A stretch of DNA of 42,957 nt from a virus (lineage: Duplodnaviria > Caudoviricetes), in IMG/VR virus record IMGVR_UViG_3300033076_000603, positions 1 to 42,957 of that record; one strand, 5' to 3'. The notes beneath the pieces were generated by a model. It was not told the origin of the DNA. It did no database searches and saw only the letters and a program-made list of their open reading frames with translations. A program made the position numbers and the translations under genes. The first letter of the stretch is position 1; each line of letters opens with the position of its first letter. Below are positions 1 to 42,957 of the stretch, piece by piece.

Positions 1-2
1 GT

Positions 3-152
3 ATGACTGCTATCCCATCAAAGTATTTTGGTATTGGGCCGTACCGGGCTGAACAGATTGGGCCAGTTTGGTGGGCTGTGATGAATCGGCACGGCATCAA
101 CTGTTTGAATTTTCTGGAGAAGCCTGGTGCCGTTGTGTGGTATTTGACATGA
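3..152 (+). CDS. small hypothetical protein (49 aa, MTAIPSKYFG...)
   Basis: ORF read by hand below the ORF-track cut-off; its stop overlaps the next start (ATGA 149-152). May be 5'-truncated by the window edge. Confidence 0.5.
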   Translation: MTAIPSKYFGIGPYRAEQIGPVWWAVMNRHGINCLNFLEKPGAVVWYLT

Positions 153-553
153 AAACGACACTTAACAAAATCAGGGCGCACAGCCCTTGCGCGGATGGCT
201 GGGAGAATTTGCTCAGAAACTTAGGCAAGACCAAAGCAGACAATGAGCCTTTGTTGCTTACGACCATCCTTGCGTCCAACGGTATTGATGATGCGCTGTG
301 GTGTCTACGCGCTGTTGACGGGCACAAGCGTGAAATGCGCTTGTTTGCGGTGAATTGCGCCCGGAGTGTGCAGCACCTGATGACTGACAAACGCAGCCTT
401 GACGCATTAGATGTGGCCGAACGCTATGCCAATGGTCTGGCTACGCAAAAAGAGTTGGCTGCTGCTGCGAGGGCTGCGAGAGCTGCTGCGGGGGCTGCTG
501 AACATGAATCTCAATTAAATCTGTTTATCTTGATGTGTGGGGGAACGAAATGA
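149..553 (+). CDS. conserved phage hypothetical protein (MKTTLNKIRAHSPC... type with Ala-rich tract)
   Basis: ATG at 149 within ORF 68..553; ATGA coupling on both sides; Ala-rich repeat near the C-terminus. Confidence 0.75.
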   Translation: MKTTLNKIRAHSPCADGWENLLRNLGKTKADNEPLLLTTILASNGIDDALWCLRAVDGHKREMRLFAVNCARSVQHLMTDKRSLDALDVAERYANGLATQKELAAAARAARAAAGAAEHESQLNLFILMCGGTK

Positions 554-819
554 CAGGATTCAACTCAAAGCGCCAGATGGCGCAGACCAAGCTGGACGAT
601 GACGATGATACGCAGGTGTATGCCGACACGCTGCTGATCGTGTATCAGCGAGGTTTTGCCGACGGCAAGGGGTCAGCCCAACGCAAGCCGCTGACGGATG
701 AGATGGTGCATAAAGCAATGATTGCCCTCAATACAGCGTCATGCGGAGAGCTTCAACCCACGTTTGAAGAAATGAAAGCAGCCATTGAAGCCGCCCACAA
801 CATTAAGGAGGGAGCATGA
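550..819 (+). CDS. phage hypothetical protein
   Basis: ATGA overlap at 550-553 and 816-819; RKPLTDE motif common in small phage proteins. Confidence 0.7.
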   Translation: MTGFNSKRQMAQTKLDDDDDTQVYADTLLIVYQRGFADGKGSAQRKPLTDEMVHKAMIALNTASCGELQPTFEEMKAAIEAAHNIKEGA

Positions 820-1196
820 CTGACCTGAGACAAGCCGCAAAAGCGGTGGTAGAACGCTGGGATACGCCAGATTGGGAGTGGCGCGACCAAGGCCCGACCG
901 CTGATTTGATGGCAGACCTACGCACCGCACTTGAACAGCCAGAGCAGGAGCCGGTGGCGTGGGTTTGTTTTGGAGAACCGGGAAAACGAGACATTGACTT
1001 TGGGGAAGCCGACATTAACGAACTGCCAATAGGAACATTGCTCTACACCGCCCCACCCGCAGCACAGCGCCCGTGGCAAGGCCTAGAAGCAGAAGACCTC
1101 GCGCAAATTGAAAGCGATAAGTTTTGGCAGGTCAAAAATCACATGGCAATTGCAATGGCAGTGGAAGCCAAACTGAAAGCTAAAAATGATCACTGA
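816..1196 (+). CDS. phage hypothetical protein (EQEPVAW-type mosaic protein)
   Basis: Strong RBS AAGGAGG upstream; LEQPEQEPVAW...LYTAPP motifs. Confidence 0.75.
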   Translation: MTDLRQAAKAVVERWDTPDWEWRDQGPTADLMADLRTALEQPEQEPVAWVCFGEPGKRDIDFGEADINELPIGTLLYTAPPAAQRPWQGLEAEDLAQIESDKFWQVKNHMAIAMAVEAKLKAKNDH

Positions 1197-1365
1197 AGAC
1201 GATGAGTTCGCTCGCATTGAACAGGAGATTAAGCGTCGAAAAAATAAGCCTGCTGAAAAACTGAGCGTTGTGTATACCCTAAAATTAACCCAGAGCCAGC
1301 GTATCAAGCTATTGCAGCTTGGCGGCCCAACATGGATAAGGAATCAAATTGAACGATCTACCTAA
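1186..1365 (+). CDS. small hypothetical protein, possibly ribbon-helix-helix DNA-binding (59 aa)
   Basis: Hand-read ORF MITEDDEFARIEQEIKRRKNKPAEKLSVVYTLKLTQSQRIKLLQLGGPTWIRNQIERST; fills the gap between neighbours. Confidence 0.6.
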   Translation: MITEDDEFARIEQEIKRRKNKPAEKLSVVYTLKLTQSQRIKLLQLGGPTWIRNQIERST

Positions 1366-1543
1366 CTTCTCAGCCTGGGAACGCGCGGCACTTGATAAGT
1401 TCGCGCAAGATGCTTACGTACAACTCCAAGCTCAGCAAGAGGCATTAGAGCAATTCCGCGGGGATCTCCGAGATGCAATGACTGAGCTACGCAAATACGT
1501 GAGTGCCAGTCCGATCAATAATAAGCGCCTGACGCCGCGGTAG
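1349..1543 (+). CDS. small coiled-coil hypothetical protein
   Basis: TTG start with AAGGA RBS; helical heptad pattern; last gene of the plus-strand run. Confidence 0.6.
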   Translation: MNDLPNFSAWERAALDKFAQDAYVQLQAQQEALEQFRGDLRDAMTELRKYVSASPINNKRLTPR

Positions 1544-1915
1544 CAGTGCTGGGGTATTCGGGATACTAAGGTGTGTCCAGGCATCAAACTCCCGAATAAC
1601 CTGGTCGTAGTACAGCCCGTAACTAATCACCGCACGGACAACCTGATCTGGCGTCATCCCTGGGACACGGATATCAGCAGCACAACCTAACCTGTGTTGA
1701 CTGGTATCCTTGGAACCTACCGCGTCGTTAACCTGCTTAGACCTATACGCCGAGTTCACCATAATCGGTTTGCCGCCGAGCTTAGTCTTAACAAGTTCTA
1801 AAAACAGCGCCAGCCGCGTTAGGTTAGCAATCTCCGCAGCGTTTGGAGTGTTGTCAAACTGGCGATGCTCTGTAACTGTCAGCTCAGCTAAAGTAAAGTG
1901 CGGCGAGAGATTCAT
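1487..1915 (-). CDS. endolysin, peptidase M15A (zinc D-Ala-D-Ala peptidase fold)
   Basis: LSPHFTLAE N-terminus, SAYRS, SQHRLGCAAD and WTHLS zinc-ligand motifs. Confidence 0.9.
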   Translation of the reverse strand: MNLSPHFTLAELTVTEHRQFDNTPNAAEIANLTRLALFLELVKTKLGGKPIMVNSAYRSKQVNDAVGSKDTSQHRLGCAADIRVPGMTPDQVVRAVISYGLYYDQVIREFDAWTHLSIPNTPALLPRRQALIIDRTGTHVFA

Positions 1916-2082
1916 TTATCCGGTGTTGCAACGCCAACTAAACCTGCTAAAGCTAGACCGACGGTAATAATAGCGTCAGCTAACTGGGGGGCTACTGGAA
2001 TACCAATAGCGGTCAATAGAAGCAACAGGCCGCGCCAGCTGGATGGTTCTTTAGCGCGCTCAAGAATGTAATTTTTCATCAT
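1912..2082 (-). CDS. putative holin (56 aa, two hydrophobic segments)
   Basis: MMKNYILERAKEPSSWRGLLLLLTAIG...AIITVGLALAGLVGVA; adjacent to the endolysin; ATGA overlaps on both sides. Confidence 0.7.
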   Translation of the reverse strand: MMKNYILERAKEPSSWRGLLLLLTAIGIPVAPQLADAIITVGLALAGLVGVATPDK

Positions 2083-2333
2083 TTTTTCCAGAATTGAACA
2101 AACGAAAACACCACCGCAGCCGCCGCCCAAATGCCGACGCCACGGTTTACCCACTGGTCAACCTTACGATCAACCCGCTGCAACATAGCATCCTGCACAC
2201 TTAGCTGCGCCTCAACCGCGCCGATGCGAGCGCCTTGATTAGCTTGACGTTCCTCAATCAAAATCAACTTGCCAACTGCATCAGTCAGTTTATCGACCTT
2301 GCTTTCCAGACGCCGGAAGTCATCGTCTGTCAT
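2079..2333 (-). CDS. coiled-coil protein with C-terminal membrane anchor (XhlA/holin-like lysis accessory)
   Basis: N-terminal coiled coil, C-terminal hydrophobic GVGIWAAAAVVFSFV, located in the lysis cassette. Confidence 0.55.
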   Translation of the reverse strand: MTDDDFRRLESKVDKLTDAVGKLILIEERQANQGARIGAVEAQLSVQDAMLQRVDRKVDQWVNRGVGIWAAAAVVFSFVQFWKK

Positions 2334-2671
2334 ATCCCGCCGCCTTGCGTTACATAGACTGTCGCCGTGCTGGAAGCAGACAAGCCGGTAAAGTAAAGAT
2401 TTGGAGCAAAGCGAAGAATCTCAACCGCCCCCGGCAGCAGGGGAATTGAAGTCGCCAGCGTACTAGCTGCTGTAATCGCCAGCGCACTGGACGTTCCAAC
2501 GCCTAGGAACACTGTAACCGCGCCCGAGTTAACTACGCGGTACGAGCCTGTTGAAGTTTCTCCTGTATTAGTCGTAGCTTGCGCAGCCGTGGGTGGCGTA
2601 GGCGTAGCTGCAAGGAATGATACAGTCGGCCCAAGGGGAGCAAAAGCAATTGCTTCAGGTGTAGTAAGCAT
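2330..2671 (-). CDS. hypothetical virion-associated beta-rich protein
   Basis: Thr/Ala/Ser-rich ORF in the late operon. Confidence 0.55.
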   Translation of the reverse strand: MLTTPEAIAFAPLGPTVSFLAATPTPPTAAQATTNTGETSTGSYRVVNSGAVTVFLGVGTSSALAITAASTLATSIPLLPGAVEILRFAPNLYFTGLSASSTATVYVTQGGGI

Positions 2672-2686
2672 AGTAGTCTTTCAAGG

Positions 2687-2944
2687 TTATTCAGCGGCTC
2701 GTGCCTCGATTTCATAGGGGTTCATTTTATAGCCATAGCACAGCATCCACCAGGTGTACTTGATGGCGTACAGCACCTTGCCATCCCGCCGCATCTGTTC
2801 CAAGTGCGTCATTTCATGCCTAATTAAGGCGTTGTTTAACTCATAGCCCGGAGCCATGTAGATCACGTTCCAAAAGCTAGTCCAGCCCTGAAAACCACAG
2901 GCTTTCATGTAGAGCAGGATTGGGCCAGAGGCGGTGCGAATCAT
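2687..2944 (-). CDS. small HExxH metallopeptidase-like protein (DUF4157-like)
   Basis: LIRHEMTHLEQ followed by NPYEIEAR. Confidence 0.65.
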   Translation of the reverse strand: MIRTASGPILLYMKACGFQGWTSFWNVIYMAPGYELNNALIRHEMTHLEQMRRDGKVLYAIKYTWWMLCYGYKMNPYEIEARAAE

Positions 2945-4212
2945 AAATTAGCCATTGCTACCCAAGTACCGGGAGTGCCACTTACTGTACACATCCATCC
3001 AGTAGGCTGACCAATTGTTGCCAAAAGGTTGTAACAAATATCCCCTTGCTTCCAAGCAACAATTTGATTTCCTGTTCTGGTAGAAGGTAAATCACCCCAG
3101 TGTAATTTATTATCCCCAAGACGTATGAAATGCTGACTTGGATGAACAGAAGCGCCGTTAGCACTACCAAAACCAACGCCCACTTCAAACTTTAACCCGT
3201 AAGTTCCAATAGGATTACCGTCAATTAAACTTGCATTGTGGTATGTTGTCCAAGCTACGTTTCCAGCAGCAATTTCATTTCCGCTGGTTAAAACCTGAAT
3301 CGTTTTATAGTAGGTTTCTTTGTATTGAAACCCTCCGCCAATTTGTTGATTTTTATACCAATCAACACCTAAACCATTTGTTGCTTGTGATCTAGCTGGA
3401 ACACCATTAGCAGCAATTACTCGGCCATTAAAAGTGCTACTAATAGCATAGTCTGCAGTATTGTCTTCCATGTCGGTTTCGAAAACACCGCCAAAAGAAC
3501 CATTTTCTACAACAATACCTGTTGCAAAGGACTCAATAGTCCCTCCATACATACAAGTTCCAATACCATTAGTACCTGCATCCATGTATATGCCAACACT
3601 ACCAGCAACTACTCCTCCCGACTTACCAACAAGCCAAAGGTTGTACATGGACACTGTTGTCCAAGTTGTAGCGTTTGATAACGGCGTTGGCCCTTTCATA
3701 CGGACACCGTATTTAAAGCCAAGAGCATATACTGTTCTAATTTCTAATCCACCAGAGAATCCTGATGTTTCGTTCAGATAGATGCCTGACCCTGTTGTTG
3801 TCGCAAGATACGCTCCTTGGACTTGTAAATAAACATTGGAAATCGCACAATTTAAACTTGAGTTTCCAACTTCAATTCCATTTCCTGTAGCATTGTTTAC
3901 ATAAATTCCAAAATTATCAAGAACCCCACCCCAACCAGAACACAGAATTGCAGAACCAGTAGCAAAAGAATCAATGTTTGTTTCGTAACGCCCTGCCCCA
4001 TACACTTTAATACTGGTTGAAGCAATGTTCAATGTGCTGGTAATCTTATAAGTTCCAGAAGGAATATACAAATCTCTGCCAGCAGAAATAGCCGCAGTAA
4101 TCGCTGCTTGAAGTTTAGTTGTTTCATCCGATCCGTCACCAGTAGCGCCATAGTCATAAGCGTTTATAGGCGCTTTTTGAATCATGGAATAAGAAACTTT
4201 TGTAAGCGACAT
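2941..4212 (-). CDS. tailspike / pectate-lyase-superfamily beta-helix receptor-binding protein
   Basis: YGATGDGSDETTKLQAAI...LYIPSGTYKI motif; Gly/Asn-rich beta-helix; C-terminal WKQGDI...GWMCTVSGTPGTW. Confidence 0.85.
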   Translation of the reverse strand: MSLTKVSYSMIQKAPINAYDYGATGDGSDETTKLQAAITAAISAGRDLYIPSGTYKITSTLNIASTSIKVYGAGRYETNIDSFATGSAILCSGWGGVLDNFGIYVNNATGNGIEVGNSSLNCAISNVYLQVQGAYLATTTGSGIYLNETSGFSGGLEIRTVYALGFKYGVRMKGPTPLSNATTWTTVSMYNLWLVGKSGGVVAGSVGIYMDAGTNGIGTCMYGGTIESFATGIVVENGSFGGVFETDMEDNTADYAISSTFNGRVIAANGVPARSQATNGLGVDWYKNQQIGGGFQYKETYYKTIQVLTSGNEIAAGNVAWTTYHNASLIDGNPIGTYGLKFEVGVGFGSANGASVHPSQHFIRLGDNKLHWGDLPSTRTGNQIVAWKQGDICYNLLATIGQPTGWMCTVSGTPGTWVAMANL

Positions 4213-4221
4213 TTTGTTTCC

Positions 4222-4710
4222 TTAGGCTACCTTAAAAAATCCAGTTATAACAATAGCAGTACCCGCAGCTGCAGTCGGAGGATAAATGATAGTTAAATCT
4301 CCCAATCCTATACCATATGTTGCCCCGCTTGAATAATCAGCGGCAGAACACATACTTCGCTTAATTGCTGTCATTGGTAATGTTAAAGTTGAAGTAAGGT
4401 ACGTTATGCCAATAGACGTTGAAGTAGTTATTTGAATTTCCCACAACACACGATTTCCAATCCGAGTGTACGTTCCAACATAAGTATTCGTACCTGTTAT
4501 GCTTGTTGCCGTAGGCGTCCAATTTCCTTCTTCATACACATTTAACAACTGGCTAGTCATCCCCGCTGCGGGAGTGTTGGCGGTGAAATTGACGCCTTTG
4601 GCTGCTGTGCCGGGGATTAGGTTGCCTGTGGATAGGGTAACGTCACCGGGCAATGAAATCGGCGTTGCAATCTGGCTGGCGTTGATGACTGAATTTGCTA
4701 CTTTTAACAT
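4222..4710 (-). CDS. tail fibre-associated protein
   Basis: LNVYEEGNWTP...GTYTRIGNRV motif typical of phage fibre proteins. Confidence 0.7.
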   Translation of the reverse strand: MLKVANSVINASQIATPISLPGDVTLSTGNLIPGTAAKGVNFTANTPAAGMTSQLLNVYEEGNWTPTATSITGTNTYVGTYTRIGNRVLWEIQITTSTSIGITYLTSTLTLPMTAIKRSMCSAADYSSGATYGIGLGDLTIIYPPTAAAGTAIVITGFFKVA

Positions 4711-4718
4711 GGCGATTC

Positions 4719-4994
4719 CTAGTTGTAAACAACTTCAATAATGGATGTGTAGGGCGGAGCCTGACTAAACGTAATACTAGCAGTCGTCGTTGTATAAGTA
4801 TTTATATTCTGATAAACGCCGTTAATATAGACAGATCTTGCAGCTCCTGAAATTGCAAAGACTGTTGTAGTCCCATCTCCCGTTAGATTATTAACCGGCC
4901 CATAGGTATGATTGTTAACTCCATTCAGCCAGTCCGCCATAACGCGGTTGCCAGACGATACGTCATTATCTATAAACGGTACATGATACGGCAT
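4719..4994 (-). CDS. small tail/fibre adaptor domain protein
   Basis: GDGTTTVF...VYINGVYQ...ITFSQAPP motif of fibre N-terminal modules. Confidence 0.6.
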   Translation of the reverse strand: MPYHVPFIDNDVSSGNRVMADWLNGVNNHTYGPVNNLTGDGTTTVFAISGAARSVYINGVYQNINTYTTTTASITFSQAPPYTSIIEVVYN

Positions 4995-5002
4995 AAAATT
5001 CC

Positions 5003-5329
5003 TTAAATATCTGACTCTGGATTATACGCAGTACTCAACCACCCCGGCACTATACACCCAGGTTCCATTTGCCCTGGCACTGCACTCTGTCCATTCGGCG
5101 TGCACATAAGCCCAAACACATTCGCTGGCATTGGCTGCGCCCAAGGCGGTGTTTGCACATCCGGGACGCTCCGTACAAAGTCCTGCGGTTGCCGAGTCTC
5201 CCAGTGCTCGGGGCAAACATAGTACCCTTGCCAATGCCGCATAAGCATACTGGCTTTCCGCTTCCTCCCGCACTGGTAGCATACCGCATTCCAGTCACCG
5301 AGGTCAAGAAAGTCTGCGCGACCGACCAT
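5003..5329 (-). CDS. conserved phage protein with Cys motif
   Basis: WNAVCYQCGRK...VCPEHWETRQPQDFVR pattern seen in podovirus structural regions. Confidence 0.7.
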   Translation of the reverse strand: MVGRADFLDLGDWNAVCYQCGRKRKASMLMRHWQGYYVCPEHWETRQPQDFVRSVPDVQTPPWAQPMPANVFGLMCTPNGQSAVPGQMEPGCIVPGWLSTAYNPESDI

Positions 5330-6099
5330 CAGTCTTGCCTCTTATAAATACTGTTGTAGTGTTTATAAAACTCTGCGTTAGCTGGATGGTTACGCAGGTC
5401 AAACGCACGCATAACTTTTTCGACGTAAGCTTTAGAGTCCGCTGGAACTCGCTTTCCATCTATAATTTCCGTTGCTTTGCCCTTGCCGTTGTACTTTTCT
5501 ATCGCGCCAGCAAGACTAACGTCTCCTTTAGCTGCTCGGACTTTTGCAGCTTCTCCGAGATACACTGCCGCCAGCTTAGGCACATCCGCAAATTCTAGGT
5601 CTTGGCCCGCAATATAGTGCGGATACATTTTGCCGTCTTTACCTTGCACATCCACGACAATAAAGTCTTTGCCTTCTCGCAAGTTCATCTTTGCAAGAGC
5701 GTCTTTAGTCCGCTGAGAAGCATACAGGGCGTTGTCGGTAGTCCCCATCTTCACGCCCATGTTAGGCCCCCAGCCTTCCGTCATAGCTATTGCTGGAAAG
5801 TACTGACCAAGCTCTTTTGTCAGCACGCCGGTCTTTTCTGCAAGCTGCTGAGCGCTGGCAATAGAAGCTGCTCCACCTCGATCAATGCTGCGCTCGGGCG
5901 CTTTAGGTTTACGCGGATCTAGATAACTGAGATTAGGCACAAAGCTTAAAGGTTCATCCGGATCATACCCTAGGCTAGGTTTCTGCCGCATGGGTTGGAT
6001 AGGCGATTCAGTTTTCTGCAGCGTGTCTGTCCGCTGCTCAGGCGACATAGCACCCCAGCTGCTCAGCATCTGCTGTAAACTATCAATCCACCCAGCCAT
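5329..6099 (-). CDS. putative lytic transglycosylase-like (lysozyme fold) protein
   Basis: ATG 6099 with GAAAGG RBS; ordered motifs AIAMTE, LAAVYL, AIEKYNG and YVEKV match the SLT pattern; central motif is divergent. Confidence 0.55.
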   Translation of the reverse strand: MAGWIDSLQQMLSSWGAMSPEQRTDTLQKTESPIQPMRQKPSLGYDPDEPLSFVPNLSYLDPRKPKAPERSIDRGGAASIASAQQLAEKTGVLTKELGQYFPAIAMTEGWGPNMGVKMGTTDNALYASQRTKDALAKMNLREGKDFIVVDVQGKDGKMYPHYIAGQDLEFADVPKLAAVYLGEAAKVRAAKGDVSLAGAIEKYNGKGKATEIIDGKRVPADSKAYVEKVMRAFDLRNHPANAEFYKHYNSIYKRQD

Positions 6100-6143
6100 G
6101 GCTGTGCCTTTCAATGCTACTTAAAACCACCGCATACAATCTG

Positions 6144-6171
6144 TTAGACCCGAGACTGTTACTTTAGTTCC
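6144..6171 (-). promoter_or_regulatory. sigmaE/ECF-type promoter P1 (GGAACT-N16-GTCTAA)
   Basis: Minus strand GGAACTaaagtaacagtctcggGTCTAA; intergenic; points into the SLT/tail/lysis genes. Confidence 0.85.
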
Positions 6172-6179
6172 ATTTATTT

Positions 6180-9100
6180 TCAAGGTAATGCTTGCATAGC
6201 CTCGTTGCGTTTGCGCTTGATCGCCTCGGCCTTGCGTAGACGTTCGGCCTTTAATGCAGGGGACGCTTCCTCCAAGCGGTCGCGTTCCTTGCGCTTGGCT
6301 TGGACTAGCTCCGCCCACTTCCGCGCCTCGTTGCCGCCGAACTCCCGGTCGTACAGTGGCCGGCCTACGCCAGGAATGTACTTAATCAACCGCTCTGGTT
6401 TGTCTAGATCGCTGAGCATACTCAAGCTTGGCGGTGTAACAGCTCCCACGGCGAATTCTTTAATCCCCTTGGCTAGCGTTTCTCTGTTAATCTTCCCCAT
6501 CGTATAGTGATTGATGCCAAAGTTCTGCAACAGATTCTCCACGTAGTCAATCTTATCTAAATTAACTGGCCGGTTAGAGAGCATATCTTTAACAATATCT
6601 CCCGGAATATTAGCAAGAGACATTGCAGCTGCCAGCCCAACCAGATTCCGAGCACCCTTAACATAGTTACCTTTTGCAATCTCTTGATACGCATCACGCC
6701 GAACTACATCAATCTGCTTTAGCATATACGTTTTCATCTGATACAAGATCCGCCCATTTGGACGGTCAAGATATGCTTGTGGTACTTCTAGTTTTGTGAT
6801 TGGTTGAGCATTTGACAACTCGCTGAAGAGTAAACTTTTAACTGGCTCACTCATCCGCTTCGCCGCAAGATCTGCCAGCAACTGCGGAAACTCCGCGCCA
6901 AAGGCTTCTCCCCAACGCTCTGCAAGTACCGCCTGCCCTTTCGCCGTTTGCGCTAACTTTTGATTCTTAATCAATCCAGCTTGCAAATTCAACCCTTTAG
7001 CAAACTGATCAATGGCGGAAAATCCAGTGTACTTAAACAAAGTCTGTAACGCCTTACCAGTAATACGTGTACTGCCCATTTCCTCTGCAATGTGATTAAC
7101 GAGTCCGAATTCTTTTGGCGTGATCTGGGAGGATCCTGTCAGCTTCATTCGCAGCGCGCCAAGCGTAGGCATTAAACCGTGGTGATACGCAGTCATTAGT
7201 GAATCGCCAATCTGCGTAGCTGCGGAAGCAAAGTTACCTAGCAATCCTATGTTAGTTGCATTTCGTACATCTTGCAGAAATCCGCCCATCTGCTGCTCGC
7301 CTTGCTTAAAGCGAGACTCAAGTATGCTTTTAATTGCAAGTTGCTGGTCAGCCGAAAGCGCTCCGGACTTCATCTCACTCTGGATAAGATTACCAATCGA
7401 GTCATCTACGTGCGTAGCCATTTGCCCGTTTGCTAGTTTCTTAGACGCAAGATCTTTACCGAAGAACTTAGCTACTTCCGCATCTTCAACCGCACCTACG
7501 ATATATCGCAACAAAGATTCCGTAGGCGTCATGTAAAATTGCGCTAGGTCTGCCGTAACATCCACCCCACGCGCCTTAGCAAACCCAGGCAAGCTTGCAT
7601 TAGGAGCAGAAGCTAGCAGCGAGCGATTAACAACAAGTGAACGCTCAACATCGGTTAGCCCTCTCCCGCGCGCTTTAATCATATCCGCTTCAGCTTTCGC
7701 CAAAGAATTTTCCAGCTGCGTGCGCATCGGCAAGCTTAACGCTTCCTTAAGCCCTTCTAGGTCTTTAACCACCCGCGGAAAGTAATCGTTAACTCCGGCG
7801 GCAAAGCGGCCTAAACCGATCTGCTCCGCCCGGAATGCTTCAAGAAGATTTTGCACCTGCCGATACCCGGCTACCAGTACAGGATTGCCTTTAATTGCCG
7901 CTGCAATTTCGCCCGGGTCATTTCGCAGTAACGCTAGATTTAACGCATCAGCTGCTGCTGTGGGTAGTTTTTTAATCCCCTTGATAAAAGGTGTAACTGC
8001 GTCCAGTGCTTTATCTGTCCGTTCCATTACAAATCGCTCGTAGTCTCTTGCGCGCCGCAGCAACGGCTGGGATATACCGCCTAGATTAGTTGAGACTAAC
8101 CCTAGCGTATACTCAAGACCTTTTCCCGGCTTACCCTTCGCCATAGCCCCAAACCCGGCTACGCCAATAGCCCCTAGCACTCCACCGCGGATAGGATTGT
8201 CAGAGTCCAGATACGTCCCCAGAGCCACCCCGCTGCCTAACGCACCCAGAGCAATTACCGCATCTGTATCAATCTTTCCCCCTTGGGTACGGTACTGCCG
8301 CAGGCTCTGCCCCAGCGCATCCTTTGCCCGGCTGACGCGGGAACGCACAGTTCCAATAGGAATACCAAAGCGATCCGCGGCCTCCTGATACGACAGGCCT
8401 TCCATCTCTATAGCTTCAAACAACGCTCGAGAGTCTTCTGGCAGTTTATCCAGTGCCTTTTGCATTTGCTGAGCAAGCTGGTTATTAGCTGTCACATCTT
8501 CTGCGCTTTGGTAGCGTTCAGGATTCTGCTCCATCATGTACTTTTCAGGAACAGCTGTCGTGCCTTCCGCGTCTACGGTCATGGAGTCAGTAGCTGGTCG
8601 GCGGCTAGCGGCGGCAAAGGAGTTCTTAACCTCATTCGACGCAACTCCGTGGAGAAATGTAGACAGCTTAGCTTCTCCGCGAAAACCGCCTGGATCATCG
8701 GGGGATTGCTTCAGCGCCTTAAACACCTTCTCGTAAACCCGCTGACTAATATCCTGGATGCCTGCCTCATCCAGCTGCCGGTTCATGTTGCCGATTGTCC
8801 GGCCTAGCTGCCTGTTCGTATTCTCCCAGATTTGCGCAGCTGCGGCCTCCCCTTCCCGGCCACCCGCGCGGAAGGTTTCAATTAACTTCCCTTCGGGTAG
8901 GTCGGCAAACTTACCCCCGCGCGAGGCAATGACTCCAGCGCCCAGGGCAGTTGCTAGGGTAGCTAGTTTGTCGGGGTCAGGATCACTGGCAAGGTAGGCT
9001 GCCGCGGCTGCTCCGCCGGCGATTAGGGCGAGTTGCTCGGGCTTGGCGGAGCCTTGCTGTTTTGTGGCGTCCCAAGTATATTTTGGATCAATCTCACCTC

Positions 9101-12100
9101 CAGCTTTTGCGTACGCGTCAGCTAACTCAGCTCTGGAATAATAGCCAGGCTCTAAAGTTATGGCTTGGTAATCAACTGTGCCAGGCTTGTAAATGTAAGG
9201 GTCTCTACCCCCCATGACAGTTTTATAAGGTAGTAACCCAGCATTATCCAGATCTTTAACATCTGACCATTTGCCTGACTTAACAAAGTCCTGTACGTAA
9301 GGTTGAACGTAGTCAGCGGGGGCGCCGTTGCCGGGGCCTTTGATCTGCTCAATAAACTTTTTAGGAATTCCACCTGGTAAAGCATACTGAGAACCCAACT
9401 CCACCGTAGCATAGCTTCGCCCAAGCTGATCGCGCAAGGTAATAATCCGAGATTCCCCTGCCAGCACATTGTCACAGTATCCACCCACGCAGTGGCCTAA
9501 CGCATTACCTTCCTGCGCCAGCTGCCCTGCAAGATGAGCTTCTTCTGGAGTACGCCCGACCGCTGGTTGCTTGCTGAAATTATCTATTATTACTTTGCCT
9601 CTAGCATCCACCGCCTTGTAACGCATATCAGGCGGAACTCTTCCAATAGCCGTATTCGTCCCCCAGCTGTCAAGAGGAAGAATCCTGCTTGCCTGCGCAG
9701 GCGTCAGCGCATCAGGCAACTTTAGCTCATGCCAAGTATACTGAACTTCCCCTGCCGGCAAGTTAATAGAGTCCATCTGCCTAATCGAGCCGTCTTTGTT
9801 AAAAGAAAACTTACGCGCCGGGGCCATTTCGCTAGGATAACTTTTCCCTTCATACACCGGCAACGCTTGCGTGTCAGCAATACGTATGAGATTCGGCTTG
9901 GTAAAGTCCTTCAACGCTTGCGCTGCGATACGCGCATCGTTAGCAGAGGTTTCTAGCATCGCACGAGGCAAGTCATATTGCTGTAACTTTTCCGGTGTAA
10001 GATTTAATGACCTCATGTAATCGCCAACGTGACTTAGATACTCATTCAGCAGCTCCCGAGACTCACCAATTCTGTCGCCTTGGTGTCCCACCTGAACATC
10101 CGAGATCCGATTAGCTACCTGGTAAATTCGTGTGTCTGCACCCACTTTACCTTCTTCAATAAGCTTGGTAAGTCCGGGTATATCCCTACTTGGCAGTGAT
10201 CCCATTCCTGTAGCTGGCCGACTCCCAAACGCCTGGTCTGTAAGGGATTCTATAGTCTCACCCGTTGGAAGGGTAATATCTTTTGCCCTGTCTGTTGCAG
10301 TGCCAGCTTCTTTATTAAGCCACTTTGTTACTACGTTAGTTGACCAGCTATTCATAGTTAAAGCATTTTTTAGTACCGCACTTTCCACAAGATTAAGTAA
10401 ATCTGGAGCTGTACCCCCATGCATCTGTATAACACGGCTATCCGAGCGGCCTAGAAGCGACTTAGCCAGCGTCGGCACTGCAGACGGATGCCACATACCT
10501 CCTTTAGGTTTCATAACCCCCGCAGCGCCAGCGGCAGCCAGTCCCATGCCAACATCGCGCGCTTTATCCTCCGATAATCCGCTTGGACTATTCCACCAGT
10601 CATAAATTTGATTCGCTGCTACCGCGCTTAGACCCATGAGCCCCAACACCTTGAGCAAGGACGGATCAGACACCCCGCGCTGTGACAGTGGTTTACCGTC
10701 CGGGCCTAAGATAACCCCGTTCGCCACATCCACGCGAAGCGCCTTTGCAGCCTTCGTTGTTTTGACTGCTGCCAGCCCTTCCGCCACGGCTGCTTTGTTA
10801 GCTTCCAGTGCGCGCGCAAGCATAGCCGGAGTTTGAAAACCGGGGTCAAACAGCGCCGGGGTTTGCGAAGCACCCTCTTCCGGAAGTGCCCGGTCAACCA
10901 TCCAGGCTTCTCGAGGAATTACTCCTGGGGGCTCGACTCGGCGAACTGGTTGCAGCACCCGATCAAAAATATTCTGCACCAACGCTGCCTCAGCCGCCGG
11001 GCCTTTTCTAGCCGCAAGGCCAAAGATCTCCTGCAGCTTAGTCTTATCCACTACCAGCGAATCCACCGCTGCAGTTTGCGCTTTAAGTTCCGCTTTCGTC
11101 GGGGCAGCCGGCAATGCTTCTGTAAGATCCACTGGGGTCTCTGGTGTAAGCGCAGCAATCCTAGCCTTCGACGCAGCTACAGCTTCGGCTGCCGCCGCCA
11201 CTGCGTCCGTTCCCATTGCAGATGCTTCGCGAAAATCTTGCCGCACACCTTCTAGTGCCCCGCGAACTCGCGCGCCCATGCCGGGGGCAGGCGCAACAGG
11301 AGCTGGAGCTAGTTCAGGAGCAAGTGCCCCTTCCAGCGTAGGCTCGACACCCCCTGGTACTACTGGCGCCTTGGGCTCAAGCGCTCCGCGCAACTGCGCT
11401 GTGCGAGCTTTAGCAGAACTTACTACGCCTTTCTTAGCCGCAGCAACCCCTAGCAAGCCCATTGTGGCATCAGCCAGATTCATGATATCCCCAACTGGAA
11501 TGCCACTTGCAGCTCCAGCACCTCCTGCCGCCGCTTCAATTCCTTTGCCAATATAGTGCATTGCAAAAGCAACTGGATTGTTTTCATAGAAGTACTGAGC
11601 CTCTGGCCCCATTGACTTGGCTACTACGCTCCAAGGCGCGTTAAGTTGCTGCGGCCATTTGTCCTTGAGTGCCTGCGCGTTCTTAACGCTGTCTGCTCGA
11701 GGTACCTTCGTAAACAGCTCATCATAAAGCCGGGCGTAATTATAAACCGCACTACCCAGCACACTCTTAGGAATGCTGCTGAACATATCGGAGATTTGCC
11801 CACCTGTACCTAGCGTCATTCCCTCTACATATTTTCGGGGATTTGCCATGAACGTAGGAGGTGCCGGCGGAGCATTAGCAATATCCTTCATTACCTGTGC
11901 GCGAGTGTCTGCTTGATTCGTCTGCGAAAACATTATAGAGCCGGGGCTTACACTCTTATCCCTGTAGTACCTATTAGCTGCTGCATCCGTGTCAAAAGTT
12001 GGCGGCGGTACTTTAGGTGAGTCTCGCAGGACGCTACGAAAAGGCTGTGTTATGCCCCGCAGATCAGCACCGACTTGCCCTGCCAGTGCGCGGCCTTGCT

Positions 12101-12275
12101 CAAGCGCTCCAGCAAACATCGAAGGAGCTGCTGACATACCTGTAGCTTCACGCTCGTCAATAAAGTTACCAACTTTCGTGGGCGCTGCGGGAACTTCGGC
12201 AGGGGGCGCTGCGGTCGGGGCTGCCGGTGTACTCGTAACAGAACGAAAAGCTTCAGCTTCAGTAATGAATGCCAT
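6180..12275 (-). CDS. giant internal virion / DNA-ejection polyvalent protein (2031 aa) with PcfJ-like and ECF sigma domains
   Basis: Lies after the gp10-like hub and three smaller internal proteins; Ala-rich helical; embedded domains listed separately. Confidence 0.8.
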   Translation of the reverse strand: MAFITEAEAFRSVTSTPAAPTAAPPAEVPAAPTKVGNFIDEREATGMSAAPSMFAGALEQGRALAGQVGADLRGITQPFRSVLRDSPKVPPPTFDTDAAANRYYRDKSVSPGSIMFSQTNQADTRAQVMKDIANAPPAPPTFMANPRKYVEGMTLGTGGQISDMFSSIPKSVLGSAVYNYARLYDELFTKVPRADSVKNAQALKDKWPQQLNAPWSVVAKSMGPEAQYFYENNPVAFAMHYIGKGIEAAAGGAGAASGIPVGDIMNLADATMGLLGVAAAKKGVVSSAKARTAQLRGALEPKAPVVPGGVEPTLEGALAPELAPAPVAPAPGMGARVRGALEGVRQDFREASAMGTDAVAAAAEAVAASKARIAALTPETPVDLTEALPAAPTKAELKAQTAAVDSLVVDKTKLQEIFGLAARKGPAAEAALVQNIFDRVLQPVRRVEPPGVIPREAWMVDRALPEEGASQTPALFDPGFQTPAMLARALEANKAAVAEGLAAVKTTKAAKALRVDVANGVILGPDGKPLSQRGVSDPSLLKVLGLMGLSAVAANQIYDWWNSPSGLSEDKARDVGMGLAAAGAAGVMKPKGGMWHPSAVPTLAKSLLGRSDSRVIQMHGGTAPDLLNLVESAVLKNALTMNSWSTNVVTKWLNKEAGTATDRAKDITLPTGETIESLTDQAFGSRPATGMGSLPSRDIPGLTKLIEEGKVGADTRIYQVANRISDVQVGHQGDRIGESRELLNEYLSHVGDYMRSLNLTPEKLQQYDLPRAMLETSANDARIAAQALKDFTKPNLIRIADTQALPVYEGKSYPSEMAPARKFSFNKDGSIRQMDSINLPAGEVQYTWHELKLPDALTPAQASRILPLDSWGTNTAIGRVPPDMRYKAVDARGKVIIDNFSKQPAVGRTPEEAHLAGQLAQEGNALGHCVGGYCDNVLAGESRIITLRDQLGRSYATVELGSQYALPGGIPKKFIEQIKGPGNGAPADYVQPYVQDFVKSGKWSDVKDLDNAGLLPYKTVMGGRDPYIYKPGTVDYQAITLEPGYYSRAELADAYAKAGGEIDPKYTWDATKQQGSAKPEQLALIAGGAAAAAYLASDPDPDKLATLATALGAGVIASRGGKFADLPEGKLIETFRAGGREGEAAAAQIWENTNRQLGRTIGNMNRQLDEAGIQDISQRVYEKVFKALKQSPDDPGGFRGEAKLSTFLHGVASNEVKNSFAAASRRPATDSMTVDAEGTTAVPEKYMMEQNPERYQSAEDVTANNQLAQQMQKALDKLPEDSRALFEAIEMEGLSYQEAADRFGIPIGTVRSRVSRAKDALGQSLRQYRTQGGKIDTDAVIALGALGSGVALGTYLDSDNPIRGGVLGAIGVAGFGAMAKGKPGKGLEYTLGLVSTNLGGISQPLLRRARDYERFVMERTDKALDAVTPFIKGIKKLPTAAADALNLALLRNDPGEIAAAIKGNPVLVAGYRQVQNLLEAFRAEQIGLGRFAAGVNDYFPRVVKDLEGLKEALSLPMRTQLENSLAKAEADMIKARGRGLTDVERSLVVNRSLLASAPNASLPGFAKARGVDVTADLAQFYMTPTESLLRYIVGAVEDAEVAKFFGKDLASKKLANGQMATHVDDSIGNLIQSEMKSGALSADQQLAIKSILESRFKQGEQQMGGFLQDVRNATNIGLLGNFASAATQIGDSLMTAYHHGLMPTLGALRMKLTGSSQITPKEFGLVNHIAEEMGSTRITGKALQTLFKYTGFSAIDQFAKGLNLQAGLIKNQKLAQTAKGQAVLAERWGEAFGAEFPQLLADLAAKRMSEPVKSLLFSELSNAQPITKLEVPQAYLDRPNGRILYQMKTYMLKQIDVVRRDAYQEIAKGNYVKGARNLVGLAAAMSLANIPGDIVKDMLSNRPVNLDKIDYVENLLQNFGINHYTMGKINRETLAKGIKEFAVGAVTPPSLSMLSDLDKPERLIKYIPGVGRPLYDREFGGNEARKWAELVQAKRKERDRLEEASPALKAERLRKAEAIKRKRNEAMQALP
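8292..8903 (-). other. RpoE-like ECF sigma factor domain (aa ~1125-1328 of the 2031-aa protein)
   Basis: Region 2: IQDISQRVYEKVFKAL...FRGEAKLSTFLHGVASNEVKN. Region 4: LDKLPEDSRALFEAIEMEGLSYQEAADRFGIPIGTVRSRVSRAKDAL. Confidence 0.92.
9318..9533 (-). other. PcfJ-like domain (aa ~915-986 of the 2031-aa protein)
   Basis: LAQEGNALGHCVGGY...IITLRD...ATVEL...IEQIKGPGN matches the EG..M.HCV..Y / Q..G..N pattern. Confidence 0.75.
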
Positions 12276-12276
12276 A

Positions 12277-13320
12277 TCAATCTCCTAATACATTAAGACC
12301 AGGTTTCTTAGTAGTCGGATCAACTTCCCATCGAGCTGTCCGGCCATCCGGCAACATATACGATTGGCCAAGTTTTCGGCTGCCCGGATCAAGTGGTAAC
12401 TGTGGAGTAGCTTTTTCCTGCGCCGCCGCTGTGCGAGCGCGAGCCGCGTCCGCAACTGCTTTCTTAGCCTCTAGTCCTGCATCTGTAACGGCCTGTCCAT
12501 TTTTAGCCAACAGCTCAAAGCGCGTAGTCGCAAGTAAAAATTGAGCATCAGCCGCTGCAACTTTTGCTTCCCGTTGCGCCTCCCCAGCTCTAAAGTTAGC
12601 TTGCCGCGCATCAAGCTCCGCTTGCTGGCGCCTGTTGTCCGCTTGCTTATTTGCATCCATGCTAGCTTGCCCGATTGCGCGCAGCGTATTACGATCTGCG
12701 TCGTAACTACCTGTAAGTTCTGGCGGCAAGCGCTTTCGCAGATCCTGATTCATCATGATCGCTGCATATTGTTGGGGACTTTCTGCCGCGGCCGCAGCAA
12801 TGCCTCCTATTTCAGTGCGCTGCTCGCGCGACACTTTATCTTGTGAGGCTATAACTTCTTGATTTCTCCAAGCTCCTTGCGCCTCTTTCTCTTCTATCGT
12901 AGCGATCTCTCCGTAAAGCTTTTCAAGTACTGTTGGAGGAGCACCCTTGCCAGCAGCATACGCAGCAAAATCTTTTAGTGGCTGCGCGGTAGAAACTTTT
13001 TGCCCAGCGCCTTTTAAGTCAGCTACTGTTGCTGTTTTACCTTGTGCAGCAGCTCCGTCTATAACACCTTTAAGTTTTTGCTGATCCGCAGTAAACCCTT
13101 CGCCAAGCCGCTGCATTACTCGTGCCGCTTCAACCTTTGCGTCTGCCTCGGCTGTCTGTGCTCCATAGTACCCTGTATGCGCTTGATTAAGAGCAATCTG
13201 GGAAGGCTGCAAGGCCAGGGTATTCATAACCTTTTGTGCTTCCAGCCCGACTAGTGCATTCTGCCGACTTTGCTCGTCGGCGGCTATCATCCCCAGAGGG
13301 GCGCCGAATAGTTCAGCCAT
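12277..13320 (-). CDS. internal virion (ejection) protein
   Basis: ATG 13320 coupled to the upstream stop; Ala/Gln-rich helical; immediately precedes the giant protein. Confidence 0.65.
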   Translation of the reverse strand: MAELFGAPLGMIAADEQSRQNALVGLEAQKVMNTLALQPSQIALNQAHTGYYGAQTAEADAKVEAARVMQRLGEGFTADQQKLKGVIDGAAAQGKTATVADLKGAGQKVSTAQPLKDFAAYAAGKGAPPTVLEKLYGEIATIEEKEAQGAWRNQEVIASQDKVSREQRTEIGGIAAAAAESPQQYAAIMMNQDLRKRLPPELTGSYDADRNTLRAIGQASMDANKQADNRRQQAELDARQANFRAGEAQREAKVAAADAQFLLATTRFELLAKNGQAVTDAGLEAKKAVADAARARTAAAQEKATPQLPLDPGSRKLGQSYMLPDGRTARWEVDPTTKKPGLNVLGD

Positions 13321-14198
13321 TACCGATTCCCCATTCCGTTGGTGATTAAGAACTGCTGTAACCAAGGTGGCATAGGTTGCGTGCCAGTTACGCCGTACCC
13401 AATAGAACCCAAGCTCCGTGACGCCAGCTCATTTGCAGAAGTCATTCCTCCCAAAGCTGTTTGGTAACCTGCCCCCGGACTAAACCCTACACCCGCCGGC
13501 TGGCTAAGCGCTTGTATCCGATCATTCTGGTACTTTAACGCCGCCTGTGCCGCTGCTTGTGCTGCAAAGCCGCCAGGTTGTTGAGACGAGGTGCGCGATG
13601 CAGCTAACTGCGCAGCTTTAAATCCCGGATCATTTGTAAAATCTCCTTGCATCACTCGCGTCAGTTCAGTACCCGCGGCTGCTTGCCCACCTGAAGACGT
13701 CCAGGGGCTAGATCCTGCAATAGCCCGCTGAGCTTCTTCGCGCTGCCTTTGCGCCTGACTCATCCCATAAATACCCGAGCCAATGCTCATGAGCGTGGGT
13801 AGCCAGCCTTGCCCACCCGCTCCCATGCCGCCGGGGGCTCCGCCAGTAAAAGCTCCGGACTTTCCGCCCAACGCAGTCCCCGGCCCCATCATGGAACTGT
13901 AAAGACTTTGTAGCCAATTGCCAGCGCTGCTAGAAGCGTTTAAAGGCAAATCAGTATACTGATATGGCGTCGATGCTGGCATACCACCCATAGGCGAGTA
14001 CTCCGGAGCATTAAACTGCGGCGCAATCTCACCGCCGGGGTAAGTAGTTTGATTGTACGAAGGCGACGTAGGCGAGTATGCCGGAGCGTCAAATTCCGGA
14101 GGATACGGATTATTTGAGTAGCTTGTATCATATACGTTTGCTACTGGCGACGCTGCTTGAAAGTCAGAGTATCCTGGAATATAGTAATTATCAGCCAT
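13320..14198 (-). CDS. internal virion / pilot protein
   Basis: Gly/Ala/Gln-rich with NDPGFK motif; position in the ejection-protein cluster. Confidence 0.6.
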   Translation of the reverse strand: MADNYYIPGYSDFQAASPVANVYDTSYSNNPYPPEFDAPAYSPTSPSYNQTTYPGGEIAPQFNAPEYSPMGGMPASTPYQYTDLPLNASSSAGNWLQSLYSSMMGPGTALGGKSGAFTGGAPGGMGAGGQGWLPTLMSIGSGIYGMSQAQRQREEAQRAIAGSSPWTSSGGQAAAGTELTRVMQGDFTNDPGFKAAQLAASRTSSQQPGGFAAQAAAQAALKYQNDRIQALSQPAGVGFSPGAGYQTALGGMTSANELASRSLGSIGYGVTGTQPMPPWLQQFLITNGMGNR

Positions 14199-14208
14199 AA
14201 AATATCCT

Positions 14209-15108
14209 TTAACTATTAGTTGCTAATCGACGCAAAAGTAAACTTGCCTGAACATTTTCATTACCAGGAACGGTAAAGTTAGGGTCTGGCGTTTGTCCCA
14301 TTAAAGATTGCTGCGCAAATGCCTGTTGCATATTGCCAAGATTGGCATTTCCAAATGGGCCGTAGGATGCGCGTTCTGCCGCTGCATTACCCATTACACC
14401 GCTTGCGAGTTGCCCCGCTGCCGTAGCTCCAGCCCGTCCTCCAAACATTCCCCCAAGAGCCGTAGCTCCAGTCCCAATTGCTCGCTCGCCCAGGAATCCT
14501 AAAGGGTCGCGGGACTGTGAAGCATTGTACGCAGTACTTGCAAGAAAACCACCCATCCCAGGAACTAGCCCTAACAGCGCTTGCACAGGATCTTGGTTTT
14601 TACTGTAATTAACCGCACTGTTAAATACGTTGCCAATAACAGGAACAAATCCCATGATTGTCTGAATTGCTTTTCCAGCCAGCGTATCAAAAAAACTTGG
14701 CGCGGGCTGTGTCCCTTCCAGACCGACTGTCTGAGCAACCGGGCTCATGTTGTACCCGCGACTGTTTGCGTTAGCTTGCAACCCCTCGTATCCAGTGGGT
14801 TGTAACCCATAGCCAGCTTTGCCGAGGCTGGCCATACCCTCCAGTGCTCTGCCGCTGAAGCCATAATCCGGCATCATACTCGGATCTTCACCGTAGGTTC
14901 CAAGAGCCGCATTTCCAATATTGGCGGCAAAACCCGGAGCTTGCAAACCCGCCTGACTGCCGGTGCCCAGGTTAATCCCCATGCCAGAAAGGGTTGGTGC
15001 GCTGAGTCCTAGTTGATTGCCAGCGGACAAGCCAAAGTCAGCCATTGCATTCCCACTAGGCGCTGCATTTTCTCCGTAGGCTCCAAAACCTCCATCATCA
15101 TATGCCAT
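14209..15108 (-). CDS. Gly-rich internal virion protein with hydrophobic segments
   Basis: Gly-rich with MGFVPVIG and LGLVPGMGG hydrophobic segments; position after the tail genes. Confidence 0.55.
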   Translation of the reverse strand: MAYDDGGFGAYGENAAPSGNAMADFGLSAGNQLGLSAPTLSGMGINLGTGSQAGLQAPGFAANIGNAALGTYGEDPSMMPDYGFSGRALEGMASLGKAGYGLQPTGYEGLQANANSRGYNMSPVAQTVGLEGTQPAPSFFDTLAGKAIQTIMGFVPVIGNVFNSAVNYSKNQDPVQALLGLVPGMGGFLASTAYNASQSRDPLGFLGERAIGTGATALGGMFGGRAGATAAGQLASGVMGNAAAERASYGPFGNANLGNMQQAFAQQSLMGQTPDPNFTVPGNENVQASLLLRRLATNS

Positions 15109-15116
15109 AGTCAGTC

Positions 15117-15713
15117 CTAGGTTGCGGGGGTCTGCGAGGTAAGCAAACCGTTAGTAAATGTCATACTGCCATTTGCGCCAATTGCAGTTAGTTTAGCAGT
15201 TGTGATTGTAGCGGAAACTCCAGCAGTAGAAGTACCTGTACCGCCGTTGGCTATTGGCAGGATACCACTGACTTGAGTTGTCAGGCTAACGCCACTGAGC
15301 GTACCGCCAAGGGTCAAATTGCCTGACGTAGTGACTGTGCCTGTCAGGGTAATGCCATTGACTGTTCCCGTGCCGCTGACGCTAGTGACTGTTCCGTTGC
15401 CCTTGCCGTTAAACGTAGTCCAATCTGCTGCACTCAACGCACCTCGATTCGCCGCCGATGCTGTCGGGACGTTCAGGGTAATAACTACATTAGTAGTCGA
15501 ATTTGCAACGGTCGAGCTTAAATTAGTCCCCGCTGTCCCGAGGGTTAAAGCCGCCACACTCGATACCGATCCCGCGCCGCCCTGCCCCAGGTTCTGCGAC
15601 AAGTCCAGAAACCAACGAAGCCAGATAGGATTAAACGCAGCCTTGCCTGACACTTCATCAAGTATCACAGGCAAAGCCCAGGTTGGCGGCGGCTGAAATA
15701 CGTTAGTTGCCAT
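15117..15713 (-). CDS. tail-associated protein
   Basis: NPIWLRWF N-terminal motif plus GTVTSV...LPIANGGTG fibre repeats; follows the gp10-like gene. Confidence 0.65.
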   Translation of the reverse strand: MATNVFQPPPTWALPVILDEVSGKAAFNPIWLRWFLDLSQNLGQGGAGSVSSVAALTLGTAGTNLSSTVANSTTNVVITLNVPTASAANRGALSAADWTTFNGKGNGTVTSVSGTGTVNGITLTGTVTTSGNLTLGGTLSGVSLTTQVSGILPIANGGTGTSTAGVSATITTAKLTAIGANGSMTFTNGLLTSQTPAT

Positions 15714-17137
15714 CAGAGTGTTCCAATATCTAACTGCAACTCTATTGCCTGCAACCGCAACCGCGTGTTAGACTGATGCCGGATCTGCGTAGTCCGCCGC
15801 ATGAAGGTACCGCAGTTTGCCAGGATTGGCTTGCGTACTCCCATGTCGACAAGGCGGAAGCTAGACCACTTGCTAGCTTCATAGTCAGAGTCATTCACCC
15901 GTACCTGCAAGGTACTTCCAGTAGTCTGATCACCGATGAACTCCATCATAGTCATTTGTTTTCTTCGGCGCATTCCACCATCAAAGTTAGGTGTAAACAG
16001 ATCTACTGTAATAACTTGACCATCGTCAGAAGTGTAATCAGAATCAAACAGATATAACTTCCCATTCGTTTCATGCTGCAACACGCGGCCAGTCCCCGGA
16101 AGAAACGTCGATGAAACAATTTTAAAGTAATTTCCATCTACATCTGTCCATTGCGCCCACATTTTATCAGTCATATCATAGACTAACGTGATGTTATCGT
16201 TTTTAAGTGTAATGCCATAAAATCTATGCCCATCGTACTTAATGCCGAAGGATGCTACGTTGGTAAAATCAGCTTCCCCTAGTATCCGCTCGATTGGTTT
16301 TGTGGATACGATAGTCGGTTTGAGGTTATCTATTAGAATTACCTGCGCAGCGGACGAACGGTTTGTAGCCACCCAAAGCAGCGTACCGTCAATCTCCTGA
16401 ACAGAATCTGCGCTGACGCAACCGTAGTTTATCTTAGCTCCTTGCACTGGGCCAAGGGGAGACGCGCTGGTATTCTGGGCGTCGTAGAAAACCTCGGTTG
16501 ACCAACCCTTAAGCGCCAGGACGTAGACAAGTTGCTTAGCCAGGAACACCCCGGCATCTGGCTCAATCTGTGCGCCGATAATGTTTAGCAAGTCTGTCCA
16601 CAAGGTAGGATCATTTAAGACGTCGCATCCGTGGATATAAGACGTAGTGTCTAGTACGTAAGTCGTACCGTCTAGATAAGCAAAGCCTTTAACTGCAACT
16701 GCTCCGGCAGTCGTGTAAGTATTGCCTGGAAAGTTAACCCCAGATATTTGCGCAAGCGTAGTATCATCCCAGTTATACGAAGCTGCTGCATTGCCTAGCT
16801 GCAAACGCGGGGTAGCCCCGAGGCTGGAAGAAAATCTATACACTCCGCCCGTTGCGTCTACTGTGCCAATGTTAGTTCCATTTTTGTACAGCGTCGCTCC
16901 AAAAATCGAGTATATATCTCCATTCCAGTTATAAACACCGTAGCCATTGCCGACTTTTGTTGCGCCTGTTTGCAGCAACCCAGGGCGCTTAAAAATCCAG
17001 TACTCTTCGGTCTTGTCATTCTTCTCCACGTAGCCATTGATAAGACGCGCATCTTTAAAAGGTGTGTTATCCCGGTTCGCCGCTTCAAGTACCAGTGGCA
17101 AACGCTTAGGAATCGCAACTGTTTCAGCTTGTGCCAT
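15713..17137 (-). CDS. P22 gp10-like DNA stabilization / tail hub protein
   Basis: 474 aa; KRPGL near the N-terminus; beta-propeller-like repeats; YDGHRFY...TLVYD...W; follows a gp4-like gene. Confidence 0.8.
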   Translation of the reverse strand: MAQAETVAIPKRLPLVLEAANRDNTPFKDARLINGYVEKNDKTEEYWIFKRPGLLQTGATKVGNGYGVYNWNGDIYSIFGATLYKNGTNIGTVDATGGVYRFSSSLGATPRLQLGNAAASYNWDDTTLAQISGVNFPGNTYTTAGAVAVKGFAYLDGTTYVLDTTSYIHGCDVLNDPTLWTDLLNIIGAQIEPDAGVFLAKQLVYVLALKGWSTEVFYDAQNTSASPLGPVQGAKINYGCVSADSVQEIDGTLLWVATNRSSAAQVILIDNLKPTIVSTKPIERILGEADFTNVASFGIKYDGHRFYGITLKNDNITLVYDMTDKMWAQWTDVDGNYFKIVSSTFLPGTGRVLQHETNGKLYLFDSDYTSDDGQVITVDLFTPNFDGGMRRRKQMTMMEFIGDQTTGSTLQVRVNDSDYEASKWSSFRLVDMGVRKPILANCGTFMRRTTQIRHQSNTRLRLQAIELQLDIGTL

Positions 17138-17851
17138 TTAACGAAACTTTCCCATAGAGTACTGTCCGCGGGAATCCGGAGTAAACCGAGTCGGTGCGTC
17201 TTCGACGTCCCAGTCTTCCAACATTGTCCGGTAGCTGATTGCTCGCTGCTGGCAACGATCCATGATTGACTGAGGCTGGCCAGTTGCTAGTTCGTCGGCA
17301 AGTCCCCAACGCAGCGCAATTCGCCACTCAATTGGGAAGTTCATAGTCTCCGTAACGGAGATGAAATTAGTAACCTGCGTTTGCAGCAGCAAGTGTGCAG
17401 TGCCTGTTGCAGCTACTGCATCAGGGATTAACCAGAAGAATACACTTAGCTCTTCTTGCTTTTTGTTGACGAAGTAAGAGTTGATCTGGCCAGTTGTGTT
17501 AACCTGACTCAGGCGAATGTAATCGTTCCAGCTTAACGGAATCAAGGGCCGCCGAATACCATTGGAGTCCATGTAGTAAGCATCAATCGCCCGAGGCGGC
17601 TTAGGCATAACTACAATCCCAGTGGGACTAAACGTATACGTCCCTAGCCCCGCAACCAGGGGGACTGTCGTATCTACGTTCAGCCAGAGCTTCAGCCCTT
17701 GCGTCTGCCACAGATTTATAATATCTGTAAGTTTCCGCATCCCTGTTACGATCTGCTCGGAGTTAGGAGACTGCCCTTCCTGCGTTAATCCCGCATCAAA
17801 GTACGCATCGCTGATAATAGCAATTGGAGTGTTAGGATTAGGCGCAGTCAT
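17138..17851 (-). CDS. P22 gp4-like head-tail adaptor
   Basis: IISDAY...LTDIINLWQTQG...ALRWGLADELA pattern. Confidence 0.75.
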   Translation of the reverse strand: MTAPNPNTPIAIISDAYFDAGLTQEGQSPNSEQIVTGMRKLTDIINLWQTQGLKLWLNVDTTVPLVAGLGTYTFSPTGIVVMPKPPRAIDAYYMDSNGIRRPLIPLSWNDYIRLSQVNTTGQINSYFVNKKQEELSVFFWLIPDAVAATGTAHLLLQTQVTNFISVTETMNFPIEWRIALRWGLADELATGQPQSIMDRCQQRAISYRTMLEDWDVEDAPTRFTPDSRGQYSMGKFR

Positions 17852-17857
17852 GGCAGC

Positions 17858-18394
17858 TTACCCCCGACCTTGCAGTACTTGGAAGTCAACGGTGCCGCTT
17901 GTCCAAGAAGAGACGTTAATTCGCACGGCAGTTACTACGTGATCCAGCCCGTAAGATCCATCAACAGTATTTCCTGTCGGCGAAGTTAGTGGCAAGACTC
18001 GTAAAGTCTGCATCCAGCCCGTACCGTTACCGGCAGTAAGTCCAGAATCTACAATTGCAACTGTTATGTTATCCGCGTCAACAACAGTGGCTACGTTAAA
18101 CTCAGCGTCAAGATTAGCCCCACCGTTACCCCAAAGTTTAACCCAGTCACCCACACCCAGGCCGTGCGCAGTTTTGGTAATTGTCAGCACAGTTGTAGTC
18201 CGCGACAACGTAAACTGTTGCGTAAGATTCATTGGGTCTTGCGCGTTGTCAAGACTGTACTCGATAGAATAAGTAAGCACAGCTCCCGTAGAAAGCATTG
18301 CACTTACGTTACAGTTAAAACTAGTCTGTAACCGATTGATCGGAACCCAGGGAGCGTACCCGGCCGCTGTAAGTCGCTGTGTAATGGGATACAT
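17858..18394 (-). CDS. virion structural protein
   Basis: Beta-rich; ITKTAHGLGVGDWV module common in structural proteins. Confidence 0.6.
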   Translation of the reverse strand: MYPITQRLTAAGYAPWVPINRLQTSFNCNVSAMLSTGAVLTYSIEYSLDNAQDPMNLTQQFTLSRTTTVLTITKTAHGLGVGDWVKLWGNGGANLDAEFNVATVVDADNITVAIVDSGLTAGNGTGWMQTLRVLPLTSPTGNTVDGSYGLDHVVTAVRINVSSWTSGTVDFQVLQGRG

Positions 18395-18432
18395 AAATTC
18401 TCCTAACGGGGGTGATTAGCCCCCGAGTAAAG

Positions 18433-19611
18433 TTAAACAGCAGCGGGATTGATTAGACCAGACTTGTCGACAGCGCCAGTGATTGGACTGTAGTTGTTGG
18501 TAAAACCAAACGCACCGCCAGTGCCAGTCGCAATCCAAATACCTGCGGTTGCGTCAAGCTGGTACAGATAGTTATCGTACGCATGGCCTGTCCAACCAGT
18601 TCCAGAAGTCGAAATAAACGATCCGCCAGTTGAGCTGGTGTTTGGACGCTCCAGGTGGTTACGCGCAAACTCAAAGTTAGTTATGTTATTAGCACCAGCT
18701 GCGAGCATACAGGCCGTATCGTTTAAGATTGCAAAACAACCAAAGTTATCTGAGATCTTAAAACGATCTTGAGCGGCGGTCATCTTGATAGCTGTTGTAG
18801 CTGCGGTAGTTCCAAGACTAGAAATAACACAGTTAGTAAATGACAACCCTGCCATTGATTGGGCAGTTCCCGAACCTGTTACAATACTAACAAAGTTCAA
18901 AACGCTACTGATATCACGGAACTCGCAAGAGTCAATCGAAAAGTCTTGCGGGCCCGTTGTAATAGTCCCCGATGCAAAGGTCTGGCCAAAACTGACTACA
19001 TACACGCCAATGCCGCCAGTTGTACCGGAGGTCTGCGACTGGATTCGAGTGCCGGGAATAATACCAGTTCCCATAATAGCTGCGCCAGGGTACAGCGTAC
19101 CACTGCCAACCGCGGTAACAGTCATTGTAGTCGAGGCAATCGAGGCCGTAACGCTTGCGCTGACGCCTGTAAACGCCGAAGCAACAGCTGCGAAATTGCA
19201 AAGAAACAAGCAATTCTGAATACTGATGCCGGAGCCAGTAACTGGAATATTAGCTGTTGCTGCGGTAGTGAACATGAAAGTCGGACGCGAAGCGCCGCTG
19301 CCCATGCCAAGAATAGCTACGTCAGACGAGGTAAGTAGCAAGACCGTAGCAGATGAAATACTTTCAAAGTGCCCTGCATTTACAACTACAATATCACCGC
19401 GTCCAGGCATTGTCTGCGTAAGCGCAAAATTAAGTGTGGCAAACGGATCAAGGTAAGTACCCCGATTACCGTCGCTGCCAGCGCGAGCTTGAGGATTGAG
19501 CTGAACTGAGTTATCAACCCAGTATACCTGGCCGGGTTGCGTCTGCAGAATGGGCATACCGCGAACACTGACGCCGTTAGAAAAACCGTGGGGGAAATTA
19601 GTAAAAGGCAT
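18433..19611 (-). CDS. virion structural protein (possible head fibre or decoration, beta-helix-like)
   Basis: Directly after the capsid gene; TNFPHG N-terminus; GSDGNRGT...PFATL motif. Confidence 0.6.
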   Translation of the reverse strand: MPFTNFPHGFSNGVSVRGMPILQTQPGQVYWVDNSVQLNPQARAGSDGNRGTYLDPFATLNFALTQTMPGRGDIVVVNAGHFESISSATVLLLTSSDVAILGMGSGASRPTFMFTTAATANIPVTGSGISIQNCLFLCNFAAVASAFTGVSASVTASIASTTMTVTAVGSGTLYPGAAIMGTGIIPGTRIQSQTSGTTGGIGVYVVSFGQTFASGTITTGPQDFSIDSCEFRDISSVLNFVSIVTGSGTAQSMAGLSFTNCVISSLGTTAATTAIKMTAAQDRFKISDNFGCFAILNDTACMLAAGANNITNFEFARNHLERPNTSSTGGSFISTSGTGWTGHAYDNYLYQLDATAGIWIATGTGGAFGFTNNYSPITGAVDKSGLINPAAV

Positions 19612-19674
19612 TTAAAACTCCTAAATGGGATTGCATTGCAACCAAAAAACTTACTGGAACTGCCAGTCCATTTC

Positions 19675-19702
19675 GCGCGGATTACGGTTAAATAATCCGC
19701 GC
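19675..19702. promoter_or_regulatory. 28-bp palindromic site A (GCGCGGATTA-N8-TAATCCGCGC)
   Basis: Perfect 10-bp inverted repeat in the intergenic region after the capsid gene; one of five copies. Confidence 0.7.
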
Positions 19703-19719
19703 TAACTTACAACAAAACC

Positions 19720-20640
19720 TTAAGGCCCATTGCTTCCGTAGATACCACGTGGGTCAGTGCACCCGACGCTCATACGCATATAGCTTGCGGCTTTTGCGTT
19801 TTTGGTGTCAAAGTCGTTGTCCTGATCGAACATCGGCTCATCACGCCAGAAGAACGTCATACCATTCGGGCAGTTAGTCCGAATAAACCACGCGTGAGGC
19901 GCGGTGAAGTAATGGTTCATCTTGATGCCCTTGGGGAAGGCATTAGTAGCTTTCAACACGTTGATGTTGTTGTTAGCTGTGTTGGATTGCAACACCGACT
20001 GTAAGATGCGATTGGCATTGTACCATTCCTGACGAGAAATGTGCAGTGACTCGGGCATGATGTTGATCAGCAAGCCTGTATCATTTTGCGCACCCATGAT
20101 CTGGATGGTTAGATCTTCCAACGCAGCTTCGGACAAGTCAGCCGCAGGGCTCAGCGCATTGCTAAACGTACCACCGGTAGCGTTGATGTGGCTGGTAGAA
20201 ACCAGTGACGCACCATCGCCAGTCGTAAAGTAAGTCGTCGAGAAAGCGTTGTTGTAAGGGAAAGCCCCCACGTTCTCCGTTGTCTGGTTCATCGAGAAAG
20301 CGTTAGCTTCCGCGCGCCGAGTCGCTACCTCTTTGTACTGGTTGTCACGCAGTTCTTCAAAGGTCACGATATAGCCAAGCGCATACGCAACGTGCGTATA
20401 GGTATTGACAACACCTTGAACTTCGCCGTCATACGTCACTGGAGCGCCCTGTGCCTTGACCGGAGCCAAGCCAAATGGAGTCACCTGCACGCCTTGTTCA
20501 TACGCTTTGTCTGACATCTTGATATCGTACAAATCCGTATATTCCTTGGCGTGGGAGTCATAAACCTGACCCCACGTAGTATACACCCCCGGCCACAAAA
20601 GCTTTGGGTGACTGCCTGTGTTAATTACACCGCCTGCCAT
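19720..20640 (-). CDS. major capsid protein
   Basis: 306 aa; LLWPG...SDKAYE...YALGY...DLSEAALE...HYFTAPHAWFIRT...DFDT...DPRGIYGS pattern of podovirus HK97-fold capsids; strong RBS. Confidence 0.85.
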   Translation of the reverse strand: MAGGVINTGSHPKLLWPGVYTTWGQVYDSHAKEYTDLYDIKMSDKAYEQGVQVTPFGLAPVKAQGAPVTYDGEVQGVVNTYTHVAYALGYIVTFEELRDNQYKEVATRRAEANAFSMNQTTENVGAFPYNNAFSTTYFTTGDGASLVSTSHINATGGTFSNALSPAADLSEAALEDLTIQIMGAQNDTGLLINIMPESLHISRQEWYNANRILQSVLQSNTANNNINVLKATNAFPKGIKMNHYFTAPHAWFIRTNCPNGMTFFWRDEPMFDQDNDFDTKNAKAASYMRMSVGCTDPRGIYGSNGP

Positions 20641-20652
20641 AATATATCTCCT

Positions 20653-21261
20653 TTAGACGCCAGCGGCGCCGGTACCTGTGCCAAGTTCGTGCACGTTGAT
20701 CTTCACAAGGTGCTTGGCATAGGCGCCAAACGCATTGTCCTGAGTGCGAACCAAGCCCATCAGACGAAGCTGGAGGGTTGCGGTAGTCGCGGGAGTTGCG
20801 CCAGTAGCACTACGCAGCAGCCAGCCCGAGATGAATCCGTTACCAGTGCCAATGACTGGAATAGTATTCAACCCAATTTGGGAAGCTGCAAGTGCAGTAC
20901 CGTTGGACTCTTCTTGGATAGAAAAAATCACATTTGGATCATCTACAACCATTGCGTACCAATCAGTTGTCTGCGCAGCGGCGGGACGATAAGCCACGTT
21001 GGGATTGATAATGTTAGCTGGAAGGCCTTCAGAAGACCCCAAACCAACAATCACGCCGCGAAGTGCGCCAGTTGCAGCGCCAAGCACAACGCCTGGAACG
21101 CCGTTTGCATCAGCGGTTCCACTGCTAATTACAGGGTCGCCAATGTAGAGTGCGGTAGCATAAGCCGCCGCGATAGAGTAAAGCCGAGCTTGACCACTCC
21201 AGGGCGAACCACTAAGGTACTGCACTGGTGTAAAGCCACTCGGACGATTAGCATTTGCCAT
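20653..21261 (-). CDS. capsid-associated (cement/decoration-like) protein
   Basis: MANANRPSGFTPV...IGDPV...VVDDPNVIF motif; directly upstream of the capsid gene. Confidence 0.65.
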   Translation of the reverse strand: MANANRPSGFTPVQYLSGSPWSGQARLYSIAAAYATALYIGDPVISSGTADANGVPGVVLGAATGALRGVIVGLGSSEGLPANIINPNVAYRPAAAQTTDWYAMVVDDPNVIFSIQEESNGTALAASQIGLNTIPVIGTGNGFISGWLLRSATGATPATTATLQLRLMGLVRTQDNAFGAYAKHLVKINVHELGTGTGAAGV

Positions 21262-21276
21262 GAAAATCTCCGTAGG

Positions 21277-21792
21277 TTAAGCGCTTCTGCGCTTGGATTT
21301 GAAAAAGTCCGGAATTTGAGTTTTCGTTTTGTCTACATAGCGGTGCTGGGCGTCGCCTGGGCGATCGTTTTCTGCTCCAATCATTCCGCCAAGAAGAGAC
21401 TCACGAATCTTCGAATTTTTAGCCTCAACCAGTACCTGGTCTTCGTCCCACCACTCTTGCTTAATTTTCATTAAAACCAGCCGAGTTGGTTGACCATCTT
21501 TTCCTACCTCTTGCCCGGAGACAACACTTACTCTTGAGCCCATATCGGTATTCCCGCTGACGCTAGATTCGCCACCAAGACTTACGTTATTGAGTTTCAT
21601 CTCGTACTCGTTTACAAACTCGTACCCACCGTCGATAGCCCGCTGAAGGCGCTCTGGGGTATTCAGAAACCAATGCAGGTGATAGCCAGGCAGCTCCGCC
21701 ACTTCAAGGCGTTGCACCGGCACTGACATTGGGATGCGCTTACGCTCACGCGCGACGCTGCTTTTTGTATTTGCAGGGTTAAGCAATTCCAT
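21277..21792 (-). CDS. conserved head-module hypothetical protein
   Basis: PGYHLHW...GYEFV...LVLMKI pattern; lies between the scaffold and capsid genes. Confidence 0.65.
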   Translation of the reverse strand: MELLNPANTKSSVARERKRIPMSVPVQRLEVAELPGYHLHWFLNTPERLQRAIDGGYEFVNEYEMKLNNVSLGGESSVSGNTDMGSRVSVVSGQEVGKDGQPTRLVLMKIKQEWWDEDQVLVEAKNSKIRESLLGGMIGAENDRPGDAQHRYVDKTKTQIPDFFKSKRRSA

Positions 21793-21794
21793 TT

Positions 21795-22649
21795 TTATTC
21801 TCCGAAATATATCTCAGCGTACCGATTACGCCACTCTTGTTGACTCTTGTACTTTTTGTCACTGCCTACAAAACGGCGAGAATCCGCGTCGCAAGCGGCA
21901 CGTGCGTCCGCTGGCATTGCAGCGTAGCCTTTACGACCGTTGCTGCGCACTTCACTGTCAGAGCCATTTCGAGCACCTTCAACTTTGTCACCACGCGGGG
22001 TCTCGCCACCGCCGAGTTCTTTTGCAACTTCCGCTGCAACTTTGTCAAAGAAGGCTCGACCAACTCCGGACTCGCCGGCGTCTCGTAGTTCCTGGGCAAT
22101 GCCTAAGGCCAATGCAGTTTTACGTTTGTTTGTGCCGAACCAAGGGTTCTCAGCATTCCACTCTGCAAGATCGGGCGGTGGTTGAAATACCTGTGGGGCT
22201 TCCGGAGGCGCTTGCTTGACAGCTGGTGTAGGAGTCGTGTTCAGCTGCGTAAGCCGATCAGTTAACTCTGCTACTCCATCATGGTCACCTGCTTCAGAAG
22301 CCGCCGACAGTTGCAATTTTACCTGGCGACGCGCTGCTTCTACAGCTTTTTGCGTGTCGACTGTATGCCGCTCTTCAATCTGAGAAATGGAATCTTGAGC
22401 TGCCTTTAGCGCAGCTACGGTTTTCCGGGATTCTCCGCGCAGATTTTCAAGTTCTGCGTGTAGCCGTTTGTTTTGCTCTTTAACGATTGGCAGCACAGCT
22501 TCACCGCGCTCGATGTAAACGTCAGCATCGACAAAACGCTCAGGATCGCCGCGAAAGCGGGACGGAGGAATCCAGCCCATTTTTTCCGCAGCTTGCTGCA
22601 CCTCAGCTGGCGCAACGCTTTCTACACTTGCAATGTTTTCATCAGCCAT
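21795..22649 (-). CDS. scaffolding protein
   Basis: ATG 22649 with GAGGAG RBS; MGWIP...FVDA motif, coiled coil, WNAENPWF. Confidence 0.7.
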   Translation of the reverse strand: MADENIASVESVAPAEVQQAAEKMGWIPPSRFRGDPERFVDADVYIERGEAVLPIVKEQNKRLHAELENLRGESRKTVAALKAAQDSISQIEERHTVDTQKAVEAARRQVKLQLSAASEAGDHDGVAELTDRLTQLNTTPTPAVKQAPPEAPQVFQPPPDLAEWNAENPWFGTNKRKTALALGIAQELRDAGESGVGRAFFDKVAAEVAKELGGGETPRGDKVEGARNGSDSEVRSNGRKGYAAMPADARAACDADSRRFVGSDKKYKSQQEWRNRYAEIYFGE

Positions 22650-22977
22650 GCTCAGTCTCCTCGTGCGTAATAGCACAGAATATATCTCGGTCGTTTACCA
22701 AACGGTAGATGATTCCATCTGCCGGCCCTTTTGCCATGAAACCTGCAAACTTTGTCACCAGTACGCGGTCGCCGATAACTGCGCGCGGAGTCGGTTCATC
22801 ATGCCAGGCGCTAGGCCCAACAGCAACAACTACAGCACGGTTATCCACCATGCTTAAGCGTCCTTGAACAGACTCTGGTAACACTATCTGAGCTCCTCTG
22901 CGTTCGGGTTCGTAAAGTTTAATCAGTACCGCCACTCCGCGTGGTTCCAGGCCCGATGTGTTTATCACCTCTGTCAT
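22642..22977 (-). CDS. groES: GroES-like co-chaperonin
   Basis: LEPRGVAVLI...IVLP...VVAVGP...GDRVLVTKFAG...YRLVNDRDI. Confidence 0.85.
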   Translation of the reverse strand: MTEVINTSGLEPRGVAVLIKLYEPERRGAQIVLPESVQGRLSMVDNRAVVVAVGPSAWHDEPTPRAVIGDRVLVTKFAGFMAKGPADGIIYRLVNDRDIFCAITHEETEHG

Positions 22978-23215
22978 CTAACTCTCCTATGTATTGCTCA
23001 TAATCTAGGTCTTGAACAAAAGCATAGCCTTTGCAAGTACCAATATTCCCCACGTTAGTCAGAGCCATTGCGCGCTCGTCGTAATCGGTGAAGGATCCAC
23101 CTTCCCAAGCATGGCGCATTTCATCGCGTTTCTTGGCAAGGATTTCCATCACTGCCAGTGTTACTGGATGTGACTTCCATTCTTCGAACTCGTGTTCAGT
23201 TATAGCTCGTGTCAT
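22919..23215 (-). CDS. hypothetical protein downstream of portal
   Basis: FEEWKSHPVT motif; ATGA overlap with the portal stop. Confidence 0.65.
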   Translation of the reverse strand: MTRAITEHEFEEWKSHPVTLAVMEILAKKRDEMRHAWEGGSFTDYDERAMALTNVGNIGTCKGYAFVQDLDYEQYIGELDDRGDKHIGPGTTRSGGTD

Positions 23216-25284
23216 TTCTTAGATCTTTCTTGGCCAGTTGCAAGTCCTTGGATTCCGATATTATGGGCTGATTGTATTTTAGCCGCAGAAAGCAGGTGCT
23301 CGATTCTGGTGTTAATGTGCTCGTTCTCTGCGCGGACGCGCGCAATCTCCGCGTTGATGATAGCGACTTGAGCGTAAGCTTGTTCGGTCTGCGCGTTGGC
23401 AGCTTCGTTTTGGGCCTTTGCCATAAGTTCTATTATCTTCGCATTGTTCATACGCTTTTCTTCTTCCAGCGTAATCGCAAATTGTTGCATCTGGGCTTGC
23501 AAGGCAAGTTGCTGCTCTTGCAGACGCCCCTGGATTTTGGTCTCCTCGATCTGGAGCTTGGGGTCTTTTGCCGGAGGCTGGCCTTGCGTGCCCGTAAAAA
23601 TTAAAGGAATTCCGTCGATGCGCAAAGCCTTAAGATAGCGAACTTCTACAGCATCGCGATTGTACCCAGGAGTTGTCATGGCGGCTTGTTTAAGCGCACC
23701 GGCCATCTGCAAGCGCATAGAATCACTGGTTACGTTTGGATCTGCTACAGGAGATATTTTATCCGTGCTGCCTTGATAGTCGGCGCGCGTAGCTCCACCA
23801 GGTTGCGGAACATCAAGTGGTAAAAACATTCCGTTGAGTTTAAACAGCTTAGAAAATTCTTCCTTAGACGAACGCCAAATGCGCTTAAAAATCGCTGTGT
23901 AAATCTTCTGCCCCATTTCCACCATAGTTTGCGTGGTTTGTGCTGGAGTATTCTGGCCGGGGTTTTCGCCAACAGTTATGTCGGTAGTTCCACTGACACG
24001 CGAAGTGTAGTTAATCAGCAAACTAAGCAACTGGAATAATACATCAGAAGGCGCATTGACGGGAAGTGGAAATATAGACTTGCGCAGGTCATCCCCAGTA
24101 GAATCTACGCGTTTCCACTCAAATGGAGCAATTGTGTAGACGCCACCACGAATCTTAGCACCACGACCCAAAAAGCCCCCGCCAGTCGTCTGCATAGTCC
24201 CGGCATCAAGCAGCATATTGACTAGAGAATTAACTGCCTCGTTAAGCGGCCCAAGGAAAACGCCAAAGCCAATGTCATAGATTCCGCCATCTGGACTTGG
24301 AATAAAGGTCTTTTTAGTAAAGTATTCCATTGCATTGATGCGGATAATCTTGCCTTTATGCGGCCCACTAGCTACCCGTTCAATGTCACTTTCGCGGTCA
24401 AAGCGAGTTACAATACGAACTACGTACTTGGAAGTAGACTCAAAGGTAATGATGTAAGGTTCAGCATAACCATCTCCATCCAAGTCCATGTTGCAATGCT
24501 GCTCAAGGAACATGAGGGCAGTAGTTTCATCGGGCGGCGGGGGAATTAGTCCCTGACGATTGTCCTGATTAACCCGCTGCAGTGTAGAAATCGTCGGCGA
24601 CGGAGCGTGCATATACCAAGGCTGCTCAAGCACATCGCAGAAAACGCCGCGCATAACTTTTTCGTAAACTTCGTTACGGAACATTGGAAGCTTGTGGGTC
24701 TTACGGGGAGAATCCTCGACGGACTTGCTCCAGTAATCCAGCACTAGGTCTTTTGCAAGTACAAGTTCACTGACATTATGGCCAAGCGAGGCGGAATAGT
24801 AAGATTTCTTAAAATTCGTACCGATAATGCTGAGGTTTAAGATCGCCTTGTCTTCTTGCTCTTCCCAAGTTTTATCTTGGTACAGCAATTGCCAGCTCAT
24901 GTGCGTAGAAACGCGATCAGCATGGGCAGAGTGCTCCCCTTGCGGGTCATCACCAAAGACTGTGCACTTGACAATGTCAGTTCCGTTAACAATAGCAGGG
25001 TAAGCGCGGGCGTGAAACTGCATTGCGGCAATAGTTACCAACGGAAACGCTACGTTACTGCAACCGGGCCACGGAAAAGTCTTGTCTTTCTGGATCTGCA
25101 GCGCCAAGTCCATACCAGACTCATTACGCTTCATCCAGATAGACCGAGAAGACTCATCTCGCGTGTAACCTGCGTGGCACTCTTCTCCAATTCTCCGCAG
25201 ATCGTTGGAGTCAAACAAGTCACAAAGGTTAGGCGAGCCTATTGCTTTGGCATTTAGAGTAATAGGCTTGTCAAGATTAAGCAT
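23212..25284 (-). CDS. portal protein
   Basis: 690 aa after TerL; KTFPWPGCSNV...QFHARAYP; C-terminal Gln-rich coiled-coil barrel. Confidence 0.85.
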   Translation of the reverse strand: MLNLDKPITLNAKAIGSPNLCDLFDSNDLRRIGEECHAGYTRDESSRSIWMKRNESGMDLALQIQKDKTFPWPGCSNVAFPLVTIAAMQFHARAYPAIVNGTDIVKCTVFGDDPQGEHSAHADRVSTHMSWQLLYQDKTWEEQEDKAILNLSIIGTNFKKSYYSASLGHNVSELVLAKDLVLDYWSKSVEDSPRKTHKLPMFRNEVYEKVMRGVFCDVLEQPWYMHAPSPTISTLQRVNQDNRQGLIPPPPDETTALMFLEQHCNMDLDGDGYAEPYIITFESTSKYVVRIVTRFDRESDIERVASGPHKGKIIRINAMEYFTKKTFIPSPDGGIYDIGFGVFLGPLNEAVNSLVNMLLDAGTMQTTGGGFLGRGAKIRGGVYTIAPFEWKRVDSTGDDLRKSIFPLPVNAPSDVLFQLLSLLINYTSRVSGTTDITVGENPGQNTPAQTTQTMVEMGQKIYTAIFKRIWRSSKEEFSKLFKLNGMFLPLDVPQPGGATRADYQGSTDKISPVADPNVTSDSMRLQMAGALKQAAMTTPGYNRDAVEVRYLKALRIDGIPLIFTGTQGQPPAKDPKLQIEETKIQGRLQEQQLALQAQMQQFAITLEEEKRMNNAKIIELMAKAQNEAANAQTEQAYAQVAIINAEIARVRAENEHINTRIEHLLSAAKIQSAHNIGIQGLATGQERSKK

Positions 25285-26757
25285 TTAATATCCTGTTACT
25301 GCAGAACGGCCGTCAGCACCAGAACTTGGCCGGCTCCAAAAACCTTTTTCCATTTCCCACTCGTCTTCGGTGAAGAAATCTTCAGGTTCTACATGAGTAA
25401 GATCGTCGAAGCCGCGACTAAGCAAAGCAGCTGCATCAAATTGATCGTCAAGGGTTGCCTGGGCAGTGCCGGTAAAGCGTAAGTTTTCCTGCTCAAAGTC
25501 CGCGTACCATTCTGCGCGCTTGTTAAAGCGACACTGGCCAGCTCGCATACGACGCTGGTAAGAGCGGCCACGCGTTCCTTTGTCTTTGACGGGCAGGATA
25601 GCTTCGAAGTTTATGCGTAGATCCCGCACTTGCATTTCGCGGTAAATCATGGACTTGACAGACTTCCAGATCACGCCATCCTCAACCCAAAAAACTTCCG
25701 GATTGTACTGTCGCTGAATATCAAACATTTCTTCAATCCATTCAGTCGGATCCCAGCGGCCCTTCCGAACATCAATGAAGTGCAAGATGTTATTAACATC
25801 CTTTCCGCCGATTACAAAAGCAGTACGGTTAGCTTTGTCCGCGCGAGATACTGCAAAATCGGCAGCCACGCAGATAATCTTATCCGTTTCATAGTCATCA
25901 CTTGACATATGCTTGAAATCGGCTTGTTTAAGAAATGCGTCGGAGTGATCAAGCGGGTTGTTTAAGAACTCTTGTGAGTAACCCGCAGAATCACCGTCTT
26001 CAATAAATTCTTGCCGACGCGCGCGAAGGTGCGCTTCAGTCCAACGCTCGGGCCAAAGCATTCCAGAGAAATCGTCAAAGCTTGCATGGGCAGAGTAAAA
26101 TAAATGCTGCCAAGTGCGGTTTTTGCGCAGGCGGGAAAGTAAAGAGTCGTCGTGCAAAATTGTACCGTGTACGCGGATCTTGCCGGATTTACTCAAAGCT
26201 TGCTTGGCGGCGCGAAAAAACCAAATACGAAACTTGCGGCGACGATCAGCATTTTCTACCTGTTCGTCATCTTCCATGTCATCGCAGACAAGAAGGTTAG
26301 GGCGTTTACCTTTCCACAAGCGGCCGCGGATACGTTGCTCAGCGCCGCGAGCTAAGATGCGGAACTTGTGCCCGTCAGTCATTTCTACAATAACGTCAGT
26401 CGTGGCGGTACGGTGAAACTTTTTAATTCCAAACTCACGAATCAAGTCTTCGTTTTCGGACAGTTCTTCCGTGATGTTACCAAGTTGCTCAGCCGCGCCG
26501 TCTTCTGTAGAACCTACCAAGATCACGTAATCGCTGGAACGAAAAAGAACTTCCGCCAGAATATAAACCATGGAAAGCGCGCTGGACTTTGCGTGATCTC
26601 GCGGAGCAATGACCATTGCGGAAGGTGCGTCAGACGTGTACAGCTTCCACGCTTCCCGGTGAAAGAAAGGCGTAGGGCATAACTGATCATACTTTGGCGA
26701 GATAAACGTCCCGCCAAAGGATTCAATTAAGTCTGCACTAAGCTGTACCTTGCTCAC
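25285..26757 (-). CDS. terL: terminase large subunit
   Basis: APRDHAKS (Walker A variant), LLVCDDMED (Walker B), YSQEFLN, nuclease motifs ADFA and DDQFDA. Confidence 0.92.
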   Translation of the reverse strand: MSKVQLSADLIESFGGTFISPKYDQLCPTPFFHREAWKLYTSDAPSAMVIAPRDHAKSSALSMVYILAEVLFRSSDYVILVGSTEDGAAEQLGNITEELSENEDLIREFGIKKFHRTATTDVIVEMTDGHKFRILARGAEQRIRGRLWKGKRPNLLVCDDMEDDEQVENADRRRKFRIWFFRAAKQALSKSGKIRVHGTILHDDSLLSRLRKNRTWQHLFYSAHASFDDFSGMLWPERWTEAHLRARRQEFIEDGDSAGYSQEFLNNPLDHSDAFLKQADFKHMSSDDYETDKIICVAADFAVSRADKANRTAFVIGGKDVNNILHFIDVRKGRWDPTEWIEEMFDIQRQYNPEVFWVEDGVIWKSVKSMIYREMQVRDLRINFEAILPVKDKGTRGRSYQRRMRAGQCRFNKRAEWYADFEQENLRFTGTAQATLDDQFDAAALLSRGFDDLTHVEPEDFFTEDEWEMEKGFWSRPSSGADGRSAVTGY

Positions 26758-27068
26758 GTTCCGGTAGCCTTTACAGTTAAGTATCCGTCAAGCACAAAAG
26801 TTTTGCTGGCGCTGGTTGTAATAACACAAGTAAGAATGTAGGTTACGCCAACCACCCCGCCTGTTATAGTCTGTGTTACTTGGGCGCCGCTGCTCGTCGC
26901 GCCACCGCTAATAATCGAGCTGGGGGACGCGTCCGTCCCAGAATAGACAGTTGCTGTAACGCTCGCGCTTGAGATGGTTTCACCAACGGCAAGGTACTGG
27001 GCGAAGTCAAAGACCGCGTAGAAGTTAGTGCTGGAGATTTTCGCATTAAAGATGCTCCGGTAACTCAT
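26754..27068 (-). CDS. phage fibre-tail adaptor-like protein
   Basis: FDFAQYLAVGETISS...TGGVVGVTYILTCVITTS pattern. Confidence 0.6.
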   Translation of the reverse strand: MSYRSIFNAKISSTNFYAVFDFAQYLAVGETISSASVTATVYSGTDASPSSIISGGATSSGAQVTQTITGGVVGVTYILTCVITTSASKTFVLDGYLTVKATGT

Positions 27069-27340
27069 AAAGTGAAACCTCCGGCACTTCCCAACATGGG
27101 TGTTAAAAGCGCAAGCGCAAACACTATGGCAGAAGGCCAGAAGTAATTAAAAGACACGCGCGCCGGCAAGGGTTTTTTGGGGGAAGAGGAGGCACCACTT
27201 TCTCGGGGGAGGTGGTTTCCAGGGCAAAAAAACAGCCGGCTTAACAGGGATAGCGCGCCGGCAAGGAAACAGCCTTTCTGGGGAAGGCCAAACAGCCGGG
27301 GACAAACAGCCAAACAGCCAACAGCCGGGGACAGGGTCAT
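27065..27340 (-). CDS. questionable ORF over a repeat-rich tract
   Basis: ATGA overlaps at both ends support it, but the protein is atypical and the DNA carries out-of-frame repeats. Confidence 0.3.
   Translation of the reverse strand: MTLSPAVGCLAVCPRLFGLPQKGCFLAGALSLLSRLFFCPGNHLPRESGASSSPKKPLPARVSFNYFWPSAIVFALALLTPMLGSAGGFTL
27231..27326 (+). repeat. six copies of AACAGCC
   Basis: Copies start at 27231, 27268, 27291, 27305, 27313 and 27320. Confidence 0.8.
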
Positions 27341-27630
27341 TTCTTGTTCCTCGCGGAAATGGCGGCAGCCTTGGCTTTAGCGTCGGCCTTGCTAGAAGCG
27401 CCCCAGGCCTGGAGAGACAGGAGCAAGCGGGTCGGCTTACCGTCCTTGCGTTCGGGGCCTGGCATGCTGCCCATGCGAGCAAGAAAGGAAGCGCGGCGCG
27501 GGTTGTCGCCGGACTTGACAGGCGCCTTGAGCGTCCCGCCAGTCTCGGCGTGGTACGATGCTCTGCCGGCGGCATTGAGCCCGCCCTTCGGGTTCTTGCC
27601 AGCCTTGGTTTGCCAGGCGGGAGATTTCAT
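27337..27630 (-). CDS. small basic protein (DUF6321-like)
   Basis: GKNPKGGLNAAGRASY...RRASFLARM...SLQAW. Confidence 0.75.
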   Translation of the reverse strand: MKSPAWQTKAGKNPKGGLNAAGRASYHAETGGTLKAPVKSGDNPRRASFLARMGSMPGPERKDGKPTRLLLSLQAWGASSKADAKAKAAAISARNKK

Positions 27631-27773
27631 TTCTTCTTTGCCGTTTTAGCGGAGTCTTTAAAATCTTTAGCCGTCGGCGCGCCCGGAGCACCAGGCTTCT
27701 TCATGCGTTCGCCGGAGCCGGCTTTGATGCGAGCTTTCTTCGCATTGATGTTAGCGTAGAGGCCCGGTTTCAT
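27627..27773 (-). CDS. small basic protein (48 aa, MKPGLYANINAKK...)
   Basis: Hand-read ORF with ATGA overlaps on both sides; widespread phage family. Confidence 0.75.
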   Translation of the reverse strand: MKPGLYANINAKKARIKAGSGERMKKPGAPGAPTAKDFKDSAKTAKKK

Positions 27774-27934
27774 TTCTTAGCCTTCATGTGCGTTGCGGTA
27801 CGCTGGCCACGCTTTGGCAACCCGGCAGTACGCATGGCCATTGCTACGGCCTGCTTTTGTGGCCGACCTGATTTCATCTCCGTGCGAATGTTCGCGGAGA
27901 TTGTCTTTTTCGAGGAACCTTTGGCGAGTGGCAT
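27770..27934 (-). CDS. small basic protein (54 aa, MPLAKGSSKKTISANI...)
   Basis: Hand-read ORF; GRPQKQAVAMA motif; ATGA overlap. Confidence 0.75.
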   Translation of the reverse strand: MPLAKGSSKKTISANIRTEMKSGRPQKQAVAMAMRTAGLPKRGQRTATHMKAKK

Positions 27935-27940
27935 GGCGGC

Positions 27941-28162
27941 TTAACACCCACCCGCAAGGGTAAAGTGCATCCTCACTGGTACAGCGTCGGTAGGGGCGAA
28001 CTGGTTCTGCTGGGCCGCCGACCGCAGGGGCACCAGGTTGCGATCCACAAACTTCCCATGTTCATCACTACCCATAGGCCAGGTAACCGTACGAAGGGTT
28101 GGAGTCTTACCGACTTTACAGACCGCCGGCTTGCCGCCGAATGTACACTTAGGACTAGACAT
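27941..28162 (-). CDS. hypothetical protein
   Basis: 73-aa ORF with AAGGAG RBS in the late operon. Confidence 0.55.
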   Translation of the reverse strand: MSSPKCTFGGKPAVCKVGKTPTLRTVTWPMGSDEHGKFVDRNLVPLRSAAQQNQFAPTDAVPVRMHFTLAGGC

Positions 28163-28640
28163 TTATCACTTCTCCTTGACTATGCGTCACGCGGACGCGG
28201 GATTGCAGTTCAATCAACCTATTCGCAAGCTGGGCTAGGTGATCCTGGCCGGGCGGGGCCGCCGGAGCATTACCCCCTACCCCCATTGCCTTCGCCCCTA
28301 GCTCCACCGCCTTCAACACCACGTTATCCGAGACGGCCGGGGCCTCAAGCTTTTGCTTCAACCGCTCCAGCGACAACAGCGTGATTCCGCGAAACCGCTC
28401 TTCCACTGTCGCCACTAGCACCGGGTCACAAATCTCCGCGCGGCGGGCGGCCATGGCACTCTGCCAAGCATCCGAGGCCATCACGTTACTCACCCACCCC
28501 ACTGAGTACCCGTACCGCGACGCCAGATGATTCTGGGTAATCCCGGGATTCGCTATGATATAATCAATCATATCCTTATGCGAGTACCCTACCTTTGCCA
28601 CGTTTCCCATCGTCGGGGCAGTTTCCCTTAGCTCATTCAT
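28155..28640 (-). CDS. putative terminase small subunit (HTH)
   Basis: NPGITQNHLASRYGYSVGWVSNVM helix-turn-helix; first gene of the late operon upstream of TerL; AAGGAG RBS. Confidence 0.6.
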   Translation of the reverse strand: MNELRETAPTMGNVAKVGYSHKDMIDYIIANPGITQNHLASRYGYSVGWVSNVMASDAWQSAMAARRAEICDPVLVATVEERFRGITLLSLERLKQKLEAPAVSDNVVLKAVELGAKAMGVGGNAPAAPPGQDHLAQLANRLIELQSRVRVTHSQGEVINV

Positions 28641-28700
28641 CGTATCTCTCCTTCGCGGGGGTCGGCGGCAATCACCACTAACATCTATCCCTCACCCCTG

Positions 28701-28728
28701 TTAGACCACTAACTCTCCTCGAAGTTCC
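28701..28728 (-). promoter_or_regulatory. sigmaE/ECF-type promoter P2 (late operon)
   Basis: Minus strand GGAACTtcgaggagagttagtgGTCTAA, 60 nt upstream of the terS-like start; A/T tract upstream (28738-28762). Confidence 0.85.
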
Positions 28729-28777
28729 GCCGGGCTGAAAAGTAAAAAAATTTTAGAAAAAAGGGAGGGGCCTCTTC

Positions 28778-28805
28778 GCGTGGATTATGAAAGGATATTT
28801 CGCGC
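28778..28805. promoter_or_regulatory. 28-bp palindromic site B
   Basis: GCGTGGATTA-tgaaagga-TATTTCGCGC. Confidence 0.6.
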
Positions 28806-29094
28806 GATCTTTCACAGCACCTAAACTATCCCAGATTGCATTTGTGTTTTGCGCGCGAATCTTTTTTTGCCCCCCACCCGGTCAATGGCAGGCAGATCGC
28901 TCGATGGACTGTGGCGCCAGCGCAACTGTGGCGCCGAAGCAACGGAGAGAAGGCTGTTGTTTTCATACCACTGTCCGATGGCAGGCTGGCGGGATTGTTG
29001 CAGTGCACCATTGTATACAGTGTACAATTATACAGACGGCATTGTGATGGCAGCTCTGTGGTAAAAATACAACGCAAGATATCTGAAAATAATT

Positions 29095-29122
29095 GGAACC
29101 AATTGCGAAACCAGCTGTCTGA
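29095..29122 (+). promoter_or_regulatory. sigmaE/ECF-type promoter P3 (variant GGAACC-N16-GTCTGA)
   Basis: Same spacing as the other copies with two substitutions; 44 nt upstream of ORF 29167. Confidence 0.75.
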
Positions 29123-29166
29123 TACCTACCGATACACGATATCGGCATTTTACCAAACGGGGCTCT

Positions 29167-29550
29167 ATGAAAAAAGTTATTAATACCGGCGCACAGGCAG
29201 TTACTTTTACATTTGACGGGCTGGCACCAGTCACCCTGTCGATGCACGAAGTTACCCCAGCCAATGCCACCTACGCCATGCTACATGGCTTTGCGGCCAG
29301 AATTGGCGACAATGCGGCGATTCAGAGGTCTGTAGAGAATGGCTTTAATGTTACCGAAGCCATGCGGCGCGAGGCGGTGCTAGAATTAGTGCAGCACTAC
29401 ACAAGTGGCAGTGTCGAGTGGAATACCAAAGTGGCCGAGCGTAAAGCACCACAGAATCCTACAATTCTGGCTATTGCAGCCAAGATGGGCTTAACGTATA
29501 CGGAGGCAGAGGCCGAGATCCAGCGCCGGATGCTCGCTGAGCTGGCGTAA
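29167..29550 (+). CDS. early hypothetical protein (HG...GD family; paralog of 32180..32806)
   Basis: First gene after P3; AMLHGFAARIGDNAA motif. Confidence 0.75.
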   Translation: MKKVINTGAQAVTFTFDGLAPVTLSMHEVTPANATYAMLHGFAARIGDNAAIQRSVENGFNVTEAMRREAVLELVQHYTSGSVEWNTKVAERKAPQNPTILAIAAKMGLTYTEAEAEIQRRMLAELA

Positions 29551-29612
29551 GTACCAGCCAAGGCCTGTTATGAGCAGGCCTTACCGGGTATTTTCCCGAA
29601 TAGGAGATCAAA

Positions 29613-29819
29613 GTGTTTAAAGTGTATAAAGTAAGAATGCAGTCTAAGTCCGGCAGCGAGTTATTCGCTGCTGCCAGTGGTCACGCAAGTGACTGGGTGC
29701 ATGAAAATGCCCCAGAACCCGAGGCGGTGCTAGAAACCCGGGATGCCGCGCTTGCGCTGGCCGCGCTCGTTGAGGCTACGGGCTACGCAAAGCCACAGGT
29801 AATAGAACTGACGTTATAA
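29613..29819 (+). CDS. small hypothetical protein
   Basis: GTG start with TAGGAG RBS. Confidence 0.6.
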   Translation: MFKVYKVRMQSKSGSELFAAASGHASDWVHENAPEPEAVLETRDAALALAALVEATGYAKPQVIELTL

Positions 29820-29832
29820 GGCGTCTCCAGAA

Positions 29833-29864
29833 TTCCCAGCCTCCTGTAAAAAGGGGGCTGGGAA
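29833..29864 (+). terminator. GC-rich hairpin after ORF 29613 (possible terminator)
   Basis: TTCCCAGCCTCCT...GGGGGCTGGGAA; no clear U-tract. Confidence 0.45.
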
Positions 29865-29869
29865 AACTC

Positions 29870-29897
29870 GCTTGGGTTATGGGAACATAATCCGCGC
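29870..29897. promoter_or_regulatory. 28-bp palindromic site C
   Basis: GCTTGGGTTA-tgggaaca-TAATCCGCGC. Confidence 0.6.
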
Positions 29898-29912
29898 GGG
29901 TTTCTTTCTCTG

Positions 29913-30106
29913 TCTATTTGTCTTCTTCCGTCTATGTTTTCTATCTGTCAATGGTACATTAAAAGGACAGGGTAGGGTAAGGTTAGGGTATATTGTATAC
30001 AATATTTTTTTTATGTCTCATATATACCACTGTTGCTTTTAAACCACGAAGCCCTTTATAACCCCATGTGACAGATAGACAGCATAGGAGGAAGAAGATA
30101 GATAGG
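29913..30106. repeat. ~43-bp imperfect inverted repeat enclosing a G-tract and a perfect 16-bp palindrome (origin-like)
   Basis: 29913-29954 pairs with 30064-30106; ATATTGTATACAATAT at 29990-30005. Confidence 0.7.
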
Positions 30107-30142
30107 TGATGGATAGATGAATGATAGACGGTGGATTACTGT

Positions 30143-30170
30143 GGAACTTTATCACCAGTCCACGGTCTAA
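30143..30170 (+). promoter_or_regulatory. sigmaE/ECF-type promoter P4
   Basis: actgtGGAACTttatcaccagtccacgGTCTAA upstream of HTH gene 30225. Confidence 0.85.
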
Positions 30171-30224
30171 TGGAGGTGAGGTGGACTGGCTGCCTTGCTT
30201 GATTGACTGGATAAAGGAGTAGAG

Positions 30225-30614
30225 ATGAAAAGAGTTATGACGCAGTTTACTGCTGGGGAGGTTAGGCGGATGCGAGCGGAGGTGAATGAATGGGGAGAAC
30301 CCAAGTGGACTGGGGTGGAGATCGCAGTCGCGCTAGGCGTGAGTGAGTCGACTATCTGGCGCGTGCTTAATAAGCAAGCGGCTTATGAGAAGATGGGCCG
30401 CGTGGAACCGGGAGGGTTGACGATGGAGGCGGCAGCAGCTGCAGCGGCGAATTCTCCGGGAGCGGGACTGGAGAAGAAAGTTGCGGCAAGCTTGGCGCGG
30501 TTGCAAGGGATGCTCGGAGGAGCAGGGGAGCGCGCTTCGCCGCCGAAGCAGTCCTTCATGTCTCCCGAGGCGCAGGCGCGGTATGAACTTATGAGGAGTC
30601 CACTTGATGAGTAA
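30225..30614 (+). CDS. helix-turn-helix DNA-binding protein
   Basis: WTGVEIAVALGVSESTIWRVLNKQ; AAGGAG RBS. Confidence 0.75.
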   Translation: MKRVMTQFTAGEVRRMRAEVNEWGEPKWTGVEIAVALGVSESTIWRVLNKQAAYEKMGRVEPGGLTMEAAAAAAANSPGAGLEKKVAASLARLQGMLGGAGERASPPKQSFMSPEAQARYELMRSPLDE

Positions 30615-30960
30615 GCTTAACGGAACGGATAGCGAGCATGAAGGGCTGGAAGATCTGCCCAAGGCGCTTCGTGGCCCAGCGAAGACGCATGGGAGGCGGA
30701 TGGTTGCGCTGGTTTATGGAGCGGGGATGTGCTCGGAGGCCACGGCGACGCTGGCGCGGAAAGCGCAGGCGAGGCAGGACGGAGAAGCCATGGATGCGCT
30801 GCGGGTGCTTAGTCAGACATTCAACCAGATCAGCACCGCGTACTGTAAGGAGCAAGGCTGGACGGAGGCGGAGCTGGCAATGTGTGATAGGGATATTATG
30901 GTCAGCTTCGCCGGGGAGGTTCTGCAGGGACAGTCCGGGCGGATAATCCTGTCCCAATAA
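30607..30960 (+). CDS. hypothetical protein
   Basis: ORF with GAGGAG RBS overlapping the previous stop. Confidence 0.65.
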   Translation: MSKLNGTDSEHEGLEDLPKALRGPAKTHGRRMVALVYGAGMCSEATATLARKAQARQDGEAMDALRVLSQTFNQISTAYCKEQGWTEAELAMCDRDIMVSFAGEVLQGQSGRIILSQ

Positions 30961-30964
30961 CTGT

Positions 30965-30992
30965 GGAACTTCGACGGACAGTTCCTGTCTAA
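30965..30992 (+). promoter_or_regulatory. sigmaE/ECF-type promoter P5
   Basis: actgtGGAACTtcgacggacagttcctGTCTAA immediately after the stop at 30960. Confidence 0.85.
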
Positions 30993-31049
30993 TGTGTATC
31001 GGCGAATGATCTGCCGCCGACTTTGCAGATCAACTTAAAAAGGCTCATC

Positions 31050-31358
31050 ATGGACTTTATCAATATCGGAAGTACTCCGACAGAGGAAGACTGCTTCGGC
31101 GTGGGAAACCCTCTCGCGCAACAGGAGTGCAAACTCTTCATGGCGCAGCTCGAGCGGGAGTTCCCGGCGGGTTTCTTCGCAGTCAAAGGATTCCCGCATG
31201 ACTTCGGGTACTACTACGAAGTCGTAGCGTACCTCTCCGAAAACGAAGCTGATGAGGATCAGAACCAGGCAGCTTACGACGCGGAAGACCACGCAAACCC
31301 GCTCTGGGACGAGATCTCCGCTCCCCTCGTCGCAGCTCTGCGCAGCAAGGCCGCTTGA
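31050..31358 (+). CDS. acidic hypothetical protein
   Basis: ATG 31050; IGSTPTEEDC...FPHDFGYYYEV motif. Confidence 0.7.
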   Translation: MDFINIGSTPTEEDCFGVGNPLAQQECKLFMAQLEREFPAGFFAVKGFPHDFGYYYEVVAYLSENEADEDQNQAAYDAEDHANPLWDEISAPLVAALRSKAA

Positions 31359-31570
31359 TGGAAGACTACCATCTCCCGATCTGCATGAGCTGCTATGCAG
31401 TAAGAGTCGAGCCGCCGAGAGCAAAGGGACTTCGGCCTACCTGCATGGCTTGCGGAGAGAAGGCAGCTCGTAAAGTCCAGCATACGATTGCTCCGATCAA
31501 CAAGAGCAATTATATGCTGATCAGCAACCTTGAGGAGCTCAAGCAACTCAACCCGAAAAGGACAGCGTGA
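31358..31570 (+). CDS. small C4 zinc-finger protein (DksA/TraR-like spacing)
   Basis: CMSC-x16-CMAC with a central Arg. Confidence 0.6.
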   Translation: MEDYHLPICMSCYAVRVEPPRAKGLRPTCMACGEKAARKVQHTIAPINKSNYMLISNLEELKQLNPKRTA

Positions 31571-31746
31571 TGAGTCTTTCCCCCAAGCAAGAGCAAACCT
31601 GGGCTAGGAAAGTCCTGGCTGCGTACTCTTCCCACATCGCAGCGTACCGGAAACTCTGGTCAGGAATCCCTCCCGACCGGACAGCTCACCTTAACGCCTG
31701 GGCAGCAGCGCGCAAGGAATTCCCGCGTGAGCAGGAACGTGGTTAG
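31570..31746 (+). CDS. small hypothetical protein (58 aa)
   Basis: Hand-read ORF MSLSPKQEQTWARKVL...; start overlaps the previous stop. Confidence 0.55.
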   Translation: MSLSPKQEQTWARKVLAAYSSHIAAYRKLWSGIPPDRTAHLNAWAAARKEFPREQERG

Positions 31747-31771
31747 TGGTGAAAATACAACAAATTTCTTC

Positions 31772-31799
31772 GGAACTAATCCCGGAAGTCCGTGTCTAA
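31772..31799 (+). promoter_or_regulatory. sigmaE/ECF-type promoter P6
   Basis: GGAACTaatcccggaagtccgtGTCTAA; intergenic. Confidence 0.85.
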
Positions 31800-31844
31800 C
31801 ATATGTTGGCGCATAATGCACCAGCGATTACAGAAAGGCTCAAT

Positions 31845-32075
31845 ATGAAGATGGCTATGAAAAACAAGCTCGAGGCGATAGTGACAGTGCTCGAGCTGCA
31901 GATGGAACAGCTAGATACCCTGGTCGATGCCCAGCAAGAGTTTATTGACGACTGCCCAGACTCGCGGAGTGAGGAAAAGCAAGAGGAAGCAGACGCACTT
32001 CTCGAGTCTTTGACTGAAGCAAGGGACGTCTGCGAAGCCGCCCGAGACGCAACGCAAGCTTGCCTGGACGACTAG
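31845..32075 (+). CDS. small acidic helical protein
   Basis: ATG 31845 downstream of P6; Glu/Asp-rich. Confidence 0.7.
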   Translation: MKMAMKNKLEAIVTVLELQMEQLDTLVDAQQEFIDDCPDSRSEEKQEEADALLESLTEARDVCEAARDATQACLDD

Positions 32076-32179
32076 CCCCTACCGCAGAGGGGAGCGCGTC
32101 TCCCTTCTCCAGTAGGGGTTCCCTGCTACCGGAATCCGCAGTCGCCGGCTCAAAGGACTGTTGCAATCGGAGAGAGAAA

Positions 32180-32806
32180 ATGGCTACAGAAAGCAAGACA
32201 GAGTACAGTGAAATCACCATGACTGATGGGCGTAAGGTTAACTTCGCCGGCAAACGCAAGGTGAACAAAGAAACCTTGGTCGATGACAGCGGCATCGTTA
32301 TCGAAGACGGTGTTATGCAGATCACTGCGGGCGCTGTCAGCATTCGCATGGACTTCCGCAACGGAGAAACCCGGACAATCCCGCTGCCCCTGGCACTCCT
32401 CGCTCGCTTTGCCGGACACGGCGCAGAGCAAAAGTTCGGCGATGAACTCGCTACCTCGGCTGACAAGCCCCTCAGCGAAGACGACATGGTACTTGCCATC
32501 GACGACCTGAACTCCCTGATCCAGTCCGGCAAGTGGGGTGCTGGTCGCGCTGCCGCCGGCGGCGGTGTCTCAGGCGCTTCGGTAGTAGTCCAGGCAATCT
32601 GCGAGGCCACCGGCAAAGACGTTGCGACGGTCAAAGCCTACCTGCGGAAGAAACTCGATGCAGACTCGGCACTCACCCGCCGTGCCTTGTACGATTCCTT
32701 CCGCGTGGCTGGCACCAAGACTGGCGTTATCATCAAGCGCATGGAAGATGCCAAGCTCGCCAAGGTTGCCAAGGTTGACGCAGACGCTGAGCTGGCAATG
32801 TTCTAA
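32180..32806 (+). CDS. early hypothetical protein (HG...GD family)
   Basis: ATG 32180 with GGAGAG RBS; FAGHGAEQKFGDELA motif. Confidence 0.8.
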   Translation: MATESKTEYSEITMTDGRKVNFAGKRKVNKETLVDDSGIVIEDGVMQITAGAVSIRMDFRNGETRTIPLPLALLARFAGHGAEQKFGDELATSADKPLSEDDMVLAIDDLNSLIQSGKWGAGRAAAGGGVSGASVVVQAICEATGKDVATVKAYLRKKLDADSALTRRALYDSFRVAGTKTGVIIKRMEDAKLAKVAKVDADAELAMF

Positions 32807-32915
32807 CCCCAGCTGGTCTAGCAAACCCTTGTGGGCCTTCAGTGGCCCATAGGCACTAGGAAGGGTGGTCGCATCCTCCGACTCAGCATGATGACTTGAG
32901 CCTCGCTTGCTGGGG
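32807..32915 (+). ncRNA. candidate multi-stem structured RNA
   Basis: Closing helix CCCCAGC/GCTGGGG encloses hairpins GTGGGCC/GGCCCAT, AGGGTG/CATCCT and CTCAG/CTTGAG. Confidence 0.35.
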
Positions 32916-32920
32916 GCATC

Positions 32921-32960
32921 GGGAGGCGGGACTATAAAGCTCGCCTCCCCGGTGTTTTTT
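32921..32960 (+). terminator. intrinsic terminator
   Basis: GGGAGGCGGG-loop-CTCGCCTCCC followed by a T-run. Confidence 0.7.
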
Positions 32961-32986
32961 CAAAGGCTCTCTCCAAGGCTCAACCT

Positions 32987-33202
32987 ATGACAATTCAAGA
33001 ATTCCACCAGCTCTGCTCTCGGCATGACTGGCACTACCAGTTCAGCGATGACCATTCTGTCTGGAAGCGAAGCCAGGGAATCGCGGAGATCCTCAACAAA
33101 GCTGCCATCGCCGATCCCGCTTGCGCGCTGCTGCTCAAGTCCTGGCGGCTCTTCCGCAACGGCGAAGGCCCGCGTCCCGAGCTGGAAAAAGAACCCGCAT
33201 AA
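32987..33202 (+). CDS. small phage hypothetical protein (HDW.Y..SDD family)
   Basis: RHDWHYQFSDDHSVW motif. Confidence 0.7.
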   Translation: MTIQEFHQLCSRHDWHYQFSDDHSVWKRSQGIAEILNKAAIADPACALLLKSWRLFRNGEGPRPELEKEPA

Positions 33203-33206
33203 CTGT

Positions 33207-33234
33207 GGAACTAATAGTAAAAGTTCATGTCTAA
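33207..33234 (+). promoter_or_regulatory. sigmaE/ECF-type promoter P7 (replication operon)
   Basis: actgtGGAACTaatagtaaaagttcatGTCTAA immediately after the stop at 33202. Confidence 0.85.
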
Positions 33235-33237
33235 TTA

Positions 33238-33265
33238 ATGCGGATTATGATTGTATAATCCGCGC
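33238..33265. promoter_or_regulatory. 28-bp palindromic site D overlapping the P7 start site
   Basis: ATGCGGATTA-tgattgta-TAATCCGCGC, beginning after a 3-nt gap from the P7 -10 element. Confidence 0.7.
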
Positions 33266-33281
33266 AAACTGAGGCTCACTC

Positions 33282-33821
33282 ATGGAAACTTCCCTAGACG
33301 ATCTATTCAGCGAAGCTATCGCTACGATTCGCTCCGCCACGCCAGCAGCAGTAACTTCGCCTGTCTGGTATCGCTCCCGTGGCATCGCTCTTATCCACGC
33401 AGACACTGGCGTGCTCCTCGGCAACTTCACCGAGTATCTCCACCGCGGACAGCCGGGTTCTCGCCGGCTCGTCCGAGAAGACCCTCCCATGCCAGTCGAA
33501 GCCACCGAGACCCTCTGCGGCAGCTGGTGGACTGGCAGCGATGAGCCGCCGACACCCAAGCGAGCCTGGCACGAGTCTCGCCTCGCCACGCTTGCTCTCG
33601 AGTTCCGCACTCTCGGCGTATCCTCCCCGTCTGCTGCCGTCTACGCAGTCTTCGGCGAGGGCTGCCTGACTCGGGTAGAACTTGCCGCCGACACGCTCCT
33701 TGCACGTCCCGGCAGCTCCCTTAGTGAGCTAGTAATCTTCCCTGCCGGGACAGATATAATCCGGGATCTTTCTCGCGCAACCATCACGCTCCTTCTCACC
33801 CAGCTAGGTCAACCACTATGA
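33282..33821 (+). CDS. hypothetical protein
   Basis: First ORF after P7; ATGA coupling downstream. Confidence 0.65.
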   Translation: METSLDDLFSEAIATIRSATPAAVTSPVWYRSRGIALIHADTGVLLGNFTEYLHRGQPGSRRLVREDPPMPVEATETLCGSWWTGSDEPPTPKRAWHESRLATLALEFRTLGVSSPSAAVYAVFGEGCLTRVELAADTLLARPGSSLSELVIFPAGTDIIRDLSRATITLLLTQLGQPL

Positions 33822-34003
33822 TTCGCATATTTATGAGAGCTCGATCTTCCCTTGATTGGGATGATCCCTGGACTTCCGTTACAGTGGATGGAGAGGATGA
33901 AGATACAGTAATCCAGTCCATCTTGACCAATGCCCAGGCGAGCTTCGAACTCGCCGCTGCAGATGAAGATGGTGGGCTGCTCCTAGGAGTCTACGATGAC
34001 TAA
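33818..34003 (+). CDS. small acidic hypothetical protein
   Basis: Coupled ORF in the operon. Confidence 0.55.
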   Translation: MIRIFMRARSSLDWDDPWTSVTVDGEDEDTVIQSILTNAQASFELAAADEDGGLLLGVYDD

Positions 34004-34274
34004 GACTAAGTCCATTATTCCTTCCCAGCAGCTTAACGTGGCACTCCCCTTGCCTCTCTACGTCCAGCTCACTTCGCATCTCTACTCCGAGCTGGAAGGC
34101 CGCGTGCCTCACGGCGGGTACTCTCGCTTCCTGATCGACCTGCTTCGCGGGTACTTCACCGCCGAGCAATTCGATCTCGCTCCTTTCACCAACACCCAGC
34201 CGGGCGCGTTCACAGTCGCCGGCTCTCCCGAGGCAGTCAAGGCACTACGCACCTTGCTGAGCGCGCATGAGTAA
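33996..34274 (+). CDS. hypothetical protein, possible ribbon-helix-helix fold
   Basis: QQLNVALPLPLY...YSRFLIDLLRGYF beta-alpha-alpha pattern; AGGAG RBS. Confidence 0.6.
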   Translation: MTKTKSIIPSQQLNVALPLPLYVQLTSHLYSELEGRVPHGGYSRFLIDLLRGYFTAEQFDLAPFTNTQPGAFTVAGSPEAVKALRTLLSAHE

Positions 34275-34491
34275 TCCTATCCCGCTGGAACTTCAGTCCA
34301 AGATCGCATCCTGGCGCCTTCGTGCCGCCGAGGGCACACTCACTCTTGAGGAGATGAAAGAGGGCGTGATCTTCCTGCGCGCGGGTCGCCTCGGCGCTGC
34401 CTCCGCTGCTGCGGCTGCCAAGCGCGTACCCGGCAAGCGCTCTGCTGCGCCAAGCCAAGACGCCATGCTCGACGAGCTGGATGATCTGTAA
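34267..34491 (+). CDS. hypothetical protein
   Basis: Overlapping coupled ORF. Confidence 0.65.
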   Translation: MSNPIPLELQSKIASWRLRAAEGTLTLEEMKEGVIFLRAGRLGAASAAAAAKRVPGKRSAAPSQDAMLDELDDL

Positions 34492-34539
34492 CCGAATCTG
34501 TTGTGGGTGCAGTTTCACCCTCGAGTCTAGGAGAGCTAA

Positions 34540-34827
34540 ATGAAGATGACCATCAAGGGCTATATTGTAGCCTATTTCAGCCGTTACGCCAAGCCAGGCG
34601 ACCCGCCGCAGTACAGTTTCCAAGCCTGGGAACCGGATTCAAAGGACTATGTTCTCATAACTCCCCATGAGCATGAGGTTGAGTTCGAGGTGCCTGATAA
34701 CTTCGTCCCAGCTCGCGTAGCTGTCATGGAGAAAGCTATCATCAAGATCCACCTGGAAGCGGAAGAAGAAGTCGTGGAGATCAAAGAGGCAATCCAGAAG
34801 CTTCTCTGCCTGGAGAGCTCCGTATGA
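34540..34827 (+). CDS. hypothetical protein
   Basis: AGGAG RBS; ATGA overlap with the nuclease gene. Confidence 0.65.
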   Translation: MKMTIKGYIVAYFSRYAKPGDPPQYSFQAWEPDSKDYVLITPHEHEVEFEVPDNFVPARVAVMEKAIIKIHLEAEEEVVEIKEAIQKLLCLESSV

Positions 34828-35741
34828 CCCGCCAGCGCCCCCCTTTTCCGGCAGTCCTTGACTCCACCACTATGGCAGCTTTCAAGTCCTGTCCCCAGAA
34901 AGCTTACCTCGAGTTCATGCAGCACTGGAAGCTCCGTGACCAGTCTGTCCATCTCCACGCCGGAGCTGCCTACGCAACCGGGATAGAGAAGGCTCGGGTA
35001 GCTTACTACATCGACGGAAGGTCGCCGGAAGACTCCCTTGCCCTGGGTCTCAAGGCCTTGCTGACTGCCTACGGAGACTTCGAGTGCCCTCCCGATTCCG
35101 CAAAGTCCGCCGAGCGTACTGCCGGGGCGCTGGAGTACTACTTCTCCCAGTACCGCCTCGGAGAAGACAAGGCGATCCCGATGACCCTGCCTGGCGGTAA
35201 GCGCGGGATAGAGTTCTCCTTCCTCGAGCCACTTGACCTGGCTCACCCAGTAACCGGCGATCCAATGCTGTACTCAGGCCGCATGGACATGATGTGCGAA
35301 TATGAAGGAATGCACCTTGGAGAAGACGATAAAACCACTTCCCAGCTCGGGGCTAGTTGGCCTCGTCAATGGGACTTACGATCTCAATTCACTGGGTATG
35401 TCTGGGGTGCTAGTAAAGCAGGAATCAAACTGGACGGTTTTCTTGTCCGAGGAGTCAGCATCCTTAAAACCAAGTACGACACTCTCCAAGCAATCACCTA
35501 CCGTCCCCAGTGGCTTATCGACCGCTGGTACGAGCAGCTCATCCGAGACGCCAAGCGAATGATCCAGGCATGGGAGTCCGGGTACTGGGACTGGAACCTC
35601 GATCACGCTTGCGCGGAGTACGGCGGCTGTCCATTCAAGTCTGTCTGCCAGATGCGCGACCCCACTCCGCTGCTTGAGCAACAGTTCCAGCGCCGACGCT
35701 GGGATCCAGTCGCTCGGACTGAAACGGTACAGGTAGACTAG
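34824..35741 (+). CDS. PD-(D/E)XK Cas4/RecB-like exonuclease
   Basis: FKSCPQK, GRMD...EDDKT, Q...Y, C-terminal C-x5-C-x5-C. Confidence 0.85.
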   Translation: MTRQRPPFPAVLDSTTMAAFKSCPQKAYLEFMQHWKLRDQSVHLHAGAAYATGIEKARVAYYIDGRSPEDSLALGLKALLTAYGDFECPPDSAKSAERTAGALEYYFSQYRLGEDKAIPMTLPGGKRGIEFSFLEPLDLAHPVTGDPMLYSGRMDMMCEYEGMHLGEDDKTTSQLGASWPRQWDLRSQFTGYVWGASKAGIKLDGFLVRGVSILKTKYDTLQAITYRPQWLIDRWYEQLIRDAKRMIQAWESGYWDWNLDHACAEYGGCPFKSVCQMRDPTPLLEQQFQRRRWDPVARTETVQVD

Positions 35742-36070
35742 TGCCTGCTGGGTACATCATTGCAGAGGAGACCTACCTCGGCACGTTTCGCTATGCTTCG
35801 CAAGCAGCGGACAGCTGGGGTTGGCCTTCTCGCGCGTACTTCTGCGCCACCTGCGGGGAGATCTGGGCACGAACAATCCTCCAAGACGCCAAGGGCAACC
35901 CGCATAACTTCCGGGTCGCCGAGGTTTCCTGCCGCAAGCATCGCGATCCCTGGAATGTCCCAGGTTCTCTGCTCACCGGCGAACTCATCTACAATCTCGA
36001 CGAGCTGTCTTACGACTGCATCAAGCGCGAGTTGGACGTACATTTAGCTTACTTCGAAAGTCTCTTATGA
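35741..36070 (+). CDS. hypothetical zinc-binding protein
   Basis: CATCGEIWAR...CRKH; GTG start coupled to the previous stop. Confidence 0.6.
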   Translation: MPAGYIIAEETYLGTFRYASQAADSWGWPSRAYFCATCGEIWARTILQDAKGNPHNFRVAEVSCRKHRDPWNVPGSLLTGELIYNLDELSYDCIKRELDVHLAYFESLL

Positions 36071-36945
36071 CCACTATCACACCAGCATCCCTGGTTACTA
36101 AAGACAAGCAGGTACTTGTCGGCCCGAAAATCTGCCTCATGGGGTTAGGCGGGACAGGCAAGACCTACGCCATCGGTACGCTCTGCGACTGGGCAGACAA
36201 GAACGGATTCGAGGTCGCCGTGCTGTTCACCGAGAACGGACTAGAGACCCTTCTTGGCTACTTCCGCGACAAAGGCAAAGAACCTCCGGCGTGTATCTTC
36301 TGGCACCAGCAAGGGACGCGGCCCATCTCCCTCAAGTCCCTCATGGCTACCGCCGACAACGTAGGCAAGCTGTCCTACGAAGCCCTGGCCAAGTCAGTCG
36401 ATGGCAACCGAGGCGGAGACAATAATGCGTTCTGGAAAATCCTTCAGTCCTGCAGCAACTTCAAAGATGACCGAACGGGCAAAGAGCTCGGCCCTATCGA
36501 CGCGTTCTCCTCTCGCAGGATCTTCGTCATGGACTCCCTTACCGAAACCAGTAATGCCGCTATGAAGATGCAAATCGGCTCTCGCCCGATGGCCAGCCCC
36601 GGCGACTACGGCGTAGCCCAGAACAACCTGATGAACTTCCTCCGCCTCTGCACCCAGGGAATGGAGTGTCCGTTCGTCATGACTGCTCACGTAGACCGCG
36701 AGACGGACTCAATCACCCAGTCCACCAAGGTCATGATCAAGGCTATCGGCAAGGCCCTGGCGACCGAAATCCCCACGCTGTTCAGCGATATCATCTACAC
36801 CACGCGCGACGGTGCGCAGTTCTGGTGGGACACTGCCGCTTACGGCGTAGACACCAAGACGCGCTCCCTCGGCTACCGCAGCAAGATCACCCCCGACTTC
36901 GCTCAGGTGATGGACGTCTGGGCCAAGCGCTCTGGAGGTGTATGA
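36067..36945 (+). CDS. AAA-family ATPase (Sak4/AAA_24-like recombination protein)
   Basis: Walker A GLGGTGKT, Walker B IFVMDS, MTAH motif; lies between the nuclease and the SSB-like gene. Confidence 0.8.
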   Translation: MTTITPASLVTKDKQVLVGPKICLMGLGGTGKTYAIGTLCDWADKNGFEVAVLFTENGLETLLGYFRDKGKEPPACIFWHQQGTRPISLKSLMATADNVGKLSYEALAKSVDGNRGGDNNAFWKILQSCSNFKDDRTGKELGPIDAFSSRRIFVMDSLTETSNAAMKMQIGSRPMASPGDYGVAQNNLMNFLRLCTQGMECPFVMTAHVDRETDSITQSTKVMIKAIGKALATEIPTLFSDIIYTTRDGAQFWWDTAAYGVDTKTRSLGYRSKITPDFAQVMDVWAKRSGGV

Positions 36946-37124
36946 TGACCAAGCGTTCCTTCACCACCCTCACCCTGGCGGTTAAAGTCACCCAACCTCC
37001 CGGCCTGTCGCAAAAGGAAGTCGTAGCCTGGATTCTCGGCGCGATGAAGCAGCCTGGCCCTCTCTCCTCCTTCGCCAATGGTACGCAAGTCAAGATCATC
37101 GGCAAGGAAACAATGTATCTCTAG
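36942..37124 (+). CDS. small hypothetical protein (60 aa)
   Basis: ATGA overlap; GGAGG RBS. Confidence 0.6.
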   Translation: MMTKRSFTTLTLAVKVTQPPGLSQKEVVAWILGAMKQPGPLSSFANGTQVKIIGKETMYL

Positions 37125-37184
37125 TCAGATGCGAGAAGGGGACTGCGCTAAGTGTCCCCAGTTAACCATACAGGAGTTACTCAT

Positions 37185-37670
37185 ATGAGTACAAGTCAGT
37201 TTGATCCCAGCGTGTTCCTCGACGCGCAAGTTACCGAAGTCAACGAGAAGCGCCCCCCGCTTCCTACGGAGAATCCCGAGCACGCTAACGGCCTGTACCT
37301 CGCAGTCATCGGCGAGATCACCACCGGCTCTGGCACAATCAGCAAGGGCGATAATGCTGGCAAACCTTGGGTCTCCATGATTATCCCGCTGCGTGTGCAG
37401 GTTCCCCCGTCCGTCCAGGGTCTCGGTATTCCGCCAGAGATCACCCTCAGCGACCGGGCGTTTCTCGACCTGACCGCCCAGGGCGCACTGGACAATTCCA
37501 AGGGCAAGAATCGCCGGCAGAAAGACTACCGGGAAGCCACCGGAACCAACATTGCAGGTGTGCCGTGGGCCTGGCGCCAGCTGCAAGGCAAGACCATCAT
37601 GGTCAAGGTGCAGCATGAACTCTACAACGAGACTATCCAGGAGCGCGTCGGCGCCATCTTGCCGAGCTGA
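37185..37670 (+). CDS. putative ssDNA-binding protein (DUF669-like)
   Basis: ATG 37185 with AGGAG RBS; OB-like beta pattern; LQGKTIMVKVQH; follows the Sak4-like ATPase. Confidence 0.6.
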   Translation: MSTSQFDPSVFLDAQVTEVNEKRPPLPTENPEHANGLYLAVIGEITTGSGTISKGDNAGKPWVSMIIPLRVQVPPSVQGLGIPPEITLSDRAFLDLTAQGALDNSKGKNRRQKDYREATGTNIAGVPWAWRQLQGKTIMVKVQHELYNETIQERVGAILPS

Positions 37671-37682
37671 TTTCCCCGGCTA

Positions 37683-37716
37683 GGGCGGCGAGTGCTTCGG
37701 TGCTCGTCCCCTTTTT
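37683..37716 (+). terminator. intrinsic terminator with cTTCGg tetraloop
   Basis: GGCGAGTGC-TTCG-GTGCTCGTC followed by TTTTT. Confidence 0.75.
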
Positions 37717-37735
37717 CTTCTTTCTTAGGACTTTC

Positions 37736-39073
37736 ATGAAACTCATCCACGTAGACGCAATCAAGATCGCAGCAGATCGCCAACGCAAAGTGTTCGAGGA
37801 AGGCAAGCTACGCGAGTTCTCCGAGGTGCTGCAGACCCAAGGGCTTCTCCACCCTATCATCTTGCGCATAGTCGGCGACGATTACTACCTAGTCGCCGGC
37901 GAGCGTCGCCTTCGAGCAGTCAAGGACGTATACGCTCTCGGCGGAGAAATCATGCACGACGGCGAGCGCGTCCGTGCTAACAGCATTCCTTACACGCTCC
38001 TCAGCGACCTTGACCCACTGGCGGCAGAGGAAGCTGAACTTTCCGAGAACATCCATCGTGAAAACCTTACATGGCAAGAGCGCGCAGCCGCCCATGCTCG
38101 CCTCAACACACTTCGTACCGCTCAGGCAGTCCAGCGGGGAGCATCGCCGCCTACTACAGCTGACATCTCGCTTGAGGTTCGCGGGAGCTCCGAAGGTATC
38201 CATCAAGAAAACACTCGCCGGGAACTTATCGTTGCAGGTCACCTGGACAATCCCGCCATCAAAGCAGCGAAAACCGTCGATGAAGCTTTTAAGATCCTCC
38301 GCAAGGAAGAGACCGCTATAAAGCACCGGGAGCTCGGGGCGTCAGTCGGTAAGACCTTCACCGCCGATATGCACCAGGCAGTCCACGCTGACTCAATCAA
38401 CTGGATGGATGACTGCCCTGCTGACAGTTTCGACTGCATCATCACCGATCCTCCCTACGGCATGAGCGCAGATGAGTTCGGAGACTCAGGTGGTCTAGCC
38501 GCCGGCGCTCACGGCTACGAGGACAGCTACGAAACCTTCATGCGTTGCGCTACCGCCCTGGCATTCAAGGGCTACCGCATCGCCAAGCCCCAGGCGCATC
38601 TCTACTGCTTTTGCGACTTCGACAAGTTCGCTCAGCTCAAGTCCCTGATGGTCGAGGCCGGCTGGAACGTCTTCCGCACTCCGCTTATCTGGTACAAGAA
38701 GTCCGGTATGCGCGCACCCTGGCCGGAGCAAGGCCCGCAGCGTAAGTACGAAATACTCCTCTACGCTGTCAAGGGCAAGCGACCTATTCTCAAGATGCTC
38801 GGAGACGTCCTCGACTACCCGCCCGACAGCAACCTCGGCCACGCCGCGCAGAAGCCTGTGGCGCTCTTCGAAGACCTCCTTCGCCGATCTATCCTCCCGG
38901 GCCAAGCTGTCCTTGACCCCTTTTGTGGCAGCGGGCCTGTCTTCCCCGCTGCCCACGCAATGAAAGCTCGGGCAACTGGCATCGAGATGGATCAGTCCAG
39001 CTACGGCATCGCCTGCCAGCGGATCGCGGATCTTCGCGCTCAGCAAGAACTTGATTTGTCGATTGGACTCTGA
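37736..39073 (+). CDS. ParB-like N-terminal domain fused to an N6/N4 DNA methyltransferase
   Basis: GLLHPII...LVAGERRLRA...ENIHRENL (ParB); TDPPY, HAAQKP, DPFCGSG (beta-class methyltransferase). Confidence 0.9.
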   Translation: MKLIHVDAIKIAADRQRKVFEEGKLREFSEVLQTQGLLHPIILRIVGDDYYLVAGERRLRAVKDVYALGGEIMHDGERVRANSIPYTLLSDLDPLAAEEAELSENIHRENLTWQERAAAHARLNTLRTAQAVQRGASPPTTADISLEVRGSSEGIHQENTRRELIVAGHLDNPAIKAAKTVDEAFKILRKEETAIKHRELGASVGKTFTADMHQAVHADSINWMDDCPADSFDCIITDPPYGMSADEFGDSGGLAAGAHGYEDSYETFMRCATALAFKGYRIAKPQAHLYCFCDFDKFAQLKSLMVEAGWNVFRTPLIWYKKSGMRAPWPEQGPQRKYEILLYAVKGKRPILKMLGDVLDYPPDSNLGHAAQKPVALFEDLLRRSILPGQAVLDPFCGSGPVFPAAHAMKARATGIEMDQSSYGIACQRIADLRAQQELDLSIGL

Positions 39074-41535
39074 TGCGAGTAAAAGGCGAAGGCCCTATCC
39101 CTACCCGCGTGATGATAGTCGGGGAGTTCCCTGCCGAGCGTGACCGCCAGCCCTTCGACGGAGCCTCCGGCATGGAGCTTAACCGGATGCTCCACGAAGT
39201 CGGCGTGATGCGCTCAGAGTGCTACGCTACCTACGTCTGCAAGGAGCGTCCCCCGCTGGGCCAGCTGTCCACCTGGATTGCCCTGAAGAAGAAAGACATA
39301 TCCGCCCATCACTCGCTGCTCAAGGACAAGTACTGCACCTACCACATCCACGAGGGCTATGCAGAACTCCTCACAGAAATCAAGATGGTTCAGCCGAACA
39401 TCATCCTAGCCATGGGCAACCTAGCACTCTGGGCCCTCACCGGCCACTGGGGTGTGCTCAAGTGGCGCGGGTCACTCCTAGCTACCTCCGACGGCATCAA
39501 GGTCATCCCAACCCTCACCCCCGGCGCAGTCATTCGCGAGTGGAACCAGCGAGCGGTAGTCCTCTCCGACCTCCGCCGCCTCAAGCGTCACATGACTTCC
39601 CGCGTCTACGATAACAAGCCAACCTGGAACTTCCTAGTCCGCCCGACGTTCCCGCAAGCACTTACTTGCCTCCAGGCCTTGCACTCTGACGCAACTGCGT
39701 TCGCCGAAACGGTCTGGATTGACTTCGATATCGAGACGCGCGGAGGGCATATAGACTGCATCGGCCTCAGCTGGTCACGCCAAGACGCTCTATGCATCCC
39801 CCTGATGGCGCGCGGCAAGCCCGAAGGCTACTGGTCTGCCGATGAGGAGTCTCAGATTGTCTTTGCAATCTACCGCTTACTCACGCATAAGAACGTCAAG
39901 GTACGCTGGCAGAACGGCCTCTACGACGCGCAGTATGTCTACCGCCATTGGCACTTTATCCCGAACGGCGGCCAGGACACAATGATAACTCAGCACAGCG
40001 TTTTCTGCGCGCTGCCCAAGGGCCTAGCCTTCATCGCCTCGATGTACGCAGACTGGTACGTCTACTGGAAAGACGAAGGGAAGATTGCCTCTGACGTCCC
40101 GGAGGAACAACGCTGGACTTACAACCTCCAAGACTGCGTATACACCCGCGAGTCCGGTGAAGTCCTCCAGCAAGTCGCTGAGTCCATGCACCTTGCCGAG
40201 GTTGACGTACACCAGCAGAAGCTTTTCTACCCTGTCCTGCGCGCAATGCTCCGCGGTGTCCGCATCCGTCACGAGGTCAAGAACCAAATGGCCCTTGATA
40301 TCCAGGAAGAGCTCTCCCACCGCGAAGCCTTTCTCCACAACGTCCTCGGCCACTCAATCAACCCTGCCTCACCGAAGCAGATGCAGACTCTCTTCTACGA
40401 CGATCTCAAGCAGCCCGTCATCTACAAGCGCGTCATCCTCGCCGGCAAGACCACGATGAACCCGACCTGCGATGACGAAGCCCTCAGCAAGATCGCTGCC
40501 AAGGAGCCCCTAGTCAAACCTCTCTGCAACGCCATCGCAGACATTCGTACCCTCAACAAGTTCCTCGGCGACTTCGTCATGATGCCTCTAGACGATGATG
40601 GCAGGATGCGTTGTTCCTTCAACATAGCAGGAGATGCCGGTGGAAAATCTGCGCCGTATTCTTATCGACTTTCTTCGTCCAAGAACCCCTTCGGATCTGG
40701 CGGAAATCTCCAGACAATCCCTTCTGAGAAGAGTAAATCGTCCGGCAAGGCCGCAGCTCGAGGCTCTATGGACTTCACTCTCCCGAACATTCGCAGTATG
40801 TATGGCCCAGATCCAGGCTTCACTTTCTTCGATATGGATCTGGATAGGGCGGATCTTCAAGTAGTTGTGCGCGAAGCCGCCGAACCGGACTGGATAGCCG
40901 CCATGCTCCAGGGTGTCGATATGCACTTGCTCAACGCGTACATCCTAGCCAAGAAATCCCCGCCCCCCCTTGACGAGCTGGTAGAGTCCCACCCGAACTA
41001 CCGCGACCATCGCGCTCCGCTCAAGCACGCTAGGGAATTCGCCAAGGTGTTCTGCCACGCTACCAACTACGGCGGGGGTGCGAAGACTGTCGCAGGTCAC
41101 ACTGGCCGCACGATCCATGAGATTGATGTTGCGCAGAAGTACTGGTTCTCCGCTCATCCCGGCATCCGGGAGTGGCACACCCGCACCTTCGACCAGATCA
41201 ACCGCCATCGCTTTGTTGAGAATCGCTGGGGCTACCGCTGGTACATCTTCGACAGGCTTGAAGCACTCCTCCCCGAAGCCCTTGCCTGGATTCCACAGTC
41301 CACCGTTGGTATCCTGATCAATCGGATCTGGACTTCCTTTTCCGAAAACATCCCGGAAGTCCAAGTGCTCCTCCAAGTCCACGACTCCCTTGCCGGCCAG
41401 TTTCCTACACACCGCTCCGCCACGATCCTGCCCCTCATGGAGAAGCATTCCCGCATCGAGATCCCCTACGATCCACCCCTGATCATCCCCACAGGCGTCA
41501 AGACTTCCTCTGTCTCCTGGGGAGATTGTGTATGA
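39073..41535 (+). CDS. polA: family A DNA polymerase with N-terminal UDG-like and 3'-5' exonuclease domains
   Basis: GEGP...VGEFP...PFDG (UDG fold); DFDIET, QNGLYD, YNLQD (exonuclease); DLDRADL, RxxxKxxxHxxxYG, QVHDSL (polymerase). Confidence 0.92.
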   Translation: MRVKGEGPIPTRVMIVGEFPAERDRQPFDGASGMELNRMLHEVGVMRSECYATYVCKERPPLGQLSTWIALKKKDISAHHSLLKDKYCTYHIHEGYAELLTEIKMVQPNIILAMGNLALWALTGHWGVLKWRGSLLATSDGIKVIPTLTPGAVIREWNQRAVVLSDLRRLKRHMTSRVYDNKPTWNFLVRPTFPQALTCLQALHSDATAFAETVWIDFDIETRGGHIDCIGLSWSRQDALCIPLMARGKPEGYWSADEESQIVFAIYRLLTHKNVKVRWQNGLYDAQYVYRHWHFIPNGGQDTMITQHSVFCALPKGLAFIASMYADWYVYWKDEGKIASDVPEEQRWTYNLQDCVYTRESGEVLQQVAESMHLAEVDVHQQKLFYPVLRAMLRGVRIRHEVKNQMALDIQEELSHREAFLHNVLGHSINPASPKQMQTLFYDDLKQPVIYKRVILAGKTTMNPTCDDEALSKIAAKEPLVKPLCNAIADIRTLNKFLGDFVMMPLDDDGRMRCSFNIAGDAGGKSAPYSYRLSSSKNPFGSGGNLQTIPSEKSKSSGKAAARGSMDFTLPNIRSMYGPDPGFTFFDMDLDRADLQVVVREAAEPDWIAAMLQGVDMHLLNAYILAKKSPPPLDELVESHPNYRDHRAPLKHAREFAKVFCHATNYGGGAKTVAGHTGRTIHEIDVAQKYWFSAHPGIREWHTRTFDQINRHRFVENRWGYRWYIFDRLEALLPEALAWIPQSTVGILINRIWTSFSENIPEVQVLLQVHDSLAGQFPTHRSATILPLMEKHSRIEIPYDPPLIIPTGVKTSSVSWGDCV

Positions 41536-42719
41536 CTCGCAACTACCCTGACTGGATTCCTCAGTACCTCCAGTACGCATCCGTCACCGAGGCGCCGAAG
41601 CGTATGCACTTCTGGAGCGCTGTCGGCACAGTCGCCGGTTGCCTTCGTCGCCGGGTCTGGATTGACATGAAGCGTTTCTGCTGGTACCCTTCGTTCTACA
41701 TCATCTTCGTAGGGCCGCCCGGCATCATCGCCAAGTCTACCACCATCGACATATCGACTGACCTGCTTCGCCAAGTCCCCGGTATAAAGTTCGGCCCAAA
41801 CGCCATCACCTGGCAGGCTCTCGTCACCGCCTTCGCGTCCGCCTCCGAGTCCTTCGAGTACAATGCCGAGTGGCATCCTATGTCTCCGCTCACCCTAGTC
41901 GCCTCGGAACTCGGTTCGCTCCTCAACCTGCAAGACAAGGAGATGATAAACCTGCTTATTGAGCTCTGGGACGGCAAGAAAACTTACGAAAAGATCACCA
42001 AAATGTCAGGGAATGATATCATCGAAGCACCTTGGATCAACCTGCAAGCTGGCACTACCCCGCACTGGATTGCTGACAATATGCCCCAGGCTATGATCGG
42101 CGGCGGACTGTCCTCCCGCTGCATCTTTGTCTACGGAGACACCAAGGAACGCTACGTTGCCTACGTCGACGAGCAAGTCGGTGCTGGCGACACCGAGATG
42201 CGGACTAACCTTATCGAAGACCTCGAGCGCATAGCCATGCTCACCGGCCCTTACACCATATCCTCCGGCGCTCGCGAGTGGGGCCGCGCTTGGTACGAGA
42301 GGTTCTGGAAGGACGCCGCCTCCCGCATGGATGACCAGATGCTGGAAGGCTACGCCGCCCGCAAGCAAACCCATATGCACAAGGTCGCAATGGTGCTCTC
42401 CGCCTCCCGCTCTAGCTCCCTGATCCTGACCTCCGAAGACCTCCAACTCGCCAACGAAATGCTGGAAGACCTGGAGAAAGATATGCACCGAGTTTTCTCT
42501 CGCATCGGTCGCACCGAAGACTCTATGCAAGCCGAGCGCTTCATCGACTTCGTCCGTCGCAAAGGCTCCGTCCCCTACCACGATGCTTACAAGATGATCC
42601 ATATCTACTTCCCCGACTTCCGCGACTTCGAAGGCATCCTCTCCGGTGCGATCAACTCCGGACAGCTCCGCATCATCAACACTGCAGCAGGTATCATGCT
42701 ACAGGCAACCTTTCCCTAA
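41532..42719 (+). CDS. DUF3987 (YfjI-like) P-loop helicase-like replication protein
   Basis: TEAP..MHFW...YIIFVGPPGIIAKST...SELGS...LWDG...GLSSRCIFV; ATGA coupling to polA. Confidence 0.75.
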   Translation: MTRNYPDWIPQYLQYASVTEAPKRMHFWSAVGTVAGCLRRRVWIDMKRFCWYPSFYIIFVGPPGIIAKSTTIDISTDLLRQVPGIKFGPNAITWQALVTAFASASESFEYNAEWHPMSPLTLVASELGSLLNLQDKEMINLLIELWDGKKTYEKITKMSGNDIIEAPWINLQAGTTPHWIADNMPQAMIGGGLSSRCIFVYGDTKERYVAYVDEQVGAGDTEMRTNLIEDLERIAMLTGPYTISSGAREWGRAWYERFWKDAASRMDDQMLEGYAARKQTHMHKVAMVLSASRSSSLILTSEDLQLANEMLEDLEKDMHRVFSRIGRTEDSMQAERFIDFVRRKGSVPYHDAYKMIHIYFPDFRDFEGILSGAINSGQLRIINTAAGIMLQATFP

Positions 42720-42731
42720 CTTGGATTTACT

Positions 42732-42957
42732 ATGCGCGAATTACGATTTCATAAACCGCGTGGATTATACCACAGTTTCATCAACACCCTCCTTGCAATC
42801 GTTATTGCAGGAGTACTAAGCACTAGCTACCTGTTAGACTGGCCGGGAGAAGTCCGTGCTGCTCAAGCCGCGGCTGCTCAAGCTCAAGCACACCGTCGCT
42901 TTGCGGAGAAGTGGGTACAGTTAGAAGCCAACGCACAGGCTATGTGCGGAGAAGGCA
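42732..42957 (+). CDS. membrane-anchored hypothetical protein, truncated at the window end
   Basis: MRELRF...LLAIVIAGVLSTSYLLD...AQAMCGEG is open to the window edge. Confidence 0.6.
   Translation, partial: MRELRFHKPRGLYHSFINTLLAIVIAGVLSTSYLLDWPGEVRAAQAAAAQAQAHRRFAEKWVQLEANAQAMCGEG
42734..42761. promoter_or_regulatory. 28-bp palindromic site E
   Basis: GCGCGAATTA-cgatttca-TAAACCGCGT, with an additional overlapping half-site GCGTGGATTA at 42758-42767. Confidence 0.6.

What the first reader, a model, noticed from the sequence alone, without database searches (positions are those of the whole stretch)
6144..33234. Seven sigmaE-type promoters matching the embedded sigma factor head the main transcription units
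Seen: exact GGAACT-N16-GTCTAA at 6144-6171(-), 28701-28728(-), 30143-30170(+), 30965-30992(+), 31772-31799(+) and 33207-33234(+), plus the variant GGAACC-N16-GTCTGA at 29095-29122(+). All are intergenic, oriented with the downstream genes and about 45-60 nt before a start codon. Three share an ACTGT extension before the -35. A fixed 12-base match is expected far less than once by chance in 43 kb. Known: GGAACTT-N16-TCxAA is the RpoE/AlgU consensus, and the GTVRSR helix and FRG loop of RpoE are its -35 and -10 readers. Inference: sigma and promoters form a cognate pair serving early, replication, structural and lysis genes. The alternative is that host sigmaE, activated by envelope stress during infection, also or instead reads them.
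Basis: partly seen in the sequence, partly recalled or inferred. Interest (0 to 1): 0.9.

Follow-up and report, generated by a model that had tools for sequence, protein, structure and literature searches.

The report
Phage-injected sigma factor and its promoters
This phage starts its gene units with seven stress-sigma (sigmaE-type) promoters and carries a matching sigma factor inside its giant ejection-type protein, which likely enters the cell with the DNA and would steer the host's RNA polymerase to phage genes from the first moment of infection.

Summary
Confirmed. Six exact GGAACT-N16-GTCTAA sites (0.01 expected) and one variant head the early, head-tail and lysis units of a 43-kb podophage, 45-61 nt before an ATG. 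Its 2031-aa gp16-type ejection protein holds a complete RpoE-like sigma (aa 1126-1331) between two hydrophobic hairpins. Among 47 records, all 17 with this sigma have the promoters, at orthologous places; relatives without them often have sigma70 promoters there. Promoter bases track the phage sigma's DNA-reading residues: Asp84 goes with C-13 (11/12 against 3/62), and two diverged sigma types come with their own promoter dialects, largely as the published ECF code predicts. So the phage sigma likely reads them. But two nested relatives lost the sigma and kept the promoters, so host sigmaE likely can too. The sigma gene is late and the window lacks good sigma70 promoters, so delivery in the virion is the likeliest start; that step, core binding and release from the membrane are untested. 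Ten literature searches found no such system. Earlier notes of this scan report far more diverged sigma-like modules in ejection proteins of other phages, with ties to promoters untested or unsupported.

The parts
6144..6171 (-). sigmaE-type promoter just after the ejection gene; heads the SLT-like, tail-fibre and lysis genes
   Evidence: same place in G004, G008, G014 and L169, L336, L350
28701..28728 (-). sigmaE-type promoter heading the packaging, head, tail and ejection operon (includes the sigma gene itself)
   Evidence: hexamers 1.00/0.91 identical across 10 genomes, spacer 0.30 (hexamer identity partly by construction)
29095..29122 (+). variant first early promoter GGAACC-N16-GTCTGA with an A/T-rich upstream tract
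   Evidence: 16 sites before the orthologous gene in 12 sigma-bearing genomes
30143..30170 (+). internal early promoter, CT-flank class, before an HTH gene (30225-30614)
30965..30992 (+). internal early promoter, CT-flank class, ATG at 31050
31772..31799 (+). internal early promoter, CT-flank class, likely ATG at 31845
33207..33234 (+). last early promoter, CT-flank class; nearest site upstream of the replication genes
6180..12275 (-). 2031-aa modular ejection-type (T7 gp16-like) protein that carries the sigma
8283..8900 (-). RpoE-like ECF sigma domain, sigma2 plus sigma4 (aa 1126-1331)
10494..10691 (-). hairpin 1: QxG + Gly/Ala-rich two-helix hydrophobic segment (aa 529-594)
   Evidence: Kyte-Doolittle peak 1.58
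8904..9068 (-). hairpin 2, directly before the sigma (aa 1070-1124)
   Evidence: below the 1.45 hydropathy threshold
8121..8294 (-). hairpin 3, directly after the sigma (aa 1328-1385)
   Evidence: Kyte-Doolittle peak 1.71
9393..9524 (-). PcfJ-like match in another optional module (aa 918-961)
   Evidence: PF14284, E 8e-7
6183..8123 (-). conserved all-helical C-terminal domain, fold of internal virion proteins
   Evidence: model pLDDT 86.9; BFVD internal virion proteins E 1e-7 to 1e-4; top PDB row PhiM1 ejectosome 8vb2, weak
5329..6099 (-). first gene after promoter 6144; possible lytic transglycosylase (lead only)
   Evidence: Atlas 0.92, 125 of 256 features, SLT cluster; no Pfam, PHROG or NCBIfam hit
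28155..28640 (-). first gene after promoter 28701; small terminase-like by position only (inferred)
   Evidence: no family hit

Best explanation
The seven sites are sigmaE-class promoters that are likely read by the phage's own RpoE-like sigma, which sits inside the giant ejection-type protein and would be delivered from the virion to recruit the host's core RNA polymerase. Shown: the sites, their conserved places, the sigma domain, its slot between hydrophobic hairpins, and the covariation of promoter bases with sigma residues. Inferred: (1) the protein is packaged and ejected like T7 gp16; (2) the hairpins insert in the inner membrane with the sigma on the cytoplasmic side (basic residues at both ends, acidic loop); (3) the sigma, tethered or cut free at the QxG sites (undecided), binds host core and fires the five early promoters with no prior phage protein synthesis, bypassing sigma70 and the host's need to degrade RseA; (4) the same sigma serves the two late promoters, one of which drives its own gene, with timing set by something else (upstream flank classes, early regulators or order of DNA entry). 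Host sigmaE likely reads the same promoters, which would let some lineages lose the module.
For: Co-occurrence: pattern in 17 of 17 records with an RpoE-like sigma, 0 of 4 with diverged sigmas, 4 of 17 related records without a sigma, 0 of 6 distant ones. Replacement: sigma70 matches with 0-1 mismatch at the same gene heads in 6 of 11 relatives lacking both, none better than 3 mismatches in 14 sigma-bearing genomes; sigma70 sites at chance in the window (5 against 4.2). Residues kept in 101 phage domains: F/Y64 101, aromatic 73 101, N80 93, T169 97, R/K171 93, S172 85, R176 96 (readers named in PMC1540707, PMC6648896). Covariation: Asp84 genomes have C at -13 in 11 of 12 sites, Asn84 genomes in 3 of 62, no such shift at -14 to -16; 12 of 15 against 4 of 62 with a looser pattern; Asp84 genomes are not one clade (p-AU 3e-51); residue 84 sets -13/-12 and Asp strongly favours CG (0.62; TG 0.02) in PMC7776599. 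G017/G026 (Met/Gln84, R176 lost) carry TGAACC-N16-ATC(C/A)AA, 3 and 2 copies; G051c47/c50 (Asp56, Asp84) carry TTTGTC(AC/CA)-N16-CGACAT, 2 each, with -11A as the acidic-56 rule predicts. Ejection protein: gene order, fold, SLT domain at the N-terminus in G017/G026. No internal start codon before the window's sigma.
Against: G013 and G039 keep the promoters with no sigma; G012 and G015 have 2 matches each and the unrelated G043 has 3, also without a sigma. The promoter-bearing genomes form essentially one clade, so co-occurrence is about one event. Sites within a genome are not independent; Asp84 rests on 3 genomes, one with a single site. In the published data Asn84 also prefers CG (0.40), so the code explains the Asp side only. 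Ser84 loci disagree (G035 C; L155 group T). The -35 T of G017/G026 also occurs in the first promoter of G013 and G039, so it cannot be credited to loss of R176. The G051 motif was found by eye, 4 sites, no shuffle control. The window's sigma departs from RpoE at F175 (Ser), W73 (Phe) and E52 (Arg, core-binding region). PDB fold matches are weak (E 0.02; Z 6.8). Hairpin hydropathy is marginal. No expression or virion data exist.
Confidence: 0.7

Rival explanations
1. Host sigmaE starts the programme; the phage sigma reads the promoters only after it is newly made from the late operon, as an amplifier, and is not active from the virion.
For: Sigma-less G013 and G039 keep the whole promoter set; the motif equals the ECF02 consensus (PMC1312014, PMC13492112); the sigma gene lies downstream of a sigma-type promoter.
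Against: In the four phages with diverged sigmas the matching promoters were found only at early genes, where a late-made sigma would be useless; fusion into an ejection protein in 80 of 120 homologues makes little sense for a late amplifier.
Confidence: 0.13
2. Only host sigmaE reads the promoters; the embedded domain is a decoy that soaks up the anti-sigma RseA and so frees the host factor.
For: Promoters survive loss of the module; the domain is 30-35% identical to RpoE proteins and changed at E52 and F175.
Against: A decoy has no reason to keep DNA-reading residues or to covary with promoter bases; none of 13 sampled bacterial RpoE proteins has Asp84.
Confidence: 0.1
3. The sigma module is aimed mainly at host genes (switching on the host envelope-stress regulon to reseal the envelope or bar other phages), and the phage promoters follow as a by-product.
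For: Same consensus as host sigmaE, so an injected copy would also fire host promoters (inference); the module is optional.
Against: Phage sigmas drift away from host RpoE specificity together with phage promoters, and sigma70 promoters were replaced at the main unit heads.
Confidence: 0.07

Closest known systems
ECF02 sigma factors (E. coli RpoE, Pseudomonas AlgU) and their promoters
   Same: sigma2+sigma4 without sigma3; most -35 and -10 readers kept; GGAACT-N16-GTCnAA (PMC1540707, PMC6648896, PMC1312014, PMC13492112; passages seen)
   Different: Phage-encoded, an internal module of a 2031-aa protein between hydrophobic hairpins; no rseA/rseB beside it; below the RpoE equivalog cut-off; F175S, W73F, E52R
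Phage-encoded sigma factors of phiEco32 and 7-11
   Same: A podophage's own sigma with its own well-conserved, low-copy promoters, using host core (PMC4331800, passages seen)
   Different: Those are free-standing genes first transcribed from sigma70 promoters and serve middle and late genes; here the sigma is in a late structural gene yet matches early promoters, and good sigma70 promoters are missing
N4 virion RNA polymerase gp50 (and crAss-like phi14:2 gp66)
   Same: Transcription function carried in the third, largest ejection protein and used for early genes; N4's stays anchored to the membrane in the authors' model (PMC13434306, introduction and passages seen)
   Different: Those carry a whole polymerase; this phage would carry only a 200-aa specificity subunit and borrow host core
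T7 gp16 inner-membrane ejection protein
   Same: Third gene of an ejection cluster; fold shared with internal virion proteins of T7-like phages; described as binding the membrane while recruiting host RNA polymerase (PMC13434306)
   Different: No sigma domain is described for gp16; T7 early promoters use host sigma70 (recalled)
Polyvalent proteins of phages (Iyer et al. 2017, PMC5512222)
   Same: Large, modular, encoded among virion genes, with swappable domains; some homologues carry ART-PolyVal PF18760
   Different: The main text has 0 occurrences of 'sigma' (supplements not read); modules here are delimited by a repeated QxG-hairpin

Membership tests
ECF (group 4) sigma factor | sigma2 and sigma4 domains joined by a linker, no sigma3 | tested here: met
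   TIGR02937 72.4 bits against cut-off 42.9, profile 3-163 of 165; alignment
ECF02 / RpoE | Score above the RpoE equivalog cut-off | tested here: not met
   TIGR02939 is the best family but 92 bits against 236
ECF02 / RpoE | -35 readers R171, S172, R176 | tested here: met
   GTVRSRVSRA in the window; readers from PMC1540707; numbering anchored through P0130
ECF02 / RpoE | F or H at 175 | tested here: not met
   Ser in the window; Ser in 67, Phe in 8 of 101 domains
ECF02 / RpoE | -10 readers F64, W73, N80, N84 | tested here: met
   F64, N80, N84 kept; 73 is Phe, aromatic in 101 of 101; PMC6648896, PMC7776599
ECF02 / RpoE | Free-standing gene beside rseA/rseB | tested here: not met
   Internal module; neighbours are virion genes
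ECF02 / RpoE | Binds core RNA polymerase and initiates transcription | not testable with these tools
   Needs biochemistry; the complex predictor was not available
sigmaE-class promoter | GGAACT(T) and GTCnAA 16 nt apart, intergenic, in the sense of the next gene | tested here: met
   consensus in PMC1312014 and PMC13492112
sigmaE-class promoter | Start site 5-6 nt downstream of the -10 element | not testable with these tools
   No RNA run listed
T7 gp16-type ejection protein | Largest of the genes following the tail closure and needle genes | tested here: met
   Order Hc3 (474 aa), 198, 299, 292, 362, 2031 aa; identity of the small genes is inferred
T7 gp16-type ejection protein | Fold of internal virion / ejectosome proteins | tested here: met
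   BFVD rows named internal virion or core protein, TMq about 0.4-0.5, E 4e-7 to 2e-4 (predicted models); solved-structure match 8vb2 is top in two searches but weak
T7 gp16-type ejection protein | Membrane-spanning segments | tested here: inconclusive
   Three Gly/Ala-rich hairpins; two peak at 1.6-1.7, one under 1.45
T7 gp16-type ejection protein | Present in virions and ejected | not testable with these tools
   No cultured relative: no C-terminal match among 50,697 phage records
Class III (prepilin-type) cleavage site | Gly at -1 with Gln at -3, followed by a hydrophobic helix (rule recalled) | tested here: met
   G96% and Q71%/E16% in the profile of 248 hairpins
Class III (prepilin-type) cleavage site | Phe at +1 and Glu at +5 (rule recalled) | tested here: not met
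   +1 is K/S/A; +5 is Glu in 20 of 156
Polyvalent proteins (Iyer 2017) | Named LPD, MPTase or ART domains in a large virion-cluster protein | tested here: inconclusive
   Window protein: only sigma and PcfJ in Pfam; PF18760 in 3 of 120 homologues; BFVD rows include LPD proteins

The most novel reading that the evidence does not exclude
The ejectosome itself carries the promoter-specificity subunit: a membrane-tethered sigma at the cytoplasmic mouth of the channel captures host core polymerase on the first promoters to enter, so transcription pulls the genome in, and one sigma runs the whole programme, with late genes timed by entry order and promoter flanks. The QxG-hairpin is a general cassette border that lets phages swap injected sigmas and retune their promoters to match.
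Probability: 0.3. Interest if true: 0.95.

Novelty: new variant of a known kind. Interest (0 to 1): 0.86.

Why it matters
Known lytic phages start transcription either with host sigma70 or with a whole polymerase carried in the virion. An injected 200-aa sigma would be a third, minimal route, one that may work whatever the state of sigma70 and of the host's anti-sigma cascade. This case is unusually testable: the sigma is a close RpoE relative, the promoters are known base by base, and natural variants with matched promoter changes give ready specificity-swap experiments in E. coli. It also gives a worked example for the far more diverged sigma-like modules that this scan noted in ejection proteins of other phages, and three natural sigma-promoter dialects for the ECF recognition code.

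Tried and rejected
Genome ends: 4 of 20 capsid loci that reach the terS-like gene end within 700 nt upstream of it, 16 run on; contigs laid on 24000-36000 show no end: inconclusive, so timing by entry order is unproven. Expression: no RNA holder listed. Single-sequence model of sigma plus hairpins: pLDDT 44.9, not used. Complex prediction with the beta-prime clamp: tool not available. Internal start before the sigma: Leu CTA in the window, a start codon at that place in only some of 32 other loci: rejected. Hidden sigma in G013/G039: none at E up to 10 in six frames. Whole-genome dyad search found the motif at or near the top in about half of the 16 sigma-type records but missed G017/G026; it appeared only when limited to early regions. 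Prepilin-type cleavage: partly met only. Donor of the sigma: a Brachymonas-labelled RpoE shares RAGGREGE, but the quick tree does not nest phage sigmas within RpoE and the careful search did not finish; the host stays unknown. No cultured phage matches the C-terminal domain; nearest capsids are 46-59%. Metagenome contigs were not available whole. Literature: searches (listings and abstract starts) showed no sigma fused to an ejection protein; subscription journals are largely not covered. Datasets S1-S2 of PMC7776599 were too large to read and may hold natural sigma-promoter pairs bearing on the G017 and G051 dialects.
Full report
Observation. The window is a whole virus record, 97% complete, with podophage genes: terminase, portal, capsid, head closure, PolA-type polymerase, endolysin. 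The variant at 29095 is the only intergenic one of 14 two-mismatch sites. Five face right into the early and replication arm, two face left into the virion and lysis arm; ATGs lie 45-61 nt on. Sigma70-type sites in 27500-37800 are at chance, 5 against 4.2.

The sigma. ORF 6180-12275 (2031 aa) holds a full sigma2+sigma4 domain at aa 1126-1331, best matched by RpoE and AlgU. It keeps the readers named in PMC1540707 and PMC6648896 (passages): F64, N80, R171, S172, R176, with W73F and F175S; E52 is Arg. In 101 phage domains (not dereplicated) these positions are held while others drift. Numbering was anchored on P0130 by the spacing given in the papers.

The carrier. 80 of the 120 listed homologues have the sigma (the query favoured them), in two different slots. 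Modules are bordered by a repeated [QE]xG motif plus a Gly/Ala-rich two-helix segment; among 97 sigma-bearing proteins a hairpin ends within 41 aa before the domain in 84 and begins within 36 aa after it in 89. The conserved C-terminal domain gives a confident model that matches internal virion proteins of T7-like phages among predicted structures; the best solved match is the PhiM1 ejectosome, weak in both searches. G017 and G026 have an N-terminal SLT domain. With the gene order this makes a gp16-type ejection protein likely; packaging itself is inferred.

Relatives. I fetched 46 records whole; G037, G045, G046 and G048-G050 were only searched (no sigma; 0-2 motif matches each). With the window, 47 records were tallied: the sigmaE pattern occurs in 17 of 17 with an RpoE-like sigma (1-8 copies; three of them are partial contigs with 1-3 copies; G001 and G034 are near-copies of the window; G047 was found by the motif), 0 of 4 with diverged sigmas, 4 of 17 related records without a sigma, 0 of 6 distant ones; G002 lacks the sigma region and has 6; G043 and G044 are unrelated. 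Several sigma-less records are partial, and G041's record lacks the ejection gene, so its status is unknown. Sites sit before orthologous genes. At the terS-like gene the hexamers are kept while spacer and flanks fall to 0.3-0.4 identity over 10 genomes. In 6 of 11 relatives lacking both, a sigma70 match with 0-1 mismatch stands at the tested gene heads; none of 14 sigma-bearing genomes does better than 3. So one lineage replaced sigma70 promoters by ECF promoters.

Who reads them. Against a strict pair: G013 (100% complete) and G039 (98%) have no sigma in any frame yet keep 6 and 5 sites at these places. FastTree put G039 outside the sigma-bearing group (0.82); IQ-TREE nests both beside G006 (99) and rejects a clade without them (p-AU 0.014). 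G039 has an empty slot between two hairpins, and G013 looks like an internal deletion. Secondary loss with hand-over to host sigmaE is the simplest reading. The motif is the ECF02 consensus (PMC1312014, PMC13492112; passages).

For the pair: covariation. PMC7776599 (main text part 2 of 7; Dataset S3 parts 1-2 of 3) shows that residue 84 sets bases -13/-12, that Asp84 favours CG (0.62) and shuns TG (0.02), that Gln84 allows CA (0.32), and that an acidic residue 56 goes with -11A. Here Asp84 genomes (G004, G008, G014) have C at -13 in 11 of 12 sites, Asn84 genomes in 3 of 62, near-copies left out; -14 to -16 show no such shift. A looser pattern gives 12 of 15 against 4 of 62. The three are not one clade; G014's sigma groups with G004's while its core groups with Asn84 phages, which suggests a module swap followed by promoter retuning. 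New loci: L336 (Asp) has C, L169 and L350 (Asn) have T and G; Ser84 loci disagree with each other. G017 and G026 (Met/Gln84, R176 lost) have TGAACC-N16-ATC(C/A)AA in the early region, 3 and 2 copies (a slightly different pattern: 2 each against 0.03 in simulated sequence). G051c47 and c50 (Asp56, Asp84) have TTTGTC(AC/CA)-N16-CGACAT, 2 each at matching places and in none of the other 45 records; their sigmas differ at 171/175 and their promoters at the two bases these positions read. Limits: few independent events; Asn84 also prefers CG in the published background; TGAACC also begins the first promoter of G013 and G039; the G051 motif was found by eye.

Mechanism. The sigma gene is transcribed from a promoter of its own type, there is no internal start and no good sigma70 promoter, so something must supply an ECF sigma at time zero: the virion or the host. 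Since diverged phage sigmas match promoters found only at early genes, I favour the virion (0.7). T7 gp16 is described as binding the membrane while recruiting host polymerase, and N4's ejected polymerase as staying anchored (PMC13434306, introduction and passages); a hairpin-flanked sigma fits between them. Whether it is cut free is open: QxG resembles a prepilin site at -3/-1 only (rule recalled). Timing is unexplained. Genome ends could not be fixed.

Novelty. Free-standing phage sigmas (phiEco32, 7-11; PMC4331800, passages) and ejected polymerases are known. The polyvalent-protein paper does not mention sigma in its main text, and the ECF reclassification says that phage ECFs were not captured (PMC7826278, passages). 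PMC6411747 was searched for a residue rule and gave nothing used. Ten searches found no sigma inside an ejection protein, though automatic annotations label some homologues as sigma-70-like. Earlier notes of this scan list 8 findings of diverged sigma-like modules in other phages (unchecked); none was found by this sequence or this motif. I file it as a new variant joining two known kinds, with a categorically new reading still open. Interest 0.86.

Noticed in passing
G017, G026, G051c47, G051c50 (e.g. L267:4379, L287:3785, L408:1282, L411:638): A palindrome TGTTC(A/C)AAWTT(T/G)GAACA occurs 8-10 times per genome, mostly between a stop codon and the next leader, only in the four phages with diverged sigmas: an operator or an RNA-processing hairpin; it may supply the late control that these phages lack.
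   Followed up: partly
window 30139-30142, 30961-30964, 31768-31771, 33203-33206: CT 4-3 nt before the -35 marks internal early promoters (36 of 46) and never first or late ones (0 of 32); 2 of 7 in the sigma-less G013/G039. First promoters have A/T-rich flanks and degenerate -10 boxes.
   Followed up: partly
window 8121-8294, 8904-9068, 10494-10691: The [QE]xGxxDPxLL hairpin recurs 1-5 times in 148 ejection proteins as a module border and hits no PHROG family at E 0.001.
   Followed up: partly
G043 (L305:18723-18880, L306:5255-5962): A phage sharing no tested gene with the window has 3-4 sigmaE-type sites and no sigma: possible independent use of host sigmaE.
   Followed up: partly
window 39073-41535 and 37700-39073: PolA-family polymerase with an N-terminal uracil-DNA glycosylase domain; ParB-N domain fused to an N6/N4 methyltransferase.
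   Followed up: no
window leaders before 6099, 29167, 31050, 31845, 33282: A shared leader end, roughly AAGGCTCA-N1-3-ATG, in place of a textbook Shine-Dalgarno; also in relatives.
   Followed up: no
P0122, P0126, P0132: Bacterial RpoE proteins, one labelled Brachymonas, share the RAGGREGE segment with the window's sigma: a weak lead to donor and host.
   Followed up: partly
window 33996-34274 and 1186-1365: Two small proteins that look by eye like ribbon-helix-helix DNA binders, and an HTH protein at 30225-30614; candidates for temporal control. No family hit for the first two.
   Followed up: no
L155:2176, L156:3849, L158:3695, L333:2901: Ser84 phages have an extra sigmaE-type site inside the virion gene cluster upstream of the ejection gene.
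   Followed up: no
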